NCBI GenBank assembly: GCA_016234725.1
Contig: JACRAK010000012.1
Span: 10,619-74,618, forward strand
DNA: 64,000 bases
From: Candidatus Azambacteria bacterium
Lineage (GTDB): Bacteria; Patescibacteriota; Minisyncoccia; GWC2-36-17; WO2-46-25
Direction of reading: 5' to 3'
In this document: piece by piece, positions 1 to 64,000 of the stretch
How the letters are laid out: each line of letters begins with the position of its first letter
How positions within the stretch are numbered: the first letter of the stretch is position 1
Notes under the pieces: generated by a model
The model's database searches: none
Told to the model about the DNA's origin: nothing
The model's input: only the letters and a program-made list of their open reading frames with translations
Program-made: the position numbers and the translations under genes

Positions 1-167
1 AAGAACAGCTGTGGCGCGTGAACCTTGAGTCCGGCAAGAAAGAAATGCTCTATGAATTTGCGGGTATAAGCTTTGACGCGGCCAGCCTCTTACTCTCGCC
101 GCAGGAAGACGTTCTTGTTTTTCTCAATAGAAAAGACGGGTTTCTCTACAGCGTGAAGCTTAAGTAG
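1..167 (+). CDS. 3' end of a gene entering from the left edge (C-terminal ...SPQEDVLVFLNRKDGFLYSVKLK*), beta-propeller-like hypothetical
   Basis: Open frame 3 from window edge to TAG at 165-167; too short for the ORF track; its last 60 bp are duplicated at 950-1010. Confidence 0.3.
   Translation, partial: EQLWRVNLESGKKEMLYEFAGISFDAASLLLSPQEDVLVFLNRKDGFLYSVKLK
107..167. repeat. Direct repeat copy 1 (3' end of left-edge gene)
   Basis: about 90% identical to 950-1010; both copies keep the frame DVLVF(L/F)xRKDGFLYSVxLK*. Confidence 0.6.
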
Positions 168-171
168 CCTT

Positions 172-200
172 AATCTTACGAGACTAAGTCTCATAAGATT
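172..200. repeat. REP-like hairpin (aatcttacgagact-a-agtctcataagatt) overlapping transposase stop
   Basis: 14-bp stem with 1 mismatch; core GAGACT-N-AGTCTC shared with 924-946 and 721-737. Confidence 0.6.
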
Positions 201-915
201 GTGCTTTTGAGCTATATTCCAATGATAGCTCTCTGATAGCTTCGCTGTCTATTTCTTGTAACCAATTAAACATACTCTTTTTGTGTTCTTCTGGTCCGCC
301 AAAGCAACTATGTAAGAAGCTTCGTGAAGTTACTGAGGGGAAGTTGTGTTTGCCGATATAGTCGGGATAACTGGACCACCGATAATTTTCCAAAAACTGC
401 ATTGCGTCCGCACGATCACCCACCTCTCCCTCTCTCCAGTTTGGAAACTTTAACGCAAAGGGATTTAAATGGAGGTAGTAGGGGAGGTGTATGAAATGAG
501 CCTCGCGCTCAACAAGAACGGCTTTGTATGTGCCTTGGAATAGGGCTCCGGTTCTTTGATACTTTTGGTTGAAGTATGTAGCATACCCCAATCCTACTTT
601 ATGCATAAATTTTGCAATACCTCCTTCCCGCCGCTGTCTCAAGAGCAGGTGAAAATGGTTTGGCATTAAAACAAAAGCCAAGATTTCAACGACCATATCT
701 CTTTTCCTTCGTTCTGATTTATGAGACTTAGTCTCATGAGATTGAAGAAAAGGTTTTTTGTAGTACAAATTAGTTGCGGGCAGACTATCATTAAACTCAA
801 ACAGATCGTGAATGAAGCGAAAATGATCGCTGTCATCCATATAAATATCACGCTTTTCTACGCCGCGATTATAGATATGGTAAATTTCTTCTTCTTCGAA
901 TTTTATTTTTCTCAT
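184..915 (-). CDS. IS200/IS605-family HuH (Y1) transposase, REP-associated tyrosine transposase-like
   Basis: 243 aa; HuH motif LMPNHFHLL; C-terminal GALFQGTYKAVLVE...YLHLNP typical of the PF01797 family; flanked by palindromic hairpins. Confidence 0.7.
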   Translation of the reverse strand: MRKIKFEEEEIYHIYNRGVEKRDIYMDDSDHFRFIHDLFEFNDSLPATNLYYKKPFLQSHETKSHKSERRKRDMVVEILAFVLMPNHFHLLLRQRREGGIAKFMHKVGLGYATYFNQKYQRTGALFQGTYKAVLVEREAHFIHLPYYLHLNPFALKFPNWREGEVGDRADAMQFLENYRWSSYPDYIGKHNFPSVTSRSFLHSCFGGPEEHKKSMFNWLQEIDSEAIRELSLEYSSKAQSYET

Positions 916-923
916 ATTATCAT

Positions 924-946
924 CTTACGAGACTAAGTCTCGTAAA
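924..946. repeat. REP-like hairpin (cttacgagact-a-agtctcgtaa) 9 bp upstream of transposase start
   Basis: 10-11 bp stem, same core as 172-200. Confidence 0.6.
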
Positions 947-949
947 GTC

Positions 950-1010
950 AAGACGTTCTTGTTTTTTTCAGTAGAAAAGACGGCTTTCTCTACAGCGTAA
1001 CGCTTAAATA
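950..1010. repeat. Direct repeat copy 2 (duplicated 3' gene fragment) on far side of transposase
   Basis: see 107-167. Confidence 0.6.
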
Positions 1011-2443
1011 AGCTCCCGGGAGGGGCGCATGATCTGCCGCAACACGCGCAGGTCTTCTTGCGTGACGCCTTTGAGCGCATACAGCGCTCCCGCATACACA
1101 AGCACTCCAAGCGCCGTAAGGAACAAAAAGCTCTGGGAAGGAGAAACAACAAGCGCGGCGGCCATCACCGCCGCCGCTCCACCCGCCTTCGCCAGCGCCC
1201 CGATACGCGGAAGATAGGCCGTTGCCCGATAAATGATAAAAAGCATGAGAGAGGACACCACAAGCTCTGTGGCGGCGGTTGTGGCGGCAGCGCCGACGTA
1301 CGAATACCGGGAAATAAGGTACAGGTTCGCAATGATGTTAAGCAGCGCGGCTCCTCCGTACACCCACATCACCCTTTTCTGTTCATGGATCGCGATGATC
1401 GTGCTTCCAAACAGCGCGCCGAAAAAAATAAATACGATCGCGACAAGTAATATCCGAAGCGGCAGTGCCGCTTCCTCAAACCCGCTCCCCGCAAGGATGC
1501 GGACGATGTCGGGAGCGAGATAGATCCCGCCCGCCGTAAGCGGCACCACGAGTATCGCCAGAAAATCGAATGTTTTTTGAAACACCGCGCGAAACATCGT
1601 TTTGTCCGCGGTGAAATATTTTGAAAGAAGCGGCATGACCAGCCCGACGAACATGATCGGAAAGAAAATGATGTTCTCAAGTATCTTATACGCGACGCCA
1701 TATACCCCCACCTCATGCGGCGCCTGTAAAAGCGACAGCAGCAGCGTATCGCCTTTGAAATACACGAGCACGAGCACCGCAGACACCGCCATCGGCCAGC
1801 TTTCTTTCAGCGTTCGCGCAAGCGCTTCTTTTCGGAACATGAGCGCAAAAGGGATCTGCCGCCGCACATACGACCACACGACAAAAAACTGCACGGCTCC
1901 CCCGAGGGTGAACACGAAAAGAAAGTGGAGGAAGCTTCCGCCGGCATAAAAAAGATACGCCGCCGCCGCAAGCTGCGTGACCCGCGCGGCAATATCGGCA
2001 AGCGCGGGGATGGCTGTTTTGAGGTGCTTTTGAAACACCCCCATGAGCACCGCAGAAAGCGACTGGAACGCAAACCCAAGCGCCGCGACCACTACCCCCC
2101 ATTTCACCGCAGCGCTATACGGCATGAACGAAACCACCGCGAAAGAAAGCGCCATGGACGCGCCCAAAAGAAAAAGGCGCGTTGAGAAAATAACGGATAC
2201 GACCTTTGCCTCATCTGCGTCCGGCTTGGCGATCTCCCGCGCAAGAAAGGGGTACAGGCCGAAGTCCGCACACACCGAAAAAATATAGAGGAACGCGAGA
2301 ACCGTGCTGTACGCGCCAAATCCGTCCGTCCCGATGGTTCGCGTGATCAGCGCGACGGAAACGACCCCGAGCGCTCCCGCCGCAAACCTCCCGCCAAACG
2401 AGATAAGAAAGTTCTGCGCTATCTTTTTTTTGAGCTCGCTCAT
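1004..2443 (-). CDS. Polysaccharide/oligosaccharide flippase (Wzx-like, MOP superfamily) membrane protein
   Basis: 479 aa, many TM helices, Gly/Ala-rich hydrophobic pattern typical of Wzx/MurJ-type flippases. Confidence 0.5.
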   Translation of the reverse strand: MSELKKKIAQNFLISFGGRFAAGALGVVSVALITRTIGTDGFGAYSTVLAFLYIFSVCADFGLYPFLAREIAKPDADEAKVVSVIFSTRLFLLGASMALSFAVVSFMPYSAAVKWGVVVAALGFAFQSLSAVLMGVFQKHLKTAIPALADIAARVTQLAAAAYLFYAGGSFLHFLFVFTLGGAVQFFVVWSYVRRQIPFALMFRKEALARTLKESWPMAVSAVLVLVYFKGDTLLLSLLQAPHEVGVYGVAYKILENIIFFPIMFVGLVMPLLSKYFTADKTMFRAVFQKTFDFLAILVVPLTAGGIYLAPDIVRILAGSGFEEAALPLRILLVAIVFIFFGALFGSTIIAIHEQKRVMWVYGGAALLNIIANLYLISRYSYVGAAATTAATELVVSSLMLFIIYRATAYLPRIGALAKAGGAAAVMAAALVVSPSQSFLFLTALGVLVYAGALYALKGVTQEDLRVLRQIMRPSRELI

Positions 2444-2448
2444 TAGGC

Positions 2449-3177
2449 CTACTGCGCTTCCTCTTTGGAGGTGCTTTTAAGCACATGCAGCTGCTGCATG
2501 ATCGAGAACCCGGTCGTTACCGCAAGATACAGCGCGATGCCCGCGGGGAGAATGTATGCCGTGAACGCGATCACCGCCGGCATCACGTACACCATTTGTT
2601 TTGACATGTGCGCGGAGAAATCGTTCTGCGGGGCGCCTTTTTGCCTCTTTTGCTGGTCTTTCAGCATCATGCGTGATTGATAGAACTGGAGCGCCCCCGC
2701 CATGACCGCAAGCACGACGTTGTGCGTTGCCGCAAGATCGACCATTCCTACAAAGAAATGCTGCATGGCCCCGGGATTCGGGATAAAGCCATAGAGCGCA
2801 TTCAGGCTTTCTTCTTTAAACCCCGCAAAAAATACTCGGTACAGGGCAAACAGGACGGGGAGCTGTATGAGGATCGGTAAAAACCCCGAGAACGGATTTA
2901 CTTTTTTTTCTTTGTACAGCGCCATGACGCGCTTCATTTGCTCGTCTTTATTATTTTTGTATTGCTCTTGGATCTTCTTTATTTCCGGTTGCAGCGCCAT
3001 GAGCTCTTTTTGCGAGCGCAGCGCGCGGCTTGCAAGCGGCCACAACGCGAGCCGCAACAGAACCGTGAGAATGATGATGGCGATGCCGAGATCGTAGAAC
3101 GCCGCGGTTTGATACAACCCTACCAGCGCATTGAACAGCGGGCGGTAAAAAACTTCATTGAACAGAGAACCGAGCAT
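2449..3177 (-). CDS. yidC: Membrane protein insertase YidC/Oxa1 (short form)
   Basis: 242 aa; conserved YidC core (…NPFSGFLPILIQLPVLFALYRVF…); position downstream of rnpA. Confidence 0.8.
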   Translation of the reverse strand: MLGSLFNEVFYRPLFNALVGLYQTAAFYDLGIAIIILTVLLRLALWPLASRALRSQKELMALQPEIKKIQEQYKNNKDEQMKRVMALYKEKKVNPFSGFLPILIQLPVLFALYRVFFAGFKEESLNALYGFIPNPGAMQHFFVGMVDLAATHNVVLAVMAGALQFYQSRMMLKDQQKRQKGAPQNDFSAHMSKQMVYVMPAVIAFTAYILPAGIALYLAVTTGFSIMQQLHVLKSTSKEEAQ

Positions 3178-3183
3178 AGTGTA

Positions 3184-3531
3184 TTACTGGGGAAGCGTGG
3201 GGAGTATTTTTTTAAGCGAAGCGAACACCGCTTCTTTTATGTCATTGAATTGCGCGTCGATGATCCCTTTTTTTGCCACAAACACCATGTCGCGCCCCTG
3301 CGCGGCGACGTGCGGATTTTTTTGCACGATCGCGCGCAGCCTTCTTTTTGCCTTATTCCGTTCCGTTGCCTTTTTCGATACCTTCTTGCTTACCACAAAC
3401 CCGTAGCGGTCCTTCGCGGAGTTGTTGCGGATATATTTTAACAAAAAAAACGGGGTGGCCACAAACCTCCCCCTTCCCAACACGGCATTAAAATCTTTTT
3501 CTGTAACGATCCTCCGAGTCCTTGTGAGCAC
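3184..3531 (-). CDS. rnpA: RNase P protein component
   Basis: RnpA motif FVVSKKVSKKATERNKAKRRLR; likely GTG start at 3531 (the ORF-track start 3630 overlaps rpmH in another frame). Confidence 0.75.
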   Translation of the reverse strand: MLTRTRRIVTEKDFNAVLGRGRFVATPFFLLKYIRNNSAKDRYGFVVSKKVSKKATERNKAKRRLRAIVQKNPHVAAQGRDMVFVAKKGIIDAQFNDIKEAVFASLKKILPTLPQ

Positions 3532-3541
3532 TGTGGCAATA

Positions 3542-3676
3542 TTAGACCGAGAGCCTTGTTCGCCCCCTTCTCCTTCTTTTTGTGATCGTTCGTGCGCCGG
3601 TCTTGGTGCCCATGCGCGCAAGAAACCCATGTTTTTTCGCCCGCTTCTTGTTTTTCGGCGTATATGTTTTTCCCAT
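3542..3676 (-). CDS. rpmH: 50S ribosomal protein L34
   Basis: Manual translation MGKTYTPKNKKRAKKHGFLARMGTKTGARTITKRRRRGRTRLSV*; missed by the >=60 aa ORF track. Confidence 0.85.
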   Translation of the reverse strand: MGKTYTPKNKKRAKKHGFLARMGTKTGARTITKRRRRGRTRLSV

Positions 3677-4011
3677 ACCCTTACGTCCTTTGTTTATTTT
3701 TTATATACTGTACGAAGCGAATTATACGAGGATTCGCGTATAAAAGTCAACCCCGTTACAAGCTTATATGAGGCATTCTTTATGTATTGACGCAAGCCGT
3801 AAGGCGGCTTCGCCTTGGCGCTCACATTAAGAAGAAAATCGTCGACGAGCTTGTAACGGGGTCAACAACACAGGAGCGGGGAAATAAGGGAAGTGCACAC
3901 GATATCCACATCATATCAACAGAAATTGTTCTTTTTCTCCTTGTTTTGCCCATTTCTGGAAATCTTTCCCAGGTGGTATACTTTGGGAAGATTTCTTTCG
4001 CCGCGGGATTT
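3677..4011. promoter_or_regulatory. rpmH<->dnaA divergent intergenic region with DnaA box and inverted repeats (oriC part / dnaA promoter)
   Basis: tATCCACAt at 3903-3911; 14-bp inverted repeat accccgttacaagc (3750-3763)/(3849-3862); extended -10 TGgTATACT about 3978-3986. Confidence 0.45.
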
Positions 4012-5379
4012 ATGGAACACACCGAGCTCTGGCAACACGTGCTTTCCGAGGTTGAGCTGAGCGTATCGAAGGCAAGCTTCAATACCTGGTTTCAGCACAC
4101 CGGGATCCAGTCCAAACAGGATGGCGTTGTTTTTATTTCCGTTCCTAACTCTTTCGCGAAAGAGTGGCTGGAGAATAAATTCAACAAGTTCATCCTGAAG
4201 TCGCTTCGCACCATTTCTTCCGAAGTAAAAGACGTTAAATTCGTGATTGCCGCGTCGCCATCGCCGCTCACCCCGCAAAAAACGAAAAAGAAAAAAGAAG
4301 AGGAGGAAAAAGAGATCGCTCTCGACAATCAGTTTGAGTTTGCCGGCGTAGACGCCGAAACCAACTTAAACAGCAAGTACACATTCGATGAATTCGTCGT
4401 CGGCTCGTCAAACGAGCTCGCGCACGCGGCCGCCATCTCCGTTACCAAAAACCTCGGCACGATATACAACCCTTTGTTCGTGTACGGAGGAGTGGGGGCG
4501 GGGAAAACGCACCTCATTCAGGCGATCGGCAACGAAGTGCTGAAAATGCATAAGGGGAAGAAGGTAAAATATGTCTCTTCCGAGAAGTTCACGAACGAAC
4601 TCGTGAACGCGATCCAAAACAGGAGTATGGAGCGATTCAAAGAGGACTATAGGCAAAACGATGTCCTTATCATCGACGACGTCCAATTCCTTGCCGGCAA
4701 AGACAAAACGCAGGAAGAATTTTTTCACACATTCAATGCGCTGTACGAGAAGAACAAACAAATCATCATAAGCTCTGACCGCCCGCCGAAAGCGATCCCT
4801 ACGCTCGAAGACCGCCTGCAATCGCGCTTTGAAGGAGGGATGATCGCAGACATCGGCTATCCGGACTACGAAACGCGCCTCGCTATATTAAAAAACAAGA
4901 TTATTAAAAAACAGGTTGTGCTTTCCGACGACATTGTTGAATTTATCGCAAATAATTTTCAAAAGAACCTCCGCGAACTTGAAGGAGCGCTCAATAAGGT
5001 GCTTGTCCACATGAAAATAGCAAAAAACCCGCTTTCAGTGGAAGAAGTGAAAAAGATATTGTATCCGTCTATCCATACGCCAAAAAAGAACATCAATGTA
5101 AAACAAATAATCCAGGCGGTCGCGAATTTTTACGGCGTACAAGAAAAACAGCTTATTATCAAAACAAGAAAGCAGGAGATCGTGAAGCCGCGTCAGATCA
5201 TTATGTATTTGCTGCGAGAGGAATTTAAGTTTTCCTACCCTTCTATCGGCAGCAAGATAGGGGGCCGCGACCACACCACTGTTATGCACGCGTGCGAGAA
5301 AATAGAAGGACAATTAAAAGAAGACGAGTCGCTTATAGAAGAGCTTAATCTTATTAAAAAAATTGTGTATAACGCATAG
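4012..5379 (+). CDS. dnaA: Chromosomal replication initiator DnaA
   Basis: Start chosen at MEHTELWQHVLSE (canonical DnaA N-term); Walker A GGVGAGKTHL; C-terminal DNA-binding domain. Confidence 0.9.
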   Translation: MEHTELWQHVLSEVELSVSKASFNTWFQHTGIQSKQDGVVFISVPNSFAKEWLENKFNKFILKSLRTISSEVKDVKFVIAASPSPLTPQKTKKKKEEEEKEIALDNQFEFAGVDAETNLNSKYTFDEFVVGSSNELAHAAAISVTKNLGTIYNPLFVYGGVGAGKTHLIQAIGNEVLKMHKGKKVKYVSSEKFTNELVNAIQNRSMERFKEDYRQNDVLIIDDVQFLAGKDKTQEEFFHTFNALYEKNKQIIISSDRPPKAIPTLEDRLQSRFEGGMIADIGYPDYETRLAILKNKIIKKQVVLSDDIVEFIANNFQKNLRELEGALNKVLVHMKIAKNPLSVEEVKKILYPSIHTPKKNINVKQIIQAVANFYGVQEKQLIIKTRKQEIVKPRQIIMYLLREEFKFSYPSIGSKIGGRDHTTVMHACEKIEGQLKEDESLIEELNLIKKIVYNA

Positions 5380-5584
5380 GATAACAAAAGGATAACGCGT
5401 GCATAAAACCGGTGTTTTAAAAAAGATGTTTTTATCCCCCTTTTTTCCACCGCACTATCTCCTTGTTTTCCCCACTATTGCCAACATGAAAAACATACAC
5501 ACCGCCTGTCTCTATCCTTATTATCCCCACTTTTTCACCCTTTAATTATAACTATAAATTTTTCTTTTTATTTATATATTTATT
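5380..5584. promoter_or_regulatory. Candidate oriC (DnaA-box cluster plus AT-rich unwinding element) between dnaA and dnaN
   Basis: Several TTATCCMCA-like boxes (ggataac x2, ttatccccc, tttccaccg, ttatcccca) followed by an almost pure AT 30-mer at about 5555-5584. Confidence 0.5.
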
Positions 5585-6688
5585 ATGCGGATAATCTGTT
5601 TGCAAGAAAATTTAAAAAATAATCTTCTTACTCTTGAAAGGATCTCTTCTAAAAACCAAGAACTTCCTATTTTAGGAAATGTGCTGTTAAAAACAGAAGA
5701 AGGATTTTTAAAAGCGTTTGCCACTGATCTCGAAATCGGGGTGGAGATCGCTATTCCGTGCAAGATAGAAAAAAAGGGGGAAGCGGTGGTGCCGATCAAA
5801 CTTATAGCGGGATTTATTGCGAATCTTCCCAACACAAAACTCACCTTGGAAGAAAAAAACAATGCAATAGTCATAGAAACGGAAGGGGTCACCACGACCA
5901 TTCCCGCCGCGAATAAAAATGAATTTCCCATCGTCCCGAAAATAAAAGAAGAGAATATGATAACGATGAGCGGCGAGGCGCTGCGAGGCGGGATCGCTCA
6001 GGTGATAAATTCCGCAGCGATCTCGTATACGATCCCGGAGATCGCGGGAGTGTTGTTCGTATGCGGCGCGGACGTAGTGAAGATCGTGGCGACAGATAGT
6101 TTTCGGCTCTCGGAAAAAACACTATTTAAAACCAAAGAGTATGCGATAAAAAAAGAACAGTCATTCATCCTTCCGGCAAAAACCGCAGCCGAACTTTCAA
6201 AAATAATAACCCCCGAAGATGAGATCGTGGAAATATACCTCGCGCAAAACCAAGTACTGTTCAAATTAAAACACGCTACGATCGTGTCGCGGTTAGTGGC
6301 CGGAGAATATCCGAAGTATGAGCGGATCATTCCCAAAACAAGCACGACAAAGATAGCGCTCAATAAAACCGAATTTATTTCAAAACTAAAACTCGCAAGC
6401 CTGTTTTCGTCAAAAATTAACGATGTGAAACTGGACATCCGCGCCAATAAAAACGAAATGGAGCTCACGGCGGCAGACCAGGCAAAAGGGAATTTTTCTG
6501 CAACGATACGCGCAGACATGACCGGAGAAAGCGCCGAAGCACTGTTTAATTATAAATACCTCCTAGACGGACTTTCCAATATCAGCGAAGAGGAGATCGT
6601 GTTCGAGGTGAACGGAGCGGCTTCGCCCGCGATCCTGAAAACAAAGAACGACACATACCAATACGTGGCGATGCCGATAAAAATGTAA
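5585..6688 (+). CDS. dnaN: DNA polymerase III beta sliding clamp
   Basis: 367 aa, three-domain clamp pattern, position after dnaA. Confidence 0.9.
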   Translation: MRIICLQENLKNNLLTLERISSKNQELPILGNVLLKTEEGFLKAFATDLEIGVEIAIPCKIEKKGEAVVPIKLIAGFIANLPNTKLTLEEKNNAIVIETEGVTTTIPAANKNEFPIVPKIKEENMITMSGEALRGGIAQVINSAAISYTIPEIAGVLFVCGADVVKIVATDSFRLSEKTLFKTKEYAIKKEQSFILPAKTAAELSKIITPEDEIVEIYLAQNQVLFKLKHATIVSRLVAGEYPKYERIIPKTSTTKIALNKTEFISKLKLASLFSSKINDVKLDIRANKNEMELTAADQAKGNFSATIRADMTGESAEALFNYKYLLDGLSNISEEEIVFEVNGAASPAILKTKNDTYQYVAMPIKM

Positions 6689-6690
6689 CA

Positions 6691-6966
6691 ATGTTTGTCT
6701 CGTTAAAAAACATCATCCCGAAGGCGATCGAGAAACACGGGATCCACAAACACATCCGCGCGCTCACGGAAAAAGAAAACATAGAAAAAACGATCAGCGA
6801 CGTGGTAAAAAGAAACGTGATCCTCGTGAAGCACCACGGGAAGAAGATCAGTGTACGAGGGGGGAATTTCTCGGCAGCAAACGAGATACGGCTGCGGGAG
6901 GAAGAAATAAAAAAACGACTCGCAAAAAAAGGCATTCATATCGACGCCATCCGCTGCGCCCTCTAA
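6691..6966 (+). CDS. Small DUF721/DciA-like protein (possible helicase-operator) following dnaN
   Basis: 91 aa, basic; location and size typical of DciA/DUF721 genes in the dnaA-dnaN neighbourhood; weak sequence support. Confidence 0.35.
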   Translation: MFVSLKNIIPKAIEKHGIHKHIRALTEKENIEKTISDVVKRNVILVKHHGKKISVRGGNFSAANEIRLREEEIKKRLAKKGIHIDAIRCAL

Positions 6967-6975
6967 AGGGCGTTT

Positions 6976-9459
6976 TTATCGTATGAGCGGTAGCTCATAC
7001 GTACCGACGTTGTCGTAGATGTCGTACGCGTGTACGGTGAGCGTGTGGGGCCTCGGGGAGAGTGGTGTGGCGCTTACGATCGTTTCATACGGATATTGAA
7101 AGGCGGAAGAGGCGAACCCATCGTCAAGGGAGAATGAAACCTCTTTGATCGGAAAGGGGGCGGCGATCGATGCGCGCGCGTAGAACGCGTCGGAAACGGC
7201 AGTGTAGGGAAGCGGATCAAGGACGATTATACGGGGCGTGTTTTGTTCCGTGTGGATGTCGTCAAATTGCGTAGGAGGCATTTCTGAGGGAACTGCAAAG
7301 GTTTTGTTTTCCGCGATCCAGTCGCGTATCGCAACTTCCCAGTTGTAATACTGCGGGTCATCCTGCGGGGTGAGCGGCGCGTCCCCAAGCGGATCGTTTT
7401 TATTGATGTAGTGAAGGATGCTGTGAACCTCCTTGAACGCCTTTTCTTCTATCTTATTGGGGGGCGTGCGCGCGGTGACGAGCTTGCGGGAGTCCTTGTC
7501 TATCTGTACCACCGTTTCCCCGATGTAGCTGCCGTTGAGAAGCGGCTTGGCGCTGTATATAGGCTCAGGAGGGGGGAATGATGCCGCTCCTTTTAACTGG
7601 ATCGCTTTTTCCATGAACGCGCGGAAGATAGGTCCTGCGGCGGCAATACCCGCGCCGCCCCGCTCCATCGGGGTTCCGTCGTTGTTGCCGACCCATATCG
7701 CAGCGGAAACGGACGGCGTATACCCGACCACCCATGCGTCGCGGTATTTTTGCGTGGTGCCCGTTTTTGCGGCGACCTGCGCGCTTTCAAAAAACAACGG
7801 ACTCCGTTCGCCAAACACCGGCGCGCGCAACGCGTTGTCGGAAAGGATCGCGGTGATGGTGCGAGCGACATTTTTTGAAAGCACCTCTTTCGATTTCGGC
7901 GCCCATTTTTCTATTATTTTCCCGCGCGCATCCTCGATCTTTAAAATAAACGCTTTTTCTTGCCGCACGCCGTCGTTCGCGAATACGCCGTAGGCATACG
8001 CCATGTCGAGCGGAGAAACTTCGCCGCCGCCTAAAACGAGAGAGAGACCAAGGGCGCTCGGGTCGGTGAGCGTGGTGACGCCCATGTCGTGCGCGAGAGC
8101 AACGACGGATTCCATTCCCGCGAGATACAGCACCTGCACCGACGGCACGTTGAGCGACTGCGCAAGCGCGCTTTTTGCCGATACCGGGCCGCGAAAGCGC
8201 TCATCGTAATTAAGGGGGATGTAGGACTGCAAAGGGTCTGCGGAGAACTCGGTCTTCACATCGAACAGCACGGTGTCGGGAGTAAATCCTTTCTGAAAAA
8301 AGGCGGCGTAGGCAAGCGGCTTGAACGAAGACCCCGGCTGGCGGTTCTTTGACGTGGTGACGTTGTAATTTCCTTCGCGCTCGATATCAAAATAATCGCG
8401 GGAGCCCACCATCGTCAGAAGCTGGCCTGTGGCCGGGTCGATCGCGGCAAGCGCGGCGTTCTGCGCGTTATATTTTTTCTCGTTTTCTTCTCCGATGCGC
8501 GCCACGATCTCCTCTGCGGTTTTTTGCAGCTCGTAGTCGAGCGTGGTGTATACTTTCAGGCCGGCGTTTTCCACGTAGTTCGCGCCGTACTTTTCTTCGA
8601 GGTAGTTTTTTACATACGCCACAAAGTGAGGTGCCTGTATGTCCGCGCGCTGTTTTTGAAAGAGAAGCGGTTCATTTTTCGCCCGTGCGAGGTCTTGCTC
8701 GGCGATAAACCCGACCTTCTGCATGCGCTCAAGCACGTTGTTCTTTCGCGCTATGAGTTCTTCTTTGTGCTGGCCGTACGGAGAGTAGTAGCTTGGCGCC
8801 TTCGGGAGCGCTGCGAGCAGCGCCGCTTCGTTGAGCGAGAGGGCGGCGGCGGATTTGCCGAAAAACGTCTGCGCGGCCGCCTCGGCGCCATAGGCGTTCG
8901 AACCGTAGGGGATCTGGTTCAAATAGAAGGAGAAGATCTCTTCTTTGGTGTAGCTTTTTTCTATTTTATACGAAAGCACTGCCTCCTTTATTTTTCTCGT
9001 GAGCGTTTTTTCCGGCGTGAGAAATGCGTTTTTCACCAATTGCTGGGTGATGGTGGATCCGCCCTGCGCCCTTTTTCCGCGCAACACGTCCACAAAGACC
9101 GCGCGGAGCAGCGAGCGAAGGTCGATGCCGCCGTGCTCGTAGAAATTAAAGTCTTCCGCCACGATCGTCGCGTCTTTCAGGTCTTGGCTGAAGCGGTCAA
9201 ACGGCACAACGGTCCTTTTTTCTTCGCCGTGCACCTCATACAGCAACACTGTGCCCGTGCGGTCATAGATCTTCGTGGACTCCGCCACTTTGCGCTCGCT
9301 GATCGTGAACGGGTTGGGCAGATCGCGCAGTAAAAATACGCCCGCAAGCGCGCCGCCCGCTCCTGCGACGAGGAGTCCTCCAAAAAAAAGAACAAGCATC
9401 GTTTTCATGATGCTCTTTTTCCGGGAGGGGGCATGCGTATAGCGTTTTCGACGTGGCAT
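6976..9459 (-). CDS. Class A penicillin-binding protein (PBP1A-type transglycosylase/transpeptidase)
   Basis: GT51 motifs (EDxxFxxHxG, GGSTITQQ) then transpeptidase SxxK/KTG; start set at MPRRKRYTHAPSRKK before TM helix. Confidence 0.8.
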   Translation of the reverse strand: MPRRKRYTHAPSRKKSIMKTMLVLFFGGLLVAGAGGALAGVFLLRDLPNPFTISERKVAESTKIYDRTGTVLLYEVHGEEKRTVVPFDRFSQDLKDATIVAEDFNFYEHGGIDLRSLLRAVFVDVLRGKRAQGGSTITQQLVKNAFLTPEKTLTRKIKEAVLSYKIEKSYTKEEIFSFYLNQIPYGSNAYGAEAAAQTFFGKSAAALSLNEAALLAALPKAPSYYSPYGQHKEELIARKNNVLERMQKVGFIAEQDLARAKNEPLLFQKQRADIQAPHFVAYVKNYLEEKYGANYVENAGLKVYTTLDYELQKTAEEIVARIGEENEKKYNAQNAALAAIDPATGQLLTMVGSRDYFDIEREGNYNVTTSKNRQPGSSFKPLAYAAFFQKGFTPDTVLFDVKTEFSADPLQSYIPLNYDERFRGPVSAKSALAQSLNVPSVQVLYLAGMESVVALAHDMGVTTLTDPSALGLSLVLGGGEVSPLDMAYAYGVFANDGVRQEKAFILKIEDARGKIIEKWAPKSKEVLSKNVARTITAILSDNALRAPVFGERSPLFFESAQVAAKTGTTQKYRDAWVVGYTPSVSAAIWVGNNDGTPMERGGAGIAAAGPIFRAFMEKAIQLKGAASFPPPEPIYSAKPLLNGSYIGETVVQIDKDSRKLVTARTPPNKIEEKAFKEVHSILHYINKNDPLGDAPLTPQDDPQYYNWEVAIRDWIAENKTFAVPSEMPPTQFDDIHTEQNTPRIIVLDPLPYTAVSDAFYARASIAAPFPIKEVSFSLDDGFASSAFQYPYETIVSATPLSPRPHTLTVHAYDIYDNVGTYELPLIR

Positions 9460-9503
9460 ATCAGCGTGATGGTATTGTACCACAAAAACGAATACTTTCA
9501 AGC

Positions 9504-9531
9504 TTGACACAAAACAAAAAATTGATAAAAT
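9504..9531 (+). promoter_or_regulatory. Sigma70-like promoter (TTGACA-16-TAAAAT)
   Basis: Near-consensus hexamers in PBP1A divergent region, facing the 9625 ORF. Confidence 0.35.
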
Positions 9532-9624
9532 GACTTCGAAAACAGCTTTTATCATTAATCATCTCAGTTTCGTTTCGTGTTTCTACAGCGGGATGCGGGG
9601 CGAAGCTCGTTGTGTTCTTACACC

Positions 9625-9819
9625 ATGAAGGAAGAGTATAAGGATGAAGACGCCATCGAAGGCGTTGAAAAAGAGCCGGGAGAAATTAATGACGAAGAGC
9701 TTGCGCTCGATGCGTGGGACAATAACGATGACGATGGCATCGTGCCTGAGGCCACCGAAGAGCTGAGTCCGTACGAGGACCAAGAAGAAAAGCTCAGCCG
9801 CTTCTCGCCGGAGTACTAG
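9625..9819 (+). CDS. Small highly acidic hypothetical protein
   Basis: MKEEYKDEDAIEGVEKEPGEINDEELALDAWDNNDDDG...; no clear SD; low confidence. Confidence 0.25.
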   Translation: MKEEYKDEDAIEGVEKEPGEINDEELALDAWDNNDDDGIVPEATEELSPYEDQEEKLSRFSPEY

Positions 9820-10325
9820 ACGGTCCGGCGCGTGCTCTGTTCGAGTGTTTTTAATATCATACTACTGTGCGTACAGATCGCGGCGGCCAATGCGTCCGCC
9901 GCATCGTCTTGTGTGAGGGGGCTTTTTATGCCAAGGATCGCTTGCACCATTTTTTGCACCTGCTTTTTTTCCGCTCGTCCGTAGCCGGTGACCGCTTGCT
10001 TGATCTGCAGGGGGGTGAATTCGAGTACCGCGACATGATGCCGTTCGCATGTCGCGAGGATGACGCCGCGCGCCTGCGCGACCTTGATCGCGGTCTTGAG
10101 GTTTTTAAAAAAGAAGATGTCTTCAATGCCGATCACGTCCGGCGCGTGCAGAGAAAGGATCTCCCCAAGCTTTTTTTCAAGTTCGTGGAGCTTTTGCGGG
10201 GTCGTTTTGCCTGCCGACGGGACGGCAATGCATCCGTGCGCGACAAGCGCAATGGACGAACCCGTTTTTTTGATGACCCCGAAGCCGATGAGCGTATCCC
10301 CGGGGTCGATGCCCATGATGATCAT
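9816..10325 (-). CDS. ruvC: Holliday junction resolvase RuvC
   Basis: MIIMGIDPGDTLIGFGVI… with catalytic D/E pattern of RuvC. Confidence 0.85.
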   Translation of the reverse strand: MIIMGIDPGDTLIGFGVIKKTGSSIALVAHGCIAVPSAGKTTPQKLHELEKKLGEILSLHAPDVIGIEDIFFFKNLKTAIKVAQARGVILATCERHHVAVLEFTPLQIKQAVTGYGRAEKKQVQKMVQAILGIKSPLTQDDAADALAAAICTHSSMILKTLEQSTRRTV

Positions 10326-10337
10326 AAGAAAAAGAGA

Positions 10338-11063
10338 TTAGGAGACAAACGAAACGTTCGAATAAATATCTTGCACGTCGTCATTGTCATCAAGCGCATC
10401 AAGAAACGCCTCGACCTGTTTTTGCGCGTGCGGGTTCGCGACGGTCACGGTGTTTTTCGGCGTGTAGTCGAGTTCCGCGCGTTCCGGCACAATGCCCTTT
10501 CCTTCAAAAAATGTTTTTATGTGAAATAACTCATCGGGCTTGGTGATGATGACCGCGGCGCCATCTTCCTGCTGTACATCATGTGCGCCTCCTTCGATCG
10601 CGAGCGCTTCAATGGCTTCAAACGAAGTTCCCGTAAGCGGCACAACGATCCTCCCGCAGCGCTCGAACATCCAGGTGACCGAGCCGGGGGAGGCGAGATT
10701 GCCGCCGTGGTCTGAAAGCAGATGGCGTATCTCTTGCGATGTGCGGTTGCGCGAGTCGGTGATCGCGTCGATGATGACCGCAACGCCTCCGGGCCCGTAT
10801 CCTTCGAATTGCACCGTCTCGATCTTTTCGCCGCCGCCGCCCGACCATTTTTTCATGATCCGCTGGACGTTTTCTGAGGGCATATTCGCCTCTTTTGCTT
10901 TTTCAAGCGCAAGCCGCAGACCGGGGTTCAGTTCGGGGAGAAGCCCCTTTTCTTTGATCGCGATGCTGATCATGCGCGATATCTTGCCGAACACCTTTCC
11001 TTTTTGAACGTCTGCGGCGCCTTTCTTCCTTTTAATGGTCGACCATTTTGAATGTCCCGACAT
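10338..11063 (-). CDS. yebC: YebC/PmpR family DNA-binding transcriptional regulator
   Basis: MSGHSKWSTIKRKKGAADVQKGK… canonical YebC N-terminus. Confidence 0.85.
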   Translation of the reverse strand: MSGHSKWSTIKRKKGAADVQKGKVFGKISRMISIAIKEKGLLPELNPGLRLALEKAKEANMPSENVQRIMKKWSGGGGEKIETVQFEGYGPGGVAVIIDAITDSRNRTSQEIRHLLSDHGGNLASPGSVTWMFERCGRIVVPLTGTSFEAIEALAIEGGAHDVQQEDGAAVIITKPDELFHIKTFFEGKGIVPERAELDYTPKNTVTVANPHAQKQVEAFLDALDDNDDVQDIYSNVSFVS

Positions 11064-11136
11064 GCTGTCTTGAAGCTTGAATCCTGAAACTTGAAACGAG
11101 CTACGTTTCAAGTTTTACGTTACAAGTTTCATGGTG

Positions 11137-12150
11137 TTAGAGTAGCGTTCCCTGATTTTGCCCCGCCTCAAACGGAATGCCCAGGTGCGCGTAGGCGTCT
11201 TTGGTGGCGATCCTTCCTTTCATACTGCGGGCAAGAAAGCCGATCTGCAATAAATACGGCTCGTAAATATCCTCAATGGTCTCGACCTCTTCCGAGGTTG
11301 AGGCGGCGATGGTCTTAAGCCCCACGGGGCCGCCATGGTATTGAGAGATGATGGTCTCAAGAATGCGCAGGTCGGTCGCTTCAAGCCCGATGGGGTCGAT
11401 GTCCATCATCGCGAGCGCCTTGTGCGCAACGTCGCGCGTAACGGGTTCGTGGTCGTGCACCTGCGCATAGTCGCGGACGCGCTTGAGAATACGGTTCGCC
11501 ACGCGCGGGGTGAAGCGCGACGCGTCGGCGATCACATCCACCGCCTCGTCGAGAAGGTTCGCGCCCAAAAGCGCCGCGGAGCGCGCGATGATCTTTTTAA
11601 TTTCGTCTTTCTGGTAAAATTCCAAACGGTGCGTCGCGCCGAACCGCGAGCGGAACGGCGAGGAGAGAAGACCCGCGCGCGTTGTTGCCGCGATAATAGT
11701 AAAGCGGGGAAGCTGTAATTGCAATGTGCGCGCGGAAGGACCTTTGCCTAAAATAATATCAAGCGTGCCGTTTTCCATCGCGGGGTAAAGCATTTCTTCC
11801 ACCACTTTATGCAGGCGATGCGCTTCATCGATAAAAAGCATATCGCCCTCTTCCATATTGGTGAGGATCGCGGCAAGGTCGCCGACCTTTTCTATCGCGG
11901 GGCCCGACGTCACTTTCAGCGCCGCGCCCATTTCTTTTGCGATGAGGTTGGCGAGCGTGGTCTTGCCGAGTCCGGCGGGACCGTACAGCAGAACGTGCTC
12001 GATCGGTTCTTTGCGCTTGCGCGCGGCCTCGATAAGAACGCGCAGATTCCGTTTTATCTTTTCTTGGCCGATGTAGTCGTCCCAGCGCCCCGGTCGGAGG
12101 GCTAGGTCAAGCGAGGCGTCTTCTTTTTTGAGTATTTGTTCGGGAGGCAT
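11137..12150 (-). CDS. ruvB: Holliday junction branch migration ATPase RuvB
   Basis: AAA+ Walker A GPAGLGKTT, sensor motifs, winged-helix C-term. Confidence 0.9.
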   Translation of the reverse strand: MPPEQILKKEDASLDLALRPGRWDDYIGQEKIKRNLRVLIEAARKRKEPIEHVLLYGPAGLGKTTLANLIAKEMGAALKVTSGPAIEKVGDLAAILTNMEEGDMLFIDEAHRLHKVVEEMLYPAMENGTLDIILGKGPSARTLQLQLPRFTIIAATTRAGLLSSPFRSRFGATHRLEFYQKDEIKKIIARSAALLGANLLDEAVDVIADASRFTPRVANRILKRVRDYAQVHDHEPVTRDVAHKALAMMDIDPIGLEATDLRILETIISQYHGGPVGLKTIAASTSEEVETIEDIYEPYLLQIGFLARSMKGRIATKDAYAHLGIPFEAGQNQGTLL

Positions 12151-12191
12151 ACCCCTCTATTTTACTACATTTTTGAGCTTCGCGCGCCCTA

Positions 12192-12220
12192 TTGACAAAG
12201 CCAATTTTGTTTGCTATAAT
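12192..12220 (+). promoter_or_regulatory. Consensus sigma70 promoter TTGACA-N17-TATAAT driving the sRNA candidate
   Basis: Perfect -35 and -10 hexamers with 17-nt spacer. Confidence 0.6.
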
Positions 12221-12225
12221 TGGGC

Positions 12226-12437
12226 ATCAAAAGTATTTGGCAGTACAGCTAAAACATTAAAAACTCACTGACCTGTAGGCAATTAAGATTTTCTCGTTGA
12301 TCTTAAATAGGGGTGCTTCTCAGCTTGGGTAGCTTGGTTCCGACTGAACTATTCCTCGGATGTATTCTTTACTCTTGGCTCCGGCTAGGATTTTTGCCTA
12401 CAGGTTTGTGAGTTTTTTATTTTCTCTGTTTTTTTTG
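12226..12437 (+). ncRNA. Candidate structured small RNA (about 200 nt), unclassified (6S-like long closing stem)
   Basis: No ORF; 12-bp closing helix ACCUGUAGGCAA(12269-12280)/UUGCCUACAGGU(12393-12404) extended by CUCAC/GUGAG, followed by U-run; internal hairpin UUAAGAU..AUCUUAA. Confidence 0.45.
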
Positions 12438-12445
12438 GAGCTATG

Positions 12446-14119
12446 TTATTGTCCTGCGACGGATTCTATCTCTTCAATGGTGGTAAGTCCCGCAAGCACT
12501 TTCAGAAAGCCGTCCTGCTTGATCGATATCATGCCGCTTTTGCGCGCAAGCTCCCATAATTGCGATTGCGTGGGTTTTACGATGATCACTTCTTCCGCGT
12601 CTTTGCCCACCGCGAACATTTCATACAGCCCAACCCTTCCTTTATAGCCGGTGTTGTTGCACAGCTTGCATGCGGAAGGCCGAGACACCATCGTGTATTC
12701 ATCGAGAGCCGGTGCCGCAACGCGCAGCGAGAGGTCCGCGAACGCCGTTTTTAATTTCTGAAGCTCTTCTTTCGTCACCGGGCTTTTCGTGGAACAATGC
12801 GCGCACACTTTCCGCACCAGACGCTGCGCGATCAGCATATTGATCGCCGGCGCGATGATGTTCGGAGAAAGATCCATATCAATGAGCCGCAAGATCGCGC
12901 TTGGCGCATCATTGGTATGCAGTGTAGAGAATACCAGGTGGCCCGTCAAGGCGGCGTGGAGCGCGATGTCCGCTGTTTCCATGTCGCGGATCTCGCCCAC
13001 GAGTATCACGTCGGGGTCTTGGCGTAAAATAGAACGAAGTCCGGAAGAAAACGTATACCCGGCTTCGGTGTTCGTCTGGCTTTGTGAAATGCCGTCGACA
13101 TGATACTCGATCGGGTCTTCGATCGTGATGATCTTCACCGCAGGGGAGTTTATCTTTTTCAAAAACGCGTAGAGCGTCGTGGTTTTTCCCGACCCCGTCG
13201 GGCCGGTGACCAAAATAAGCCCGTTGGGGCGCTTCAGTTCCTTCGCGACCAGCTCCAGGTCGTGCGGCAAAAGGCCCAGGTCCTCAAGCGGAATGGAAAT
13301 GGTCTTGGGATTGAGGATACGCATCACGAGCGATTCGCCGTTGGGCCCCGGAAGCACCGAGGTGCGCACTTCGATCGACTTGTCGCTTGCCGTAATGGAA
13401 AAACGGCCGTCTTGCGGCGCGTTGGTCACGTTCAATTTAAGGCGCGAGAGCACCTTGATACGGCTGTTGAGGAGCGCATACATTTTTTTATCCAGCGTCG
13501 CGACCTCCTGGAGCACGCCGTCGATGCGGAAACGCACCGTCACGCTGTCTTCTCGCGGTTCTATATGGACGTCCGAGCTGTCGAGCGCGAGCGACCCCGC
13601 AATGATAAGCTCGATCACCGCGGTGGCGTTTTTAAGCACTGCGCGCAAAAACACGTCCTTGAAATCGTCGACATAATGGATCTCCTGCTGGAGCTTTTCG
13701 AGGTTCTCGGGCGTGATCTCAATAGTGCCCGACACATCTTCTTTTTCTTTCGGCAGGAGCGCGTAAAACCCCCATGCGTGGTCCAAGCTCCGGCCCGAGG
13801 CGAGAAAAAGATCGACGATAAGCCCTTTGTTCTTGAGATTTTCTATCATGAGCATCGTCTGCGGATCCTTCGGGTTTTTGACGGCGATCTTGAGGTTGGG
13901 GCCGAATTTCTGTATCACCGCGAGATGCGCGCGGCGGGCGGTTTCTTCGTCCACGGTCGAGAGCGAATCCGCGTTGATGGTCTGCGAAGAAAGGTCGACA
14001 TACGGGATGCCTATTTTCTCGGAAAAGCGCTGTGCCGCCTCTTCTTCTTCTTTCTTGCGCAGTTCTTCAAATTTCGCCTGCTCCTTCTTTTCTTCAAATG
14101 TATGTTCACGCATGGTCAT
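12446..14119 (-). CDS. Type II secretion/type IV pilus assembly ATPase (GspE/PilB family)
   Basis: 557 aa; Walker A GPTGSGKTT, Asp box, His box and tetracysteine motif CxxC…CxxC of GspE/PilB. Confidence 0.8.
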   Translation of the reverse strand: MTMREHTFEEKKEQAKFEELRKKEEEEAAQRFSEKIGIPYVDLSSQTINADSLSTVDEETARRAHLAVIQKFGPNLKIAVKNPKDPQTMLMIENLKNKGLIVDLFLASGRSLDHAWGFYALLPKEKEDVSGTIEITPENLEKLQQEIHYVDDFKDVFLRAVLKNATAVIELIIAGSLALDSSDVHIEPREDSVTVRFRIDGVLQEVATLDKKMYALLNSRIKVLSRLKLNVTNAPQDGRFSITASDKSIEVRTSVLPGPNGESLVMRILNPKTISIPLEDLGLLPHDLELVAKELKRPNGLILVTGPTGSGKTTTLYAFLKKINSPAVKIITIEDPIEYHVDGISQSQTNTEAGYTFSSGLRSILRQDPDVILVGEIRDMETADIALHAALTGHLVFSTLHTNDAPSAILRLIDMDLSPNIIAPAINMLIAQRLVRKVCAHCSTKSPVTKEELQKLKTAFADLSLRVAAPALDEYTMVSRPSACKLCNNTGYKGRVGLYEMFAVGKDAEEVIIVKPTQSQLWELARKSGMISIKQDGFLKVLAGLTTIEEIESVAGQ

Positions 14120-14218
14120 ATGCGCTTATCATACCGTCAAATCGCGCATTTGAGCAAGCAATTGCATCGTGCTAATTTCCCCGCTGAAAAGCGGCTTTTT
14201 ATGTGATAAGATGAAGTC

Positions 14219-14482
14219 ATGGAAATCACAGAGAAAAAACTGCAGGCGATTTTAATAAAAGGAAGAAAAGAGTTTCAGCGGTATGTTGGCGCGCTTGGAA
14301 ATAATTTTTCTTCACAAGTGAAGCTGGTCGCTGAATCGTTGTCCGGCATCCAGAATCAGCTCGTGGCCATTCGGGAGATGGTTGCCAAAAACACGGAGGA
14401 CATAGAGACGATGAAGAGGGATCTTCATCTCATCAAGCACGATCTTAAGCGCAAGGTTGGTATGACGAGTTTGCAATATTAG
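14219..14482 (+). CDS. Hypothetical small coiled-coil protein
   Basis: 87 aa, no recognisable motif. Confidence 0.25.
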   Translation: MEITEKKLQAILIKGRKEFQRYVGALGNNFSSQVKLVAESLSGIQNQLVAIREMVAKNTEDIETMKRDLHLIKHDLKRKVGMTSLQY

Positions 14483-14602
14483 AGCGACGCGTGGTCATGC
14501 TGGAAACGAAAGCAAAAAGATAAAAAAACACAATGGCATGGCGAGAAGCCGGAAAGTGAAGTAATAAGGCATGCGGGAGCGGATATACAAAATTATGTAA
14601 AC

Positions 14603-14632
14603 AAAAAGACGGCATTTGATTGCCGTCTTTTT
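14603..14632. terminator. Bidirectional intrinsic terminator (aaaaagacggca-tttgat-tgccgtcttttt)
   Basis: Perfect GC-rich stem flanked by A-run and T-run; near-identical copy at 21817-21848. Confidence 0.6.
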
Positions 14633-14639
14633 AAATTAT

Positions 14640-15302
14640 CTACTGATTCGCAAAATTTCTCTCTGCTTCAGATAATGAGATCCCAAAGATTTCTTTGAAT
14701 TTTTCTTCAAACTGAGGATGGTAGTAGTTTTTATTCAAGGATCGTAATAATCCCAATATTTTTTCAAAGGAATATTTTTCTATCAAAAAGGAGGTAAACA
14801 AGCATGCATGTTTATATGCATCATGGTTAGCATATACGCTCCATCCATACTCAGTGGAGAGCTTCGCGACATAATTCTCTTCTATATAATATCCCCGCTG
14901 ATTTTTATATTGATCGACTTGGCCCGCTACATACATCGCTATCCCTTCATTCAGCCATACGGGAATGGCCGCCGCGCCCACGATCTTCTTTGCGAACGCA
15001 TGCCACAGCTCATGCTTTAAGATTTTTATAAAATCACTTTTTGGGTGAGAGCTTTGCTTTTCAAAAGAGTTCGGATGAAGAATGTCTATAGAACCATCCG
15101 CAGATGTGTTTCCCACATGCCATGGTGGTGTTTTCATCCCGATCCGCTTCTCATAGTTAGCTCTGGATTCGTGGAGTCGGATAACGATAGGGAAGTCGGC
15201 GGGTATGTGCAGCTGACCCCCGAGATCAGCAAGCGCCTTTTCAACTTCTTTCTTTATTACATTAAGACCCCTCTTCGGTCCTTGCAGCGTGAAATTACTC
15301 AT
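14640..15302 (-). CDS. HExxH-motif putative zinc metallopeptidase (paralog family 1 of 4)
   Basis: 220 aa; HELWH … NEGIAMY (HExxH+E); same architecture as 22081, 25568, 28265. Confidence 0.4.
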   Translation of the reverse strand: MSNFTLQGPKRGLNVIKKEVEKALADLGGQLHIPADFPIVIRLHESRANYEKRIGMKTPPWHVGNTSADGSIDILHPNSFEKQSSHPKSDFIKILKHELWHAFAKKIVGAAAIPVWLNEGIAMYVAGQVDQYKNQRGYYIEENYVAKLSTEYGWSVYANHDAYKHACLFTSFLIEKYSFEKILGLLRSLNKNYYHPQFEEKFKEIFGISLSEAERNFANQ

Positions 15303-15553
15303 AAGAGGATTATATCACAAAGAAGCAGTCTTATTTCACCGGCATCAGCCATTTTTTTGTGCAAAATTAATTCAATGTATAAATTAACTGAATAACCCAT
15401 GTTTTTTGGTGTTAAAAGAGCTTAAAAGACATTAAGATATTAAAATTGACAAAAACAAATCTTAGTATATTATTCAACATAGTTAAGGGTAAGGAGAAAG
15501 ATCTTTAAAAACATAGATTGCAAAATTTAACCCGAGAAAAGGAGGTGGCCGAA

Positions 15554-15793
15554 ATGATCACAAACATGGATGAAAAACTGAAGTTTTATTGTCCTCGGTG
15601 CAAAGTAATGTTTTCTTGTGCTGGTGACGATGGCGTGGCAAAATGTCCAATTTGCAAGGTCAAAAGAAGTGATGGTTTTAATCAAATCGGACACAACTGC
15701 TTTCAGTGCGTAGCCTGCAAATGCCGATTTGAAAACATTTCAAAAGAAGGACTAAAATGTCCTAACGGATGTGTAAAGGAGGATGTGGAATGA
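15554..15793 (+). CDS. Small double zinc-ribbon protein, translationally coupled to trpS
   Basis: 79 aa from MITNMDEK; strong SD aaggagg; CPRC…CPIC…CFQCVAC…CPNGC; stop overlaps trpS ATG. Confidence 0.4.
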   Translation: MITNMDEKLKFYCPRCKVMFSCAGDDGVAKCPICKVKRSDGFNQIGHNCFQCVACKCRFENISKEGLKCPNGCVKEDVE

Positions 15794-16791
15794 AAAGCAA
15801 GAGTGTTATTCTGTCAGGAATACGAGCAACAGGGAGGCTTCATTTCGGAAATTTTCTTGGCGCGGTTCAAAATTTTGTTAAGTTTCAGCAACCAGGGAAT
15901 ACCTGTCTTTATTTTATCGCTGACTGGCATACCCTCACGACTTTTCAAGACCCTAAAGAGCTTCGAGGAAATTTGATAGAGATAGTGAAAGATTACATTG
16001 CTGCCGGCCTTGATCCCGAGCGGTCCATTATTTACGCTCAATCAAGTGTTCCGGAGATTGCGGAGCTCTGTCTCTATCTAAGCATGATCCAGCCTTTTGG
16101 TGATCTGGTGAGGATTCCGACGTTTAAGGATCTTATTCGAAAGAATCCAAACAATGTGAATCTGGGAATTGTGACGTATCCGGTTCTTATGGCAGCCGAT
16201 ATCCTTGGTCCAAGAGCAACGCTAGTTCCTGTTGGCGAAGATCAGATTCCAAATATTGAACTTGCGCAATCATTAGCGCGCAAGTTCAATAATCATTTCG
16301 GCGATACATTTGTTATCCCCGATATGATGATGCAGATGATTCGGGTTCCCGGTCTAGATGGGAATAAGATGGGAAAATCGGAGGCAGATAATGCAATCGA
16401 TGTAAATTCCCCAATTTCTGTAATTCGCGAGCGATACCTAAAAAAAGGAATAACAGACATTGAACGTAAGCGAGCAAAAGATCCCGGGGACCCCTATAAT
16501 CGTTGCCAGTCCGTGTATCCTTTGCACGAGCTTATCACGATTGGTGAGGCCGAAACGCGAACCATAGCAACCGCATGCCTAGAAGCCAGGATTGGATGTG
16601 TGGAATGCAAGCATCGTCTTGTGGATGGCATTGATAAGATATTGGGGCCATTCCAAGAGGCGCGCGCTAAGCTCGCTGACAAAAACGACCAAATCAGGGA
16701 AATTCTTCACGAGGGAGGGAAAAAGGCGAGAGTGCTGGTCCGTGAAACAACAATGGTCGTGCGCGAAAAGATGGGTATTGTCATCCATTAA
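15790..16791 (+). CDS. trpS: Tryptophan--tRNA ligase
   Basis: Class I motifs (GRLHFGN HIGH-variant, KMGKS); SD aaggagg before ATG 15790. Confidence 0.85.
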   Translation: MKSKSVILSGIRATGRLHFGNFLGAVQNFVKFQQPGNTCLYFIADWHTLTTFQDPKELRGNLIEIVKDYIAAGLDPERSIIYAQSSVPEIAELCLYLSMIQPFGDLVRIPTFKDLIRKNPNNVNLGIVTYPVLMAADILGPRATLVPVGEDQIPNIELAQSLARKFNNHFGDTFVIPDMMMQMIRVPGLDGNKMGKSEADNAIDVNSPISVIRERYLKKGITDIERKRAKDPGDPYNRCQSVYPLHELITIGEAETRTIATACLEARIGCVECKHRLVDGIDKILGPFQEARAKLADKNDQIREILHEGGKKARVLVRETTMVVREKMGIVIH

Positions 16792-16817
16792 CTCTAAAGA
16801 AGGAGGAGGGAAATGTT

Positions 16818-17942
16818 ATGGAACAGTTCTTGAGCTTAAAAGAACTGGGGAGCCGACTCTATAAGGTCGACATGCTTGTTGTTGCTCTCTTGAAGCGCCG
16901 AATGGATTTGGCGCTTCAAGTAGGGGAGTTCAAGGTAAGGAATGGGCAAAAGATTTTTCGTGCAAGCGTCGAATCAAAACGATTGGCTCAGGTGAAAGCT
17001 GAGGCGCGCAAGCGCAATCTAAGCCAGCACTTTGCAGCATCCATTCTGTATCAAGCTATAAATGAATCATGTAAGCAGCAAATGATTCAGTTGCAAAATA
17101 CAAATGCTCGGCGGCACAAAAAGGCAAAAACCGAAAAAGAGAGCTACCGCCTCTTGAAAAAAAACCTTCTGCTTCTTACGAGGCGATGGGCTGATTCATA
17201 TGATGATCAGTATGACAAAGCTTTTTTTGCGACGCACGCTTATCTTGATTTCGAGGATCAGATCCTCGAGCAAGAGATAAGGCAAATTGCTGATCGGGGA
17301 ATTGCTTTGGACTTGGGGTGTGCAACAGGAAGGTTGTCTACGAAGCTTTCCCCGTCATTCAGATGGGTGTATGGATACGATCTGAGTCCTCATATGCTCA
17401 TGAAGGCAAACGCAAAAGAAAAAAAAGTCCAAAATGTCAGCTTCATTGAAGCTGATTTAGAAAAAGGAATTCCTCAGTCAGACAGTTCGGTATCGTTTGT
17501 GGCAATGAATTTAGGTACGGCAAGCGATATCCGTGATATTTCCGGAGTTCTTAAGGAGGTTAAGCGCGTCCTTGTCTCTGGCGGAAGGTTTTTCTTCTCG
17601 TTTTACAATCGAGAAGCGTTGTTGTATCAATGGGATTTCATCCCATGGCCAGTTGGACTTGCTGCTGAAATCAACATCCACAAACATTGCCTAGACGTTC
17701 ATTTAGGCGCAAAGGTTTTGTCAGTATATGCTCGTCCGTACACCTCGAAGGAGGCGAGGAATCTTTTCCCTAAAGGAATGAAGCTTTCGAAGGTTCTTAC
17801 TCACCCAACGATCAGCTCCATTCTTCCTAATAATCTGTTTGAAGGAAAAGCATCCATTCAAAAGTCTGTGGCTGATATCGATCGACACCTTGCAAAGGCT
17901 CACGATGGCGCATATATCATCGTAACAGGTAAAAAAATGTAG
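16818..17942 (+). CDS. Fusion protein: N-terminal AroQ-type chorismate mutase-like domain + class I SAM-dependent methyltransferase
   Basis: N-term RLYKVDMLVVALLKRRMDLALQVGEFK (AroQ pattern R..ID..D..LL.LL..R..L..VG..K); C-term LDLGCATGR and VLVSGGRFFF methyltransferase motifs. Confidence 0.55.
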   Translation: MEQFLSLKELGSRLYKVDMLVVALLKRRMDLALQVGEFKVRNGQKIFRASVESKRLAQVKAEARKRNLSQHFAASILYQAINESCKQQMIQLQNTNARRHKKAKTEKESYRLLKKNLLLLTRRWADSYDDQYDKAFFATHAYLDFEDQILEQEIRQIADRGIALDLGCATGRLSTKLSPSFRWVYGYDLSPHMLMKANAKEKKVQNVSFIEADLEKGIPQSDSSVSFVAMNLGTASDIRDISGVLKEVKRVLVSGGRFFFSFYNREALLYQWDFIPWPVGLAAEINIHKHCLDVHLGAKVLSVYARPYTSKEARNLFPKGMKLSKVLTHPTISSILPNNLFEGKASIQKSVADIDRHLAKAHDGAYIIVTGKKM

Positions 17943-17946
17943 CTTT

Positions 17947-17977
17947 AAAGACCCCTGTATCCCGGGGGTCTTTTTTA
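17947..17977 (+). terminator. Intrinsic terminator after CM-MTase gene
   Basis: agacccc-loop-ggggtct followed by TTTTTT. Confidence 0.6.
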
Positions 17978-18007
17978 TATCTGGTGTCTTGAGGCGCTCT
18001 AAAGCTC

Positions 18008-18035
18008 TTGACAAATTTTTTTATGGTGCTAGATT
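18008..18035 (+). promoter_or_regulatory. Promoter TTGACA-16-TAGATT for the TrpD-like gene leader
   Basis: Consensus -35; about 355-nt untranslated leader follows. Confidence 0.45.
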
Positions 18036-18041
18036 TAGCTC

Positions 18042-18397
18042 AGGTCTTTTATAGTAGCAAAACCTTTGATGTGGGTCCCTCGAGTAGTCGAGGGATTGGG
18101 CTCATATCGCTCGACATGACATATGGCGAGCAAGGTGGCTTCTGCGAAAGTGGAAACCCGGATTCCTCCGTAATCATGGGATAATTGATGTCAGCCGAAA
18201 GGCACTTGAGTCAATGAGGGAAGCTTTTGCTTCCGAAAAAGGGTGGTAGCACGTAGATAAAACTCTTCGTCCCTTTGCGTAATTTTTTGCGCACAGAGAT
18301 GAGGAGTTTTTTGTTAAAACCCTCAGCATTTAAGGCGAGTTCTTTTACAAATCACGCACAAATCGTGCACAACCGTTTGACCCAAAGGGAGGGTGTT
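18042..18397 (+). promoter_or_regulatory. Long structured 5' leader with internal intrinsic terminator; weak T-box-like motif AGGGUGGUAGCACG
   Basis: AAAAAGGGUGGUAGCACG at 18231-18253 overlapping a terminator (AAAGGG…CCCUUUgcg + UUUUUU at 18283-18288) upstream of SD/ATG 18398. Confidence 0.3.
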
Positions 18398-19783
18398 ATG
18401 AAAAAAGTTTCGCGCATCATTTTGTCTGGACACAAATTGTTAAAGCAAAAAGCTCGGGAAATCTTGGCTATCGACTACGATGTATCCAAACGGGCCGTGG
18501 GCAACGAAGGCATTCTTCATTTGCTGGAAAGTACAACAGTTGGCATGCTGGATCGGAAAGTAAAGCACGGAGAAAATCTTTCGTTCGAGGAAGCATTTTG
18601 CGGAATGTGTTATGTGCTTGCAGCAACAAACGCCCATTTTTATGAAGCATATCGCGGTCTGTTTGAACGAGCCTACGGCAACACAAACTTCACGAGTGAA
18701 AAAGCGCTGGCAATAGCCTCGTCCTTTTTGAGCCTTATGGCGGCGAAAGAATCACTGAATTACCTTACAGCTGAAGAAATTGCTGGAATGGTTGCCGCCG
18801 GAATGATGGACACCGTTATTTCGCTTGATGTGCCAAGGGTCGTTGAAACCTGCGGCATGGGAGGCGACAAAGGATTTCGCCGTTCCCGCGTTGGCATTTC
18901 CAAGAAAACGATCAACGTTTCAACGCTGAGTGCTCTCGTGCTTTCTGCCATCGGACTTCCTGCCGCTAAGCACGGATCCTACGCAAATACATCCGCAGTA
19001 GGCAGCACAGAGGCCATCGAGTTATTTGGGGCAAAAACCTCAATGATATCGGAAGCAGAGGTGTTGGACGTCTTGGAAAAAGCAAACTTTTGCTTTTTTG
19101 ATGCCCACTGGTGCAAAACCATCCATGATTTATCACATCTTTTAATGATGGAAACGATCAATCATGTGATTGGGCCGATGACCCCACCTTTTAGTTCAAA
19201 AACGGAGGTGAACAAGCTCATGGGGGTGAATGAAAAAATTCACCCCAAGACAGTTGCTGAAGCGTATGCGATTCTCCATCAAAAAAGGAAGCAGAATGTT
19301 GGGGGCGTCATCATTGTGTGCGGGCTTGACGAAAAAGCTCGAGGAATTGACCCCCTGAATTTTGCTACGGTTAAGAAGCATGCAATTGTTGATGAAGTAT
19401 CTCCGTATGTTTCTGTGGTTTCCGCGACGCTTAAGGGCGAGTACCTTGGAACATGGATGCTTTCTCCGGAGGATTTTGGGGTTAGCATTGATGCAGAAAA
19501 GATTCAGATCGTTAATAAGCAGGAGGAGATCCAAGAAGCAAATATTGCAGCGTTAAGCGGCGCAAACTCCGAGCTCGCAGACTACCTTGCGGTAAATGCG
19601 GCGCTGGGATTGTACGCAGCGGAATATTTATCGCGAAACGATGCGATTACGCCGAATGGGCTTAATCATCATTACCTGCGAGAATGTTTCAGGCGTTGCC
19701 GAAAGGCAATTTCATCCGGTGCGGCAAAAAATGTTCTTGATGGATATGTGCGGGTAAGTAAAAATGTTCTTTTGTTGACATGA
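18398..19783 (+). CDS. Anthranilate phosphoribosyltransferase family protein (TrpD/TrpD2-like, glycosyltransferase family 3), N-terminally extended
   Basis: CGMGGDKGF and KHGSYANTSAVGSTEAIELFG motifs; SD aaagggaggg; 461 aa. Confidence 0.6.
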   Translation: MKKVSRIILSGHKLLKQKAREILAIDYDVSKRAVGNEGILHLLESTTVGMLDRKVKHGENLSFEEAFCGMCYVLAATNAHFYEAYRGLFERAYGNTNFTSEKALAIASSFLSLMAAKESLNYLTAEEIAGMVAAGMMDTVISLDVPRVVETCGMGGDKGFRRSRVGISKKTINVSTLSALVLSAIGLPAAKHGSYANTSAVGSTEAIELFGAKTSMISEAEVLDVLEKANFCFFDAHWCKTIHDLSHLLMMETINHVIGPMTPPFSSKTEVNKLMGVNEKIHPKTVAEAYAILHQKRKQNVGGVIIVCGLDEKARGIDPLNFATVKKHAIVDEVSPYVSVVSATLKGEYLGTWMLSPEDFGVSIDAEKIQIVNKQEEIQEANIAALSGANSELADYLAVNAALGLYAAEYLSRNDAITPNGLNHHYLRECFRRCRKAISSGAAKNVLDGYVRVSKNVLLLT

Positions 19784-19797
19784 GCAGCATTTTAATA

Positions 19798-19826
19798 AAG
19801 AGGGGGGAAAAATTCTCCCCTCTTTA
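19798..19826 (+). terminator. Intrinsic terminator (aaagagggg-ggaaaaattc-tcccctcttt)
   Basis: Perfect stem and T-run. Confidence 0.6.
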
Positions 19827-19871
19827 TTATTAGAGAAAAAGAGATATAATAAACTTATTGACATTTCATTA

Positions 19872-20690
19872 ATGGATACTAAATTTAAAAAAATATTTAA
19901 TAAGGAAAAAGGGGTCATTGTCGGAGCGATTCATTTTCCGCCACTCCTTGGTTTTTCGGAGTTTCCGGGTTTTGAGATCGCTCGTTTAAATGCGCTTAAG
20001 GACCTCGAAGCGTTCGTTCATGGTGGAGCAGATGCCATTGTTTTTGAAAATAATTATGATATCCCGCACACGGAATTTGTCGGGCCAGAGATTTGCGCAT
20101 CAATGCTTCTTTTAGGCGCAGAAATTAAAAAAGCAACGACCCTGCCTGTTGGGATAAGTGTTTTGTGGAATGATTACAAAACAGCGTTGTCTATCGCGAA
20201 AGTTTTAGACCTTCAATTTATTCGTATACCGGTTTTTGTTGATACCGTTAAAACAAGCTATGGCATCATTGAAGGAAAGCATGAAGAGATCATGGCATAC
20301 AGGAAGAACATTCAAGCGGAACGCATTGCGCTGTTTACTGATATCCATGTTAAGCATGCTGAAACCGTGTCGGCGTTTTCAATAATCGAATCCGCACAGA
20401 GGGCAATCACAAGAGGATCCGATGGGCTAATTGTGACAGGAAAGTGGACGGGCAACGCACCCACCCTTGCTGAGCTCAAGAGCATAAGGGAGGCAGTGGC
20501 AGATTTCCCCGTCATATGCGGCAGCGGAGTTGATAGCAAAAATATTCATGAATTGTTTGAATGTGCAGATGGAGCAATTGTCAGCACTTCTTTAAAAGAA
20601 GGAGTTCGCAAGCAAGGGGAGATAAATGTGAAGGGTTACGAACAGCGCATTGATGAAGAGAGGGTCAGAGAATTGGTGATAAGTATTTAA
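19872..20690 (+). CDS. BtpA/SgcQ family TIM-barrel protein
   Basis: N-terminal GVIVGAIHFPPLLGFSEFPG matches the BtpA signature. Confidence 0.5.
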   Translation: MDTKFKKIFNKEKGVIVGAIHFPPLLGFSEFPGFEIARLNALKDLEAFVHGGADAIVFENNYDIPHTEFVGPEICASMLLLGAEIKKATTLPVGISVLWNDYKTALSIAKVLDLQFIRIPVFVDTVKTSYGIIEGKHEEIMAYRKNIQAERIALFTDIHVKHAETVSAFSIIESAQRAITRGSDGLIVTGKWTGNAPTLAELKSIREAVADFPVICGSGVDSKNIHELFECADGAIVSTSLKEGVRKQGEINVKGYEQRIDEERVRELVISI

Positions 20691-20718
20691 AAACACCGGA
20701 GAGCGTCCGGTGTTTTTA
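20691..20718. terminator. Bidirectional terminator (aaaacaccgga-gagcg-tccggtgttttt)
   Basis: Perfect 9-bp stem with flanking A/T runs between convergent genes. Confidence 0.6.
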
Positions 20719-20733
20719 ATGAGCTAATTAATT

Positions 20734-21708
20734 TCACTCAAAGATTGTTATTTTTGGAGGTCGTACGAAGAACATCACTTCCTCATCCAAATTCTTCACA
20801 GTCATTCCCGATGGAGCAAGGATCACGTGCCCTGTGAGCGGTGCAAAGAGGTTGTGTTTTCCATTAGTGGCAATTTTTTGGCCAGCGATAACCTCTTCGT
20901 AGGGTTTAAATTGTTTCACTAGCGAATAAGAAGCATCGGGAAAGATGAGAGAGCTATCAACAAAGTATTCCCGATATTTCTGATCATTGGTTGTTGTTCC
21001 TCCTTCGATCATTCCAAGATTTTTCAACAAAACCTCGGTGCAGGCAATCGCTCGCGTGAATGCTTGGGGGCTTTCGTGAGATCCCGCTTCAATTCCCATT
21101 ACCGGTATCGAGCCATTTCCATAGAAAAATACAGCGGGTTTCGCTATCTGCACGTTTTCTATGTTGGTAATGATATCTGTGATTGGGAATCCGCGAATCA
21201 ATTGGGGGTGAACAGCCCCGATGTTCATAATCATTCCGTCATTTTCTTGGGTGGTGCTATGAATGTCAAAGCCGACATCAAATTGCTCCCAGATATTTTT
21301 TAGTTCTTGGACACGACGGATTTCATACCGAGAGTCATTTTTGTTGCACCTCATAACATTGTCCGGTAGGCGATTCATATTGATGTCCACGAAACGAGAC
21401 GACATCTTTTCTTCTGTGTTTTTGGCGGCTAAAAATCTTTCAGTTGCGCGAATGTTATTGAGAGAAAAAATAACCACCCCATTTTTAAGACGCTGCTCAA
21501 GTGGAAATTTTTCTCTAAAGTACTCAAGTACCGCGAGTCCGCTAGGCTCATTTCCGTGAGTGTGAATCGTTATGCCGAGCACTGGTCCCGATTTGCTCGC
21601 ACCAATTTTCCAAATCCCACCTACTCCTTGATATGAGGAATTTTTGATAAAATTAAGGTGCTTTTTTAAGTATCCTATCCCTAGGTATTTCGGTGATTTC
21701 GGCTCCAT
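20734..21708 (-). CDS. Succinylglutamate desuccinylase/aspartoacylase (AstE/AspA, M14-like) family protein
   Basis: ITIHTHGNEPSG (HGNE zinc-ligand motif). Confidence 0.5.
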   Translation of the reverse strand: MEPKSPKYLGIGYLKKHLNFIKNSSYQGVGGIWKIGASKSGPVLGITIHTHGNEPSGLAVLEYFREKFPLEQRLKNGVVIFSLNNIRATERFLAAKNTEEKMSSRFVDINMNRLPDNVMRCNKNDSRYEIRRVQELKNIWEQFDVGFDIHSTTQENDGMIMNIGAVHPQLIRGFPITDIITNIENVQIAKPAVFFYGNGSIPVMGIEAGSHESPQAFTRAIACTEVLLKNLGMIEGGTTTNDQKYREYFVDSSLIFPDASYSLVKQFKPYEEVIAGQKIATNGKHNLFAPLTGHVILAPSGMTVKNLDEEVMFFVRPPKITIFE

Positions 21709-21816
21709 TTTAACCTCCTATTTTAAATGAGCAACTAAATTCCTTATTTTTTTGAAGATATCACCTGTGTGTTTTTTTGTAAATACTCGTCAAGCATTAC
21801 ACGCGCCCAAAAAACA

Positions 21817-21848
21817 CCATATCTAGAAAAAAGACGGCATTTGATTGC
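21817..21848. terminator. Bidirectional terminator hairpin, near-copy of 14603-14632
   Basis: aaaaaagacggca-tttgat-tgccgcctttttt. Confidence 0.5.
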
Positions 21849-21871
21849 CGCCTTTTTTGCCGATGATTCTC

Positions 21872-21950
21872 TATTTCGCTGCCGTCAGTCACTTTTTGTA
21901 GCGGGGGAGTGCGCCGGAAACTATCTGCGCATATGTTTCTCGGAGGTGTT
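21872..21950. repeat. Conserved about 75-bp noncoding element, copy A
   Basis: about 88% identical to 24551-24624 (…cactttttgtagcgggggagt…ccggaaactatctg…atatgtttctcg.aggtgt.tggtc). Confidence 0.55.
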
Positions 21951-22080
21951 TGGTCATCGGACCTTCTTTTTGCTTGTTAAATACAACGCCGTCGATTTTC
22001 CCGATGCCGTTCACTTCCACCGCAGTGCCGCAAAAAACGCTTCATCGAATTTTTTATAGTAAGAAAAATAAAAACCCCGG

Positions 22081-22821
22081 CTAATGAGCCGGGGTTTTTA
22101 TTAATTCAATTACCTTATCAAGAAAGAGGGTAAAATTTTGCTTTGTTTTCTTATGCTTCTTGTATAATTGCAAGACTTTTTGTCTTATTTCTTTGTGACC
22201 ATAATAGCCGCGGTCAGGAAGATAAAGAAATTCGGAAAGATCCTCGTTTAGCAAAACTGTTAAAATTTCTTTTAGGTCCCCGACCTGTTTCTCGCCCAAT
22301 CCTTTTTCATTACAATAACCGCTATATCTTTTTAAAAATTCTATATGCATGATCTCGTGCGATGCTGTATTGGGGAAATCGCTAAATTGATTAAACATGA
22401 AGCTGTTCTTTCCAAAAGGAATTCTTTTCCCGAAGGTAAAATAAGCGCGATATTCTTTTTCAAATTCTTTAAGAGGAATATCTAGCATTTTTGAAAGACC
22501 TAAAAGGCATTCCTTGCCTGCTTCACCCCATCTTTTTTCTGCTCTTGCTGATATGTCTTTTATAATATGCGTTGCTTTGGGTGTTTTTAAGAATTTATCA
22601 AGAACCTTTTCTATTTTAGGAAGAATTTTTTCTTCGGAATCTGTTTTTTCAGCGAGTAATTCAATTTCCTGAGGAATGCCGCCCAAATCCCATTTTTTAT
22701 GCCCGCCGGCATCATACGATATATTTTTGACACATGAATCAACCCAATTTTTTAATTCCCAATCCTTATTAAATTCAAGTGTGATTTTAGGGAATAAGTT
22801 CTTTTTTGAGGCATTTTTCAT
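22081..22821 (-). CDS. HExxH-motif putative metallopeptidase (paralog, module A)
   Basis: Start set at MKNASKK; TASHEIMHIEF … ILTVLLNEDL, homologous to 28265 protein (TAMHEIMHIFF … MTVLLNLWF). Confidence 0.45.
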   Translation of the reverse strand: MKNASKKNLFPKITLEFNKDWELKNWVDSCVKNISYDAGGHKKWDLGGIPQEIELLAEKTDSEEKILPKIEKVLDKFLKTPKATHIIKDISARAEKRWGEAGKECLLGLSKMLDIPLKEFEKEYRAYFTFGKRIPFGKNSFMFNQFSDFPNTASHEIMHIEFLKRYSGYCNEKGLGEKQVGDLKEILTVLLNEDLSEFLYLPDRGYYGHKEIRQKVLQLYKKHKKTKQNFTLFLDKVIELIKTPAH

Positions 22822-22854
22822 GCGTTTAAAATACCATAAAAAGAGAAAATGCGC

Positions 22855-22890
22855 TAGCCTATTTAGGCTAGCGCATTTTGAGGCCGGAGA
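22855..22890 (-). terminator. Intrinsic terminator after peptide A (gcgctagccta-aat-aggctagcgc + U-rich)
   Basis: Perfect 10-bp stem immediately after peptide stop. Confidence 0.55.
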
Positions 22891-22894
22891 AGCG

Positions 22895-23026
22895 TTAATA
22901 ATCAGTGCAGCAGTCTCCGTCAGGACAGTCGCAGTCACTACACTGACTCGTGCAATCGAGCAAGGTCTTGCTGGCGACTTCTGATTCAGCAAGAACCAAA
23001 ACTCGATTTTTATCTGTTGTTCCCAT
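22895..23026 (-). CDS. Cys-rich RiPP precursor candidate A (43 aa, six Cys; SCIFF/ranthipeptide-like)
   Basis: Manual ORF MGTTDKNRVLVLAESEVASKTLLDCTSQCSDCDCPDGDCCTDY*; perfect SD aaggaggtgatc; ATG directly abuts the rSAM stop. Confidence 0.6.
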   Translation of the reverse strand: MGTTDKNRVLVLAESEVASKTLLDCTSQCSDCDCPDGDCCTDY

Positions 23027-24115
23027 TTAGATCACCTCCTTTGTTTTGACATGCCCCCAAATTAACTGTAAGGCTTTAAGTTCAATTAATCGTGGAATCA
23101 TGATCTTAAAGAGTTTGCAGTATGGGGAAGAAGTGGTGGCTAGGTCATGAGCTCCAAAATTGATGACGGGACATCCGCCCCCACAAACAAGAGACCACTG
23201 GCAATCTTGACAGCCCTTGTAATCAAGCACATCTTTTGAATGTAGTTCGGGAAAAGTGTCTTGAGACCACGCCATTTCCAAAAAGGTTTTCTTGGTTTCA
23301 AGATTGCCTATCGGCTTTTTATCCATCCTTGCCTGGCAAACAAATACATTGCCGTTATGATCAACGGCTACGCCGGAATGGCCAAGATTGCACCCTCGTA
23401 AATGAGGCTTCCTATCGAGATGAATCTCGCACAGCTGTTGCGCGGCAACGGCGCTATGATTACGAATTGCAAGAGCGTAATAATCATAGCAATCATTAAG
23501 GGCGCTCGAAGCTTTTTTCATAAAGTCTTCGTATCCCTTAAAATCTCCTACATTATCCCGATATAGACCATAACGAAACGGAATGCTTGCATCAATCAAA
23601 AAACGGCTCAGCATAGGCACGCCGGAAATATTTCTATCCGTTATGGTTGTTAGTATCGTCGGGCGGACATCATTCCCCATGCATAAGTTCAGATTTTTGG
23701 CCACGACATCAAAAGAACCGGTGCCAGCGCCGAAGAAGCGTGTTTTGTTGTGCCACTCACCTAAACCATCTAACGACATACAGACCCTCACCGAGTTATC
23801 TTTAATCATCTTTATTAGATTAAGATCGAGCAGAGTCCCGTTTGTCAGTAAGATTAATTTAGCGCGAATACCTTTTTCTACGAATCGTTTCTGAGTCTGT
23901 TCGATCAAAAAATTAATCAACGTTTTATGCAGCGTGGGCTCTCCTCCAGCAAGACGTATTGTTACTAGGTCCAGACCGTGATGGCTTACAGTTTGTTCAA
24001 GCTTATCCAGATATAAGCTTGCTGTCTGAAAAGACATGAACTTTTTGTCCTTATTTATATAACAGTAAGGACATTTTAAATTACAGCAGTTGGCTATATG
24101 GAGCCATGTGCTCAT
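23027..24115 (-). CDS. Radical SAM/SPASM-domain peptide maturase A
   Basis: CNLKCPYC (CxxxCxxC) and C-terminal SPASM CQDCQWSLVCGGGC; start at MSTWLH (upstream TTG extension possible). Confidence 0.7.
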   Translation of the reverse strand: MSTWLHIANCCNLKCPYCYINKDKKFMSFQTASLYLDKLEQTVSHHGLDLVTIRLAGGEPTLHKTLINFLIEQTQKRFVEKGIRAKLILLTNGTLLDLNLIKMIKDNSVRVCMSLDGLGEWHNKTRFFGAGTGSFDVVAKNLNLCMGNDVRPTILTTITDRNISGVPMLSRFLIDASIPFRYGLYRDNVGDFKGYEDFMKKASSALNDCYDYYALAIRNHSAVAAQQLCEIHLDRKPHLRGCNLGHSGVAVDHNGNVFVCQARMDKKPIGNLETKKTFLEMAWSQDTFPELHSKDVLDYKGCQDCQWSLVCGGGCPVINFGAHDLATTSSPYCKLFKIMIPRLIELKALQLIWGHVKTKEVI

Positions 24116-24185
24116 GCCCTTAACATTGTTTTTTTCTAGACTAGGTCTAAACAGCGGAGCATCTTTTGGTTGAATAAGTCCGTTT

Positions 24186-24491
24186 TCAAGCAGAAGTTTT
24201 ATCCGTGGCAAATCTTTCTCGGTCTGAAAAAGGGACAGATTGTCTATAAAGAAGCTTAGTTCTCATGTCGAGCAGGACCACGCCTCTTTTGCTTCCAGGG
24301 ACAAGCGCATAACCATAGCCGTCTACTTCTCCTGTGTAACAATTACCCGTCTTTTTATATGCCTCTATTTCCCTCATTTTCTTTCCTCCGTAGGTTTTAT
24401 GATGTTGTAAAAGATCTTTTCGTATTTGTCTTTCTAATAACATAACAATAGCGTTTTTGTCAAATTCTTCATAAGAAGGGTTACTAATCAA
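24186..24491 (-). CDS. Hypothetical 101-aa protein upstream of rSAM A (non-ATG start)
   Basis: ORF with TTG start and no SD; possibly an accessory/RRE-like protein or not expressed. Confidence 0.2.
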   Translation of the reverse strand: MISNPSYEEFDKNAIVMLLERQIRKDLLQHHKTYGGKKMREIEAYKKTGNCYTGEVDGYGYALVPGSKRGVVLLDMRTKLLYRQSVPFSDRERFATDKTSA

Positions 24492-24502
24492 TAAAAATGA
24501 AA

Positions 24503-24529
24503 AACTCCCTTTCTAAGGAGTTTTTCTTG
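24503..24529. terminator. Bidirectional terminator hairpin (aaaaactccc-tttctaa-gggagttttt)
   Basis: Perfect stem with flanking A/T runs; followed by repeat copy B. Confidence 0.5.
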
Positions 24530-24550
24530 GTTCGCGTTTTTACTGTACAA

Positions 24551-24624
24551 CCGTCAACCACTTTTTGTAGCGGGGGAGTTTGCCGGAAACTATCTGGGTA
24601 TATGTTTCTCGCAGGTGTCTGGTC
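24551..24624. repeat. Conserved about 75-bp noncoding element, copy B
   Basis: see 21872-21950. Confidence 0.55.
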
Positions 24625-24686
24625 GTGGATCGGTAAGCATTGTAAATAAAAGACCTTTTGTGTAGGATACAAGCGAAAGGAAAACC

Positions 24687-25400
24687 ATGATCCCACGACT
24701 TGTCCAGCAAATCACCTATTGGCCGATATACCTCTTTTTTAAAGTGTTTTTTTGTTTTCGCGTGGAAGGACAGGAGAATCTGAAAGGACTGGAAGACAAG
24801 CCGGTTATTTTTGCGTCAAACCATGCAAGCTTTCTCGATGGTCCCATGTGTGCAGTGGCGATGCCGCGGGAAGGAATCGTACCAAAAAAGTTTTTTGCCA
24901 TGCGGTTTCTTGTCGCAAAAGAAGCGTTCGCGTTGGTAAAAAACGTCGTTCCGTTTCCCATATCTATAATCTTTGCGATCTATGTGCGTATGAATGGGGG
25001 CGTTCCCGTGGTGAGAGGCATGAACAATATTCAAAAAAATCTTGAGGAAGCAGTGAGGATACTTAGCAAGGGAACAAAAATGTGGATTTTCCCGGAAGGG
25101 AAACTGTCAAAAGACGGAACGCTTCAAAAAGGGAAGCGGGGCGTTGCCTATTTGCATCAAGCAACTAGCGCGGCTATTGTGCCGGTAGGGCTTATCGGCA
25201 CGTGTCGCATGCCTTCACAATTTTTTCGTTTCCAGCGTCCGTGCGTGACGGTGCGCATTGGCTTGCCAATGCATATTCCCGAAGGCGTTTCCTTGGAAGA
25301 GGGGACGGACATGATAATGAAGGAAATAGGACTGCTTCTTAGTGGCATGGCCACTTCATTGACCACGGCACGCGTAGAAAAAGCGCCATCAGCGATTTAA
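24687..25400 (+). CDS. plsC: 1-acyl-sn-glycerol-3-phosphate acyltransferase (PlsC family)
   Basis: NHASFLDG (HX4D) and FPEG motifs; putative promoter TTGTAA-17-TAGGAT at 24638-24666. Confidence 0.7.
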   Translation: MIPRLVQQITYWPIYLFFKVFFCFRVEGQENLKGLEDKPVIFASNHASFLDGPMCAVAMPREGIVPKKFFAMRFLVAKEAFALVKNVVPFPISIIFAIYVRMNGGVPVVRGMNNIQKNLEEAVRILSKGTKMWIFPEGKLSKDGTLQKGKRGVAYLHQATSAAIVPVGLIGTCRMPSQFFRFQRPCVTVRIGLPMHIPEGVSLEEGTDMIMKEIGLLLSGMATSLTTARVEKAPSAI

Positions 25401-25419
25401 ATTAGAAAATAAAAAGGCG

Positions 25420-25455
25420 GCGTAGGCGATAATTGAATCGCCGCCTTTTTATTTT
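25420..25455. terminator. Bidirectional terminator (aaaaaggcggcg…cgccgccttttt)
   Basis: GC stem with A/T flanks after plsC. Confidence 0.55.
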
Positions 25456-25465
25456 AGAATAACTC

Positions 25466-25561
25466 CACCCTCTTTTGTTTTTTGCCGACAGGATCAGAAA
25501 AACCGGGCGTGGCGGAAGTTATGGCGGAAAGCTTTGAAAAATAAAGGTTTTTTGGTATCAT
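25466..25561 (+). promoter_or_regulatory. Conserved regulatory element copy 1 (GGCGGAA-N5-GGCGGAA direct repeat + TTGAAA-N17-TATCAT promoter)
   Basis: Shares the core (a)tc(t/a)gaaaaaccgggcgtggcggaagttatggcggaaa(a/g)ctttgaaaaataaa with copies 2 and 3. Confidence 0.6.
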
Positions 25562-25567
25562 GAAAAC

Positions 25568-26587
25568 ATGAAGCTACGATTTATAACATCAAAAATAGAG
25601 AATCAATTCTTCTTTATCGCGAATCTTTCTGAATGGCATTTTTCATGTCGATTAGATTATAACCAGGCGTGGATCGAGGAAACAGGAGCATTGAGCAATG
25701 AAGAGAAAAGGAAGCTCAAAGTCTTCGCAAGTATCTTGCAGAAACATGGATTTACTTACGATAAGAATGGAAAAACAAAATACATCGGTAAATATTTTTA
25801 TTGTTATTCGGAGGAAAAAGCATGGGAAGAATTGGGAAAAAATATTACCAAAAAAGAGGCCCTAAGAATAAAAAATGTTTTTAAGATTTTTGAACCACGA
25901 TTTGAAAAAACATGGAACCCGCAAGAGCTCGCGGCAAGAGTAAAAACAATACAAAGTTTTACAAAAGAAAAAAGATGGAAGGAGCTCGTGCAGCGCGTAA
26001 ATATATTATTTGGGGGGCCTGCCATAACAAAAAAGATTTTTATTGTTGTCTTGATTTCTCCTCTGGCAGGAGAAGGAGTGACGGCTGCCGGTAGCGCAAA
26101 TAACGGAGATCAATGCATAACATACGAGATTCCCAAATTAAAAAATGGAGGGTGGGAGCGTGATTATTCTATGGGAGTTTTAGCTCACGAGATCGCTCAC
26201 GCGTTGTTTTCTAAAAAAGGCGGCGAAAAAGAGATTGCAAAGATTATTAAAAAAGAAAATATTCCTGCGCATATAAAAGGATTCCCCACGAGCGCTGTTT
26301 CTGTGATTAACGAGGCCATTACAGAGAGCTTTATTCCCCTCGGCTACCTTGGTCAAAAATATGCTGGGAGAGACCTCGCTCCGTTATTGTTAGATAATAG
26401 CGATAAAGGATGGCTCACAGAAGAAAAGACAAAGAAAGAGAGAGGAATTAATTACCGCAATATAAGAAAATATCTTATCTGGCAATTGTATCCTCTTGCT
26501 GTTATATATGGACGACAAAGTAAATCCATCGATGCATATTTTATCAGGCAGGCAGTATTATTACTGAAAAATGCGCTCGGCAAATAA
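25568..26587 (+). CDS. HExxH-motif putative metallopeptidase (paralog, module B)
   Basis: 339 aa; GVLAHEIAHALF … VINEAITESF. Confidence 0.4.
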   Translation: MKLRFITSKIENQFFFIANLSEWHFSCRLDYNQAWIEETGALSNEEKRKLKVFASILQKHGFTYDKNGKTKYIGKYFYCYSEEKAWEELGKNITKKEALRIKNVFKIFEPRFEKTWNPQELAARVKTIQSFTKEKRWKELVQRVNILFGGPAITKKIFIVVLISPLAGEGVTAAGSANNGDQCITYEIPKLKNGGWERDYSMGVLAHEIAHALFSKKGGEKEIAKIIKKENIPAHIKGFPTSAVSVINEAITESFIPLGYLGQKYAGRDLAPLLLDNSDKGWLTEEKTKKERGINYRNIRKYLIWQLYPLAVIYGRQSKSIDAYFIRQAVLLLKNALGK

Positions 26588-26601
26588 AAAAAAGGCAACC
26601 G

Positions 26602-27681
26602 TTAGGGTGCCTGTGGTATTGCCGATGCTTTTTGGAGAAAAAGCTTGATGTAGTCGAACATCCTTTTTCTTGTCTCGCAAAAAGGGTAGTCTCCGCCATA
26701 GTTTCCTGTCGCCCAGTAGGAGTCGGCTCTGCATCCGCCACGACAAATTGCTACATATTCGCAACGGCCGCATTTTTCAGCATTGTGATTGCTTCTTATT
26801 TCAGCGAGCGCCTTAGTTTTTGATCCCGCTAAAGCATTGATCAGTGATTGGCTGAGGATGTTACCAAGCATAAACCTCTCTTCCACCAATGAACCACAGG
26901 GAACGATGTTTCCTTCTTGATCAATGGTGATCATTTTCTTTAAGCAAGAGTTAGCAAAGGAGCACCCTCTCGGTCTCTGGCCAAGAAGCGAGCGCATCAT
27001 TGTGTCGAGCGGCTCGATTGAGGGAAAAGAGTTTTCCGTATGCGCCCAAAGATCGAATACGTCCTTATAGAAAGCAAACATTTCATCGTTTGAGGGCATT
27101 ATCGGTCTTTCTGAAAGTGGCACGCTTTTTAGAGGCAGCAAGCCAAATGAGTTCACGCCGAGAGCTTCATAGAAATGAAATATCTCTTTGGCGCGAGAAA
27201 CATTTAGTTTACTTATAACAGAAAGAACACCAAGAGGCATGCCAGTCGCTTTTATTTCTGCGCAAGTTCTTAATAGCGCACTTATATCAGAGCGGCGATG
27301 AGCTATGTATACATCTGTTGGCGCATCAAGACTAATCCCCACATGGAAATCATTCTTTTGAAGAAAATCAATCCACGAGGCATCCAGCAAGAGGCCGTTT
27401 GTTTGGATGTTGTTGTGATATACAATGCCTCTTTTTTCCGTTTCCTCCTTCTGGGCATTTATTACTTCTTGATAAAAATTTTTACCAACAAGAAGCGGTT
27501 CGCCGCCATGCCAGCAGAACTCGACACTGTCAAAGCCGATGGAGGCATTATGAATCATAACCCTGATGTTTTTTATCTCGAACTTTTTTATGTTTCTTCG
27601 AGAGGCGCGTGAGTAACAATACACGCACTGAATGTTGCAGTCAGATCCCGTGATCATGATGATCGTCATGGCTTTCTTCAT
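26602..27681 (-). CDS. Radical SAM/SPASM-domain peptide maturase B
   Basis: CNIQCVYC and SPASM CGRCEYVAICRGGC. Confidence 0.7.
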   Translation of the reverse strand: MKKAMTIIMITGSDCNIQCVYCYSRASRRNIKKFEIKNIRVMIHNASIGFDSVEFCWHGGEPLLVGKNFYQEVINAQKEETEKRGIVYHNNIQTNGLLLDASWIDFLQKNDFHVGISLDAPTDVYIAHRRSDISALLRTCAEIKATGMPLGVLSVISKLNVSRAKEIFHFYEALGVNSFGLLPLKSVPLSERPIMPSNDEMFAFYKDVFDLWAHTENSFPSIEPLDTMMRSLLGQRPRGCSFANSCLKKMITIDQEGNIVPCGSLVEERFMLGNILSQSLINALAGSKTKALAEIRSNHNAEKCGRCEYVAICRGGCRADSYWATGNYGGDYPFCETRKRMFDYIKLFLQKASAIPQAP

Positions 27682-27756
27682 AAAATTCGCTCCCGTGTTT
27701 TTTTGAATGCGGATGTGGAGGGAGGGGGTATTTACTACCCCCTCCTGTTCGAGCTA

Positions 27757-27939
27757 TTACTTGGTGCTGGCGTCGCGATAATGATCGTGCGACGGTTGAT
27801 CGACCCAGTGATCGTGTTTCATGCTCAGCGAGTCACCGTTTTTAATCTTGGCAGTCGCTTGAGTAATGATCTTTTGCACGGGTCCGGATATGCAGACGCC
27901 TGACATATCCTTAACATGACTATCGATTCCGCGTTCCAT
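27757..27939 (-). CDS. 60-aa candidate precursor peptide B (His/aromatic-rich C-terminus)
   Basis: SD aaggagggtaaat-ATG; MERGIDSHVKDMSGVCISGPVQKIITQATAKIKNGDSLSMKHDHWVDQPSHDHYRDASTK; hairpin GGAGGGGG…CCCCCTCC between it and rSAM B. Confidence 0.45.
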   Translation of the reverse strand: MERGIDSHVKDMSGVCISGPVQKIITQATAKIKNGDSLSMKHDHWVDQPSHDHYRDASTK

Positions 27940-28100
27940 ATTTACCCTCCTTTCTTTGAGTTTTCAGCCCATTAGATGGCTGAAATTGGGGTTTCCATTA
28001 ACGAAATTATTAAAGGACATAACAAGCGCATATATACGCTTTTCCCTTTATGATGTCAACGCCCTGTGTATGCCGCGCCCTGTATGACACTGTATGGCAA

Positions 28101-28238
28101 GTTTAAGAAACTACGCAACCACTCAAAACATATTTTATCACCCAACAACCCCATTGTTTTTAAAGATAATCTGAAAAACCGGGCGTGGCGGAAGTTATGG
28201 CGGAAAACTTTGAAAAATAAAATTGTTTTTGATATGAT
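28101..28238. promoter_or_regulatory. Conserved regulatory element copy 2 between divergent promoters (rSAM-B operon on - ; HExxH c on +)
   Basis: about 125 bp about 90% identical to copy 3; -35 TTGAAA 28210-28215, -10 TATGAT 28233-28238; minus-strand TTGACA-17-TATATA at about 28020-28050. Confidence 0.6.
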
Positions 28239-28264
28239 GGAGAGGGAAATTAAACAAAGAAACA

Positions 28265-28978
28265 ATGAGCACCCCGCGTGTTATATTTTCTTACAATCAG
28301 GAAAAAGATATCAAAAACATTCAAATTGGACTTGATACTGTGAGTCGCGGCAGACAACCAGATAGAGAGCTTGTACAAATTATCCAGCAATACGGCAGCG
28401 CGCCATCAGAAGAAGACATCAAGGAATATTTAATTTCTCGATGGAAGAATAAAAGGGGTGTCCCTGACCTTATCGTAAAACAACTCCAAGAATATTGGGA
28501 CACAATAGAAGAAAAATATTTTAATCATCTTGCAGATCGAATGCAGCTCACGTCCTTTCATGGAATTAAACAGCTAGGCGGTTTTTTAAGTGTGCGTTAC
28601 GGAAGCGGTTATAATACTGAACAACAATGGTTTGCGGTAAGTGTGTATAATAGCACCCTAAAGAACACATTAACGGCAATGCATGAGATCATGCATATTT
28701 TTTTTCATAAACAATGGTGGGATTTTTGCAAAAAACAAGGATTGCCCGATAACAATATATGGGATGTAAAAGAATCAATGACGGTGCTTTTAAATTTGTG
28801 GTTTAAAAATCAGGTTATTGATACTGATTGGGGATATGATGAGCACGCCGAGCTTCGCCGTTTCATTATAGATTGGTTTTTGGAAACGAGAGATTTTAAA
28901 AAAACATTGGAAAGGGCGTGTATATATATGAAAGAACACTCAGAAAAAAGCCCTGATTGGATAACCAATCAGGGCTAG
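28265..28978 (+). CDS. HExxH-motif putative metallopeptidase (paralog, module C)
   Basis: 237 aa; TAMHEIMHIFFHK … ESMTVLLNLWF. Confidence 0.45.
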   Translation: MSTPRVIFSYNQEKDIKNIQIGLDTVSRGRQPDRELVQIIQQYGSAPSEEDIKEYLISRWKNKRGVPDLIVKQLQEYWDTIEEKYFNHLADRMQLTSFHGIKQLGGFLSVRYGSGYNTEQQWFAVSVYNSTLKNTLTAMHEIMHIFFHKQWWDFCKKQGLPDNNIWDVKESMTVLLNLWFKNQVIDTDWGYDEHAELRRFIIDWFLETRDFKKTLERACIYMKEHSEKSPDWITNQG

Positions 28979-29002
28979 TTTGCTGATGTAAAACACCAGC
29001 TT

Positions 29003-29155
29003 TTAGGAGCCATCGCAGCCGTCTGTGCCGCCGTGACATCCTGACTGGCATACGTTGCAGCCGCTGTTGTCACAGGTGCCACCGCTGTTGTCGCATGCGG
29101 CTAGTACGGTAGTAGCCGACGATCCTTCAATGAGCGAAGAAAAAGCGAGCTTCAT
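29003..29155 (-). CDS. Cys-rich RiPP precursor candidate C (50 aa, seven Cys)
   Basis: Manual ORF MKLAFSSLIEGSSATTVLAACDNSGGTCDNSGCNVCQSGCHGGTDGCDGS*; perfect SD aaggaggtgattg; downstream of rSAM C on same strand. Confidence 0.6.
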   Translation of the reverse strand: MKLAFSSLIEGSSATTVLAACDNSGGTCDNSGCNVCQSGCHGGTDGCDGS

Positions 29156-29226
29156 AACAATCACCTCCTTATTGGGAGTTTCTGTGTTTTGCTGACTCCT
29201 TCCCAGTGAGTAGCAAGTGGGGGTGT

Positions 29227-30534
29227 TTACACCACCAGCTCCAAAACATTTCTGCTGATAAGCTCGCTAAGAAAATGCAGATATTTTGCATTTTCCATAG
29301 AGATTTTATACATAGCGCGAAGAGATTTTGGAGTGAACGACAGTTTTTTGATGTGAATGTCTTCTATGAGATTCAGTGTCTCGTGCTCCACGAAGGTGTT
29401 TTTAATGCCACTCGTGTTGATTATCCCTAATGGTTCATCTCGGCGAAAGCGACAAGCTCTTCTTACGCGGAGCACCGTGTTGTTCTTAAGAAGCGCATGT
29501 GTTTTTGGAACCGCGCGTTTTTGAGCCATTTGTGCTCTCATGATCGAGTCTTCACCGTGAACATCGCCATTAAGGGAGGCGACTCGGCAGCCACCACCAC
29601 ACATAGCGACAAGCTTACAGGAAAGACAGGCCCGAGGAAGAAGAGATCCGTCACGCCACTGAACCATTTTTAACCAAATGGATTTCAAATCTTCAGTGGA
29701 AAGAGATCCATAAGCGATTTCGTGGTGGGGGCATGCGCGCACCGATCCATCTGAAGCAATGGCGATGGACGTTTTACCAGCAGAACAGGTTCGCTGACCA
29801 AGGAGGGAATAAGCATCGTCGTTGTCGAAAAAACAGATGGGGTAGGGAACGAGAGAGTCTAATTGCATGCCAGTGGTTTTCAGATCAAGTAGCTGGTCAA
29901 CAATTAAACCGACGCTTTTTATTGGAAGAGCGAGTTCCTTTGAAGACTGTTTGTTTGGTAAGCGCGGAGATGTAACGCGTGTCGCAGAAAATGCTACCAC
30001 CCCAAGCTTATGTGCAAACTCGCCAGTTTTTTTCACATCTAGCAGGTTTTGCTCCATTACAACCATATTTACAGCGGTGCGGATGCCGGCGGCATGAGCA
30101 CACTCAATACCCCGCACGATACGCTGAAAAGATCCTTTTGTGCCGGAAAGAGAATCGTGGGTATTGGAATCATACGATAAGAGCGATGTTAATATTGTTC
30201 GGAGTCCCACCGAAAAAAGCTCCTTTGCAATTTTTTCAGTAAGTAGAACAAGGTTTGAATTTAGGCTGAACGAGATTTTCCTCTTCGAAAGTTCCTTAAT
30301 GAGAAAAATAAGTTCGCCCTTATTTAGAAGTGGTTCTCCTCCTGTAAGTATGACGTGGAAAATCTTGTGGGCAGCAAGTTGCTCAGCAATTCGAATCGAC
30401 AACGCCTCCGAAATGCTTTTATTTGGAACTAATCCATCGTCTCGCCAAAAATTGTAGCAGTGGAAACATTTTTGGTTGCAGCCAGTATTGATTTCAACAT
30501 GAGCAGCTAGTGGAGCATCAAGCGTTTTATACAT
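29227..30534 (-). CDS. Radical SAM/SPASM-domain peptide maturase C with C-terminal PqqD-like (RRE-like) extension
   Basis: CNQKCFHC; SPASM CLSCKLVAMCGGGC; C-terminal about 110 aa …KKLSFTPKSLRAMYKISMENAKYLHFLSELISRNVLEL resembling PqqD/RRE; SD aaaaggaggctgtt. Confidence 0.7.
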   Translation of the reverse strand: MYKTLDAPLAAHVEINTGCNQKCFHCYNFWRDDGLVPNKSISEALSIRIAEQLAAHKIFHVILTGGEPLLNKGELIFLIKELSKRKISFSLNSNLVLLTEKIAKELFSVGLRTILTSLLSYDSNTHDSLSGTKGSFQRIVRGIECAHAAGIRTAVNMVVMEQNLLDVKKTGEFAHKLGVVAFSATRVTSPRLPNKQSSKELALPIKSVGLIVDQLLDLKTTGMQLDSLVPYPICFFDNDDAYSLLGQRTCSAGKTSIAIASDGSVRACPHHEIAYGSLSTEDLKSIWLKMVQWRDGSLLPRACLSCKLVAMCGGGCRVASLNGDVHGEDSIMRAQMAQKRAVPKTHALLKNNTVLRVRRACRFRRDEPLGIINTSGIKNTFVEHETLNLIEDIHIKKLSFTPKSLRAMYKISMENAKYLHFLSELISRNVLELVV

Positions 30535-30646
30535 AACAGCCTCCTTTTGTTTTTAAAGCTCTTCCTCGACATATCAATAATGCACGAGGTTTATTAATAA
30601 AAACATTAATACATTTATATTAATTTGTCAATACATTATGGAGCGG

Positions 30647-30786
30647 TTTCAAGAAACTAACGCAACCCCTCAAAACATATTTTATCACTCACCAGCCCCC
30701 TTTGTTTTTTAAAGATAATCTGAAAAACCGGGCGTGGCGGAAGTTATGGCGGAAAACTTTGAAAAATAAAGGTTTTTTGGTATGAT
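30647..30786. promoter_or_regulatory. Conserved regulatory element copy 3 between divergent promoters (rSAM-C operon on - ; MTase/HK on +)
   Basis: Same 125-bp element; -35 TTGAAA 30759-30764, -10 TATGAT 30781-30786; minus-strand TTGACA-17-TAATGT about 30600-30630. Confidence 0.6.
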
Positions 30787-30822
30787 AACCTTGTTCTCAC
30801 TATTTATACTAAAAAGAAATAT

Positions 30823-31695
30823 ATGCACGATCTCGAAAATATTAAAATTATTATTGATAGCGATCGTAAGCTTTATGAAATTCATAGTTTCATAAGGAAA
30901 ACAATCGATATTTTTTTAGTCCCAATCTTAAATAGATTGCCACGTGGTTTATTTAGGAAATCAAGCAAAAAAGCAGAAACAGTGAATAAGCATGCAACAA
31001 CCCATAGAGCATTAGAAGTGATTTATTCGTTTAACAACCAGGTAAATTTCGAAAAAGGCATCTTCGACGGGTTTTTTACTTATTTTTGGCAGAAAACCAG
31101 TCATGCTAAGGCTTTAAGAAATCGGCTTAAATTAGTAAAGAGAGAGCTCTTAAAAGCAATACATTCTCTAAATAAAAAGGAAATAAAAATACTGAATCTT
31201 GCGTGTGGTTCAAATAGAGCGGTTATAGAGGTTGTGGGAATGCACAAAAACGATTTCGATTTTAAGGTATTTGGGATGGATAAAAATGAAAGCGCGATCG
31301 AAGATGCGAAAGCATTAACAACCGCTTTTGATGTTGACCATCTGTTTAGCTGGCATCAAAATACGGTTTCCGGTTTTTTAAAAGAGGCGGAGCAAGCCCA
31401 GTTTGATATAGTAGAGATGGTTGGATTTTTGGATTATGTGCCGGACGAGAAAGCCGTTTTTTTGTTTGATCAAATTTATTCAGTTCTGGCTGACGGCGGC
31501 TTCTTCATCACAGGGAATATAAAAGATAATAAGGAAAGAAGATTTGTTACCGAGGTGGTTGGTTGGCCGCATCTTATTTTTCGTAGCGAGAATGACCTTG
31601 CGAGAATATTGAAGCAATCCAAATTTAAAGACGCAGCTACCCATATCGTATACGAACCGCACAATATCCACGGAGTGGTAGTGTGTAAAAAATAA
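30823..31695 (+). CDS. Putative class I SAM-dependent methyltransferase
   Basis: ILNLACGSNRAV (motif I-like) and LADGGFFITG (post I/II). Confidence 0.4.
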   Translation: MHDLENIKIIIDSDRKLYEIHSFIRKTIDIFLVPILNRLPRGLFRKSSKKAETVNKHATTHRALEVIYSFNNQVNFEKGIFDGFFTYFWQKTSHAKALRNRLKLVKRELLKAIHSLNKKEIKILNLACGSNRAVIEVVGMHKNDFDFKVFGMDKNESAIEDAKALTTAFDVDHLFSWHQNTVSGFLKEAEQAQFDIVEMVGFLDYVPDEKAVFLFDQIYSVLADGGFFITGNIKDNKERRFVTEVVGWPHLIFRSENDLARILKQSKFKDAATHIVYEPHNIHGVVVCKK

Positions 31696-31704
31696 ATCCG
31701 TTTT

Positions 31705-33882
31705 GTGTTCTATTTTATAGCAACGTCTTTAGTAAATGCTTTTATTGCCGGCTTGCTCGGATTCCTTGTCATTTCAAAAAATTGGAGGGATCTCGCGAAC
31801 AAGTTATTTTTTGGACTTAGCATTTCTGTTGTCTTCTGGGCATTAAATTATTGGCAATGGCTTTCTTCTCAAAACGCAAATTCCGCGCTGGTTTTTTCAC
31901 GGCTATTTTCGGTAGGAGCTCTTTTTATTCCCATTTTTTATTTTCATTGGGTTCTTATTTTCAGCGGAACAAACAAACAATACAAGACATTTCTTAAAGT
32001 TTTATATTTCATCGCTTTTGTTTTTCTTTCCCTTTCCTTCTCAAAACTATTTATCGAAGGAGTGGGGCAAAAACTTTTTTTCCCTTTTTGGCCAACCCCC
32101 GGAATTCTTTACAATATCTATTTAATTGTTATCTATTTTGGACTCACGATCTATTCTTTGTTTATTCTCTGGAGGAGTTATATTCGTAGTAATGACAGCC
32201 ATCAGAAAGCAATCATTAAATATATCATATTGGGATCCTTCATTGGGTTTAGCGGGGGAGCAACAAACTTTTTCTTATGGTACGATATCCCGATTTTGCC
32301 GTATGGAAATATTCTTGTTAGTTTCTATCCCTTAGCTCTTGCTCTCGCCAGCTTCCGGCACGGCCTTTTCAACATCAAGGTCATCGCCACAGAATTGCTG
32401 ACGCTCACTGTCTGGATCGCGGTATTGGTTGAATTGATATTAGCTGAAACATGGGAAAAGCGGCTTTTGGAAGCGGGGTTGTTGGCGTTCGTGGTGGTGT
32501 CCGGTATTTTTATTATCCGCAGCGTGTTGAAGGAGGTTGAGCAGAAGGACAAGTTTAAAGATTTATCAGAACGACTGGAAAGCGCGAATGCGCAGCTTAA
32601 ACAAAAAACGCTGTATCTGACGACATTACAGGGGTTTACGCATGACATCGGCAGGACGCTTGATTTTAAGGAGATCACTCAAAAGATCGTTGACGGCATT
32701 TCGGAAAAATTTGGGTATCTTGCCGGCCTGCTTCTCTTGGTGTCCGAAGACGGCAAGATGATCTTTCCCGTTACTATCACGGAGAACACGATCACGAAGA
32801 TCGCGCTTAAGATATTGCCAAAACAGATGCATGAATATGCCGGCGATTTTGAGCATGACGATACGCTATCGATCCGGGCGGTCAAGGACAACGCGATACA
32901 GCAAAGCAATGCCATAGCCGATTTTCTCAGCCCGCCGATCTCCGAAACGCTGTGCGTGACGATCCAGAAGGCAACCGGGCTGAAATCCGGCGTAGCGATA
33001 CCGATACGCTCTGAAGGGAAGGCGATCGGCGTACTCGATATTTTTCTTGATCGGCCGAAAGAAGAGATAGGAGGCGACGAGCTCGAGGTGATGAAAACGC
33101 TTGCAAACCAGATCGGCATCGTACTCAAAAATGCATCGCTGTTCGAACAAGTGAAGGAAGCAAACGAAAAGCTGAAAGAATTGGACGATCTGAAAACGGA
33201 CTTTATTTCCATCGCGTCGCATCAGTTGCGTACGCCGCTCACGGCGATCAAGGGGTATACCTCTATGATCATGGAAGGGTCATACGGCGAGGTGTCTGAT
33301 AAAGTGAGAGTAACAATAGGAAAGGTGTTTCAATCCGCCCAGCGCCTTATTTATATCGTGAATGACTTGCTTGATATTTCCCGTATCGAGCAGGGGCGGT
33401 TTACCATTGCGCTTGAGCCGATAAAGGTGGCGAATGTGCTGAAAGATGTGGTGGAGGAGCTCCAGCAGAATGCAAAAAGCAAGAACCTTTCACTTGAGCT
33501 TGCGGTAGCACCGGAAAATATGGAGGTAACGGCGAGCGCCGACTTTAACAAGATACGGCAGGTGTTTTTGAATGTGATCGACAATGCGATCAAATATACC
33601 AACGAAGGATATGTGCGCGTGGGAGTTGAGAAGAGAGCGAATGATGTGCTTATGTCCGTAAAGGATTCCGGCATCGGTATTTCAGAGGCAAGCATGAAGA
33701 ATCTGTTCCAGAAATTCAGCCGGGCAAAAGGCGTGACAAAGCTCCATACCGACGGCTCCGGCCTCGGGCTCTTTATCGTCAAGAAGATCATGGAAGCCCA
33801 TGGCGGCACCGTGTGGGCGGAATCGGAAGGCGAAGGCAAGGGCTCGCAGTTTTATGTTTCCATCCCTTTGCAAAAGGAGTAG
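31705..33882 (+). CDS. Sensor histidine kinase with N-terminal 7TM domain, GAF-like region, HisKA and HATPase_c
   Basis: 7 hydrophobic helices; H-box SHQLRTPLTAIKGY; N/G1/G2 boxes; AT-rich 5' half vs GC-rich 3' half. Confidence 0.75.
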   Translation: MFYFIATSLVNAFIAGLLGFLVISKNWRDLANKLFFGLSISVVFWALNYWQWLSSQNANSALVFSRLFSVGALFIPIFYFHWVLIFSGTNKQYKTFLKVLYFIAFVFLSLSFSKLFIEGVGQKLFFPFWPTPGILYNIYLIVIYFGLTIYSLFILWRSYIRSNDSHQKAIIKYIILGSFIGFSGGATNFFLWYDIPILPYGNILVSFYPLALALASFRHGLFNIKVIATELLTLTVWIAVLVELILAETWEKRLLEAGLLAFVVVSGIFIIRSVLKEVEQKDKFKDLSERLESANAQLKQKTLYLTTLQGFTHDIGRTLDFKEITQKIVDGISEKFGYLAGLLLLVSEDGKMIFPVTITENTITKIALKILPKQMHEYAGDFEHDDTLSIRAVKDNAIQQSNAIADFLSPPISETLCVTIQKATGLKSGVAIPIRSEGKAIGVLDIFLDRPKEEIGGDELEVMKTLANQIGIVLKNASLFEQVKEANEKLKELDDLKTDFISIASHQLRTPLTAIKGYTSMIMEGSYGEVSDKVRVTIGKVFQSAQRLIYIVNDLLDISRIEQGRFTIALEPIKVANVLKDVVEELQQNAKSKNLSLELAVAPENMEVTASADFNKIRQVFLNVIDNAIKYTNEGYVRVGVEKRANDVLMSVKDSGIGISEASMKNLFQKFSRAKGVTKLHTDGSGLGLFIVKKIMEAHGGTVWAESEGEGKGSQFYVSIPLQKE

Positions 33883-33924
33883 GTAGCATTGGTTATTTTA
33901 TAAAATAAAACCCATATTAAGTAT

Positions 33925-34947
33925 ATGAATACACTAAACAGGAAATATAAAGCCGGGGTTATTGGCCTCGGCCATCAATCTTTGGAGGATCATATTCCCG
34001 CTATTAAGGCGTCTCCCGATGTTGAATTAGTAGGTGTGGTCGAGGTAGATGAACAGAAGTTAAAATCGTTTCTTGAAGAAAACAAAGATATAGATGGTTA
34101 TAATAATATAGATGATTTTTTAAAAAACAAACAACCAGATTTTATTGTCATTACTGTCCCGCACCACCTGCATTATGAAATAGTAAAAAAGGCAACGGAA
34201 AGAAGAATTCACATTCTTAAAGAAAAGCCATTCGCTATTTCCTTTGAACAAGGAAAGGAAATAAAAAAATTGGCAGAAAAAACCGAGACCCAGATTATGA
34301 TTACCCTCCAAAGAAGATTTAATCCAATATATTCTACTTTTTTTCAATTAATAGATAAGATTGGCGAACCCTTTTTTATTGAATCAAAATATACTTTTTA
34401 TACTGATTCGCCGCATGAAGGGTGGAGGGGGAGAAAAGATTTAGCTGGAGGAGGGTGTTTAATAGATATGGGGTATCATGCGATTGATCTTTTGATGTGG
34501 TATTTTGGGTTGCCTGATTTAGTTTTTGCTGAAACATCGTGTGCAGCAAAAGAAAATACTTGTTACGATGCGGAGGATACAGCACAAATCACTTTTCGCT
34601 ATAATAGTGAAAAGAATATTTTTGGTTCGCTTCTTGTTTCACGGGTAATCCCTCCAAAGCAAGAGTTTATAAATATATATGGTACAAGGGGAATTATCCA
34701 TATTGAGAGAGGAAAAATTGAGAGGTATGCTTCAAATGGCGAAACGCAAGAGGCTCTCAAAAGGGAGCAGCAATGGTCATCAGCGGCGCAAGATCAGATC
34801 GAATATTTTTTGAAGGTAATAGAAGGAAAAAAAGAAAATCTAAGTAATCCAGAGTTTCATTTACAACACCTCGCCTTTATTGAAGCAGCATATAAAGCAA
34901 GAGAATCGAAACAATATATAAATCCAAAAAAATATCTGGAAAAATGA
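33925..34947 (+). CDS. Gfo/Idh/MocA family NAD(P)-dependent oxidoreductase
   Basis: N-terminal Rossmann GVIGLGHQ…; family-typical length. Confidence 0.65.
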   Translation: MNTLNRKYKAGVIGLGHQSLEDHIPAIKASPDVELVGVVEVDEQKLKSFLEENKDIDGYNNIDDFLKNKQPDFIVITVPHHLHYEIVKKATERRIHILKEKPFAISFEQGKEIKKLAEKTETQIMITLQRRFNPIYSTFFQLIDKIGEPFFIESKYTFYTDSPHEGWRGRKDLAGGGCLIDMGYHAIDLLMWYFGLPDLVFAETSCAAKENTCYDAEDTAQITFRYNSEKNIFGSLLVSRVIPPKQEFINIYGTRGIIHIERGKIERYASNGETQEALKREQQWSSAAQDQIEYFLKVIEGKKENLSNPEFHLQHLAFIEAAYKARESKQYINPKKYLEK

Positions 34948-36206
34948 AAAAGGAAAAACAAAAACTTGCAATTTTAGGAGGATCTCCAACTATAAAAAGC
35001 AAGAGGTCTCATTATCAATGGCCAAAGATAACAAAAAGTATAGAGAAAGCAGTTATAAAGCAGCTTTATGAAGGCATTTCCATATACGATAAAAGCGGCA
35101 TCTTTGAAAGGTTTGAGGAGAATTTTGCTAAGTATCACGAAAGAAAGTATGCGCTATTATGCAATTCTGGCACAACAGCGATTCACTCGATGTTTGTTGC
35201 TGCTGGATTCAAACAAGGAGATGAGGTAATTTGTCCAGCTTACACATTTTTTGCTACGGTAACCCCTCTTTTATTTGTTGGTGCAAAGCCAATACTTTGT
35301 GATTGTGATGAAAACGGGAATATAGATCCAGGGGAAATTAAAAAGAAAATCAATTCAAAAACTAAGGGAGTGGTTATAACCCATATGTGGGGGATTCCTT
35401 GCCAAATGGATGAGATTGTAAAAATTTGCAAAAAAAATAAATTACTGTTATTAGAAGACTGTTCTCATGCGCATGGAGCAACATATAAAAGCAAACCTCT
35501 CGGCTCTTTTGGTGATTTAGCAGCATGGAGCCTTCAGGGGTTAAAAAATGTGAGTGGTGGAGAGGGTGGAGTTCTTGTCGCAAATAATGATGAATTCTAC
35601 TATAAAGCACTCCTCCTTGGGCATTACAATAAGCGATGCAAGCAAGAGATTCCCAAAACACATAAATTTTATAAATATGCAATAACAGGCATGGGATTAA
35701 AATACAGAGCTCATCCTCTTGCGATTGCCATTGCATACAATGTGTTTAAAGACCTAGATGCTTATAGGAAAATTAAAAATAAATTTGCTTTAAAAATAAT
35801 AAAAGAGCTTAGAAGCATAAATGGCCTTGCTGCTCCAAAAATAAAATCAGGGGTCACTCCCTCTTGGTATGCGCTCGTGTTTCAATATAAGAAGGATAAG
35901 TTTCAAGATCTTCCCATCGAGAAAATTTTTAGTGCTTTCCAAGCAGAAAACCTAACAGAAGTGGATCGTCCAGTATCAACCGCCCCTCTTAATCTTTTAC
36001 CCCTATTTCAAAGCCCTGAAGAGTTGTTTCCTGTCTATAAAAATAATCTGTTTTCGTATAAACCGGGAGATTTCCCGCGCGCGGAAAATTTTTATCACAA
36101 CGCAATCAAACTTCCCTTATGGACAAGTAAGAAAGACGCAAAAATGGTAGCTATGTATATAAAAGGAATCAAAAAAGTTATTAAAAATTATAGAAAATTA
36201 CTATGA
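34944..36206 (+). CDS. DegT/DnrJ/EryC1/StrS family PLP-dependent sugar aminotransferase
   Basis: …DLAAWSLQGLKNVSGGEGG (Schiff-base Lys region), fold-type I pattern. Confidence 0.65.
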   Translation: MKKEKQKLAILGGSPTIKSKRSHYQWPKITKSIEKAVIKQLYEGISIYDKSGIFERFEENFAKYHERKYALLCNSGTTAIHSMFVAAGFKQGDEVICPAYTFFATVTPLLFVGAKPILCDCDENGNIDPGEIKKKINSKTKGVVITHMWGIPCQMDEIVKICKKNKLLLLEDCSHAHGATYKSKPLGSFGDLAAWSLQGLKNVSGGEGGVLVANNDEFYYKALLLGHYNKRCKQEIPKTHKFYKYAITGMGLKYRAHPLAIAIAYNVFKDLDAYRKIKNKFALKIIKELRSINGLAAPKIKSGVTPSWYALVFQYKKDKFQDLPIEKIFSAFQAENLTEVDRPVSTAPLNLLPLFQSPEELFPVYKNNLFSYKPGDFPRAENFYHNAIKLPLWTSKKDAKMVAMYIKGIKKVIKNYRKLL

Positions 36207-36646
36207 ATCAGAAAAAAATTGTACAAAAAGTCGTTCTTGCAGGAGTAGTGATGAATGAAGGGAAAATTTTAATTCTTCAAAGGCATAGTGGTGAAGACGT
36301 ATATCCGGGTATATGGGAATTGCCAAGTGGAAAAAGAGAAGCTCTTGAGCTATCTGAGGAGTCTCTTGCTCGCGAGGTGAAGGAGGAAAGCGGTCTTGAC
36401 ATTAAAATTATTTCGCCTTTTTCCATGTTTGATTATCAAATTGAAAAGCCCGATGAAATTCGCGATTCAACTCAAATAAATTTTCTTGTGATTCCAATTA
36501 ATAACCCCGAGGTTATTTTAAGTTCTGAACATCAGGCATTTGTATGGATTGGGGTTGATGAAATTGACAGATATGATATTACTGAAGACACAAAAAAAGT
36601 TATTAAAAAAGGATTTGAGTTTGCTCTATTGTTAAAATTAGTATAA
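36203..36646 (+). CDS. NUDIX hydrolase
   Basis: Nudix box GKREALELSEESLAREVKEESGL. Confidence 0.65.
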   Translation: MNQKKIVQKVVLAGVVMNEGKILILQRHSGEDVYPGIWELPSGKREALELSEESLAREVKEESGLDIKIISPFSMFDYQIEKPDEIRDSTQINFLVIPINNPEVILSSEHQAFVWIGVDEIDRYDITEDTKKVIKKGFEFALLLKLV

Positions 36647-37314
36647 TGATGGGAAAAGAGAGTCCTTTTTTTTGGATAAACATAGAAGGTACAGATGGAG
36701 TTGGAAAAACAACGATATCCAGAAAACTCCGCGATCATCTACAAGAGCTTTATCCTAACGAGAAATTTATTTTATTTAATGAATTTTCTAATTTTGAAAT
36801 AGGGAAAATAATAAAGCGGGTAATAAAAAAAGAAAAGTTTTTTAAATTAAATTCAAATACTCACTATCCTCTCGCGGAAACACTTATGCTCGTTACTGAT
36901 CTAATGTGTCAATTTGAAGCGGAGGTGTTTAGTAGAAAAAGCAGAAAAAAAGTATATATTATTTCAGATAGAGGCCCCCATTCTTTTTTAACCTATCAAT
37001 TAATAAGGCTAAACGATTTTTATCCGCAAGGGAAGTGGAAAAAATGGGTAGAAGATATATTAAGACCGTTTGGCAGACCAGATCTTTCTATTTTTCTTGT
37101 TTCAGATATTGGTGAAATAAAAAATAGATTGATAAAAAGAGGAGATGATCGAGTATTAGAGGATTTGCAATTTATTACGAAAATACAAAGCTCTTATATA
37201 AATTTAGCAAAAAAAGATAAAAAATCTTTTGTTTTAAAAAATAAAAATAATGCCCTACAGCGAACAGTAGATGATGCTACTCAAATTGTAAAACAATATT
37301 TACTGGGGAAGTGA
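36646..37314 (+). CDS. Thymidylate kinase-like P-loop kinase
   Basis: P-loop IEGTDGVGKTT (Tmk EGxDGxGKTT). Confidence 0.5.
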   Translation: MMGKESPFFWINIEGTDGVGKTTISRKLRDHLQELYPNEKFILFNEFSNFEIGKIIKRVIKKEKFFKLNSNTHYPLAETLMLVTDLMCQFEAEVFSRKSRKKVYIISDRGPHSFLTYQLIRLNDFYPQGKWKKWVEDILRPFGRPDLSIFLVSDIGEIKNRLIKRGDDRVLEDLQFITKIQSSYINLAKKDKKSFVLKNKNNALQRTVDDATQIVKQYLLGK

Positions 37315-37379
37315 TAATTCCATCAAAAAAGCATTTATAAAAGAAACAGCGCAATAATTTTGTTATTGCGCTGTTAAAA

Positions 37380-37841
37380 CTACTCAATCTTAAGGATGAT
37401 GATGGCTTTTCTTTTTCCTCCAACCTTGCCTTCTCTGGCATCGTTAATCATAGCTCCTACTAATAAACGAGCAAGAGGAGCATTGTAAGAAATGGTGTTT
37501 TTTTGATCGTGAAAGATCATAAAACTACCTATCCGGATGGTTTGAATCTTGCCAGTTTCCTCGTCTTGAAATGTTGCGCATTTCCCGATACTTACTTTTT
37601 CACTGCTTGTTTCCGGTGATACTACTTTTGCATTATTTCTTATCTTGATAAGTTCACGTAGCCTTGAAGACCACATGTATTGCTGACGCTCCCCATCCTC
37701 AAAAGCAAAATTATCATGGAATGTCTCCGCTCCTTCCTGACAGCTTTTCCCCATTTCTTGTCCTATTTCTTTTATCTTATCGCAAATTTGCTCGATTTGC
37801 TTATCTAAACCCTCAAAATCTTCTTTCAAAAAAAAGTACAT
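37380..37841 (-). CDS. Transcription elongation factor GreA/GreB family
   Basis: Coiled-coil N-term; C-terminal …ISYNAPLARLLVG (GreA SPLGxALLG). Confidence 0.65.
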   Translation of the reverse strand: MYFFLKEDFEGLDKQIEQICDKIKEIGQEMGKSCQEGAETFHDNFAFEDGERQQYMWSSRLRELIKIRNNAKVVSPETSSEKVSIGKCATFQDEETGKIQTIRIGSFMIFHDQKNTISYNAPLARLLVGAMINDAREGKVGGKRKAIIILKIE

Positions 37842-37957
37842 GATCGCCTCCTTTATGTGTGACTAATTTTTTAAAGATCGTCTTACGTGCTACAATACCC
37901 CCAAACACCGAGGTCTGTCAATCATTAAAAACTGGAAAAGTTTATTAATACATCATT

Positions 37958-38082
37958 TCATCGTAAAAAAGATCATGGAAGCTCATGGCGGCACCGTGTG
38001 GGCGGAATCGGAAGGCGAAGGCAAGGGCTCGCAGTTTTATGTTTCCATCCCGCTTGCGGCAGTGCAGACGGTGGTGAAGTAA
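37958..38082 (+). pseudogene. Duplicated 3'-terminal fragment of the histidine kinase gene (copy of 33775-33882)
   Basis: about 97% nt identity to the HK C-terminal coding end (…MEAHGGTVWAESEGEGKGSQFYVSIP…); GC-rich island in AT-rich surroundings. Confidence 0.7.
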
Positions 38083-38117
38083 TAAAGGAGCACATGAAGT
38101 AATGAGGTCGTAGCAAA

Positions 38118-38588
38118 ATGCACTCCTTTAAAGTATTATTCAAATATATGATTGAACAAAAAACTCATTTAGGTATTTATGGCGTGATACAGAGTGACAA
38201 TAATATTCTCTTAATAAAAAAGTCTCGCGGACCCTATAAGGGGAAGTTTGATTTGCCCGGCGGAAAGTTAGAACATGGAGAGGGTTTGTGTGATGGATTA
38301 GCGAGGGAGATCAATGAAGAAACGGGGCTCACAGCAAAGGATTTTAAATTGTACGATAACTACAGTGTTACCGTTGATTTTAACGATGGGAAAAAAGAAA
38401 TTAGTATGTATCATGTTGGGCTGATATATTTAGTTATCGTGGCGAGTATAGACGATATAAAAGAAACCACAGATGAAGAGGACTCATTGGGCTCGTTTTG
38501 GCATACAATTGCGAATTTAGATGTTGAACAACTTTCTCCTTTTGCAAAAATGGCGGTTAAGACTATAAGAAATGAACCGCAGAAATAA
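38118..38588 (+). CDS. NUDIX hydrolase
   Basis: Nudix box GGKLEHGEGLCDGLAREINEETGL. Confidence 0.65.
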   Translation: MHSFKVLFKYMIEQKTHLGIYGVIQSDNNILLIKKSRGPYKGKFDLPGGKLEHGEGLCDGLAREINEETGLTAKDFKLYDNYSVTVDFNDGKKEISMYHVGLIYLVIVASIDDIKETTDEEDSLGSFWHTIANLDVEQLSPFAKMAVKTIRNEPQK

Positions 38589-38606
38589 AAACGACTACAT
38601 AATTTT

Positions 38607-39158
38607 ATGAGTGATGTATCGCATACAATACATAAACCGTATCAATCTTTTTGGGTAGAGAAGTTCGAAGAAGAGAAGATAATGCTGAAGGAAATATTTG
38701 GCGATAAAACCATTGCTATTGAGCATATAGGAAGCACTTCAATCCCAGGGCTTTTATCGAAGCCGATAGTTGATATTGCGGTGATGATCGAGAATCCGGA
38801 AGACGCGGACTCCTTTACTGAACCTCTTGTTAATCTAGGATATAGATTTCATTCATCAAGCACCGAAAGATATTTCTATACCAAAGGCACTCCCATTGAA
38901 TATCATGTATCGATAGCGTATGCAGACCGAGGAGGTTTTTGGCCTCGGCAGATCTTGTTTCGAGATTATTTACGGACCAATCCGGAAGCTCGGGATGAGT
39001 ATGCAAGATTGAAAGAAAGATTGTTGCAGAAAGATCCGACCGGGAAAGGCGAATACTTGAGCGGCAAAACCGAATTTGTTCAAAAAATATTAGAAAGAGC
39101 GGGGTGGAAAGAGGGTCAGACATACAGAACAATGCTTCCTTTGCAAAAGAGGGTATAA
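38607..39158 (+). CDS. GrpB/UPF0157 family protein
   Basis: …IEHIGSTSIPGLLSKPIVDIAVMIE… signature. Confidence 0.55.
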   Translation: MSDVSHTIHKPYQSFWVEKFEEEKIMLKEIFGDKTIAIEHIGSTSIPGLLSKPIVDIAVMIENPEDADSFTEPLVNLGYRFHSSSTERYFYTKGTPIEYHVSIAYADRGGFWPRQILFRDYLRTNPEARDEYARLKERLLQKDPTGKGEYLSGKTEFVQKILERAGWKEGQTYRTMLPLQKRV

Positions 39159-39169
39159 TAAGGTAGATT

Positions 39170-41035
39170 TTGAGTATGAATATCTACCGGAAAATCGCGG
39201 ATGCGATGCAGGATCCATCTGTTTCTGCATTTGTTGAAGAAGAAAAGATCGGGCTTGCGGAGGTAAAGCATATAAAAGAAGCCATATCCCAAAAAGAGAA
39301 GCAGGAGGAGTTTTTGGATTTACCGGAAGGCGAGGATGCATATCCGTTTCTTACATATAAACATTCTATTAGGGATTTTCTAAGAGGGGAGTATGGATTT
39401 GATGAATTAGCGGAGGTGCCGAAAGGGGTGGATGCGGATTTCGCAATCCCGTGTTTTTCTATTGCGATGATAAAGGGAATAAAACCACAGGAGGCGGCGA
39501 TAGAAATTGCGGAAGCGATAAAAAAAGAATGTGCATTCATTGAGCGCGCGGAGGTTACCGGCGGATATGTGAATATATATGTAGACGCAAAAGCACTGGG
39601 GCAGGAAACGATAGTTTCGGTGGAAACGCTGAAGGAGCACTATGGCGCGTCTCGTGCGGGAAAGCGGGCGAAGGTGGTTATCGAATATTCCTCTCCGAAT
39701 GCGGCAAAGCCGATGAGCGTGGGGCATTTGCGCTCGACCATTATCGGCGAGTCGCTGAAAAAGATATATGAGGCGCAAGGATTTACAGTGATCGGCATCG
39801 ATCATGTCGGTGATTTTGGCACGCAATTTGGGAAATTGCTGTATGCGATATCGCAATGGAAAGATGACGATGCATTTGCGAAAGAGCCGGTGAAAGAAAT
39901 GCTGCGGTTGTATGTGAAATTCCATGAAGAAGCAAAGAGCGATCCCACGCTTGAAGATAAGGGAAGGGAAATGTTTCAGAAGCTGGAGGCGGGAGATGCC
40001 AAGCTTGCGCGCCAGTGGGCGGATCTGTGTGCGGTGAGCGCGGATGATTTTGAAAAGATCTATGCGATGCTCGGGGTGAAGATCGATCTTCTGCTCGGGG
40101 AAAGCTTTTATCAAAGCAGAATACCCGATGTGATCGCGCGGTGTTTGGAAAAAAATATCGCGGTGAAAAATGAAGACGGTTCGGTGGCGGTGAATTTTGC
40201 GGATGAAGAATTTCCGTCGTTTCTGCTTGCGAAAAAAGACGGGTCGTCGTTGTATGCGGCGCGCGATATTGCGGCGGCTGAATTCCGGCTTGAGCAGTTT
40301 GATCCCGTAAAGATCATCTATGTGGTGGGCGGGGAGCAAACGCTCCACTTTAGACAAGTATTTAAAACACTCGGACTCCTCGGGCATGATGCGGGAAAAT
40401 TCACGCACGACAGCTTCGGGCTTGTGTCGCTGCCGGAAGGGAAGATGTCGACGCGAGAAGGACGCGTGATATTTTTGGAAGATCTGATCAACGAATCAAT
40501 CGAGCGCGCGAGGAAGATCGTGGCCGAAAAAAACCCTGAGCTGACAGATGCGGAAAAGAAGGAGATCGCGGAAGCGGTGGGTATCGGCGCTATCATCTAC
40601 AATGATCTTTCGCAAAGCAGAGAAAAGAATATTCAATTCACGTGGGATCGGGCGCTCAGCATGGAAGGAAACAGTGCGCCGTATCTGCAGTATGCCTATG
40701 CACGCGCGATGAGTATTGTAAAGAAAGCGGGCGATGTTCCTGTATTTGTAAAAGAGCATATCGTTATCGAAGCGGAGCAGGAGCAAAAACTGGTGCGCAT
40801 GATCGCGCGGCTTCCCGAGGCGGTACAGCATGCGCAGGTGGCAGGCGCCCCGCATATCGTGGCGACATATCTCAATGCGCTCGTGCAGGAATTCAGCCGG
40901 TTTTATAACGAGTGCCCGGTGCTTACCGCAGAGGGCGCGACGAGGGAAACACGGCTTCACCTTGTGCGCGCGACCGCGCAGGTGATCAAAAATGGACTTT
41001 TCTTATTAGGAATCCGCACACTCGATCGGATGTGA
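39170..41035 (+). CDS. argS: Arginine--tRNA ligase
   Basis: Class I ArgRS: SSPNAAKPMSVGHLRSTIIG, DALR anticodon-binding C-term. Confidence 0.9.
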   Translation: MSMNIYRKIADAMQDPSVSAFVEEEKIGLAEVKHIKEAISQKEKQEEFLDLPEGEDAYPFLTYKHSIRDFLRGEYGFDELAEVPKGVDADFAIPCFSIAMIKGIKPQEAAIEIAEAIKKECAFIERAEVTGGYVNIYVDAKALGQETIVSVETLKEHYGASRAGKRAKVVIEYSSPNAAKPMSVGHLRSTIIGESLKKIYEAQGFTVIGIDHVGDFGTQFGKLLYAISQWKDDDAFAKEPVKEMLRLYVKFHEEAKSDPTLEDKGREMFQKLEAGDAKLARQWADLCAVSADDFEKIYAMLGVKIDLLLGESFYQSRIPDVIARCLEKNIAVKNEDGSVAVNFADEEFPSFLLAKKDGSSLYAARDIAAAEFRLEQFDPVKIIYVVGGEQTLHFRQVFKTLGLLGHDAGKFTHDSFGLVSLPEGKMSTREGRVIFLEDLINESIERARKIVAEKNPELTDAEKKEIAEAVGIGAIIYNDLSQSREKNIQFTWDRALSMEGNSAPYLQYAYARAMSIVKKAGDVPVFVKEHIVIEAEQEQKLVRMIARLPEAVQHAQVAGAPHIVATYLNALVQEFSRFYNECPVLTAEGATRETRLHLVRATAQVIKNGLFLLGIRTLDRM

Positions 41036-41151
41036 TACAATATATAGAGGAATAAAGCACCTTTTTATCCTTTTCTCATCCGTTCACGCCTTCCATATTA
41101 TGCAAAAACAGGAAGGCTCCACTTCGGTTAAGAATCGGAAAGAATAAAAAG

Positions 41152-41622
41152 GTGCTTAACGTCGCTAAAAACACAGTGAATATCATAATCACCAAAAGCG
41201 CGGAGGAGACGAAGGCCGTGGCGAAGCTGTTCGCCGAGATGATCGCGCAGGAAAGGACGGCACAAGGCGCAGTGGTGGTGGCGCTTGAGGGTTCGCTCGG
41301 CGCAGGGAAGACCACGTTCGCGCAGGGGTTTGCTGAAGGGCTTGGCGTGAAAGAGAAAGTGAAGAGCCCGACATTCGTGCTCGTGCATGCGCACGCGCTG
41401 AAAAAGAAGATGCGGTTTAAGAATTTTTATCACGCTGATTGTTATCGTCTTGAGAGTGAAAAGGATGTGAGCGCGATCGGGCTTGATGAGGCGATGCGAG
41501 ACCCCGAGAATATCGTACTGGTGGAGTGGGCGCGGCGCATCAAAAAAGCGATGCCGAAAGATACGATACGTGTGACATTTAAATATATCAATGAACAAAC
41601 AAGAAAGATTAATTTTAATTGA
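41152..41622 (+). CDS. tsaE: tRNA threonylcarbamoyladenosine biosynthesis protein TsaE
   Basis: P-loop ALEGSLGAGKTTFAQG, about 155 aa. Confidence 0.75.
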   Translation: MLNVAKNTVNIIITKSAEETKAVAKLFAEMIAQERTAQGAVVVALEGSLGAGKTTFAQGFAEGLGVKEKVKSPTFVLVHAHALKKKMRFKNFYHADCYRLESEKDVSAIGLDEAMRDPENIVLVEWARRIKKAMPKDTIRVTFKYINEQTRKINFN

Positions 41623-44134
41623 CGGAAACGCGCTCGTGCACCGCGCGTTTCACGCATTGCCGCCGCTCTCCCACGAAGGAGAGCCGACGAATGCCGTGTA
41701 TGGATTTACGAGCGTTTTGCTTAAGGTACTCCGCGAGCTGAAGCCCGATTACGTCATTGCGACGTTCGACTTGGCCGCGCCGACATTCCGCCATGAGGAA
41801 TTCGCCGAATACAAGGCGCACCGACCCAAGACCGCTGATGACCTCGTGGTGCAATTCCCGAAAGTGAAAGATATGGTGCGCGCATTTGATATTCCTATTT
41901 TTGAAAAAGAAGGTTTTGAAGCGGACGATCTTATCGGCACGATCGCTTTGCTTGCAAAACAGCACACGCCGCGGGTGAAAACCATTATTATCACCGGCGA
42001 TCTTGACACGCTCCAGCTCGTTGATGACGACACCGAGGTGTATACGCTCAAAAAAGGAATTTCAGATACGGTGGTGTATGATGAAAAAGCTGTGCGGGAG
42101 CGGTTTGGCATCGCGCCGTCGCAGATGAATGATTTCAAAGGGCTCAAAGGAGACCCGTCGGACAATATTCCCGGCGTGCCGGGCGTGGGGGAAAAGACCG
42201 CAACGCAACTATTGCAAGAGTACGGCTCGCTTGAAAATATATATGAAAACATCGGCGTGATGCCCGAAAAGGTGCGGGCAAAAATAGAGCCGTTCAAAGA
42301 CCAGGCGTTCTTTTCCAAAAGTTTGGCGACCATCAAGCGCGATGTGCCGATAGAGCTCGATATGGAAAAAGCGAAGTTCGGCGGGTATGACCAAGCAGGA
42401 ATAGAAGAAACGCTGAGAAAATACGGATTTGCAAGCTTGATCCCGCGGCTGGCGCTGCATCGAGCGCACCACGAAGAGATGGCGGTGAGCGGGCAAGCGC
42501 CGACGACAGTAGGGAGCGGGGACATCGGCAAGCTGGGCAAAGAAAAAATGATCGCATGCGCATGGGACGGCGCGCACGCGCAGGTAGCGACACAGGGCGG
42601 CGCGATATATCAGTGCGCGTTCGCAGACATAAAAAGCGTGCTTGAAGACGAGCGCGTGAAAAAGATCTGCTACGACAGCAAGCAGTTTATCAAAGCGTGC
42701 CGGAAAAAAGGCGTCGCGCCGCGCGGCATCGAGTTTGATATCATGCTCGCGGCGTATCTGTTGGCGCCGGGGGAGCGGGGGTATCCGCTTGAGCATATCG
42801 CCCATAAAGAAGATGTCGCCGCGCGGCCGCCGCTTTCTTTTTTTGCGCTGCGGGAGAAGCTGGACGACACATTGCGCGCAGAAGGGCTTGTGAAAGTGAT
42901 GTATGAAATAGAAATGCCGCTTGTGCCGGTGCTTGCCGAGATGGAGCGGGTGGGCGTGAAAATAGATGTGCGGGCGCTTGAGACGCTTTCTTTGCATCTT
43001 GAACAGGAAAAAAACGAGGCGACACAGCGCATTTTTGCGCACGCAGGGGAGGAGTTCAACCCTGATTCGCCCGCCCAGCTTTCAAAGATATTATTTGAAA
43101 AACTGAACATTGCGCTTCCGGCGCGCGCAAAGCGCGTGAAGTCGGGCCTTTACAGCACCAAGGCGGATGAGCTTGAAAAGATACGGGACGCGCACCCGCT
43201 TGTGGGCGAGATCATTCGGTATCGCGAAGTGGCGAAACTGAAAAGCACCTACGCGGACGCGTTGCGCGAAGCGGTGCATCCCGACACGGGACGAATACAC
43301 ACCATTTTTAACCAGACCGGCACGGCAACAGGGCGGCTGTCTTCATCGGACCCGAATATGCAGAACATTCCCCAGCGCGGGGAGTTTGCCGACGCCGTAC
43401 GTTCCGCGTTCGTTGCCGATGAGGGCTTCAGCTTTGTCGCGCTGGATTTTTCACAGATCGAATTGCGCATCATCGCGTCGCTTTCGGGCGATGAGAAAAT
43501 GATCCACATCTTTGAATCGGGCGGGGATATTCACCGAGCGACCGCCGCGGAGGTGAATCACGTGCCGCTTGAAGCTGTGACGAAAGAAATGCGCAACAGC
43601 GCAAAAGCGCTCAATTTCGGGATACTGTACGGGATGGGCCAGCGCGCATTTGCACAGACCGCGGGCATTGATATCAAGACCGCAAAACAATTCATCGAAG
43701 AATATTTCAAGAATTTTACCGGCGTTGCCGCATTTATAGAAAAAACAAAGGAACACGCAAAGAAATACGGTTTTGCGCAGACGCTTACGGGGCGGAAGCG
43801 GTGGCTGCCCGAGATACGCTCGCAAAACCCGATGATCCGCAACGGCGCCGAGCGCATGGCGCAGAACATGCCGACACAGGGCCTGCAGGCCGACATCATC
43901 AAGCTCGCGATGATACGCATTGCGCGTGAGGTGCTTGCGCCGCGGCACACTGACGATGTGCGCTTGCTGCTGCAGATACACGACGAATTAATTTTTGAGG
44001 TGAAGGATGATATAATCAAGGAGGTCGTGCCGATACTCCGGCACATCATGGAGTCCGTGTTTCCTTTGCGCGTGCCTATCCGTGTCGATGTGCACGCGGG
44101 CAAGCGGTGGGGGGCTCTTCACCCGTTTCTCTAA
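41591..44134 (+). CDS. polA: DNA polymerase I (5'-3' exonuclease + family A polymerase, Taq-like length)
   Basis: N-terminal LILIDGNALVHRAFHAL; motifs A/B/C (…DYSQIELR…, RRSAKAINFGIIYG-like, …HDE…). Confidence 0.9.
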   Translation: MNKQERLILIDGNALVHRAFHALPPLSHEGEPTNAVYGFTSVLLKVLRELKPDYVIATFDLAAPTFRHEEFAEYKAHRPKTADDLVVQFPKVKDMVRAFDIPIFEKEGFEADDLIGTIALLAKQHTPRVKTIIITGDLDTLQLVDDDTEVYTLKKGISDTVVYDEKAVRERFGIAPSQMNDFKGLKGDPSDNIPGVPGVGEKTATQLLQEYGSLENIYENIGVMPEKVRAKIEPFKDQAFFSKSLATIKRDVPIELDMEKAKFGGYDQAGIEETLRKYGFASLIPRLALHRAHHEEMAVSGQAPTTVGSGDIGKLGKEKMIACAWDGAHAQVATQGGAIYQCAFADIKSVLEDERVKKICYDSKQFIKACRKKGVAPRGIEFDIMLAAYLLAPGERGYPLEHIAHKEDVAARPPLSFFALREKLDDTLRAEGLVKVMYEIEMPLVPVLAEMERVGVKIDVRALETLSLHLEQEKNEATQRIFAHAGEEFNPDSPAQLSKILFEKLNIALPARAKRVKSGLYSTKADELEKIRDAHPLVGEIIRYREVAKLKSTYADALREAVHPDTGRIHTIFNQTGTATGRLSSSDPNMQNIPQRGEFADAVRSAFVADEGFSFVALDFSQIELRIIASLSGDEKMIHIFESGGDIHRATAAEVNHVPLEAVTKEMRNSAKALNFGILYGMGQRAFAQTAGIDIKTAKQFIEEYFKNFTGVAAFIEKTKEHAKKYGFAQTLTGRKRWLPEIRSQNPMIRNGAERMAQNMPTQGLQADIIKLAMIRIAREVLAPRHTDDVRLLLQIHDELIFEVKDDIIKEVVPILRHIMESVFPLRVPIRVDVHAGKRWGALHPFL

Positions 44135-44135
44135 C

Positions 44136-46268
44136 ATGGCGCTTTTCACTCACCACGATAAAAAAACAGCGGCACGGGAAACGCCAAGCGCGTTTCCCGT
44201 GTGGCGGACGGTGGCCGTCGGCTTGGTCGTCGTCGTGGCTTTTAATATCTTTTGGCTTGTTCCCGCGCTTCGCGACATGGAAGACAGGGTGCTTGCTCAT
44301 TTGCTTGAAACAGCGGAGAAGATCGAGATCGAAGCGAAAGAGATCGTTATCAGTCATCCAAAAAACCAGATCGATGAGCTTGCGCTCTTTGTGCTGCAAA
44401 AGCTGCGCGGCAATGTGACGCTCGATACGTTCGACGCGGGAGAGATCACGGCATTCTTGCAGGACAGGAACGAGGTGGTCGAGGTGTTTATCATCGATGC
44501 ATCAGGCATGGAAAAGGCGCGCGTATCGCATGGAAGAGTATTTGCGCCGCACGAACTCCGCAATGTCGCGGGAAGCGATTATTTTATCGAAGCACTCAAC
44601 GGGGGGTTTACCGCCCGCGCGTATCATTTGCCGCAGAAAGGCATTCCAAACATTCTCGCGTATGAACGCGTTGATGTGCCCGACCTCGGCACGTTCGTGT
44701 TCGGCGTGAATGTCGACATCCGCGATCGGCTGGAAGGGTTTTCGCAGAAGATCATGGAGGAAGAAGGGGAGCGCGTGTATATCGCCGATGATACCGGCGC
44801 GATCATCGACCACTATGCCCCGGAGCGGGTCGGCAATTCTTTGCTGCAGCTGGATTTCGTGAAGAAGGTGTTTGACGAGAGGGGAGGGGAAAAATATACG
44901 TATCAGTCCGGCGCGTATACCGACCGATCCGGCGAGAAAATGCAGGCGGTCGCGCTGTTGTTCGAGCCGATAAATTTCGTGATCGTTGCCGAAGAAGAAT
45001 ACGGGGAAGTGTGGCAAACATGGAACAAATTTCTCTTTTTTGCCATTGCGGGCCTGATCCTTTTTGTGCTGCTCGCGCTTGTGCTGACGCGGAGCACGCT
45101 TCGCGCGGTTGATTTTTCAAATCAGCTCATACGGGAAAAAGGAAGAACGGAGTCGGTGATCGCAAATCTCGAAACAGGCATCATCGAGTACAGCCCTGAT
45201 TTCCTCGTAACGCTTATGAATCCGAAAGCAGAGCAGATCCTCGGCGTTACAAAAGAAGATGCGCTCGGAGCCATTATCCATCCGAACATTATCCATAAAA
45301 ATCCGGCGCTCACGTCTCTGGCGCAGGTGCTGTACCCCATTCTCGCCGAGAACGTGCGGAAGGTCCGCCTTCAAAAAGGGATGCCTGATATCATTGAAAT
45401 GAGGTTGAGCAGGCCTTCCGAGATCGAGCTGCAGATCTCCACCATCCCTATTCGCGACGAGAAGAATAGCGTGGTGCGGTATTTGAAGGTGCTTCGCGAC
45501 GTATCGCGCGAGCAGGCGATCGCAAAGTCGAAGTCGGAATTCATTTCCGTTGCGGCGCATCAGCTGCGCACGCCGCTGTCGGCGATCAAGTGGGTCATGA
45601 AGCTCATGCTGGACCAGGACGCGGGGCCGATCACCCCTGAACAAAAAGACCTGTTGACGAAAGGGTATGAGTCCAATGAGCGGATGATCGAGCTGGTGAC
45701 CGACATGCTTGATGTTGCGCGCATTGAAGAAGGGAAGTTCGGATTTTCCTTTCAGCATACGAACCTCATCGCGCTGGTCCAGAAAGCGATGGATGCGTTC
45801 GTCGTAAAGGCGAAAGAAAAGAACATCATGCTCGTGTTTGAAAAGCCGGAAACGGCCTATTCGCTCAAGATCGATGCCGCGCGCATCGAGCTGGTGCTGC
45901 AGAATTTCATCGATAACGCGCTCAAATACACCCCCAATGACGGAACGATCACGGTAAGCATCACGGCAACCGGGAGATATGTAAAGATAAGCATTCGGGA
46001 CACGGGCATCGGCGTGCCCAAGGAGCAGGCGGTGCGCCTGTTCACGAAATTCTTCCGCGGGACGAACGCGGTGAAACGGCAAACGGAGGGAAGCGGGCTC
46101 GGGCTGTTTTTGGCAAAGAACATCGTGATGCGCCATGGGGGGAATGTTTCCGTGGAAACGGAAGAAGGGAAGGGCTCGGCATTCTCCTTTACATTGCCGC
46201 TGGACGAAGATAAGATTCCCGGAGAAGAGGGCAAGAACGAGGAATTCGTAAACGGACTCTCCACATGA
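44136..46268 (+). CDS. Sensor histidine kinase (TM/extracytoplasmic region, PAS, HisKA, HATPase_c)
   Basis: H-box AAHQLRTPLSAIKW; G-boxes; start placed just after polA stop. Confidence 0.75.
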   Translation: MALFTHHDKKTAARETPSAFPVWRTVAVGLVVVVAFNIFWLVPALRDMEDRVLAHLLETAEKIEIEAKEIVISHPKNQIDELALFVLQKLRGNVTLDTFDAGEITAFLQDRNEVVEVFIIDASGMEKARVSHGRVFAPHELRNVAGSDYFIEALNGGFTARAYHLPQKGIPNILAYERVDVPDLGTFVFGVNVDIRDRLEGFSQKIMEEEGERVYIADDTGAIIDHYAPERVGNSLLQLDFVKKVFDERGGEKYTYQSGAYTDRSGEKMQAVALLFEPINFVIVAEEEYGEVWQTWNKFLFFAIAGLILFVLLALVLTRSTLRAVDFSNQLIREKGRTESVIANLETGIIEYSPDFLVTLMNPKAEQILGVTKEDALGAIIHPNIIHKNPALTSLAQVLYPILAENVRKVRLQKGMPDIIEMRLSRPSEIELQISTIPIRDEKNSVVRYLKVLRDVSREQAIAKSKSEFISVAAHQLRTPLSAIKWVMKLMLDQDAGPITPEQKDLLTKGYESNERMIELVTDMLDVARIEEGKFGFSFQHTNLIALVQKAMDAFVVKAKEKNIMLVFEKPETAYSLKIDAARIELVLQNFIDNALKYTPNDGTITVSITATGRYVKISIRDTGIGVPKEQAVRLFTKFFRGTNAVKRQTEGSGLGLFLAKNIVMRHGGNVSVETEEGKGSAFSFTLPLDEDKIPGEEGKNEEFVNGLST

Positions 46269-46516
46269 AAAAGAACGTAAAAAAGAAGGCGACAGCGATC
46301 ACCAAGGACGCGGTCATCGCCGACGTGGTGCGCAAACACCCGGAAGCCATTCCCGTCTTTTTGCGGTATGGGCTTCACTGCGTGGGGTGCGCGATGGCGC
46401 AATTTGATACGATCGCATCCGGCGCGCGTTCGCACGGCGTGAATCCCGAGTATATCGTGAAAGATCTTAATGCGCATATTGCGGCGATGCGGCGCGCGGA
46501 CCGGAAAAAGAAATAA
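46265..46516 (+). CDS. DUF1858-like small redox/disulfide-domain protein
   Basis: 83 aa with LHCVGCAMA CxxC. Confidence 0.4.
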   Translation: MKKNVKKKATAITKDAVIADVVRKHPEAIPVFLRYGLHCVGCAMAQFDTIASGARSHGVNPEYIVKDLNAHIAAMRRADRKKK

Positions 46517-46530
46517 TTTCTTGCACACAT

Positions 46531-47244
46531 ATGCTTTTTTTAGAAGTCAAAAATCTTTCAATAAAAATAGGGCGGGAGAAGGTGGTGGACAACGTCTCTT
46601 TTACGATAAAAAAAGGGGAAAATGTCGCGATCATCGGGCCCAATGGCGCAGGGAAAACCACGATGCTTCGCGCGCTCTTGGGAAGTGCACGGTATGAGGG
46701 AGAGGTGGTCTGGCACGAGAAGCCGATCATCGGGTATGTGCCGCAAAAGTTCGACTTTGATAAAACGGTCCCGTTTACGGTTGAGGAATTCTTTTTGGTA
46801 TATAGCAGGAAAAGCAAAGGGTTTTGGTTTCCGTCCTGCGCGGCGGTACGGGAGATCGAAAAATATTTGAAGTACGTGAAGGCCGAACATCTTCTTAAAA
46901 GAAATCTCGGAGAGATATCGCACGGCGAGCTTCAGCGGGTGCTTATCGCGCAGGCGATATTCGAGCGTCCGAACATTCTGTTATTGGACGAGCCGACCGC
47001 GAGCGTCGATGTGGAGGGGGAGCGCACGATCTACTATCTGGTAAAAGAGATGATAAAGGATTTTTCCTTGACCTCCATCATTATTTCGCATGATCTGCAC
47101 GTGGTGCATGATTTTGCCGACCGGGTCATCTGTTTGAATCGAAAAATGCTGTGCGAAGGCGCGCCGAACGCGGTGCTGAACAAGGAAAATCTCAGCGCGC
47201 TCTACGGCGGCGACGTCACACTATATAGGCATGAACACAAATAG
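46531..47244 (+). CDS. Metal (Zn/Mn) ABC transporter ATP-binding protein
   Basis: Walker A GPNGAGKTT, signature ISHGELQR, Walker B LLLLDEP. Confidence 0.75.
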   Translation: MLFLEVKNLSIKIGREKVVDNVSFTIKKGENVAIIGPNGAGKTTMLRALLGSARYEGEVVWHEKPIIGYVPQKFDFDKTVPFTVEEFFLVYSRKSKGFWFPSCAAVREIEKYLKYVKAEHLLKRNLGEISHGELQRVLIAQAIFERPNILLLDEPTASVDVEGERTIYYLVKEMIKDFSLTSIIISHDLHVVHDFADRVICLNRKMLCEGAPNAVLNKENLSALYGGDVTLYRHEHK

Positions 47245-47246
47245 AT

Positions 47247-48020
47247 ATGGATAGTAATCTTCTTTTGTTAAGCGTGGTGGTTGCGATCGCGGCGTCGTTC
47301 CTCGGCGTATTTATCATTCTTCGCCGGCTCGCGCTCGTGTCCGATGTGCTTTCGCATGTGGCGCTTCCCGGGGTTGCGCTTGCGCTGATTCTGGGCGTGA
47401 ACCCGTTTTTCGGTGCGTTTCTGGCGCTTGGAGCGGTGACCGTTGTTATTTTCTTCCTTGAGCGGCGGTTCGCGCTTTCCATCGATGCGATCGTAGGTGT
47501 TGCCTTCACCGTGGCGCTTGCGGTCGGTATGATCCTTATTCCGGATGAACACGCGGCAGAGGCGCTGTTTGGCGATATTGCCGCGATCGGGCGGGGAGAT
47601 GCGGTGTTTGGCGTGGCGCTCGGCGCGCTGCTCATCGCGCTTACTTTTGTGCTGTTTCGGCGGTTCGCGCACGCGACGTTCTCAAAGGAGCTTTCCCGGG
47701 ACGAGACGGTCGCGGATGGACGGGCGGAGTTCGTTTTTTTGGTCGCGCTTGCGCTTGCGATCGCGCTCGGCATTAAAGTGGTGGGTACATTGCTCATGGG
47801 CGCGATGATGATCCTGCCGGTAGTGGCGGCAAAAAATATCGCCTGGAGCTTAAAAAGCATGACGGCGCTTGCCATTGTGCTTGGAGTGCTTGAAATGGTG
47901 GGAGGGGTGTCGCTTGCGCAGGCATATGACACGGTTCCCGGCGCGGCGATCATTTTGATCGGCGGCGCGGTATTCGCGGTATCGCTGGTTTCGCGCGCCG
48001 TGGGGCGCGCGAAACCATGA
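47247..48020 (+). CDS. Metal ABC transporter permease (ABC-3/ZnuB family)
   Basis: 257 aa, 7-8 TM helices, adjacent to the ATPase. Confidence 0.7.
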   Translation: MDSNLLLLSVVVAIAASFLGVFIILRRLALVSDVLSHVALPGVALALILGVNPFFGAFLALGAVTVVIFFLERRFALSIDAIVGVAFTVALAVGMILIPDEHAAEALFGDIAAIGRGDAVFGVALGALLIALTFVLFRRFAHATFSKELSRDETVADGRAEFVFLVALALAIALGIKVVGTLLMGAMMILPVVAAKNIAWSLKSMTALAIVLGVLEMVGGVSLAQAYDTVPGAAIILIGGAVFAVSLVSRAVGRAKP

Positions 48021-48045
48021 GATAGGTTCTGACAGAGAAACATAA

Positions 48046-48078
48046 AAAACACTCCGCAAAAGAGCGGAGTGTTTTTTA
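48046..48078. terminator. Bidirectional terminator (aaaaaacactccgc-aaaag-agcggagtgtttttt)
   Basis: Perfect 10-bp stem with flanking A/T runs between convergent genes. Confidence 0.65.
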
Positions 48079-48096
48079 TGTTTGCGCGGGCAATGG

Positions 48097-48441
48097 TTAT
48101 TTTGCCGCCGCGACGATCTTTGAGAATATCACGGGGTGTTCTTTCGCGACGTGCGCGAGCATTTTTCTGTTGATCGCGATCTTGCTCGTGTTCAGCTTGT
48201 TGATGAGCGCATTGTAGGGGAGTCCGTTCTCGCGTGATGCCGCGTTGATCTGGACGTTCCACAGCGTGCGGAAATCGCCCTTCTTTTTTCTGCGGTGCGC
48301 GAACATGTAGCTGAATGCGTGCAGGGTCGCTTCACGCATGCGCGTGATCTTTGAATTTCTTCCCGAACGAAATCCTTTCGTGTGTTTCCGAAGATTCTTT
48401 CTCCTTTTATTCGCAATGGTCCCTCTTTTTACTCGTGGCAT
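48097..48441 (-). CDS. rplT: 50S ribosomal protein L20
   Basis: MPRVKRGTIANKRRKNLRKHTKGFRSGR…. Confidence 0.9.
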   Translation of the reverse strand: MPRVKRGTIANKRRKNLRKHTKGFRSGRNSKITRMREATLHAFSYMFAHRRKKKGDFRTLWNVQINAASRENGLPYNALINKLNTSKIAINRKMLAHVAKEHPVIFSKIVAAAK

Positions 48442-48581
48442 ACCCCGTAATACAACTTCGACTTGTTTTGCAAACGCAAAACAAGGAAATCGCTTTTAAT
48501 TAAAAATTAACACATATTCGCATATAATGCGTGTTGCGAAAAAATCGTTTATATATTGTCGAAGTTGATATACGGGGCATA
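48439..48581 (-). promoter_or_regulatory. about 143-nt long-stem RNA structure (two helices, 11+10 bp, 3x3 internal loop) whose 3' arm contains the rplT AUG
   Basis: Arms cataccccgtaatacaacttcgac (48439-48462) / gtcgaagttgatatacggggcata (48558-48581); homologous element precedes rpmI. Confidence 0.5.
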
Positions 48582-48586
48582 TTTTT

Positions 48587-48781
48587 TTATCGAGAGAACG
48601 GCATTTTATCGCGCATTTTCGGGGCGTCGGTACCGGCGACCGCTCCAAACCCGCGCTTACTTCGTTCCGCTTCTCCTGTTTGTCGTGCGTTAAAATGATT
48701 CTGACCGATGGTGCGCCGCATGAGCTTGCCTCGCGCGGTTACCTTTATTCTTTTTGAGACCGATTTGTTTGTTTTTTGCAT
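48587..48781 (-). CDS. rpmI: 50S ribosomal protein L35
   Basis: Start at MQKTNKSVSKRIKVTARGKLMRR…. Confidence 0.8.
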   Translation of the reverse strand: MQKTNKSVSKRIKVTARGKLMRRTIGQNHFNARQTGEAERSKRGFGAVAGTDAPKMRDKMPFSR

Positions 48782-48921
48782 ACCCCGTATATCAACTTGG
48801 ATAATATTCACATTATCGAAAGTTGTAATAAATAATTATTCTTGCGTATATCCTTTAGCATGCCCCCGCGCAAGGTCTTTCGCATGCGAAAGACCAATCC
48901 AAGTTGTATTACGGGGCATAC
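48779..48921 (-). promoter_or_regulatory. Second copy of the long-stem structure; 3' arm contains the rpmI AUG
   Basis: Arms cataccccgtatatcaacttggat (48779-48802) / atccaagttgtattacggggcata (48898-48921); stem-end bases covary with copy 1 (cgac/gtcg vs ggat/atcc). Confidence 0.5.
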
Positions 48922-48923
48922 TG

Positions 48924-49427
48924 TTATTTTCCTAATACCGTTATAAATCCTGACGGAAGCTGCTTGATGGGCTGCTCTACGGTGTGCTCCATGGTTACCT
49001 TGCTTAAAAAGAGCACAAACCTCTTTCGCGCAAACTCTTTATTCGCCCGCTCCCTTCCCCGCAAGAACATCTCAACCTTTACCTTATACCCTTCTTTGAG
49101 AAATTCTTCAAGCTGCTTGATCTTGATCATCATATCGTGCTCTGACGTCGCTTGGCCGATCTTTACCGCTTTCAGCTCCCCCGCTTTATGTTTTACCTTC
49201 TGTTTTTTAAGCTGTTTTTCCTGCTGGTAGAGATATTTGCCCAGATTGATGATCTTTGCAACAGGGGGCACGGCGGTGGGGGCGATCTCGACGAGATCAA
49301 GCCCTTTCTCGCGCGCCGCATGCAAGGCCGCCGCAAGGTCCATGATGTCCAAATTCTTTCCCTCTTCGTCGATCACCCGTAATTTCGGAGCCCGTATTTG
49401 ATTGTTGACCCGTGGTTTTGGTGCGAT
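48924..49427 (-). CDS. infC: Translation initiation factor IF-3 (non-AUG start)
   Basis: Frame extends upstream of the GTG at 49376: …IAPKPRVNNQIRAPKLRVIDEEGKNL (canonical IF3 N-term); probable AUC/AUA start about 49427/49394. Confidence 0.75.
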   Translation of the reverse strand: MAPKPRVNNQIRAPKLRVIDEEGKNLDIMDLAAALHAAREKGLDLVEIAPTAVPPVAKIINLGKYLYQQEKQLKKQKVKHKAGELKAVKIGQATSEHDMMIKIKQLEEFLKEGYKVKVEMFLRGRERANKEFARKRFVLFLSKVTMEHTVEQPIKQLPSGFITVLGK

Positions 49428-49476
49428 TGCCGTTGCGTATTACTGATAACTACCGGTTGTTCCGGTGGTGTATTTG

Positions 49477-49850
49477 TGGAGATGGCGAGAGTTGAACTCG
49501 CATCCAAAAAGCTATTCACACTATTTCTCCAAACGTAGGTTGTTTGTTGTTCTCGCGTGCCGGCTGGAAAGCAACCAAAATGCCGGAACGTACAGCCGCT
49601 TAGCTTAACGATACGCTGCGGCGGCGTATCGCGCAACCTGATACTATAACACCGGAGGCCCACCTATCAGGCGTTAGCAGGTCCGATGGCAAGAGTACTA
49701 GACCCTTGCGAAAGAAAGAGGAGCAAAGCTTAACGCTATTGCATTCTTTACTTTTGAGAATAAGTTTGCACTTATTGGTGTGTGCCGCCGTTTTCCGAGC
49801 AGGCGACGACCTCGGTCTGCATAGTGTGAAAAGAACTCTCTGTCAAAGCC
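49477..49850 (-). ncRNA. ssrA: tmRNA (SsrA)
   Basis: 5' GGGGAUGUUGGGCUUUGACAGAG…; 3' tRNA-like T-arm GCGAGUUCAACUCUCGC and acceptor CAUCUCC pairing with 5' GGGGAUG; adjacent to smpB; CCA not encoded. Confidence 0.75.
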
Positions 49851-49916
49851 CAACATCCCCGAAACTATAAAACATAAAACATGGAACTTGAAACATAAAA
49901 CTAAAAGATTCAAGTT

Positions 49917-50366
49917 TTACGCTTCATGTTTCATGATTTTTGCTTTCTCGCGTGTAAACTCTTTTTTCTTGATGTCCTCACGCTTTTCGAACTTCTTTTT
50001 CGAGCGTGCGAGGCCGAATTCAAGCTTGATTTTACGACCCTCATTGTACAGCGAAATGGGAATGAGTGTCAAGCCTTTTTTGGCCGTTTTTCCTGCAAGT
50101 TCAGCGATCTCCCGCTTGGTCAGCAAGAGTTTTCGCGGGCGGGTTTTATCATACCCCGCGGGCGTGTTCTGGGGCTGGTAGGGCGCGATAGGCGCATTGA
50201 TCCAAAACGCCTCGCCGCCGCGGATGATGACGAAGGAACCAGCAAGGTTCGCCTTTTTCGAGAATGCCGCCTTCGCCTCAAAACCAAAAAGCACGATGCC
50301 TGCGCGGTATCGGTCAAGTATTTCATAGTCAAATAACACTTTTTTGTTTTCAGCAAGTAAGGCCAT
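49917..50366 (-). CDS. smpB: SsrA-binding protein SmpB
   Basis: MALLAENKKVLFDYEILDRYRAGIVL… canonical SmpB. Confidence 0.9.
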   Translation of the reverse strand: MALLAENKKVLFDYEILDRYRAGIVLFGFEAKAAFSKKANLAGSFVIIRGGEAFWINAPIAPYQPQNTPAGYDKTRPRKLLLTKREIAELAGKTAKKGLTLIPISLYNEGRKIKLEFGLARSKKKFEKREDIKKKEFTREKAKIMKHEA

Positions 50367-50423
50367 AGATATAGTATACCAAAAGAATGCCCCGGCTGGG
50401 TAAGAGCCGGGGCGGTTGTGTTA

Positions 50424-51614
50424 CTACAAAGGAAGATAGATCTTGAAGATCGTACGATGCGCGATCTTTTTATGTCTTTTTTTCGTTTTGCTTTCCGCAA
50501 TGATCGTGCCGCCGTGTCCCTGGACGATCTGTTCGGTCGTCGCAAGACCGAGGCCGGTGCCGTTCGTTTTCGTGGTGAAGAACGGGTTGAATATCTCCTT
50601 GAGATCTTCCTGATCGATCACTTTTCCGTCGTTCGCGATCGAAACGAGGATGCGCTTTCTGCGCGGCCGGATCTTCATTCTCACCCATGTGTTCTTCGCT
50701 CCCGCTTCATCCGCGTTTCGTATGATATCGTGCAGGCACGTCTCCATCATTTCTTTATCGAAACATACCGTGATGTCGTGATCGAGTTGGAAGAGGTGGA
50801 AATGGACGGTGGGGTGTGATGGGCGTATTTTTTCAAGAAAGTGCCGCAAAAATCCGTTTACGCCATAATCGCCCAGCTTGAGCCGCTCGGGAGCGAACTT
50901 TGAGTACTCAAGGACGTTCTTCGTTACTCGTTCGAGTCCTTTGACCTCCTCGGAGACCAAAGATGCATATTTTCTTCCGGCGCTTGAAAGCGACTGGTCT
51001 TCCTTGAGGCGGTTTGAGAGCCCGCCGATGATCATAAGCGCGTTCCGCACCACATGCGCGACTTGCGCATATTTCTGCCCCATAAGCGATAACCGCTCCC
51101 GTTGCAGCGCTCTTTTTTCTTCCTCCATGTTTTTGTGCGCTTTTTCTATCGCGCGCGCTACGGGCCCGCTGACGATCTTTGCTGTTTTCATGACTTCCGA
51201 CGGTCTTTCTATGACCGATGTGAAATCGAACACCATGATACCGAGCGGTTCTTCTTTTGAAAGAAGCGGGGCAAAGATAATGTCAGAAATGCCGTAGCGC
51301 GCGGCATGCTCTTTGAGGTGCGGCGTCCGCGGATTCCGCGCAGGATCATGTATGTGCACTACGCGCTGGTGTTCGTTCATGACGCCCCGTAAGAATTCGG
51401 CGTGTTTCTCGGTAACTTCTTGTCCAACGGCATGACCTCCTTCTGGATATCCCGCATACAGGACCAGCCCGTTTTTTTTCACGGGGAGTACGATGCAGCA
51501 GCGCGGGCATCCGGCGATCTGCGCGCTCTTTGCTGCGGCAATGCGCAGCGCCTCCGAAAGCGATTTGATTATGATCTCCTCCGCCATCTCCGCAAATGCG
51601 ATCAACTTGTTCAT
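50424..51614 (-). CDS. Cytoplasmic sensor histidine kinase with GAF domain
   Basis: GAF-like N-term; H-box; C-terminal GLGLATTEQIVQGHGGTI. Confidence 0.7.
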   Translation of the reverse strand: MNKLIAFAEMAEEIIIKSLSEALRIAAAKSAQIAGCPRCCIVLPVKKNGLVLYAGYPEGGHAVGQEVTEKHAEFLRGVMNEHQRVVHIHDPARNPRTPHLKEHAARYGISDIIFAPLLSKEEPLGIMVFDFTSVIERPSEVMKTAKIVSGPVARAIEKAHKNMEEEKRALQRERLSLMGQKYAQVAHVVRNALMIIGGLSNRLKEDQSLSSAGRKYASLVSEEVKGLERVTKNVLEYSKFAPERLKLGDYGVNGFLRHFLEKIRPSHPTVHFHLFQLDHDITVCFDKEMMETCLHDIIRNADEAGAKNTWVRMKIRPRRKRILVSIANDGKVIDQEDLKEIFNPFFTTKTNGTGLGLATTEQIVQGHGGTIIAESKTKKRHKKIAHRTIFKIYLPL

Positions 51615-51753
51615 GTCTCCCTCCCTTTATATTTTGTTTTAATGTGCGTCGTTTTTTGAATACGCGTGTTGTACGCTATTTTTATGCATCAGTCAAGAGT
51701 GTAAAAAGCCTGTTTTCTTGATAGTTTCTAGGTTTTCGAGTACCATAGCTACT

Positions 51754-54700
51754 ATGAGTACACAAGAAAAACAGGAAAAATCTCAGCTTGCGCGCATGGA
51801 AGAAGAGGTGCTTGCGTGGTGGAACGAACAGAAGGTGTTTGAGCAGGTTCTCGCAAAACGAAAAAAAGGGAAATTATTCGTGTTTTATGAGGGTCCTCCG
51901 ACCGCCAACGGCATGCCGCATCCGGGGCACGTGATGGGGCGGTGCTTTAAGGATCTTTTTTTGCGGTATAAATCGATGCAGGGGTATTTTGTTCCGCGGA
52001 ACGCGGGGTGGGATACGCACGGCTTGCCGGTGGAGATAGAAATAGAAAAAAAACTCGGCATCACCAAAAAATCCGACATCGAGAAATTCGGCATCGGGGA
52101 ATTCAACCGGTTGTGCAAAGAGTCGGTATGGAAATACAAAGACGAATGGGAAAAGATGACCAATCGCATCGGGTTCTGGCTCGATATGAAGCATCCGTAT
52201 ATCACGTATGAAGCGAAATATATGGAAACGCTGTGGTGGATCATCAAACGCATATTCGAGAAAGGGCTTTTGGTGGAGGAGTACAAGGTGATGCAATACT
52301 GCGCGCGGTGCGGGACCGGCCTTTCGTCGCATGAGATCGCGCAGGGATATAAAACGGTCAAAGACAAGTCGGTATATGTGAAATTCCCTCTGGCGCGGCG
52401 TGCGGCCGAAGAGCGCGTGCATGAGAAAGCGAAACACAAAGCGGTGTTTGATGAGCACGATGATCCCGATGGGCGCGAATATTTTTTGGTATGGACGACG
52501 ACGCCCTGGACGCTCCCCGCGAATGTTGCGCTCGCAGTACACCCTGATATCGAGTATGTAAAGGCGAAAAAAGAGAACGAAGTGCTTATCGTAGCGAAGG
52601 ATCGCGTGAGCATCCTCGGCGAAGGATGGGAGGTCGTGCGGACGATGAAGGGAAAGGAACTTCTCGGTGTGCGGTATGAGCAGCTTTTCACATTCCTTAC
52701 GCCAGACAAAGACGCGTTCTTTGTCGTTGCGGGTGATTTTGTGTCTGCTCTAGACGGGTCGGGGATAGTGCATCTGGCGCCCGCATACGGAGAAGACGAC
52801 ATGGCGGCGGCAAAAAAATACAACCTTCCCGTATTGCACCCGGTGCAGGAGAATGGGGAGTTTGGCGCGCCGATCCCGTGGCGGGGGACGTTCGTGAAAA
52901 ATACGGACGGAGCGATCGTGAACGAGCTTCGAGAGCGCGGACTCTTTTTCAAAGAAGAAGCATACGAACATGAATATCCGTTCTGCTGGCGGTGCGATAC
53001 GCCGATTTTATATTACGCGCGGAAATCGTGGTTCATCACGATGTCTCAATTGCGAGGAAAGCTGATCGAAAGCAATAAAAAAGTAAATTGGGTGCCCGCC
53101 CATACAAAAGAAGGGAGATTCGGCGAATGGCTCACGCAGGCAAAGGATTGGGCGTTCTCGCGCGAGCGGTATTGGGGCACGCCGCTGCCGTTGTGGCGGT
53201 GCGACGGGTGCGGCACAGTGGAGGCCATCGGGAGCGTTGCCGAGCTCGGCGCGCGGTCCCGGTTGCGCAACCGGTATTTCATGATACGGCACGGGCAGGC
53301 GGCGTTCAACGCGAAACGCATAGCGGAAACATCAGGAAGGGCGGAAAATCATCTCACAAAAAAAGGTATTTTGGAGAGCACGGCTGCGCTCGCGCGATTT
53401 GCAAAAAAACACAAAGGAGTCGTTCCCGATGTTATTATCTCATCTCCGTTCGTACGCACACAGGAAACGGCGCGCATCGTGGCGGAACATTTTGGCATCG
53501 CGCCCGAGCGCATCGTGACGGATGCGGCGATCCAGGAGATGGACATCGGCGTGTTTGATGGCAAGCCGGTAAAACAATACCATGCGTATTTTGCTTCGTA
53601 TGAAGAGATGTTTGAAAAGCGGCCTCCCGAAGCGAAAGAGAATCTGACCGATCTTCGCGCGCGCGTCGCCGCGTTCATACAGGATGCGGAGAAACGACAC
53701 GAAGGGAAGACCATTTTTATCGTGGGGCACGAGTATTCATTATGGATGCTGGAAACAGCATTATATGGATATGACCTTGCAGAGACCATCGCGGCAAAAA
53801 AGAAAAAAGGAGACGACTATATCGCAACCGGAGAGATGCGCGAACTGCCGCGCATGCATTTGCCGCTTGATGAGAACGGATCTTTGGATCTGCACAAGCC
53901 GCACATTGATGCTATTACCTTTGCATGCCGGGCGTGCGAAAAGGGAATGATGCGACGCGTGCCGGAAGTATGCGATGTGTGGTTTGATTCCGGTGCGATG
54001 CCCTTCGCGCAGATGCATTTTCCGTTCGCGCAGGGCGACACGAGCGGCGCTAAAAAAAGCATCGTTCAACTCATGAAGCAGATCCCGTACCCCGCCGATT
54101 TTATCACCGAGGGCGTTGATCAGACGCGCGGGTGGTTCTATACGCTCCTTGCGGTCGCGACCGCGCTTGATGCGGGCGTCCCGTACCGCACCGTGATCTC
54201 GCAGGGGCATATTTTGGACAAGCACGGCAAAAAGATGTCGAAGTCAAAAAAGAATTATACCGATCCGCTTATGATCGCCGACACATACGGCATCGATGCG
54301 CTGCGGTGGTTTTTTTTCGTGGTGAATCCGGTGGGGGAGCCGAAGCGGTTTGATGAAAAAGACGTGCTTGATGCGCAGCGCAAATCGGTCATGATGCTTA
54401 TCAACATCGGGAACTTTCTCAGATCATACGCATACGCGGGGCGCGCGCCGGCGGCCCTGCCCCCGGCCAAAAACCCGCTTGACCGATGGATCATATCAAA
54501 ACTGAACCATGCGGTGGCCGCCGTGACGGATGCGATGGAGGCGTATGACGCGCAAAGCGCGGGACGGCACATCGCGGCGCTCCTTGACGACGTTTCCAAT
54601 TGGTATATCCGCCGCTCGCGCGAACGGTTCCAGCTCGCCGAAGATGCGCACGATCACAAAGCCGCAAGCATGGTGCTCACAATGGTGTTTGAGCGCACGC

Positions 54701-55323
54701 TGACGCTTGCAGCGCCGTTCATTCCATTTACCACTGAACGGCTGTGGTTGAACATGGGCAAAAAAACAAGTATTCATTGTGAAAAGTATCCGCGCGCGGA
54801 CAAAAAACGCATTGATAAGAAGCTCGAATATGCTATGATGCGGGTACGGGAAGCGGCGAGCGCGGCGCTCAAAGCGAGAGCGGAAGCGCGCATGAAAGTG
54901 CGCCAGCCGCTTGGCATAGTAAAGATCAGCGGCAAGGCATTTGGTCATGTGAAAAAAGAATTGCTCCATCTTCTTAAAGATGAGGTGAATGTAAAAGAGG
55001 TCGTGGTGGATGATGCGCTTGCCGAAGGAGTGTGGCTCGACACGACCGTCACGCCGGAGCTGAAAGAAGAAGGAATGATGCGGGAGGTCACGCGGCACAT
55101 CCAGCAGGCGCGCAAAGAAGCCGGGCTTACGAAGAAAGACAGCGTCGTGCTCCAATGCGCCGCCGACGGAGAAATGAGACGTACGCTTGAAGCATGGGGT
55201 GAGCGGCTGTCCTTAAGGATCGTTGCGCGAAACATAGAGTATGTCGCGCGCGATGGTATGAAGGATCCCCGCGAGATCACCGGAGACGATTATCATTTGT
55301 GGTTTGCACTAAAACCGATATGA
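51754..55323 (+). CDS. ileS: Isoleucine--tRNA ligase carrying an in-frame histidine-phosphatase (PGAM-like) domain insertion
   Basis: HIGH (PHPGHV), KMSKS, CP1 editing region, zinc-knuckle WRCDGCG; inserted about 200 aa with RHG (FMIRHGQAAFN) and GHE (IVGHEYS) motifs at about 53248-53856. Confidence 0.85.
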   Translation: MSTQEKQEKSQLARMEEEVLAWWNEQKVFEQVLAKRKKGKLFVFYEGPPTANGMPHPGHVMGRCFKDLFLRYKSMQGYFVPRNAGWDTHGLPVEIEIEKKLGITKKSDIEKFGIGEFNRLCKESVWKYKDEWEKMTNRIGFWLDMKHPYITYEAKYMETLWWIIKRIFEKGLLVEEYKVMQYCARCGTGLSSHEIAQGYKTVKDKSVYVKFPLARRAAEERVHEKAKHKAVFDEHDDPDGREYFLVWTTTPWTLPANVALAVHPDIEYVKAKKENEVLIVAKDRVSILGEGWEVVRTMKGKELLGVRYEQLFTFLTPDKDAFFVVAGDFVSALDGSGIVHLAPAYGEDDMAAAKKYNLPVLHPVQENGEFGAPIPWRGTFVKNTDGAIVNELRERGLFFKEEAYEHEYPFCWRCDTPILYYARKSWFITMSQLRGKLIESNKKVNWVPAHTKEGRFGEWLTQAKDWAFSRERYWGTPLPLWRCDGCGTVEAIGSVAELGARSRLRNRYFMIRHGQAAFNAKRIAETSGRAENHLTKKGILESTAALARFAKKHKGVVPDVIISSPFVRTQETARIVAEHFGIAPERIVTDAAIQEMDIGVFDGKPVKQYHAYFASYEEMFEKRPPEAKENLTDLRARVAAFIQDAEKRHEGKTIFIVGHEYSLWMLETALYGYDLAETIAAKKKKGDDYIATGEMRELPRMHLPLDENGSLDLHKPHIDAITFACRACEKGMMRRVPEVCDVWFDSGAMPFAQMHFPFAQGDTSGAKKSIVQLMKQIPYPADFITEGVDQTRGWFYTLLAVATALDAGVPYRTVISQGHILDKHGKKMSKSKKNYTDPLMIADTYGIDALRWFFFVVNPVGEPKRFDEKDVLDAQRKSVMMLINIGNFLRSYAYAGRAPAALPPAKNPLDRWIISKLNHAVAAVTDAMEAYDAQSAGRHIAALLDDVSNWYIRRSRERFQLAEDAHDHKAASMVLTMVFERTLTLAAPFIPFTTERLWLNMGKKTSIHCEKYPRADKKRIDKKLEYAMMRVREAASAALKARAEARMKVRQPLGIVKISGKAFGHVKKELLHLLKDEVNVKEVVVDDALAEGVWLDTTVTPELKEEGMMREVTRHIQQARKEAGLTKKDSVVLQCAADGEMRRTLEAWGERLSLRIVARNIEYVARDGMKDPREITGDDYHLWFALKPI

Positions 55324-55901
55324 GCCAGCGATCGACCATTGCACTTGTCGTGAAAAGAAAAAACAAGGGGGAGCACGACCAACTGCTCACCCTGTTCACG
55401 AAGCGATACGGAAAGATCGAGTGCGTGTGCCGGGGGATCCGCAAGAAGGAGGCGAAGCTTGCCGGACATCTCGGGTTGTTGTGCGTTTCCGACGTCAGCT
55501 TCGTGTTGGGGAAACACACGAAAGTGCTCACCTCCGCATGCGATCGCGAGCATTTTTCGGCGATCAAAAAGGACCTTATCAAGTTGAAAGCCGCACAGCG
55601 CATCGTGAAGCTCCTTGATGCGTATACGATCACGGAAGCAAAAGACGAGGCGATCTTCAACCTGGTGGTCGGCGCGCTTGATTATCTGAATCGGCGGGAG
55701 ATGACGATGCTTGAATTGAAATTTTTCCTCCGCTATTTTGAATTTAAATTCTTGAGCCTGCTGGGGTATGAGCCGGAAGACAAGACGATCATGCGGGCGT
55801 TTTGCAATGAGCATATCGCGCTCTCCGAGCAAGAGCTCGATACGATGGAAGAGATCTTTGACCGGCATTTCAGGGATATTTACGGAGTAGTGAATATGTA
55901 A
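55320..55901 (+). CDS. recO: DNA repair protein RecO
   Basis: OB-fold N-term; ATG overlaps ileS stop (ATGA). Confidence 0.65.
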   Translation: MSQRSTIALVVKRKNKGEHDQLLTLFTKRYGKIECVCRGIRKKEAKLAGHLGLLCVSDVSFVLGKHTKVLTSACDREHFSAIKKDLIKLKAAQRIVKLLDAYTITEAKDEAIFNLVVGALDYLNRREMTMLELKFFLRYFEFKFLSLLGYEPEDKTIMRAFCNEHIALSEQELDTMEEIFDRHFRDIYGVVNM

Positions 55902-55908
55902 CCTTTGA

Positions 55909-56070
55909 ATTACGAAATGTATTTTTATTTTGCCGCCGTCACCTTCAATTCTTTCTTTTATCTTAACGGAAGCGCAGCCTTTCCATACCTATTATATAAA
56001 TAAAAAGGCGTGAGAGGATGAAAGAAAGAATTGAAGGTGACGGCGGCAGGAAAAGGCGTTGTTTCGTAAT
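55909..56070. repeat. Large inverted repeat (28-bp perfect arms tgccgccgtcaccttcaattctttcttt / aaagaaagaattgaaggtgacggcggca, extended imperfectly), 62-bp centre
   Basis: Arms 55931-55958 and 56021-56048; outer 9-bp attacgaaa/tttcgtaat; between recO and surface-protein gene. Confidence 0.6.
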
Positions 56071-56087
56071 GCAAGGATATAATAAAT

Positions 56088-57974
56088 ATGGATAGTCGTT
56101 TAGAAGAATTCGAAAAAAAATTATACGCGCGCAAGGAGGGCGAGGGGGCGAAGCGCAAAGGATATGAAGCATACAAAGAAGAAGATGCGGTGCGCATGCG
56201 CGGCGGGTGGGAAAAGGACGAGCCGGCCTCTCTTACGGTCGGCGTGAAAAAAATACGCCTCAAGCCGATCATCGCGGTGGCGGTAGTCGCGCTTATGCTG
56301 GGCGGCGGATATTATCTTTTTACGCGCGAACGTCCGTTTGACGTTGCCGGAGTGCGCGGCACCATCGAGGGGCCGGCGCGCGTGTCATCGGGCGACGAGG
56401 TATCCTATGTCATTACCTATCGGAACAATACGAGCGTTGCGTTGCGGGGAGGGAAGGTGGTGTTCACGTGGCCGGAAGGCGCGGTGGTTGCCGAAGGAAG
56501 CGACGGAGCGGCGCGGGAAGCGAAAGAAGAGGTGGGCATGATCGTGCCGGGCCAGGAGAAAAGCGCGACGTTCAAAGGAAGGATATACGGAACACAGGAC
56601 GAGCATAAAGAGATCGCGGTGGTATTTCAGTATACGCCGGAAAATGTTGCGGCGGTATTTGAAGATAAAAAAACGCTGGCCCTTACCATTGCGGCAACGC
56701 CGATCGCGCTCATTATCCAGGCGCCCGGGCAGGCGGTCTCCGGCAAGGAAGTGGAGATCGCGGTGGAGTATCAGAATCAATCCGATGCGCCTTTTTCCGA
56801 CATGACGCTGCGCGCCATATATCCGGAAGGATTTGCTTTTGTGTCCGCCGACCCCGCGCCGTCTTCCGAGAATAATACATGGAAGCTCGGCGCTATAGAA
56901 GGAAGGGAGAGCGGGAAAATAAAGATCAAAGGGAGTTTCTCCGGCGCGCAAGGAGAAGCGAAGTCGGTGTACATGGAGCTTGGTATTGTGGGGGACAACG
57001 GTGCGTTCGCGCAGTATGCGCGCGCCGACAGCGCGGTGACCATTGCATCGTCCGCGCTCTTTGTGTTTTTGACCGCGAACGACTCACGGGATTACGTAGC
57101 AAATCCCGGGGGGTCGATAAAATTTAAGGTGCACTACAAGAACACCACGAATGTGCAGATCCCGAATGTCACAATATTGGCGAACATTGACGACACATAC
57201 ATAGATATCAGGACGTTGTCCGTGCAATGGGGGTATGTTGATGGAAGAACGAATTCGATCATATGGAATCCTGTCAGTGTGCCGGAGCTCGCGGTGCTTG
57301 ATCCGAAAGAAGAAGGCGTTGTGTCGTTTTCCGCCACAGTGAAACCGTCGTTTTTGCCAAAGAGCTTTTCAGACAAAAACTTGAAGGTGTCCGCGCGTAC
57401 GCGCATCACCGCCTCAGCGCAACCGGAAAGCTTGAAAGGGCTGCCGCTTGAAAGCGAGGATACCGTCAGCGTAAAGATCAACACGCAATTTTCATTCAAC
57501 GAAAAAGCATATTTCCAGGACGGGTTTCTTTTAAACACCGGTCCGCTTCCCCCTACGGTTGGCCAACGCACCACGTATGGGATATCATGGCAGCTGTCGA
57601 GCACCATCAACGATGTTGACGAAGTTGAAGCGACCGCGGTAATTCCGCCGAATGTCGAATGGACGGGGAAGGTGTATCCTCAGGATGCGAATATCACGTA
57701 TGATCCCGATAGGGGGATCATACGATGGAAGCCGGGAAAGGTGTTTGCAGGGACCAGCAATCTTATTTCTCCTGTGCGGGTTGATTTTCAGCTTGCGTTT
57801 ACGCCTGCGGACGTGCATGTGGGCCAAGTGATCAATCTGGTTTCCGGCGCAACATTGAAGGCGGTAGATGCGTTCACCGGTACGCAGATGGAGCGGCAGG
57901 TGTCTCCGGTCAACACGGATCTGCTAAACTCCCTGAAGGGGGAGCAAGGGCGGGTTATCGGGACAGGCATATAA
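56088..57974 (+). CDS. Membrane-anchored surface protein with tandem beta-sandwich (DUF11/CARDB-like) repeats
   Basis: Charged N-term, single TM (IIAVAVVALMLGGGYYLF), repetitive extracytoplasmic Ser/Thr/Val-rich domains. Confidence 0.4.
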   Translation: MDSRLEEFEKKLYARKEGEGAKRKGYEAYKEEDAVRMRGGWEKDEPASLTVGVKKIRLKPIIAVAVVALMLGGGYYLFTRERPFDVAGVRGTIEGPARVSSGDEVSYVITYRNNTSVALRGGKVVFTWPEGAVVAEGSDGAAREAKEEVGMIVPGQEKSATFKGRIYGTQDEHKEIAVVFQYTPENVAAVFEDKKTLALTIAATPIALIIQAPGQAVSGKEVEIAVEYQNQSDAPFSDMTLRAIYPEGFAFVSADPAPSSENNTWKLGAIEGRESGKIKIKGSFSGAQGEAKSVYMELGIVGDNGAFAQYARADSAVTIASSALFVFLTANDSRDYVANPGGSIKFKVHYKNTTNVQIPNVTILANIDDTYIDIRTLSVQWGYVDGRTNSIIWNPVSVPELAVLDPKEEGVVSFSATVKPSFLPKSFSDKNLKVSARTRITASAQPESLKGLPLESEDTVSVKINTQFSFNEKAYFQDGFLLNTGPLPPTVGQRTTYGISWQLSSTINDVDEVEATAVIPPNVEWTGKVYPQDANITYDPDRGIIRWKPGKVFAGTSNLISPVRVDFQLAFTPADVHVGQVINLVSGATLKAVDAFTGTQMERQVSPVNTDLLNSLKGEQGRVIGTGI

Positions 57975-57988
57975 GATAAACACATACC

Positions 57989-59389
57989 ATGGCAGGGCAA
58001 ACAACATTGGAAGACATCGTTTCGCTGTGCAAGCGGCGAGGGTTCGTGTATCCGTCGTCCGAGATCTACGGCGGGTTTGCCGGCGTGTATGACTACGGGC
58101 ATTACGGCGTGTTGCTGAAAAACAATATTCAGGCGGCATGGTGGCGGCACATGGTGCAGCTGCGCGACGATGTGTACGGGCTCGACAGCGCCATCTTCAT
58201 GCACCCAAAAACGTGGGTGGCATCCGGCCATGTCGGCGGCTTTAACGACCCGCAGATCGATTGCAGGAAATGCAAGAACCGCATGCGCGCGGATCATGTG
58301 CTTGAGGCGTTCGGCATCAACGCCGATAAGGCGACGATCGAATACATTAATACCGAGCTCGACAAGCTGAAAGAGAAAAAAGCATTGAAATGCGCGAACT
58401 GCGGATCTTCCGATCTGACGCCGGCACGGGTCTTTTCGCTCATGGTGAAATCAAATCTCGGCTCTCCGACCGAGGAGTTGAGCGATGAGAACGCGGCATA
58501 CCTCCGCCCGGAAACGTGCGGCGGTATTTATCTGGAATACAAAAACACCATTGATTCTTTGCATCCGAAGCTGCCGTTTGGGATCGCGCAGGTGGGGAAG
58601 GCGTTCCGCAATGAGATCGTTGCCCGCCAATTCGTGTTCCGCACCCGGGAGTTCGAGCAAATGGAGATGCAGTATTTTTTGCATCCCGATGACATGAAAA
58701 AAAGCTACGAGATGTGGAAGCAGGAGCGGTGGCGATGGTATCTGGCGTACGGGATCCCACAGGAGAAGATACGATGGTACCAGCACGAGAAGCTCGCGCA
58801 CTACGCGTCGGAAGCGTACGATATCGAGTTTTCGTTCTCGTCGCTCGGCGGCTTTAAGGAGGTTGAAGGCATCCATGCGCGCGGCGATTGGGACTTGTCA
58901 CAGCACGCAAAGCATTCCGGCGCCGACCTGTCGTATACGGATGAAACGACCAAACAGAAATTCATTCCGCATATCATGGAAACGTCCGTCGGGCTGGGGC
59001 GATTGTTTTTGATGTTCATTGATCACGCGTATACGCAAGAAGAGGTGAACGGAGAAACGCGGACGGTGCTGAAGCTCGATAAGCGCCTCGCTCCCGTGAA
59101 GGCTGCGGTGTTTCCGCTGTTGCGCAACAAGCCGGAGCTCGTGAGCAAAGCGCGCGAGGTATACGACCTGCTGAAAGGCGTGTTCATGTGCGAGTTCGAC
59201 GACAACGGCAACATCGGCAAGCGCTACCGGAGGCAGGACGAAATAGGCACGCCATGGTGCCTTACCATTGATTTTCAAACACTGGAAGACGGCACGATCA
59301 CCGTGCGCGACCGCGACACGCTCGCGCAGGAGCGCGTGGCGATCGCCGATTGCGTTGCATATCTAAAGGAACGCTATGAATCCCGTTAG
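57989..59389 (+). CDS. glyQS: Glycine--tRNA ligase (dimeric alpha2 type)
   Basis: MAGQTTLEDIVSLCKRRGFVYPSSEIYGGFAGVYDYG… class II motifs. Confidence 0.9.
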   Translation: MAGQTTLEDIVSLCKRRGFVYPSSEIYGGFAGVYDYGHYGVLLKNNIQAAWWRHMVQLRDDVYGLDSAIFMHPKTWVASGHVGGFNDPQIDCRKCKNRMRADHVLEAFGINADKATIEYINTELDKLKEKKALKCANCGSSDLTPARVFSLMVKSNLGSPTEELSDENAAYLRPETCGGIYLEYKNTIDSLHPKLPFGIAQVGKAFRNEIVARQFVFRTREFEQMEMQYFLHPDDMKKSYEMWKQERWRWYLAYGIPQEKIRWYQHEKLAHYASEAYDIEFSFSSLGGFKEVEGIHARGDWDLSQHAKHSGADLSYTDETTKQKFIPHIMETSVGLGRLFLMFIDHAYTQEEVNGETRTVLKLDKRLAPVKAAVFPLLRNKPELVSKAREVYDLLKGVFMCEFDDNGNIGKRYRRQDEIGTPWCLTIDFQTLEDGTITVRDRDTLAQERVAIADCVAYLKERYESR

Positions 59390-59486
59390 AAGTCCTTGGC
59401 ATAAAATTTCTTAGAAATTTTATGCGAGACAGCAACAGGGGAAACACGCAAAACATTATTTTTTTCATGACAATGATACTATTAAA

Positions 59487-60791
59487 ATGCGAACTTCTAA
59501 CGGGATGAAAAATAAACTTACGTATCGAAAAACAACGCTCGAAAACGGATTACGCATCATCACCATTCCTATGCGAAACACGTCTACTGTGGCTTCCATG
59601 GTGTTCGTGAAAACCGGGTCGCGGTATGAGCAAAAAAAAGAGAACGGCATTTCGCATGTGTTGGAACATATGTTTTTCGAAGGGACGAAAAAGAGGCCAA
59701 GCAGCATGAGCGTGAATAGAGAGCTCGACAGGGTGGGGGCGGTGAAAAATGCGTATACGTCAAACGACCACACCGCATATTATGTGAAGACGGACGCAAA
59801 ACACTTCGACTTAGGGCTGGATGTTTTGTCGGATATGTACCTTCATTCATTATTCCGTCCGGCATCTATTGAAAAAGAGCGGCGGGTGGTGGTGGAGGAG
59901 ATCCGCATGTATAAAGACACGCCACAGCGGCAGGTATGGGATAATTTTTCCCAACTCCTGTATCCCGACAATTCGCTCGGGCGGTCTGTTCTCGGCCCCG
60001 AGAGCACGGTGTTGTCGCTTACGCGCGCAAACCTTCTTTCATATTTAAAAGAGTTTTATGTTGCGCAAAATACGACAGTGGTGATCGCGGGGAATATTGA
60101 TGAACATGCGGCGATCGCGAAAGTGAAGCGCTATTTTAAAACCATAAGAACGGGAAAACCCTCTGTGTTTTCGCCGGTGGGCGGTCGGCAGGAAAAACCG
60201 CGCGTGCATGTGGAATATAAAAAAATAGATCAGGCGCATCTTGTGCTTGGCGCGCAGGGGTATGCGATCGGCGATAAACGGCGACATGCGCTTGAGGTGC
60301 TTGAGGCGATCTTGGGCGGATATTTCAGCTCGCGGCTTATGACGTCGGTGCGGGACACATTAGGCCTTGCGTATTATGTCGGCGCTGATGCGGATCATCA
60401 CGAAGATACGGGGTCGTTTTCGGCATATGCGGGCATCAATCTTGCAAAGGTGGAGCTCGGCATTACCGCGATCTTGAAGGAGTTTGAAAAAGTACGAACG
60501 CGCGTCGTTCCGAAAAAAGAGATCGATGATGCGAAAACCCACATTGAGGGAGCGTTGAGCTTGCAGTTGGAATTGTCCAACAGCGTTGCACTCGGCGCGG
60601 GGTGGTCAGAGGTGCTGTCGGGGCGCATCGAAACGCCAAAGGAGTATATGCGAAAGATCAAAGCGGTGACCGCAGCGGATATCCGCGCGGTCGCCAACGA
60701 CGTATTGAGGCCGCAGAGCATGAATCTTGCCATTATCGGCCCGTTTAAAGAAAAAGATATAAAACGTTTTCAGGCGTTGCTTCACATATAA
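59487..60791 (+). CDS. M16 family (insulinase-like) zinc peptidase
   Basis: Inverted zinc motif HVLEHMFFEGT (HxxEH). Confidence 0.75.
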   Translation: MRTSNGMKNKLTYRKTTLENGLRIITIPMRNTSTVASMVFVKTGSRYEQKKENGISHVLEHMFFEGTKKRPSSMSVNRELDRVGAVKNAYTSNDHTAYYVKTDAKHFDLGLDVLSDMYLHSLFRPASIEKERRVVVEEIRMYKDTPQRQVWDNFSQLLYPDNSLGRSVLGPESTVLSLTRANLLSYLKEFYVAQNTTVVIAGNIDEHAAIAKVKRYFKTIRTGKPSVFSPVGGRQEKPRVHVEYKKIDQAHLVLGAQGYAIGDKRRHALEVLEAILGGYFSSRLMTSVRDTLGLAYYVGADADHHEDTGSFSAYAGINLAKVELGITAILKEFEKVRTRVVPKKEIDDAKTHIEGALSLQLELSNSVALGAGWSEVLSGRIETPKEYMRKIKAVTAADIRAVANDVLRPQSMNLAIIGPFKEKDIKRFQALLHI

Positions 60792-61061
60792 TTATGCAGA
60801 ACTCATTTCAATACTCTTTCCTGCCGCGATACGTGTCCATGCTGTGTCGGGACAAGGAGCGACGACGAAGGAGTAGTTTTCACTACTTCAAGGAGGAGCG
60901 ACGCCGTATCCGGCACAGCATGGCCGTATCCCGAAGGGTTCTGGCGATTTTCATTCATCGCTTCGTTGCTCCTCGTCATGGTAATATAATTAGCATTTCC
61001 TCGTCGCGCCTCGCGAGTGAAAGAAAATCGCTCAAGAACGCGGCTAGGAAATAGTATTAAA

Positions 61062-62444
61062 ATGAGTTCTACTCAATATCCAAAACTTACGTTTTACGGC
61101 GGCGCGGGGGCGGTGACAGGTGCGTGTTATTTACTCGAAACGGCGCACACGAAGATCATCATCGATTGCGGGATGTTCCAAGGGTCGCGTTTTTCCGAAA
61201 CGCTCAACAGCGATCCGTTTCCGTTCGATCCTAAAGAGCTCAAGGCGGCGCTCATCACCCACGCGCATATCGACCATACCGGGCGCCTGCCGAAGCTGTG
61301 CAAGGACGGATTTAGCGGGAACATCCACGCGACCATGCCGACGCTTGATTTTACGAAAGCGCTTCTGATCGATTCGCAGCATGTGATCGCGATGGAGGCG
61401 AAACATGAAGGGCAAGAACCGTTCTATACCGAGAAAGACGTCGAGCTTGTGTTCGCGCTTGTCAAGCCCGTCGAATACGGAATGATGGTGCATATTGCCG
61501 AAGATATGGCATGTAAGTTCTACGATGCGGGGCATATTTTAGGGTCCTCTATGATCGAGGTGTTCGTCACGGTGGGGGATAAAAAAACAAAGATCGTGTT
61601 CACGGGCGACCTCGGCAATTCACCCGGACCGTTGTTGCGCGATACGCACAAGGAAACCGAAGCGGATTACGTCGTGATCGAATCGGCGTACGGCGACCGG
61701 TTGCATGAAGGGGAAGGAGAGAGGAAAGACACCTTGGAAGACATTATTGAAGAAACGGCTGCCGCAGGCGGCGTGCTTATGATCCCGGCGTTTGCCACCG
61801 AGCGCACGCAAGAGCTGTTGTACGAATTCAACGAGCTTGTGGAGCATGACCGCATTCCGAAAATGCCGGTGTTCATCGATTCTCCGCTCGCGATAAAGAT
61901 CACGGAAGTGTATAAGCGCTACTCGTCGTTTTACGATGAAGAGGCGTTGCGCCTGCTGAAGTCGGGCGATGAGATATTCAGTTTTCCCGGGTTGAAATTC
62001 ACGCCGACCATCGAGGATTCCAAGCGCATCAACAGCGTGCCGCCGCCCAAGATCATTTTAGCGGGTTCCGGCATGTCGCACGGCGGGAGGATCGTGTATC
62101 ACGAAAAATTATATCTGCCCGACCCCAAGAGCACGCTGCTTATCATCGGGTACCAGATCAAGGGATCGCTCGGGAGACGGCTGCTTGACGGAGAAAAAAC
62201 GGTACGGATCCACGGCGATGAGGTGACTGTCCGCGCGAGGATCAGGCAGATCTCGGGGTATTCGGCGCACGCCGACCAGCAAGGGCTGTATCGGTGGGTG
62301 GAGCCGATGCGGCTGTCGATCAAGAAATTGTTCGTGGTGCAAGGGGAGGAGAGCGCATCAGAGACCTTTGCGCAGATCGTGAAAGATCAGCTGGCGATAG
62401 ATGCGATCGCGCCGAAGGTCGGCGACTCGTTTGTTTTGGAATAG
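61062..62444 (+). CDS. MBL-fold beta-CASP ribonuclease (RNase J / CPSF-like)
   Basis: HAHIDHTG (HxHxDH) and beta-CASP motifs; start set at MSSTQYPKLTFYGG. Confidence 0.7.
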   Translation: MSSTQYPKLTFYGGAGAVTGACYLLETAHTKIIIDCGMFQGSRFSETLNSDPFPFDPKELKAALITHAHIDHTGRLPKLCKDGFSGNIHATMPTLDFTKALLIDSQHVIAMEAKHEGQEPFYTEKDVELVFALVKPVEYGMMVHIAEDMACKFYDAGHILGSSMIEVFVTVGDKKTKIVFTGDLGNSPGPLLRDTHKETEADYVVIESAYGDRLHEGEGERKDTLEDIIEETAAAGGVLMIPAFATERTQELLYEFNELVEHDRIPKMPVFIDSPLAIKITEVYKRYSSFYDEEALRLLKSGDEIFSFPGLKFTPTIEDSKRINSVPPPKIILAGSGMSHGGRIVYHEKLYLPDPKSTLLIIGYQIKGSLGRRLLDGEKTVRIHGDEVTVRARIRQISGYSAHADQQGLYRWVEPMRLSIKKLFVVQGEESASETFAQIVKDQLAIDAIAPKVGDSFVLE

Positions 62445-62473
62445 GGCGCGTGGTATCATTGAGTAAAACACCT

Positions 62474-63064
62474 ATGGTTTCATCACCAAAATATAAGATA
62501 TGCGTATCGGGCGCCGCGGAATCAACGCATTGCGGCGCGGCCGTGCTTGCGCTCGCCGAAGAGATCGGACGGGAGATCGTACGGCAGGGGGCGGTGCTCG
62601 TGACCGGCGCGACGTCAGGCATTCCGTATTGGGCGGCAAAAGGCGCGAAGGCGGAAGGAGGGATCTCGATCGGCCTGTCCCCGGCGGCTTCCGAGCTTGC
62701 GCATGTGAAAGCGTACAAGCTCCCGATCGATTACTTCGATCTCATTATTTATACCGGGTTTGATTATTCGGGAAGGAATTTGCTTCTCACGCGCGCGGCG
62801 GACGCGGTGATCACGATCTGCGGGCGCATGGGCACGCTGAACGAATTCACCATCGCATTTGAAGACCGCAAGCCGCAAGGAGTGCTTATCGGCACCGGCG
62901 GCACCGCTGATTATCTGAAGAACATCATTGATAAGATGCATCGGGGCCCCGGGAAAGTGGTGTATCATAAAGAACCGAAAAAACTTGTCGCAGAAGTGAT
63001 CAAGCTTATCAGCAAGGATCAGAGAATGAAAACAGAACCGTCAAAGCGGAGAAATTCGTCATAA
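62474..63064 (+). CDS. LOG/TIGR00725-like Rossmann-fold protein
   Basis: VTGATSGIPYWAAKGA … CGRMGTLNEF (LOG GGGxGxM … PGGxGTxxE pattern). Confidence 0.45.
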   Translation: MVSSPKYKICVSGAAESTHCGAAVLALAEEIGREIVRQGAVLVTGATSGIPYWAAKGAKAEGGISIGLSPAASELAHVKAYKLPIDYFDLIIYTGFDYSGRNLLLTRAADAVITICGRMGTLNEFTIAFEDRKPQGVLIGTGGTADYLKNIIDKMHRGPGKVVYHKEPKKLVAEVIKLISKDQRMKTEPSKRRNSS

Positions 63065-63079
63065 CCATTCATCATCGGT

Positions 63080-63532
63080 ATGCTCGACACCCATCAATTT
63101 TCCATGATCGTCTCGCTTGTCGTTGCGGCGACACTCGGGTTCATTGTCGGCATAGAGCGCGAATTCGTGCGGAAAGAAGCGGGCATCAAAACATATGCGC
63201 TGGTCACGCTCGGCGCCGCATTGTTCACGGTCATTTCATTCGACCCGAATTTTCCCGACCCTTCCCGCATCATCGCGCAGATCGTCACCGGCATCGGTTT
63301 TATCGGCGCGGGGATCATCATTTTCCATCAAAACAAGATACACGGACTCACGACCGCCGCGGGGTTGTGGACGATGGCGGGGGTGGGGGTCGCCGCCGGT
63401 ATGCGGTATTACACGCTTGCGGTCGCGGGCACGCTCATCGTGCTTTTTATCCTTCTCGCGTTACGGAAACTCAAGATCGAGGACCGGATCCATGCTTTTG
63501 TCGGCATACAAGATGAGGAGGAGAAGCAATAG
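63080..63532 (+). CDS. MgtC/SapB family membrane protein
   Basis: …ATLGFIVGIEREFVRKEAGIKTYALV… canonical MgtC N-term. Confidence 0.75.
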   Translation: MLDTHQFSMIVSLVVAATLGFIVGIEREFVRKEAGIKTYALVTLGAALFTVISFDPNFPDPSRIIAQIVTGIGFIGAGIIIFHQNKIHGLTTAAGLWTMAGVGVAAGMRYYTLAVAGTLIVLFILLALRKLKIEDRIHAFVGIQDEEEKQ

Positions 63533-63553
63533 TTAAACAGGGAGCGAAAATAT

Positions 63554-64000
63554 ATGAAAATGATCGTATTCGGGAACGCGCGGTACGGGGTCGCAACGCT
63601 CGTGGGAACGATCATCGGCGTGGGTATTTTCGGGCTGCCGTACGCGGCATCCAAGGCGGGGTTTTTTACCCAGCTTTTTTATTTAGGCGCATTTGCGGGA
63701 GTGTTCGTACTGCTTCATCTCATGTTCGGTGAGATCATGCTGCGCACCACACAGCGGCATCGTCTTGCGGGATATGTGGGGGTGTATTTTGGCGATGCGG
63801 CAAAAAAATTCATCGAGCTCATCACGGTCGTGGGAACGCTTGGCGGCATGCTCGCATATCTTTTGGTCGGCGGGCTGTTCTTAAAAACGCTGACGGGGGG
63901 CGTATTCGGCGGCATCGAGCAGCATTATATCGTTTTTTGGGCGCTGTTGAGTTTTGTGCTGTTCTCGGGATTAAAAATGGTTGAGCGGACGGAGGCCATC
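63554..64000 (+). CDS. Amino-acid permease (aromatic amino acid/TnaB-Mtr-TyrP-like), 5' partial to window end
   Basis: SD agggag; VGTIIGVGIFGLPYAASKAG motif; runs off the window. Confidence 0.5.
   Translation, partial: MKMIVFGNARYGVATLVGTIIGVGIFGLPYAASKAGFFTQLFYLGAFAGVFVLLHLMFGEIMLRTTQRHRLAGYVGVYFGDAAKKFIELITVVGTLGGMLAYLLVGGLFLKTLTGGVFGGIEQHYIVFWALLSFVLFSGLKMVERTEAI

Follow-up and report, generated by a model that had tools for sequence, protein, structure and literature searches.

Three tandem RiPP modules with predicted zincin-fold HExxH partners as the best explanation of a Candidatus Azambacteria gene region

Results

A region in the genome of Candidatus Azambacteria (Patescibacteria) is best explained as three tandem RiPP modules, each of which would comprise a short precursor gene, a gene for a radical SAM (rSAM)/SPASM maturase and a gene for a cytoplasmic, zincin-fold HExxH metalloenzyme with a downstream Glu (Table 1). 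The three HExxH partners, P2, P3 and P4, are best read as putative dedicated leader peptidases, an interpretation to which we give about even chances. The region lies within a 64,000 nt stretch of DNA that was analysed as a whole (hereafter the window) and includes a fourth HExxH gene, P1.

Table 1. Features of the module region (positions in the window).
Feature	Coordinates	Strand	Description
P1	14640..15302	-	220-aa HExxH protein; HELWH ... WLNEGIAMY; Peptidase_MA_2, gluzincin type
P2	22081..22821	-	246 aa, ATG-initiated; HEIMH ... KEILTVLLN ... GYxxHxxxR; paralogue of P4
pepA	22895..23026	-	43-aa precursor peptide, Cys/Asp-rich, MGTTDKNRVLVLAESEVASKTLLDCTSQCSDCDCPDGDCCTDY
rSAM_A	23027..24211	-	radical SAM/SPASM maturase, PapB-like
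rSAM_A N-terminal fragment, out of frame	24186..24377	-	match to orthologue N-termini
73-nt repeat copy 1	25481..25561	+	sigma-70-like promoter, directly upstream of P3; family D1
P3	25568..26587	+	339-aa HExxH protein; HEIAH ... INEAITESF; separate family
rSAM_B	26602..27681	-	radical SAM/SPASM maturase resembling anSME, DynA and cyclophane-forming enzymes
pepB	27757..27939	-	60-aa precursor peptide, ...PVQKIITQATAKIKNGDSLSMKHDHWVDQPSHDHYRDASTK, core HDHWVDQPSHDHYRD
73-nt repeat copy 2 and promoter	28157..28238	+	upstream of P4
P4	28265..28978	+	237-aa HExxH protein; HEIMH ... KESMTVLLN ... GYDEHAELR; paralogue of P2
pepC	29003..29155	-	50-aa precursor peptide, Cys/Gly/Asp-rich, MKLAFSSLIEGSSATTVLAACDNSGGTCDNSGCNVCQSGCHGGTDGCDGS
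rSAM_C	29227..30534	-	radical SAM/SPASM maturase resembling GeoRSP and NirJ2, with a C-terminal extension
73-nt repeat copy 3 and promoter	30706..30786	+	upstream of methyltransferase/7TM histidine kinase operon
Methyltransferase and HisKA_7TM/GAF histidine kinase	30823..33882	+	30823-31695 and 31705-33882; repeat promoter in common

The HExxH proteins belong to three sequence families

The initial annotation had listed four ORFs with HExxH motifs, and all four are real, their coordinates, strands and motifs agreeing with our own. Among the window's 51 gene-like ORFs they are the only HExxH occurrences, all between 14.6 and 29 kb. Because the motif is short, it could in principle have arisen by chance in unrelated proteins, and residue shuffles of the window ORFs contained a mean of 0.9 HExxH motifs. 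However, four occurrences were reached in only 1% of the shuffles; additionally, the motif is invariant in every orthologue alignment (4 sequences for P1, 26 for P2, 20 for P3 and 19 for P4) as well as in a broad alignment of 48 members of the P2/P4 superfamily, and each family has an invariant Glu downstream (P1 E119, in WLNEG; P2 E185; P3 E249; P4 E170). Confident AlphaFold models place a beta-sheet before the HExxH helix and this Glu, a candidate third metal ligand, on the predicted helix that follows. All four proteins are thus predicted to adopt a zinc-protease-like (zincin-like) fold, in line with the architecture first proposed for them, and motif conservation and fold together refute a chance origin, which we regard as practically negligible. 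No signal peptide or membrane segment was evident by eye in the N-termini of P1-P4.

The same four proteins had been described as a single family, which holds for the paralogues P2 and P4 and fails for the rest, since there are three unrelated sequence families (P1, P2 plus P4, and P3). In pairwise BLASTP, P1 and P3 aligned with the other proteins at the HExxH pentapeptide and nowhere else, and profile comparisons between families aligned the HExxH helix alone, apart from a weak P1-P3 match over 75 columns (40% probability). P2 and P4, by contrast, had rightly been called clearly homologous: they align by BLASTP (E 7e-14) and are paralogues over their full length (hhalign probability 99.7%, E 1.3e-25 over 214 columns).

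The P2/P4 superfamily has 689 representatives and is absent from Pfam and NCBIfam; the product of P2 is identical to the deposited protein HY839_01900. Only H140, E141, H144, E170 and N177 are invariant across 48 diverse members. The third-ligand Glu of P2 had been placed in TVLLNEDL, wrongly, as the P4 counterpart reads TVLLNLWF and has no Glu; we rejected this residue because it is conserved neither in P4 nor in the wider superfamily. The invariant Glu is that of the KE pair just upstream (KEILTVLLN in P2, KESMTVLLN in P4), and it is followed by the invariant Asn. A search of the PDB sequences with the P2 and P4 family profiles (hmmsearch) returned no matches.

The P3 family is likewise in neither Pfam nor NCBIfam and occurs in at least 80 metagenome loci, with a strictly conserved N-terminal NLSEWHF motif. 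Its N-E-A-I-T-E segment resembles the Glu-helix signature of thermolysin, NEAISD. Against PDB sequences, the P3 profile gave one marginal hmmsearch match, to a 'substrate import-associated zinc metallohydrolase' (E 0.0097), and a Foldseek search of the PDB with the P3 model gave no informative match (best E 2.3).

P1 matches Pfam PF13485 (E 1.2e-9; 38.7 bits, cut-off 32.4), and its residues H97, E98, H101 and E119 do not vary among four orthologues. It has no adjoining rSAM gene in the window; its orthologues adjoin rSAM_C-like genes in three other loci (L015, L016 and L031), and one is found within the island of L112. P1 is an ordinary MA-clan peptidase, drawn from the same recurring gene pool as the modules.

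P2, P3 and P4 are conserved neighbours of rSAM/peptide modules

The suggestion that three of the HExxH genes sit beside rSAM/peptide modules was correct for P2, P3 and P4, the precursor genes being pepA, pepB and pepC, and the resulting triads recur in other Patescibacteria. The Pfam domains Radical_SAM and SPASM are found in all three maturases, whose best NCBIfam matches include peptide maturases as well as sulfatase and haem rSAM models, all below the equivalog cut-off. The three precursor genes have ribosome-binding sites and positionally matching homologues in other genomes.

In module A, rSAM_A, pepA and P2 follow each other on one strand, an order repeated in L015 and L017. The ATG of pepA adjoins the stop codon of rSAM_A and is preceded by AAAGGAGG; pepA homologues occupy the equivalent position in L015, L016/L005 and L017, and in L005 and L015-L017 the P2 orthologues have an rSAM_A orthologue (48-67% identity) as neighbour. 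The top NCBIfam match of rSAM_A is the PapB ranthipeptide maturase (E 2.4e-41, under the equivalog cut-off). In the window, rSAM_A is split, with its N-terminal part and the remainder in different frames: residues 41-79 of a 101-aa ORF correspond to the N-terminus that is in frame in the L005/L016, L015 and L017 orthologues. Given this frameshift, module A may be inactive. We suspect that the N-terminal fragment is a candidate peptide-recognition (RRE-like) domain; likewise, two extensions look like candidate RRE/PqqD-like elements, one at the N-terminus of the rSAM_A orthologues and one at the C-terminus of rSAM_C. An AstE/AspA-type gene is found at 20734-21708, about 370 nt downstream of P2.

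In module B, pepB has a strong ribosome-binding site (AAAGGAGGG). Its homologues, with C-termini rich in [WYFH]-x-[DN], precede rSAM_B orthologues at many loci, L011 (45% identity) and L012 among them; 15 of 32 regions upstream of rSAM_B orthologues qualify as pepB-type, against 4.6% of background windows. The top NCBIfam match of rSAM_B is an anaerobic sulfatase maturase, and the matches include DynA, GrrM/OscB, AmcB and YhhB. When the count was limited to P3 homologues flanked by 1.5 kb or more on each side, 17 of 24 loci had an rSAM_B-like gene within 800 nt; by a looser count, the linkage is seen in 42 of 51.

In module C, pepC (ribosome-binding site AAGGAGG) is just downstream of rSAM_C and convergent with P4. 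A close pepC homologue with an equivalent layout is present in L107, and Cys/Asp-rich peptides related to pepC follow rSAM_C-like genes in L009, L021, L023 and L070; in these five loci the rSAM_C orthologues and their Cys/Asp-rich peptides accompany genes of the P2/P4 superfamily. The linkage of P4 itself to a module is seen in L001, L105, L107 and L112. No rSAM gene is found near the P4 orthologues of L003 and L109, and L004 is cut by the contig end.

Copy 1 of the 73-nt repeat carries the promoter TTGAAA-16-TATCAT (10/12 matches, extended -10). A tmRNA was the sole match of an Rfam scan, so the repeats correspond to no known RNA family. In L001, orthologues of the methyltransferase and kinase genes downstream of copy 3 (39% and 46% identity) adjoin the P4 module; further orthologues lie near P3 modules in four other loci (L047, L048, L050 and L058). 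Between 34.9 and 47.2 kb, a search for exporter or immunity genes turned up sugar aminotransferase, NUDIX, kinase and housekeeping genes and a lone ABC ATPase at 46.5 kb, and nothing else.

Discussion

We propose a pathway in which the rSAM enzyme would cross-link the C-terminal core of the precursor, through thioether links in the Cys/Asp-rich pepA and pepC and through aromatic-to-C-beta, cyclophane-type links at [W/Y/H]-x-[D/N] motifs in pepB. The HExxH partner would then coordinate a metal with both His of the motif and with the invariant Glu (P2 E185, P3 E249, P4 E170) and, with the Glu of HExxH as general base, remove the leader peptide. No protease gene other than the HExxH partner was found inside the three triads. 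A transglutaminase-core gene is also present in some modules (L001 and L112) and could be the protease. P2, P3, P4 and their relatives gave no Pfam or NCBIfam peptidase match above noise. Gene arrangement also speaks against leader peptidases, as P3 and P4 each face their rSAM gene in convergent orientation and share no operon with it, and P2 sits after a terminator-like hairpin (22879-22846) that follows pepA.

An alternative view is that P2-P4 are self-protection or turnover peptidases, which would degrade mature or misprocessed peptide, or housekeeping peptidases that are merely nearby. Such roles would suit proteins of cytoplasmic appearance, with no signal peptide evident by eye; P3 and P4 have their own repeated promoter, common to the kinase operon and not to the rSAM genes, and several P4 orthologues have no adjacent rSAM. 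However, the linkage, usually of less than 150 nt, is kept down to about 25-30% identity, which is not expected of a housekeeping role, and each HExxH family pairs with particular types of rSAM and precursor; additionally, resistance and export genes are absent nearby. We consider these roles improbable. For the immunity function that the initial annotation offered as an alternative to leader peptidases, we found nothing in its favour.

Clan MA gluzincins, such as M1 aminopeptidases and thermolysin (M4), likewise have a beta-sheet, an HExxH active-site helix and then a helix with an invariant Glu. Whereas P1 is a bona fide Peptidase_MA_2 protein, curated peptidase models do not recognise P2, P3 or P4, all of them small, apparently cytoplasmic proteins with a single domain (237-339 aa). 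The spacing from HExxH to the Glu is 25 residues in P2/P4 and 37 in P3, compared with about 18-19 in M1 and M4. P2-P4 also differ in the invariant Asn of P2/P4, seven residues past the Glu, and in the conserved NLSEWHF of P3. Among rSAM peptide pathways, a precedent for a maturation protease with HExxH exists in YydH/LiaK (NCBIfam NF058609), a metalloprotease dedicated to an rSAM-modified peptide and encoded in a small operon (yydFGHIJ). YydH is membrane-associated, whereas P2-P4 look soluble; the NF058609 model matched no window protein and, weakly, one of 48 members of the P2/P4 superfamily (E 0.0012). Ranthipeptide (PapB-type) and triceptide (three-residue cyclophane) clusters have similar rSAM-SPASM maturases, with Cys/Asp-rich or aromatic-x-Asp/Asn-rich cores; the precursors, HExxH partners and Patescibacteria host are distinct here, and the chemistry is putative.

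A different reading, which the initial annotation did not consider and which we hold as tentative, is that P3, and possibly P2/P4, are non-proteolytic tailoring enzymes akin to the alpha-ketoglutarate/Fe(II) HExxH beta-hydroxylases (TIGR04267/IPR026337: ChlH, BpmH, PflC/PosC, PesO), also zincin-like HExxH proteins beside rSAM maturases and Asp/His-rich cores. The HExxH metal site would then serve to hydroxylate the core after rSAM cross-linking, at Asp, His or other residues. The metal site of these hydroxylases is reportedly also a 2-His-1-carboxylate, so the ligand set would not discriminate between a protease and a hydroxylase. The hosts of the described examples are aerobes. According to two papers, these enzymes were initially annotated as metallopeptidases, have a zincin-like fold, are typically fused or adjacent to cyclophane-forming rSAMs, hydroxylate His and Asp of cyclophane peptides and come from Pseudomonas, Peribacillus, Streptomyces and the cyanobacterium Chlorogloeopsis (PMC12636437; PMC13060819). 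Zincin-fold HExxH proteins beside rSAM maturases are known that are oxygenases, not proteases (PMC12636437). In the window, P3 alone has a cyclophane-type rSAM neighbour, an rSAM_B-like gene with His/Asp-rich pepB-type cores, and its 339 aa are close to the 342 aa of the ChlH domain chain. However, P2-P4 show no sequence or profile similarity to these hydroxylases: the TIGR04267 model matched no window protein (E<=1) and none of 48+20 family members (E<=0.1), while characterised PflC scored E 4.2e-28 (98.5 bits) as positive control, and hhalign of PflC gave probabilities of 0.3% with the P2/P4 profile and 2% with that of P3. The host here is a lineage of Patescibacteria, which are mostly anaerobic fermenters without a TCA cycle, and an enzyme dependent on O2 and alpha-ketoglutarate is therefore less likely.

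It is also conceivable, if rather unlikely, that the P2/P4 superfamily and the P3 family represent unrecognised RiPP tailoring enzymes of zincin fold, in lineages centred on Patescibacteria and with a chemistry other than simple leader proteolysis. Such lineages could possibly perform an independently arisen metal-dependent oxidation on rSAM-cross-linked Asp/His/Cys-rich peptides or, possibly, a wholly different reaction, and the module products might be signals for the co-regulated 7TM histidine kinase.

Two of the three HExxH sequence families (P2/P4 and P3) are undescribed; a literature search for them in Patescibacteria turned up nothing beyond general surveys of biosynthetic gene clusters. 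The genomes of Patescibacteria are tiny, and few natural products are usually credited to these bacteria, but the window nonetheless holds three consecutive radical-SAM peptide modules, each with its own HExxH partner, and the partner families, although outside Pfam and NCBIfam, are widespread: P2/P4 counts 689 cluster representatives, and P3 occurs in at least 80 metagenome loci. If they act as leader peptidases, the partners would provide a three-gene rule (precursor, rSAM and HExxH) to mine RiPPs in uncultured episymbiotic bacteria, as well as candidate tools for leader removal; if they are oxygenase-like, they would constitute a second sequence lineage of zincin-fold tailoring enzymes.

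Four HExxH proteins in three sequence families

The window matched a metagenome-assembled contig of Candidatus Azambacteria (Patescibacteria/CPR); the database entries HY839_01900 and HY839_01920 share 100% identity with P2 and P3, respectively. The four HExxH ORFs of the initial annotation (P1 to P4) are all present, with the coordinates, strands and motifs tabulated here, and none of the window's other gene-like ORFs (51 in all) has an HExxH motif. When residues were shuffled, 0.9 motifs arose on average, with four or more in 1% of the shuffles, and HExxH is invariant in all orthologue alignments of P1–P4; this invariance weighs more than the motif count, and it is scarcely credible that the motifs are due to chance.

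Features of the HExxH region and other elements of the window
Feature	Coordinates	Strand	Description
P1	14640-15302	-	220 aa, HELWH...WLNEGIAMY
P2	22081-22821	-	246 aa, HEIMH
P3	25568-26587	+	339 aa, HEIAH...INEAITESF
P4	28265-28978	+	237 aa, HEIMH
rSAM_A	23027-24211	-	Best NCBIfam resemblance: PapB ranthipeptide maturase
rSAM_B	26602-27681		Best NCBIfam resemblance: anSME, DynA, cyclophane-forming GrrM/AmcB/YhhB
rSAM_C	29227-30534		Best NCBIfam resemblance: GeoRSP, NirJ2
pepA	22895-23026	-	Start at rSAM_A stop codon
pepB	27757-27939	-	Immediately 5' of rSAM_B, with a strong ribosome-binding site
pepC	29003-29155	-	Ribosome-binding site; directly downstream of rSAM_C; convergent with P4
73-nt repeat	25481-25553, 28157-28229, 30706-30778		Three direct copies
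Extension of 73-nt repeat	28113-28161, 30660-30708
Hairpin AAAAAGACGGCATTTGATTGCCGTCTTTTT	14603-14632, 21828-21857		30-nt palindromic terminator
74-nt repeat	21882-21955, 24551-24624
95-nt kinase repeat	33772-33866, 37957-38051		3' end of HisKA_7TM kinase gene and its copy
Low-GC stretch	15769-21708		Five genes between P1 and P2
PlsC-type acyltransferase	24687-25400		Between modules A and B
tmRNA	49474-49860	-	Long, unusual tag peptide ANLFSKVKNAIALSFAPLSFARV

P1 matched Pfam Peptidase_MA_2 over the gathering score (E 1.2e-9) and has the classic HExxH-x17-E pattern (WLNEG). P2 and P4, rightly described from the outset as clearly homologous, aligned over their C-terminal 86 residues in blastp (E 7e-14) and over 214 columns in a comparison of family profiles (probability 99.7%, E 1.3e-25), and are paralogues. 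The alignment of P3 to other families was limited to the 16-residue HExxH helix; likewise, the helix alone aligned between P1 and P2/P4, and P1 and P3 gave a weak 75-column match over the beta-sheet and helix (40% probability). Since P2 and P4 align over their full profiles, and P3 and P1 at the helix or weakly, the single four-member family initially proposed separates into three sequence families, with common ground at the fold level only.

No Pfam or NCBIfam model was matched by P2, P3 or P4, by 48 diverse relatives of P2/P4 or by 20 relatives of P3. A P2+P4 profile retrieved 689 cluster representatives at E<=1e-3 from 1.84 billion proteins, nearly all of them single-domain and of about 220–240 aa, and P3 relatives were found in at least 80 metagenome loci. 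Among the records whose source names an organism, the hosts are mostly Patescibacteria (Azambacteria, Parcubacteria, Saccharibacteria, Paceibacterota, Wolfebacteria and Jorgensenbacteria); of the metagenome-assembled records, two carry the labels Bacteroidota and Marinimicrobia.

Predicted fold and metal site

AlphaFold models from the family alignments were confident (pLDDT 92.5 for P4 and 87.8 for P3) and contained a small beta-sheet, a long HExxH helix and then a helix with an invariant Glu (E170 in P4, E249 in P3), which agrees with the zincin-like architecture first suggested. Lower-ranked fold matches of the models were to M9 collagenases, M61, M30 and thermolysin, and the P4 model also matched small zincins, e.g., IrrE, YbeY and Wss1. 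Only H140, E141, H144, E170 and N177 (P4 numbering) were invariant among 48 diverse members of the P2/P4 superfamily, whose conserved Glu is that of KE within KE-x-L-T-V-L-L-N. As E170 is the invariant Glu, the Glu of NEDL in P2, initially taken as the third ligand, is not a conserved one. The Glu helix of P3 carries N-E-A-I-T-E, resembling the thermolysin signature, NEAISD.

Radical SAM modules in the window and in other loci

As anticipated for three of the four proteins, P2, P3 and P4 each adjoin a precursor gene (pepA, pepB and pepC) and a different radical SAM/SPASM enzyme (rSAM_A, rSAM_B and rSAM_C), forming modules A, B and C; the resemblances of these enzymes to NCBIfam models all score under the equivalog cut-offs. 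The pepA start is preceded by AAAGGAGG and its product ends in ...CTSQCSDCDCPDGDCCTDY; 3' of the gene come a hairpin resembling a terminator and, beyond it, P2. The cores of pepB and pepC are HDHWVDQPSHDHYRD and CDNSGGTCDNSGCNVCQSGCHGGTDGCDGS, respectively. rSAM_A is split by a frameshift around 24270–24290 (24186–24377 vs. 23027–24211), which could be an assembly error or mark a pseudogene; its N-terminal region, possibly for peptide recognition, is in the other frame in the window and in frame in the orthologues from L005/L016, L015 and L017 (L numbers denote loci from other genomes or metagenomes with homologues of window proteins).

To examine conservation of the triads, we searched the retrieved loci with the window proteins (tblastn). 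In 17 of 24 loci with at least 1.5 kb of flank on both sides, the P3-family gene has an rSAM-SPASM homologue no more than 800 nt away (42/51 under looser flank criteria); this homologue is as a rule rSAM_B-like and convergent, at a distance below 150 nt, and the linkage is kept down to about 25–30% identity. Two or more [WYFH]-x-[DN] motifs occur within the 25 C-terminal residues of a small ORF that precedes the P3-linked rSAM gene in 15 of 32 distinct regions (background rate 4.6%), and these C-termini (e.g., ...HDDWTWNDH, ...YHDGYGDAGYGDYSDA and ...DWSDHDHTDWGDNWDVWSD) are consistent with the aromatic-X-X motif of triceptides, peptides with three-residue cyclophanes (PMC12912966).

P2 orthologues adjoin rSAM_A orthologues (L005/L016, L015 and L017), with pepA homologues beside them (e.g., ...CECSDCPCPDGDCCTDY). 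In L009, L021, L023 and L070, Cys/Asp-rich peptides and P2/P4-superfamily genes come after rSAM_C-like genes; L009 (5488–8738) has an rSAM_C orthologue, two such peptides and then two P2/P4-type genes. L107 repeats the P4/pepC/rSAM_C layout of the window with a near-identical pepC, and L105 has, in order, a P4 orthologue, a P3-family gene and a convergent rSAM accompanied by a peptide rich in Cys, Asp and Gly. No rSAM gene was found within the flanks examined of the P4 orthologues in L003 and L109, and the P4-orthologue locus L004 ends at a contig edge. P1-like proteins adjoin rSAM_C-like genes in L015, L016 and L031, and in the L112 island a P1-like and a P4-like gene share the locus with rSAM, methyltransferase, acyltransferase, transglutaminase-core and histidine kinase genes. 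HExxH genes are stacked in tandem in some Patescibacteria loci (L070, L009), with rSAM_C-like, P2-like, P3-like and P4-like genes in sequence in L070 (3679–10299).

The PlsC-type acyltransferase also recurs near modules, with methyltransferase and transglutaminase-core genes (L111/L112, L049, L050 and L074), which suggests extra tailoring steps. The low-GC stretch between P1 and P2 encodes a TrpRS-type tRNA synthetase, a chorismate-mutase/methyltransferase fusion, a 502-aa TrpD-like phosphoribosyltransferase, a BtpA-family protein and an AstE/AspA-like protein; this may reflect a pathway for an aromatic metabolite, a TrpRS copy that confers resistance, or plain synteny, and tRNA-synt_1b genes also adjoin modules in L005/L016, L057 and L107. 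A tmRNA gene lies elsewhere in the window.

Repeated promoters

P3, P4 and a methyltransferase/HisKA_7TM kinase operon are each directly preceded by a copy of the 73-nt repeat (84–96% identity), and the copies contain the region's three best sigma-70-like matches (10/12, extended -10). Just 5' of the -35 hexamer, each copy has a pair of TGGCGGAA half-sites spaced by about 12 nt, which look like an activator site; with this arrangement upstream of all three, the repeat looks like a common activator-dependent promoter. Since these predicted promoters precede all three, P3 and P4 would be co-regulated with the kinase operon and not co-transcribed with their own rSAM genes.

Other repeats include the nearly identical AAAAAGACGGCATTTGATTGCCGTCTTTTT hairpins, just after P1 and about 220 nt past the end of P2, and a 74-nt repeat. 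An orphan fragment 4 kb downstream repeats the HisKA_7TM kinase gene's 3' end (96% identity); rSAM modules of other Patescibacteria loci likewise have orphan C-terminal kinase fragments, 34–38 aa long, next to them (L005, 10486–10599; L016, 8468–8581; L058; L060).

Possible function of the HExxH proteins

The initial observation stands, and the interpretation given with it is supported in part. A role for P2, P3 and P4 as leader peptidases, each dedicated to a minimal RiPP module of three genes, is the most economical reading, because of the predicted gluzincin-type metal site, the apparently cytoplasmic location of the proteins, the triads without another protease gene and the YydH/LiaK precedent, although we would put it at even chances. 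No further protease gene was found in any of the triads; about 370 nt downstream of P2 lies an AstE/AspA-type gene. One P2/P4-superfamily member weakly matched the YydH/LiaK model (E 0.0012). That the proteins are instead immunity or housekeeping peptidases seems improbable.

Oxygenase-like tailoring enzymes akin to the alphaKG-HExxH hydroxylases are a less likely alternative, though one to be taken seriously. Two publications describe these hydroxylases as zincin-like proteins formerly annotated as peptidases, which hydroxylate His and Asp and occur next to, or fused with, cyclophane-forming rSAM enzymes (PMC12636437, PMC13060819). A similar function is a possibility above all for P3, whose context resembles that of ChlH. 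However, TIGR04267 gave no match to any window protein or to any of 68 relatives, while the characterised PflC, used as control, matched it at E 4.2e-28, and PflC showed no profile similarity to the P2/P4 or P3 families; on these comparisons, P2, P3 and P4 would lie outside the alphaKG-HExxH family. The remaining probability falls to some other function.

Whatever their chemistry, leader removal or otherwise, P2, P3 and P4 are very probably dedicated partners of rSAM peptide modules. The P2/P4 and P3 proteins are uncatalogued zincin-fold families within a known type of system, that of the accessory HExxH enzymes of rSAM RiPP clusters.

What the first reader, a model, noticed from the sequence alone, without database searches (positions are those of the whole stretch)
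16818..17942. Chorismate-mutase-like (AroQ) domain fused to a SAM-dependent methyltransferase, next to trpS and a TrpD-like gene
The N-terminal about 90 aa keeps the AroQ helical signature, including counterparts of Arg11, Arg28, Lys39 and the …ESCKQQ Ser/Gln pair. The C-terminal 250 aa carry class I methyltransferase motifs. AroQ folds also make isochorismate-pyruvate lyases (PchB), so the fusion could make a methylated aromatic acid such as methyl salicylate or a methylated chorismate derivative. The genomic context is tryptophan/anthranilate-related (trpS upstream; leader-regulated TrpD-family gene downstream).
Basis: partly seen in the sequence, partly recalled or inferred. Interest (0 to 1): 0.55.

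Follow-up and report, generated by a model that had tools for sequence, protein, structure and literature searches.

The report
TrpRS-linked chorismate mutase–methyltransferase fusion
A real, conserved two-domain gene of tiny Parcubacteria joins a chorismate-mutase domain to a methyltransferase from a small undescribed family that sits next to the tryptophan-tRNA-charging enzyme across bacteria and in one archaeal-type contig, so it probably serves tryptophan-tRNA charging rather than making a scent-like aromatic ester.

Summary

Five of eight canonical E. coli chorismate-mutase site residues are kept: R28, K39, E52, S84, Q88. R11 is Gly (Arg at 13), D48 is Arg, and R51 is lost. A stand-alone mutase with the same variant site sits beside a prephenate dehydratase, so the variant is probably active.

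The main new result concerns context. trpS lies within 300 nt in 30 of 45 loci. The tRNA-Trp gene flanks the fusion in 11 loci. Nearby operons carry T-box leaders with a UGG loop. The sister methyltransferases carry a YbaK-type aminoacyl-tRNA editing domain and also sit next to TrpRS, including an archaeal-type one.

Nothing supports methyl salicylate. The methyl acceptor is unknown. My best guess, at low confidence, is a chorismate/prephenate-linked SAM reaction serving the Trp-tRNA(Trp) system. The kind is a new variant of known domain families, of moderate to high interest.

The parts
15446..15473 (+). promoter-like site upstream of the operon
   Evidence: TTGACA-16-TATTAT, 11 of 12 matches. 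This is a consensus match only.
15518..15793 (+). 91-aa four-CxxC zinc-ribbon ORF, first gene of the operon
   Evidence: ORF, with only weak Pfam zinc-ribbon hits. Homologues (cluster c14) lie near trpS/CM-MT in L001, L002, L005, L040 and L045. It overlaps the likely trpS start by 4 nt.
15769..16791 (+). trpS, tryptophanyl-tRNA synthetase of the [4Fe-4S]-motif type; the likely true start is ATG 15790
   Evidence: TIGR00233 at 243 bits against a cutoff of 177. A C-x23-C-x6-C-x2-C motif lies at aa 246-280, nt 16504-16608, matching the cluster motif of T. maritima TrpRS (PMC2954223). tblastn alignments begin at 15790.
16800..16810 (+). ribosome-binding site of the fusion gene
   Evidence: AAGGAGGAGGG, 7 nt upstream of ATG 16818.
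16818..17099 (+). AroQ (CM_2) chorismate-mutase-like domain, aa 1-94
   Evidence: PF01817 at 52.4 bits. AlphaFold2 predicts three helices: 7-41, 49-65 and 70-98. Invariant residues are D18, R28, K39, E52, R55, Y78, I81, E83, C85 and Q88. It aligns ungapped to 1ECM.
17100..17132 (+). variable linker, aa 95-105
   Evidence: Low pLDDT (64-74) and length variation in alignment A1.
17133..17942 (+). class I SAM-dependent methyltransferase domain with a helical lid and a C-terminal beta subdomain, aa 106-374
17947..17973 (+). intrinsic terminator ending the Zn-ribbon–trpS–CM/MT operon
   Evidence: 11-bp stem with 6 GC pairs, followed by a T run.
18008..18035 (+). promoter-like site for the downstream operon
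   Evidence: TTGACA-16-TAGATT with an extended TG.
18057..18310 (+). T-box-like leader with a putative UGG (Trp) specifier loop and a terminator/antiterminator
   Evidence: RF00230 over the full model, 40.3 bits, E 1e-7, below the gathering score of 93. Homologous leaders occur in L001/2/5, L018, L037 and L003/9. RNAalifold finds 22 pairs with compensatory changes and an invariant unpaired (A/G)UUGG loop.
18398..19783 (+). TrpD-like phosphoribosyltransferase-fold gene (461 aa from ATG 18398)
   Evidence: PF00591 at 79 bits; TIGR01245 at 120 bits, below the cutoff of 199. The start is inferred from the RBS and the leader. It is paired with BtpA in 12-13 of 45 loci.
19872..20690 (+). BtpA/SgcQ-family TIM-barrel gene
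   Evidence: PF03437 at 196 bits; TIGR00259 at 203 bits.
20734..21708 (-). AstE/AspA-family (N-acyl-amino-acid deacylase-like) gene
   Evidence: PF24827 at 33.6 bits. It lies within 3 kb of the fusion in 27 of 45 loci. In other loci it belongs to T-box-led operons.

Best explanation
Shown. The gene encodes a conserved two-domain protein of Paceibacteria (Parcubacteria). The N-terminal part is an AroQ chorismate-mutase domain with a lineage-specific variant active site. The C-terminal part is a class I SAM-dependent methyltransferase of a small, uncharacterised subfamily. It is the last gene of a Zn-ribbon–trpS–CM/MT operon. The subfamily's constant genomic partner is tryptophanyl-tRNA synthetase, seen in Parcubacteria, in other bacteria and in one archaeal-type contig. 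Depending on lineage, the tRNA-Trp gene or a YbaK-type aminoacyl-tRNA deacylase domain is also present.

Inferred. The AroQ domain is catalytically competent and converts chorismate to prephenate, or at least binds one of them, next to the SAM-binding domain. That domain then carries out a SAM-dependent step serving the Trp-tRNA(Trp) charging system. The target would be tRNA-Trp, Trp-tRNA(Trp) or a tryptophan-like small molecule that competes for TrpRS. The product is not an aromatic ester such as methyl salicylate. The only known chemistry that joins chorismate or prephenate, a SAM-fold enzyme and tRNA is the CmoA reaction (prephenate plus SAM gives carboxy-SAM). That is the working model for how the two domains could cooperate, but the protein is not a CmoA family member and the acceptor is unidentified.

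For: Active site: R28, K39, E52 and Q88 are invariant and S84 nearly invariant across 29 sequences at 44-75% identity. A stand-alone mutase from a Patescibacteria MAG (L051) has the same variant site (G11, K13, R48, E52, R55, S84, Q88). It lies directly upstream of a prephenate dehydratase (PDT, 138 bits) and near pheS/pheT.

Context in 45 non-redundant loci: trpS is within 300 nt in 30 and within 10 kb in 33. tRNA-Trp(CCA) is within 200 nt of the fusion in 11 loci, and 16 of the 30 tRNA genes found in all the loci are tRNA-Trp. T-box leaders with an invariant UUGG loop precede neighbouring operons.

Sister clade: the closest methyltransferase relatives carry a C-terminal tRNA_edit (YbaK) domain with its catalytic Lys conserved. 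In L053, L054 and L056 they are immediately adjacent to genes that pass the trpS equivalog model. In L062 an archaeal-type TrpRS, a separate YbaK-like gene and a Trm112-fused methyltransferase of the subfamily lie together.

Against: Three canonical chorismate-mutase residues are not in place: R11 is Gly, D48 is Arg and R51 is variable. Catalysis is therefore inferred from one comparative case.

The methyltransferase domain is acidic (mean net charge -9.4) and has almost no invariant basic residues: R250 is invariant, and R306 and K373 are conserved in 26-27 of 29 sequences. Its invariant residues are aromatic or acidic. That pattern looks like a small-molecule pocket rather than an RNA-binding surface.

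I saw no shikimate-pathway gene among the ORFs annotated in the 64-kb window (annotation was incomplete) or in the neighbourhoods, so the source of chorismate in these reduced genomes is unknown. The YbaK-fused sisters lack any chorismate-mutase domain, so that domain is not required for the methyltransferase's core function. No experiment exists.
Confidence: 0.35

Rival explanations
1. It is an ordinary bifunctional enzyme of aromatic metabolism. The AroQ domain makes prephenate and the methyltransferase methylates prephenate, phenylpyruvate or another aromatic acid or amine. The trpS adjacency merely reflects an 'aromatic amino acid' supra-operon, as in the Bacillus aro-trp clusters.
For: The methyltransferase has small-molecule-like features: an acidic surface, an aromatic pocket and a C-terminal beta subdomain shared with small-molecule methyltransferases such as DhpI, RebM and 2AVN. 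TrpD-like and BtpA genes are nearby in 12-13 of 45 loci. Stand-alone variant mutases sit next to PheRS and PDT genes.
Against: This does not explain why the same methyltransferase subfamily, without any chorismate-mutase domain, is fused to an aminoacyl-tRNA editing domain and sits next to TrpRS in unrelated bacteria and in an archaeal-type contig. It also does not explain why the tRNA-Trp gene flanks the fusion in 11 loci. No other Phe, Tyr or Trp pathway genes recur in the neighbourhood.
Confidence: 0.22
2. It is a near-cognate amino-acid 'edit and neutralise' module. TrpRS occasionally charges a tryptophan analogue. A YbaK-type domain, fused or separate, hydrolyses the mischarged tRNA-Trp, and the methyltransferase methylates the released analogue, or free analogue, so that it cannot be re-activated. 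In Parcubacteria the AroQ domain acts as a ligand-binding or regulatory module.
For: MT-YbaK fusions have the conserved catalytic Lys and GFxVGxxxP loop. They pair with TrpRS genes from three lineages only 33-38% identical to one another. They occur in accessory or defence-island-like contexts, next to NACHT proteins, toxin-antitoxin genes, PD-Lambda-5 and type III CRISPR genes. The methyltransferase pocket suits a cationic aromatic ligand. Stand-alone YbaK-like genes occur in the CPR loci L010 and L012.
Against: No analogue is known or suggested by the data. TrpRS is not known to need editing. This gives no role for a chorismate-mutase domain that conserves the mutase site. In Parcubacteria the gene behaves as a core gene, not an accessory one.
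Confidence: 0.15
3. It is a dedicated tRNA-Trp methyltransferase. The AroQ-like helices serve only as a dimerisation and RNA-binding module and have no role in chorismate chemistry.
For: The tRNA-Trp and trpS adjacency supports a tRNA target. The AroQ part is basic on average (+3, up to +13), while the methyltransferase part is acidic. In the sister proteins, YbaK or Trm112 modules take the place of the AroQ domain. The authors of the T. maritima [4Fe-4S] TrpRS structure proposed that the cluster reads a modified anticodon (PMC2954223). The TrpRS next to the fusion carries that motif in most loci.
Against: The invariant AroQ residues are exactly the ligand-binding set (R28, K39, E52, S84, Q88) and are shared with a stand-alone mutase next to PDT. 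The methyltransferase domain lacks conserved basic patches. The TrpRS genes next to MT-YbaK lack the Fe-S motif.
Confidence: 0.12
4. The AroQ domain is a PchB-like isochorismate-pyruvate lyase and the methyltransferase esterifies the product, giving methyl salicylate or a methylated chorismate derivative.
For: AroQ folds can have lyase activity (established knowledge for PchB). The variant site (D48R, R11G) allows for a non-chorismate ligand.
Against: No isochorismate synthase appears among the neighbours I annotated. There is no SABATH or other carboxyl-methyltransferase signature. The nearest stand-alone relative pairs with prephenate dehydratase. The whole context is TrpRS and tRNA-Trp.
Confidence: 0.03

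Closest known systems
AroQ chorismate mutases (E. coli P-protein N-terminal domain, PDB 1ECM; Pfam CM_2) and their fusions (P-protein CM-PDT, T-protein CM-PDH, CM-DAHP synthase)
   Same: Both have a three-helix domain of about 90 aa at the N-terminus of a bifunctional protein. The Pfam score is above the gathering threshold. R28, K39, E52, S84 and Q88 sit at identical positions in an ungapped alignment.
   Different: The fusion partner is a methyltransferase, not a prephenate-consuming dehydratase or dehydrogenase. R11 is Gly (Arg at 13), D48 is Arg and R51 is lost. The gene sits with trpS and tRNA-Trp rather than with aro, phe or tyr genes.
CmoA (carboxy-SAM synthase, PDB 4GEK)
   Same: CmoA is a class I methyltransferase fold that uses prephenate, the product of chorismate mutase, together with SAM, and it feeds a tRNA modification. 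Its prephenate pocket is hydrophobic (PMC10491745). Here the pocket residues are mostly aromatic.
CmoM/SmtA (PDB 4HTF) and Trm112-dependent methyltransferases (for example Hvo_0019, PDB 6F5Z)
   Different: The NCBIfam CmoM model scores 23 bits against a cutoff of 366. No tRNA-binding basic surface is conserved.
TM1389 of Thermotoga maritima (PDB 2AVN), a structural-genomics methyltransferase of unknown function
   Different: It shares only 20% identity, has no AroQ or YbaK domain, and its function is unknown, so it gives no functional transfer.
YbaK/ProXp trans-editing deacylases (INS superfamily)
   Same: The sister methyltransferases carry a tRNA_edit domain (72-89 bits) with the conserved Lys and GxxxP loop. 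Stand-alone copies occur in the CPR loci L010 and L012.
   Different: The scores fall below the Cys-tRNA(Pro) deacylase equivalog cutoff (31-77 bits against 153). The partner synthetase is TrpRS rather than ProRS. The window protein itself has no such domain.
[4Fe-4S] tryptophanyl-tRNA synthetase of T. maritima (PDB 2G36; PMC2954223)
   Same: The trpS gene upstream of the fusion has the C-x21-24-C-x6-C-x2-C motif in the anticodon-binding domain in most Parcubacteria loci.
   Different: This describes the neighbour, not the fusion. The TrpRS genes next to MT-YbaK lack the motif.

Membership tests
AroQ chorismate mutase (Pfam CM_2, PF01817) | Sequence match to the family model above the curated threshold | tested here: met
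   52.4 bits against a gathering score of 27, aa 16-88. The best PDB sequence hit for aa 1-100 is 1ECM.
AroQ chorismate mutase (Pfam CM_2, PF01817) | All-helical three-helix subunit | tested here: met
   AlphaFold2 predicts helices 7-41, 49-65 and 70-98 with pLDDT 74-96. No coordinates were available to superpose.
AroQ chorismate mutase (Pfam CM_2, PF01817) | Complete catalytic set of EcCM: R11', R28, K39, D48, R51, E52, S84, Q88 | tested here: inconclusive
   R28, K39, E52 and Q88 are invariant and S84 is nearly invariant. R11 is G11 (Arg at 13), D48 is R48, and R51 is variable with R55 invariant. The same variant occurs in a stand-alone mutase next to prephenate dehydratase.
AroQ chorismate mutase (Pfam CM_2, PF01817) | Intertwined homodimer and measurable chorismate-to-prephenate activity | not testable with these tools
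   Only single-chain prediction was available, and no assay.
Class I SAM-dependent methyltransferase | Rossmann-like fold with the glycine-rich motif I, an acidic motif II residue and motif III | tested here: met
CmoA carboxy-SAM synthase | Family-level homology over the whole enzyme, including the prephenate pocket | tested here: not met
CmoA carboxy-SAM synthase | Formation of carboxy-SAM from SAM plus prephenate | not testable with these tools
   This needs an LC-MS assay.
   No such gene appears among the neighbour clusters I annotated; not every cluster was annotated. There is no Methyltransf_7 hit.
tRNA methyltransferases of the CmoM / Trm9 type | Match to the curated model, and a conserved basic tRNA-binding surface | tested here: not met
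T-box leader (RF00230), for the downstream element | Rfam gathering score; the conserved T-box sequence with terminator/antiterminator; a specifier loop | tested here: inconclusive
   The score is 40.3 bits, below the gathering score of 93, but the match covers the full model at E 1e-7. AGGGUGGUAGCACG and a terminator hairpin are present. Five homologous leaders show 22 covarying pairs and an invariant UUGG loop.

The most novel reading that the evidence does not exclude
The fusion, together with its YbaK-fused and Trm112-fused sisters, could define a previously unrecognised TrpRS-coupled system. In it a SAM-fold enzyme would use chorismate-derived prephenate, made in cis by the AroQ domain, to modify tRNA-Trp or Trp-tRNA(Trp). 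This would be a second, independently evolved case of prephenate-dependent SAM chemistry in translation. It might also supply the 'modified anticodon' that the unexplained [4Fe-4S] cluster of TrpRS was proposed to read.
Probability: 0.18. Interest if true: 0.85.

Novelty: new variant of a known kind. Interest (0 to 1): 0.62.

Why it matters
Parcubacteria have roughly 1-Mb genomes and are thought to lack amino-acid biosynthesis. Even so, they keep a chorismate-mutase domain in a core operon with the tryptophan-charging enzyme, about 10 kb from dnaA. Explaining this would show either that these symbionts have access to chorismate or that the AroQ fold has taken on a new job.

More generally, one methyltransferase subfamily is linked to TrpRS in Parcubacteria, in other bacteria and in an archaeal-type contig. 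It is also linked to the tRNA-Trp gene, to YbaK-type editing domains and to a Trm112 module. No paper in the searchable library describes this linkage. It points to an unstudied quality-control or modification step specific to tryptophan decoding.

It also gives a concrete candidate to test against the long-standing question of why some TrpRS enzymes carry an iron-sulfur cluster at the anticodon-binding site. As a by-product, the neighbouring T-box(UGG)-controlled operons suggest a tryptophan-salvage island in these organisms. Those operons encode AstE-like deacylase, GNAT-like, enolase-superfamily, TrpD-like and BtpA proteins.

Tried and rejected
1. CmoA membership. I verified the recalled E. 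coli CmoA sequence against 4GEK and compared it with the family profile. Only the generic Rossmann core aligns, so I rejected membership and kept CmoA only as a mechanistic analogy.

2. PADLOC scan. The only hit is a generic methyltransferase-domain match to 'mad2'. No defence-system membership follows for the fusion, the MT-YbaK proteins or the TrpRS genes.

3. Viral contigs. No relative was found.

4. Metagenome scan with an MT-YbaK alignment. The back-translated patterns were too generic. Among the loci I inspected, only L061 and L062 were informative.

5. Stand-alone variant mutase as a database query. It returned only two clusters, so the mutase-plus-PDT argument rests on very few genomes.

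6. Literature. Nine full-text searches covered chorismate mutase with methyltransferase, Parcubacteria or Patescibacteria; BtpA with TrpD; TrpRS with YbaK and methyltransferase; and ProXp. None found a description of this fusion or of the TrpRS-YbaK-methyltransferase association.

7. Rfam at gathering thresholds found nothing near the gene. The T-box appeared only in E-value mode.

8. The AFDB Foldseek library was unavailable.

9. The N-terminal 160 aa of the 590-609-aa MT-YbaK variants gave no Pfam match, and by eye the sequence did not look like an all-helical AroQ domain; no profile comparison was run.

10. The tRNA-Trp genes next to the fusion show an ordinary CU-CCA-AA anticodon loop, and those that could be read through to the 3' end show a G73 discriminator. 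There is no obvious peculiarity.
Full report

The window has an uninterrupted ORF at 16818-17942 on the + strand, 374 aa. A strong ribosome-binding site, AAGGAGGAGGG, lies 7 nt upstream of the ATG. Pfam places CM_2 (PF01817) on residues 16-88 at E 6e-14 and 52.4 bits, against a gathering score of 27. Several class I methyltransferase models (Methyltransf_11/25/31) match residues 163-267 at E about 1e-15. NCBIfam gives only sub-threshold hits, to UbiE/MenG, T-protein chorismate mutase, BioC, CmoM and others. No curated family therefore covers this protein.

An identical protein is deposited as 'methyltransferase domain-containing protein [Candidatus Azambacteria bacterium]'. The search found 272 clusters at 90% identity, and the top 120 carry both domains apart from two shorter, probably truncated ones. 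A full HMMER scan with the methyltransferase part alone finds 141 clusters at 50% identity with E ≤ 1e-30 and 255 with E ≤ 1e-10. A frameshift artefact is very unlikely, although I could not see raw reads. One MAG (L045) has the gene split in two.

**2. Anatomy of the protein**

AlphaFold2 on a 29-sequence alignment gives a confident model, with pLDDT 88.4 and pTM 0.84. It has three helices (7-41, 49-65, 70-98), a low-confidence linker, a helical lid (106-155), a Rossmann core (162-264) and a C-terminal beta subdomain (284-373).

Residues 10-93 align without gaps to residues 10-93 of E. coli chorismate mutase 1ECM, so the numbering coincides. Across the family, R28, K39, E52 and Q88 are invariant and S84 is nearly so. 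Position 11, the Arg contributed by the partner subunit in EcCM, is a near-invariant Gly with a near-invariant Arg at 13. D48 is a near-invariant Arg. R51 is variable, while R55 is invariant.

The methyltransferase part has the usual SAM motifs: LDLGCATG, D188 and D213-x-E215. Its family-specific invariant residues are mostly aromatic or acidic: Y128, Y132, Y142, E146, D237, Y263, N264, Y270, W272, W277 and Y366. Its mean net charge is -9.4, and R250 is the only invariant basic residue (R306 and K373 are conserved in 26-27 of 29 sequences).

**3. The operon in the window**

The upstream unit runs as follows:
- a promoter-like site at 15446-15473;
- a 91-aa zinc-ribbon ORF at 15518-15793;
- trpS, with a likely start at ATG 15790, overlapping the zinc-ribbon ORF by 4 nt;
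- the fusion gene, 26 nt after the trpS stop;
- a strong intrinsic terminator at 17947-17973.

The trpS product passes the trpS equivalog model. It carries a C-x23-C-x6-C-x2-C motif, which is the [4Fe-4S] motif described for T. maritima TrpRS (PMC2954223).

Downstream, a new promoter-like site at 18008-18035 is followed by a T-box-like leader at 18057-18277. It matches RF00230 over the full model at 40.3 bits and E 1e-7, below the gathering score of 93. The leader has the AGGGUGGUAGCACG box and a terminator hairpin. Next come a TrpD-like gene (true start probably ATG 18398), a BtpA-family gene and a convergent AstE/AspA-family gene.

dnaA and dnaN lie about 10 kb upstream, and the rest of the window that I annotated is housekeeping. 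I saw no shikimate-pathway gene among the ORFs annotated, though not every ORF was scanned.

**4. Comparative context**

A scan of one genome per GTDB species returned 47 loci. Almost all are Patescibacteria or Paceibacteria MAGs. A few carry other automated labels, and one lies in a 7-Mb 'Poribacteria' chromosome. Clustering of all ORFs within ±10 kb gives these counts for 45 non-redundant loci:

| Neighbour | Within 300 nt | Within 3 kb | Within 10 kb |
|---|---|---|---|
| trpS | 30 | 31 | 33 |
| AstE-like | 11 | 27 | 28 |
| BtpA | 1 | 13 | 14 |
| TrpD-like | 0 | 12 | 13 |

Gene order and orientation shuffle while the association persists. ARAGORN finds a tRNA-Trp(CCA) gene within 200 nt of the fusion in 11 loci. 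Of the 30 tRNA genes in all the loci, 16 are tRNA-Trp. That is far beyond the roughly 2% expected for a single-copy tRNA.

Leaders homologous to the window's T-box precede three kinds of operon: c12(GNAT-like)-AstE-CYTH operons (L001/2/5, L018, L037), a c48-c47-enolase-superfamily-AstE operon (L003/9), and TrpD-like-BtpA in the window. RNAalifold on five leaders finds 22 pairs with compensatory changes. It also finds an invariant unpaired (A/G)UUGG loop followed by G in Stem I. I read this as a UGG (Trp) specifier; that reading is an inference.

Five loci hold two TrpRS genes that are only 33-38% identical. The copy next to the fusion has the Fe-S motif and the other does not.

**5. Sister architectures**

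Three findings bear on the two domains.

- A Patescibacteria MAG (L051) encodes a stand-alone chorismate mutase that is 40% identical to the fusion's AroQ domain. It has the same variant site (G11, K13, R28, K39, R48, E52, R55, S84, Q88). It lies directly upstream of a prephenate dehydratase (PDT, 138 bits) and a few genes from pheS/pheT. A close relative sits divergently next to a monomeric PheRS-like gene. This is the main evidence that the variant AroQ site is a working mutase.
- The nearest relatives of the methyltransferase domain lack the chorismate-mutase domain and instead carry a C-terminal tRNA_edit (YbaK) domain. At least nine clusters have this form, and some add N-terminal modules, including a caspase. 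The catalytic Lys and the GFxVGxxxP loop are conserved.
- Where enough flank exists, these genes sit next to TrpRS. This holds for L053, L054 and L056, all of which pass TIGR00233. In L062 an archaeal-type TrpRS (NF008926, 401 bits), a separate YbaK-like gene and a Trm112p-fused methyltransferase of the subfamily lie together.

The four TrpRS genes belong to different lineages: the three bacterial ones are 33-38% identical to one another, and the fourth is archaeal-type. The association has therefore been assembled or kept repeatedly. Several of these loci look like accessory or defence islands, carrying NACHT proteins, toxin-antitoxin genes, PD-Lambda-5 or type III CRISPR genes.

**6. What it is not**

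It is not a CmoA family member. It is not a SABATH-type carboxyl methyltransferase. It is not accompanied by an isochorismate synthase among the neighbours I annotated. It matches no PADLOC system beyond a generic methyltransferase domain. It is absent from the viral contig collection. The searchable literature does not describe it.

**7. How it most likely works**

Shown:
- the fusion is a conserved AroQ plus methyltransferase protein;
- it lies in an operon with trpS;
- its methyltransferase subfamily is specifically linked to TrpRS, tRNA-Trp and aminoacyl-tRNA editing domains.

Inferred:
- The AroQ domain is active or at least ligand-binding. I put this at about 0.6, resting on the conserved site and the CM-PDT relative.
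- The two domains cooperate on one task that serves Trp-tRNA(Trp) formation.

The only established chemistry that connects chorismate or prephenate, a SAM-fold protein and tRNA is the CmoA reaction, together with prephenate-dependent RNA hydroxylation (PMC10491745). That makes a prephenate-assisted SAM reaction on tRNA-Trp, or on its aminoacyl end, the most coherent single model. I hold it at only about 0.35 for the broad version and about 0.18 for the specific prephenate/tRNA version. The reasons for caution are that the methyltransferase looks like a small-molecule enzyme, the YbaK-fused sisters manage without a chorismate-mutase domain, and no chorismate source is visible.

**8. Verdict**

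In kind, this is a new variant built from known domain families, with no characterised member. Its interest lies less in the fusion itself than in the TrpRS/tRNA-Trp/YbaK linkage of its methyltransferase subfamily, which appears undescribed and can be tested directly.

Noticed in passing
window 18057-18310; L001 about 9205-9495; L037 10396-10686; L018 6915-7205; L003 15100-15390 (-): This is a family of short-Stem-I T-box-like leaders with an invariant (A/G)UUGG loop, a putative Trp specifier. They score well below the Rfam gathering threshold. They control different operons in different Paceibacteria: TrpD-like with BtpA; GNAT-like with AstE-like and CYTH; or two unknown genes with an enolase-superfamily gene and AstE-like.
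   Followed up: partly
window 15769-16791 (motif at 16504-16608); most CM-MT loci: The TrpRS next to the fusion carries the C-x21-24-C-x6-C-x2-C [4Fe-4S] motif known from T. maritima TrpRS. Five loci also have a second TrpRS without the motif, only 33-38% identical.
   Followed up: partly
L003 10416-15025 (-); L001 9559-11720; window 20734-21708 (-): GNAT-like, enolase-superfamily (MR_MLE) and AstE-family desuccinylase-like genes lie under T-box(UGG) control. This resembles the known N-succinylation/racemisation/desuccinylation route that converts D- to L-amino acids. It may be a D-Trp or N-acyl-Trp salvage pathway.
   Followed up: no
L053 8001-10354; L054 6976-9818; L056 6001-8357; L062 2813-5948; L057 6001-7773: MT-YbaK fusion genes pair with TrpRS in non-CPR contigs. 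They often lie in defence or mobile-island-like surroundings, next to NACHT proteins, MbcA/ParS-type antitoxins, PD-Lambda-5 and type III CRISPR Cas10/RAMP genes. One variant carries an N-terminal caspase domain (L049, 892 aa).
   Followed up: partly
L051 9854-11147; L059 119-1901: Stand-alone variant chorismate mutases in Patescibacteria lie next to PheRS genes. One is followed by prephenate dehydratase. The other sits divergently beside a monomeric, mitochondrial-like PheRS (tRNA-synt_2d plus FDX-ACB).
   Followed up: partly
window 23027-24211 (-), 26602-27681 (-), 29227-30534 (-): Three radical-SAM/SPASM genes lie within 8 kb, interspersed with ORFs that have no Pfam match. This may be a peptide-maturation (RiPP-like) cluster.
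   Followed up: no
window 15518-15793: A 91-aa protein with four CxxC pairs (zinc ribbon) is translationally coupled to trpS. Homologues lie near trpS/CM-MT in L001, L002, L005, L040 and L045.
   Followed up: no
L010 13174-14637 (-); L012 2215-3655: An unannotated 320-aa protein (cluster c10) has a glycine-rich loop and an N-terminal YxxE motif, which suggested a methyltransferase-like protein by eye, though Pfam found no match. It sits next to a stand-alone YbaK-like gene and recurs near AstE or trpS in 8 CM-MT loci.
   Followed up: no
window 3787-6688; 49474-49860; 34000-38000: dnaA and dnaN lie about 10 kb upstream of the operon, so the locus is near the replication origin. A tmRNA gene lies at 49474-49860. 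GC content drops to 0.34-0.36 at 34-38 kb against 0.51-0.55 in the flanks, in a region with sugar-modifying genes (GFO/IDH/MocA, DegT).
   Followed up: no
L017 (OZ240244.1, 7.03-Mb chromosome labelled Candidatus Poribacteria): A trpS plus CM-MT pair occurs in a large non-CPR-labelled genome. Either the fusion is not strictly confined to Parcubacteria or the assembly or label is wrong.
   Followed up: no

Follow-up and report, generated by a model that had tools for sequence, protein, structure and literature searches.

An array of radical SAM/SPASM, precursor peptide and HExxH protein cassettes in Candidatus Azambacteria

Closest described systems

The chemistry of PapB on Cys-X3-Asp motifs is documented, and the motif is defined as Cys-X3-Asp/Glu (PMC9413430). 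Ranthipeptides (PapA/PapB, freyrasin type) are among the systems closest to a locus of Candidatus Azambacteria (Patescibacteria), which lies in an analysed stretch of 64,000 nucleotides referred to below as the window. The locus comprises three cassettes (A, B and C) of approximately 2.4-2.6 kb, each with a precursor peptide, a radical SAM/SPASM maturase (rSAM) and an HExxH…E protein (Table 1). Cassette A is like the ranthipeptide clusters in that PapB was the best model for rSAM1, the core of pepA carries the PapB cross-link motif, and the maturase gene is followed directly by the precursor gene, an order typical of RiPP clusters. It is unlike them in the N-terminal extension of the rSAM1 orthologues, which falls outside the 330-position PapB model, in its partner, a novel zincin-like protein, and in its host, a Patescibacterium. 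The host is a groundwater organism with a tiny genome.

Cassette B can be compared with the triceptides, whose hallmark is a three-residue cyclophane, and with the maturases of the dynobactin and darobactin group (DynA, DarE, XyeB, GrrM, YhhB). rSAM2 scored 202.8 bits with DynA (NF041298), pepB contains two conserved aromatic-x-Asp units, and the ChlBH-type maturases characterised so far have an HExxH domain, in their case fused. However, rSAM2 remained below all cut-offs, which are 450 for DynA and 650 for DarE (NF038005; 115.9 bits); its scores with the cyclophane formers GrrM, XyeB, YhhB, FxsB and AmcB were 111-135 bits, the best being GrrM/OscB with 135 against 310. Moreover, no αKG-HExxH model was among the NCBIfam matches listed for the HExxH partner. 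The core motif of pepB is presumably also unlike the cores of darobactin and dynobactin.

The HExxH proteins themselves recall two groups of enzymes. They share with the αKG-dependent HExxH oxygenases (ChlH, BpmH, PflC/PosC; IPR026337) the HExxH motif, a zincin-like fold, substrates rich in Asp and His, and a genomic position beside rSAM RiPP maturases, but no sequence-profile match to this group was listed for them, and they appear structurally less similar to it than to M1 peptidases. With the gluzincin metallopeptidases (clan MA) they share HExxH with a downstream Glu and a β-sheet that leads into the helix of the active site, and among RiPP proteases they show a weak match to LiaK. Unlike gluzincins they are small cytoplasmic proteins of 210-340 aa with a single domain, have no significant peptidase model in Pfam or NCBIfam, and place the Glu at a spacing of 25 residues (HExxH1 and HExxH3) or 37 residues (HExxH2) instead of the 18-20 found in M1 and thermolysin.

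In graspetide RiPP loci of the CPR, SPASM enzymes occur together with zincin peptidases and UbiE-like methyltransferases (Makarova et al. 2022, PMC8939145). The Azambacteria locus comes from the same phylum-level host group and shows the same co-occurrence of zincin, SPASM and methyltransferase genes. It differs in the absence of an ATP-grasp gene, and its zincins are likened to those of the graspetide loci by co-occurrence, not by cluster identity.

The best explanation of the region, to which we assign a probability of roughly 65%, is that three RiPP cassettes, independent of one another, came to form an array through the insertion or exchange of cassettes, and that their HExxH protein is most likely a leader-removing metallopeptidase.

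The three cassettes and their precursor peptides

The cassettes are situated in an island of low G+C content at approximately 14-39 kb of the window (33-48%, against 50-56% in the flanks); an exporter and an integrase were looked for in this island and neither was found. An earlier sequence-only reading had described the AT-rich island together with three rSAM/SPASM genes, three small ORFs and three HExxH genes, and nearly all of these are present at the coordinates it gave. Pfam detected Radical_SAM and SPASM (PF04055 and PF13186, above gathering scores) in three minus-strand ORFs (23027-24115, 26602-27681 and 29227-30534). rSAM1, however, reaches back to an ATG at 24377, beyond the earlier end at 24115. 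In the present assembly the gene is split by a 1-nt insertion at approximately 24236-24254 into ORFs 24186-24377 and 23027-24211; its orthologues (449 and 428 aa) are continuous and have about 90 additional N-terminal residues. This frameshift may reflect an error of the assembly or mean that cassette A is inactive.

Table 1. Features of the cassette array (positions in the window; L numbers denote related loci)
Feature	Position	Strand	Description
D2a	21872..22053	-	piece of an IlvE-like (class IV) aminotransferase gene, from its 3' end; repeat at the downstream junction of cassette A
HExxH1	22081..22821	-	246 aa, zincin-like, cassette A; HEIMH … KEILTVLLNE
pepA	22895..23026	-	precursor, 43 aa, 6 Cys; core CTSQCSDCDCPDGDCCTDY; orthologues in L014, L017
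rSAM1	23027..24377	-	N-terminal RRE-like domain, radical SAM/SPASM (Pfam)
D2b	24540..24626	-	shorter ilvE-like 3'-end fragment encoding TRHLRETYTQIVSGKLPRYKKW…; upstream junction repeat of cassette A
D1 copy 1	25481..25561	+	TGGCGGAA-N4-TGGCGGAA, then putative promoter TTGAAA-N16-TATCAT; upstream of HExxH2
HExxH2	25568..26587	+	339 aa, zincin-fold, cassette B
rSAM2	26602..27681	-	359 aa, radical SAM/SPASM without RRE; anSME/DynA-like clade
pepB	27757..27939	-	precursor, 60 aa; core HDHWVDQPSHDHYRDASTK; two H-[DE]-[HY]-aromatic-x-Asp units
D1 copy 2	28113..28238	+	about 120 nt; between the divergent pepB-rSAM2 operon and HExxH3
HExxH3	28265..28978	+	237 aa, zincin-fold, cassette C
pepC	29003..29155	-	precursor, 50 aa, 6 Cys; core CDNSGGTCDNSGCNVCQSGCHGGTDGCDGS
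rSAM3	29227..30534	-	435 aa, radical SAM/SPASM; C-terminal extension of about 95 aa
D1 copy 3	30660..30786	+	putative promoter region of the methyltransferase-kinase operon
Methyltransferase	30823..31695	+	class I SAM methyltransferase, 290 aa; paired with kinase in L007, L029, L030, L032
Sensor histidine kinase	31705..33882	+	725 aa; HisKA_7TM, GAF, HisKA, HATPase_c

It might be thought that the rSAM enzymes are housekeeping maturases (anaerobic sulfatase maturases, or heme and cofactor enzymes) and the small ORFs spurious, the more so as the best match of rSAM2 is anSME (TIGR03942) and those of rSAM3 include NirJ2 and AhbD. Every score, however, lies well under its cut-off: rSAM2 reached 207.7 of 349 bits with anSME, NirJ2 and AhbD were equally below theirs, and no curated cut-off of any NCBIfam equivalog model was attained by rSAM1, rSAM2 or rSAM3. 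This includes the SCIFF or six-Cys maturase model TIGR03974 (cut-off 425), with which rSAM1 scored 86 bits and rSAM2 68 bits and which was not among the top NCBIfam hits of rSAM3. No sulfatase or heme gene was present among the scanned neighbours, and purifying selection acts on the peptides, which are conserved in sequence and in gene position. The housekeeping model, contradicted by scores, neighbours and peptide conservation alike, is thus exceedingly improbable, and the view of these genes as peptide-modifying rSAM/SPASM cassettes was sustained. The modules had also been called paralogous. This is too strong a term: the rSAM enzymes are only 22-23% identical pairwise, so the modules are analogous and not recent paralogues.

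The small ORFs are genuine precursor genes and not chance ORFs, and they are conserved across genomes next to the maturase genes. Orthologues with coding-type substitutions were found in L014, L017, L002 and L003. pepA and pepC are conserved across genomes and change mostly synonymously. In L014, a relative of approximately 85% identity, the pepA gene is set apart from that of the window by 8 synonymous and 6 non-synonymous changes, with the differences biased to the third codon position (4/0/12); pepC and its L014 orthologue differ by 9 synonymous and 6 non-synonymous changes. The orthologues of pepB in L002 and L003 lie beside those of rSAM2 (51-59% identity) and HExxH2 and keep the core, and in L001 pepB is called as a gene. 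All three precursor genes are preceded by Shine-Dalgarno sequences (AGGAGG 8 nt upstream of pepA, AGGAGG upstream of pepC, and a strong GGAGGG for pepB). Terminators are found 3' of pepA (a 15-bp hairpin, 22879-22846), at pepC (28976-28949) and at the 3' end of HExxH1 (22102-22067). The six Cys residues previously counted in pepA were correct; pepC, for which seven had been given, has six.

Because the rSAM scores are far below the curated cut-offs, the cross-link types assigned here are analogies. rSAM1 is PapB-like (best NCBIfam match NF047865) and carries an RRE-like domain, but with 142.2 bits against a cut-off of 340 it is not a PapB equivalog. It would form Cys-to-Asp thioether links in the pepA core, which has three overlapping Cys-X3-Asp motifs (residues 29, 32 and 34). 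rSAM2, which resembles anSME, DynA and the cyclophane formers, may act on pepB by cross-linking its two aromatic-x-Asp units. The core motif of this peptide type is H-[DE]-[HY]-[WY]-x-D-x-P-x-H-[DE]-[HY]-Y-x-D, and its aromatic-X-X motifs are W-V-D and Y-R-D in pepB, W-T-D and Y-N-D in L002, and Y-I-E and Y-V-D in L003. rSAM3 would introduce cross-links within the six-Cys core of pepC. Its C-terminal extension is probably RRE-like. A homologue in L033, 36% identical and likewise extended at the C-terminus, adjoins two Cys/Asp-rich peptides, and that locus combines one rSAM with two peptides and two HExxH genes.

The HExxH superfamily

The HExxH proteins belong to a single, previously unnamed and distant superfamily with a gluzincin fold. 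HExxH1 and HExxH3 are linked by BLASTP (7e-14), and a profile of the HExxH1/3 superfamily aligned with the HExxH2 family with an hhalign probability of 92% (E 7e-7), in agreement with the earlier proposal of one HExxH…E protein family. The superfamily comprises at least 638 representative clusters without a Pfam match. HExxH1 has 67 homologues and no Pfam match either. The HExxH motif and the downstream Glu are invariant in each family: H140, E141, H144 and E170 in a set of 45 diverse proteins from the HExxH1/3 superfamily, these residues and N177 in HExxH3, and H207, E208, H211 and E249 in the HExxH2 family, which has the motif INEAITES. The arrangement of β-sheet and active-site helix is that of the catalytic domains of M1 and thermolysin. 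At the profile level the three window proteins had no NCBIfam match at E ≤ 0.01, and HMM searches with family members gave only weak hints of a peptidase type (YydH/LiaK epipeptide protease, E 0.0012; also M6 and SprT).

The pairing of each module with an HExxH protein, noticed already in the first reading, recurs elsewhere. In most related loci examined, all from Patescibacteria or unbinned metagenome contigs, members of the superfamily adjoin rSAM-peptide pairs (L002, L003, L005, L007, L010, L014 and L017); HExxH3-family genes without a nearby rSAM occur in L006, L012 and L013. The partner is most likely a substrate-specific metallopeptidase that would cut off the leader, and the role of leader peptidase is a plausible candidate role for the whole group.

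The His-His-Glu triad, however, suits a 2-His-1-carboxylate iron site as well as a zinc site. The HExxH proteins could then be αKG/Fe(II)-dependent oxygenases like ChlH, PflC and BpmH, acting after rSAM cross-linking by hydroxylation of Asp or His or by oxidative backbone cleavage. Characterised HExxH enzymes, fused or adjacent to a cyclophane-forming rSAM, hydroxylate Asp and His on the pre-cyclised peptide (PMC12636437). All cores of the array are Asp-rich, that of pepB being rich in His and Asp. Against this, HExxH2 has a thermolysin-like NEAxxE motif, and no αKG-HExxH model was listed among the NCBIfam matches (E ≤ 1) of 65 scanned members from both families, although the library may lack TIGR04267/IPR026337. 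The anaerobic, fermentative way of life ascribed to many Patescibacteria would also count against an oxygenase, an argument qualified by the origin of related contigs in Hainich H41 groundwater samples. On balance we consider an oxygenase function unlikely.

Junction repeats and the methyltransferase-kinase pair

Cassette A has a copy of the 3' end of an ilvE-like gene on either side. D2a matches the C-terminus of an Aminotran_4 gene (L009 3044-3940; tblastn), and D2b is 89% identical to D2a. Compared with L014, 11 of 16 codon changes in D2a are synonymous (N-terminal 27 codons, counted by hand from the alignment). The placement of cassette A between D2a and D2b is repeated in L014.

Cassettes B and C are flanked by copies of the putative promoter that serves the adjacent methyltransferase/7TM-kinase operon. 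The window contains an exact 28-nt core of D1 only in these three copies (0 expected); 73 nt are common to all three copies and approximately 120 nt to copies 2 and 3. The region's top three sigma-70-like sites lie in these copies, which are putative promoters in which a direct repeat with a period of 12 bp adjoins the −35 box. The core is constrained, as 52 nt are identical in copies 2 and 3 and 50/52 in copy 1, while the adjacent flank of copies 2 and 3 is 14% diverged. In L029 (87% identical) cassettes B and C are absent and an acyltransferase gene is followed directly by the methyltransferase-kinase pair; upstream of the methyltransferase the promoter half of D1 is conserved and the TGGCGGAA direct repeat is missing. 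Three copies of a conserved element of about 125 bp had indeed been seen before. Judged from these comparisons, D1 is the putative promoter of the methyltransferase in duplicated form at cassette junctions, its TGGCGGAA repeats not being conserved in L029, and copy 3 is likely the original. With promoter copies at the B and C junctions, HExxH2, HExxH3 and the methyltransferase-kinase operon stand behind near-identical putative promoters.

These promoters are also an argument for a doubtful alternative, the integrated, co-regulated multi-product system of the sequence-only reading. In this model the mature peptide(s) would be sensed by the 7TM kinase, and a response regulator encoded elsewhere would act on the TGGCGGAA direct repeats, with auto-induction via all D1 promoters. 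Conservation of the D1 core above its flank fits this proposal, as does L007, where the methyltransferase-kinase pair lies co-oriented and directly downstream of a peptide-rSAM-transglutaminase run, with a repeated intergenic element of its own. The methyltransferase and kinase genes do lie behind the third D1 copy. Co-regulation by a dedicated kinase was nevertheless not borne out. The pair is conserved independently of the cassettes: it is near rSAM cassettes in the window, L007 and L029, but no rSAM occurs within 8 kb of it in L030 and L032. No response regulator or receiver-domain protein was present among the Pfam-scanned ORFs at 11-48 kb, and the direct repeat is absent not only in L029 but also upstream of HExxH3 in L014. 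Furthermore, the D1 promoters would drive the methyltransferase-kinase operon and the HExxH genes but not, in any obvious way, the peptide-rSAM operons. Any link between the cassettes and the kinase, joint control included, is hypothetical.

The reading as an array of independent cassettes accommodates the strain-to-strain differences in cassette content at the same junctions. The cassette array is real and its RiPP families are new. Since related strains carry other cassettes at the same junctions, the region represents a variable peptide-product locus and not one integrated system.

Radical SAM enzymes and their precursor peptides

The whole array lies within a low-GC stretch of the window (~14-39 kb; 33-48% GC versus 50-56% in the flanks) and comprises cassettes A, B and C, each with a radical SAM enzyme (rSAM1-3), a small peptide gene (pepA-C) and an HExxH protein (HExxH1-3). 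Homologous loci on other contigs are designated L001 to L033.

Features of the window
Feature	Position	Strand	Remarks
Peptidase_MA_2 HExxH protein	14640-15302	-	edge of low-GC island
D2 repeat	21872-22053, 24540-24626		either side of cassette A
HExxH1	22081-22821	-	cassette A; HY839_01900
pepA	22895-23026	-	begins directly past rSAM1 stop; AGGAGG 8 nt upstream; perfect 15-bp terminator hairpin downstream
rSAM1	23027-24377	-	cassette A
D1 repeat	25481-25561, 28113-28238, 30660-30786	+	promoter-like
HExxH2	25568-26587	+	cassette B; HY839_01920
rSAM2	26602-27681	-	cassette B
pepB	27757-27939	-	GGAGGG Shine-Dalgarno
HExxH3	28265-28978	+	cassette C
pepC	29003-29155	-	start ATG 29155, 50 aa; AGGAGG upstream, terminator downstream
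rSAM3	29227-30534	-	cassette C
Methyltransferase	30823-31695	+	class I (Pfam)
7TM sensor kinase	31705-33882	+	HisKA_7TM-GAF-HisKA-HATPase
Second sensor kinase	44082-46268	+	PAS-HisKA-HATPase; outside island
tmRNA	49474-49860	-	Rfam 129 bits

Pfam found Radical_SAM and SPASM domains in all three minus-strand enzymes, as the sequence-only reading had proposed. All fell below every curated NCBIfam cut-off. The best match of rSAM1 was PapB (142/340 bits), that of rSAM2 anSME (208/349 bits) followed by DynA (203/450 bits) and then cyclophane formers, while rSAM3 matched GeoRSP, NirJ2 and AhbD at about 100 bits. PADLOC gave just generic viperin-like similarity. Pairwise identity among the enzymes was only 22-23%. 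The modules, which had been described as paralogous, thus share a common architecture but are not recent duplicates.

The orthologues of rSAM1 are 449 and 428 aa long and are extended at the N-terminus by about 90 residues, a part that in the window is matched by a separate ORF (24186-24377, minus strand). This ORF is the N-terminal domain of rSAM1, the true start being ATG 24377, preceded by GGAGGAAAG. Compared with the L014 orthologue, the gene has one additional A near 24236-24254 (minus strand) that splits it in two, either as a true frameshift or through an error of assembly. Neither this extension nor the C-terminal extension of rSAM3 matched the Pfam PqqD/RRE models; both might be regarded as putative RREs.

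The small ORFs proved to be real genes, as indicated by Shine-Dalgarno sequences, by terminators and synonymous-rich change (pepA, pepC) and by orthologues (pepB). Compared with L014 (~85% nucleotide identity) pepA showed 8 synonymous and 6 non-synonymous codon changes, its differences being distributed 4/0/12 over the codon positions, and the core CSDCDCPDGDCCTDY was unaltered. For pepC there were 9 synonymous and 6 non-synonymous changes; this peptide contains 6 Cys and not 7 as originally counted. Its leader (29093-29155) ends in L-A-A-C, resembling a lipoprotein lipobox. Since the preceding segment is polar and includes Glu, a signal peptide seems unlikely. Orthologues of pepB in L002 and L003, each beside orthologues of rSAM2 and HExxH2, have in common with it the leader motif S-x-P-V-x-[KR]-I-I and the core H-[DEQ]-[HY]-[WY]-x-[DE]-x-P-x-H-[DE]-[HY]-Y-x-D.

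PapB joins Cys to the Asp β-carbon in Cys-X3-Asp motifs (PMC9413430), and pepA contains three overlapping copies of this motif. The two aromatic-x-Asp units of pepB are of the kind on which three-residue cyclophane enzymes act. By analogy, pepA may undergo PapB-like and pepB cyclophane-type chemistry.

The HExxH proteins

No match to HExxH1, HExxH2 or HExxH3 was obtained in Pfam or NCBIfam. HExxH1 and HExxH2 are identical to proteins annotated as hypothetical on a 96-kb contig of a Candidatus Azambacteria (Patescibacteria/CPR) MAG. Homology between HExxH1 and HExxH3 is clear (35% over 86 aa, E 7e-14), and a 45-member superfamily profile aligned with the HExxH2 family at a probability of 92% (E 7e-7), so that the single HExxH family suggested from the sequence holds at superfamily level. 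A profile search returned at least 638 representative clusters (E ≤ 0.001); shorter fragments aside, the best 150 of these were mostly 200-250 aa. The residues of H-E-x-x-H are invariant, as is a Glu that follows them by 25 residues in HExxH1/3 and by 37 residues, inside INEAITES, in HExxH2.

Judging from these sequences the proteins are probably leader peptidases, a reading to which we assign a probability of roughly 55-60%. Because all cassette cores are Asp-rich, a serious rival is the αKG/Fe(II)-dependent oxygenase class (αKG-HExxH, ChlH-like), which we consider clearly the less probable of the two. The αKG-HExxH model was listed for none of 65 family members (NCBIfam, E ≤ 1; the library may lack that model), and the weak matches of family members were of peptidase type (YydH/LiaK, M6 and SprT). 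Against PDB sequences the HExxH profiles had no significant match except one zinc-metallohydrolase lipoprotein (E 0.0097). A PADLOC match of HExxH3 to Cas4 (E 7e-4) was weak and was taken as chance.

Genes of all three types occur beside rSAM/SPASM genes in other loci: HExxH1-type in L014-L016, L017-L019 and L033, HExxH2-type in L002, L003/L004, L005 and L010, and HExxH3-type in L007, L010 and L014. HExxH3-type genes without an adjacent rSAM/SPASM gene were found in L006, L012 and L013, and a search for a precursor in L005 identified none. Partners are mixed from locus to locus, different subtypes of rSAM being combined with the HExxH subtypes. Downstream of its single rSAM3 homologue (36% identity), L033 carries two Cys/Asp-rich precursors and then two HExxH paralogues, which suggests one HExxH protein per peptide. 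The tandem precursors (4857-4991 and 5010-5171) have the common leader motif [FL]-x-P-K-[IV]-L-S-I-V-E-K. Zincin peptidases, SPASM enzymes and UbiE-like methyltransferases have been noted in CPR graspetide loci (Makarova et al., PMC8939145). A protein similar to the separate Peptidase_MA_2 protein of the window adjoins an rSAM gene in L017 (11921-12574).

Junction repeats and cassette exchange

The D2 repeats, absent from the sequence-only reading, encode the C-terminus of an IlvE-like aminotransferase, the intact gene of which is present in L009. Their position upstream of terminator-like hairpins led us to consider a riboswitch, sRNA or leader. This was rejected because Rfam gave no match, no covarying stem was visible in four copies, and the repeats code for the IlvE-like C-terminus with mostly synonymous changes. 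In L014 the order is full ilvE (~5440-6368), cassette A and a second ilvE 3' fragment (8860-8958); homology to this locus spans 22097-24477 (cassette A) and 28221-30631 (cassette C) of the window. In L029, a close relative, the corresponding junction is occupied by a different rSAM cassette (3695-6933), bounded by two ilvE 3' fragments (3284-3442, 6993-7061). Its genes encode a SPASM-domain protein, a GNAT acetyltransferase and an rSAM of 496 aa that bears a CxxCxxCC domain; no precursor was identified among them. The occurrence of ilvE 3' fragments as direct repeats around different rSAM cassettes on three related contigs suggests an insertion hotspot. As read from these sequences, the pattern is the hallmark of cassettes being inserted or exchanged at defined junctions. 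No integrase was identified. Runs of N interrupt ilvE (~6200-6300) and the rSAM3 orthologue (within 3021-3686) on the L014 scaffold, which fits assembly breaks at repeats, and L001, the contig of cassette B, likewise terminates at D1. In SRR12113407 a contig matches cassette B with complete identity.

An exact 28-nt core of D1 is present in three copies and nowhere else in the window. The repeat is built as TGGCGGAA-N4-TGGCGGAA, followed after 4 nt by TTGAAA-N16/17-TG-TATGAT, and its copies are the three best promoter-like sites of the region. In copies 2 and 3 a 52-nt core is identical whereas the adjoining 49 nt have diverged by 14%, which argues for constraint or gene conversion. L029, an 87%-identical relative, lacks cassettes B and C: an acyltransferase is directly followed by the methyltransferase-kinase pair, and D1 is reduced to its promoter half. 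Cassette C of L014 has different neighbouring genes, and the repeats are missing there. The threefold promoter-like repeat had been interpreted as a conserved regulatory element of the modules; these two loci indicate instead that D1 is the promoter of the methyltransferase, of which the cassette junctions carry duplicates. Among all loci compared D1 occurred only in L001, from the same organism. A contig scan of species-representative genomes, evidently without the source genome, gave 9 single matches, all from unrelated genomes of high GC content; Patescibacteria had none. L007, a distant homologous locus, has repeated intergenic elements of its own (4612-4657/6837-6882 and 6756-6823/7993-8060; 91% and 96% identical), which surround the HExxH3 homologue and precede the methyltransferase; in sequence they are unrelated to D1.

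The methyltransferase-kinase pair and the significance of the array

The assignment of the two genes behind the third D1 copy as methyltransferase and 7TM histidine kinase was confirmed by Pfam. The pair is kept in L007, L029, L030 and L032 (36-87% identity). In L007 it is preceded on its own strand by genes for a peptide, an rSAM and a transglutaminase-like protein, with the HExxH3 homologue opposite; in L030 and L032 there is no rSAM gene within 8 kb. Pfam scanning of ORFs between 11 and 48 kb revealed no response regulator, either near the island or adjacent to the second sensor kinase. The pair may be functionally linked to the peptides. Elsewhere in the window, the tmRNA has an unusual-looking tag peptide, ANLFSKVKNAIALSFAPLSFARV, as predicted by ARAGORN.

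The features are real. The description that fits them best is an array of three new rSAM-RiPP cassettes, variable between strains, in which every cassette includes one protein of an unnamed zincin-like superfamily; the array adjoins a conserved methyltransferase-kinase pair whose promoter was copied at cassette junctions. No description of these cassettes was found in the literature searched. What is new here are three precursor families and a sizeable uncharacterised zincin superfamily whose members recur with rSAM-peptide pairs and for which leader peptidase or iron oxygenase are the candidate functions. Differences in cassette content between strains, together with the repeats at the junctions, provide a concrete case of RiPP diversity being shuffled in uncultured bacteria.

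A far-reaching model, improbable when all its parts are taken jointly, would have Patescibacteria keep a hypervariable integron-like hotspot, in which peptide+rSAM+zincin cassettes of ~2.4 kb are swapped between strains at short repeats of the ilvE 3' end and the methyltransferase promoter. The zincin superfamily would then be a dedicated peptide-specific processing enzyme and the methyltransferase/7TM-kinase would sense the products, so that an ultra-small symbiont could rapidly exchange its peptide arsenal or its signalling repertoire. Patescibacteria have genomes of ~1 Mb and are generally thought to be poor in secondary metabolism. Three RiPP cassettes within 9 kb are a large outlay for so small a genome, which suggests that modified peptides matter to the episymbiotic lifestyle.
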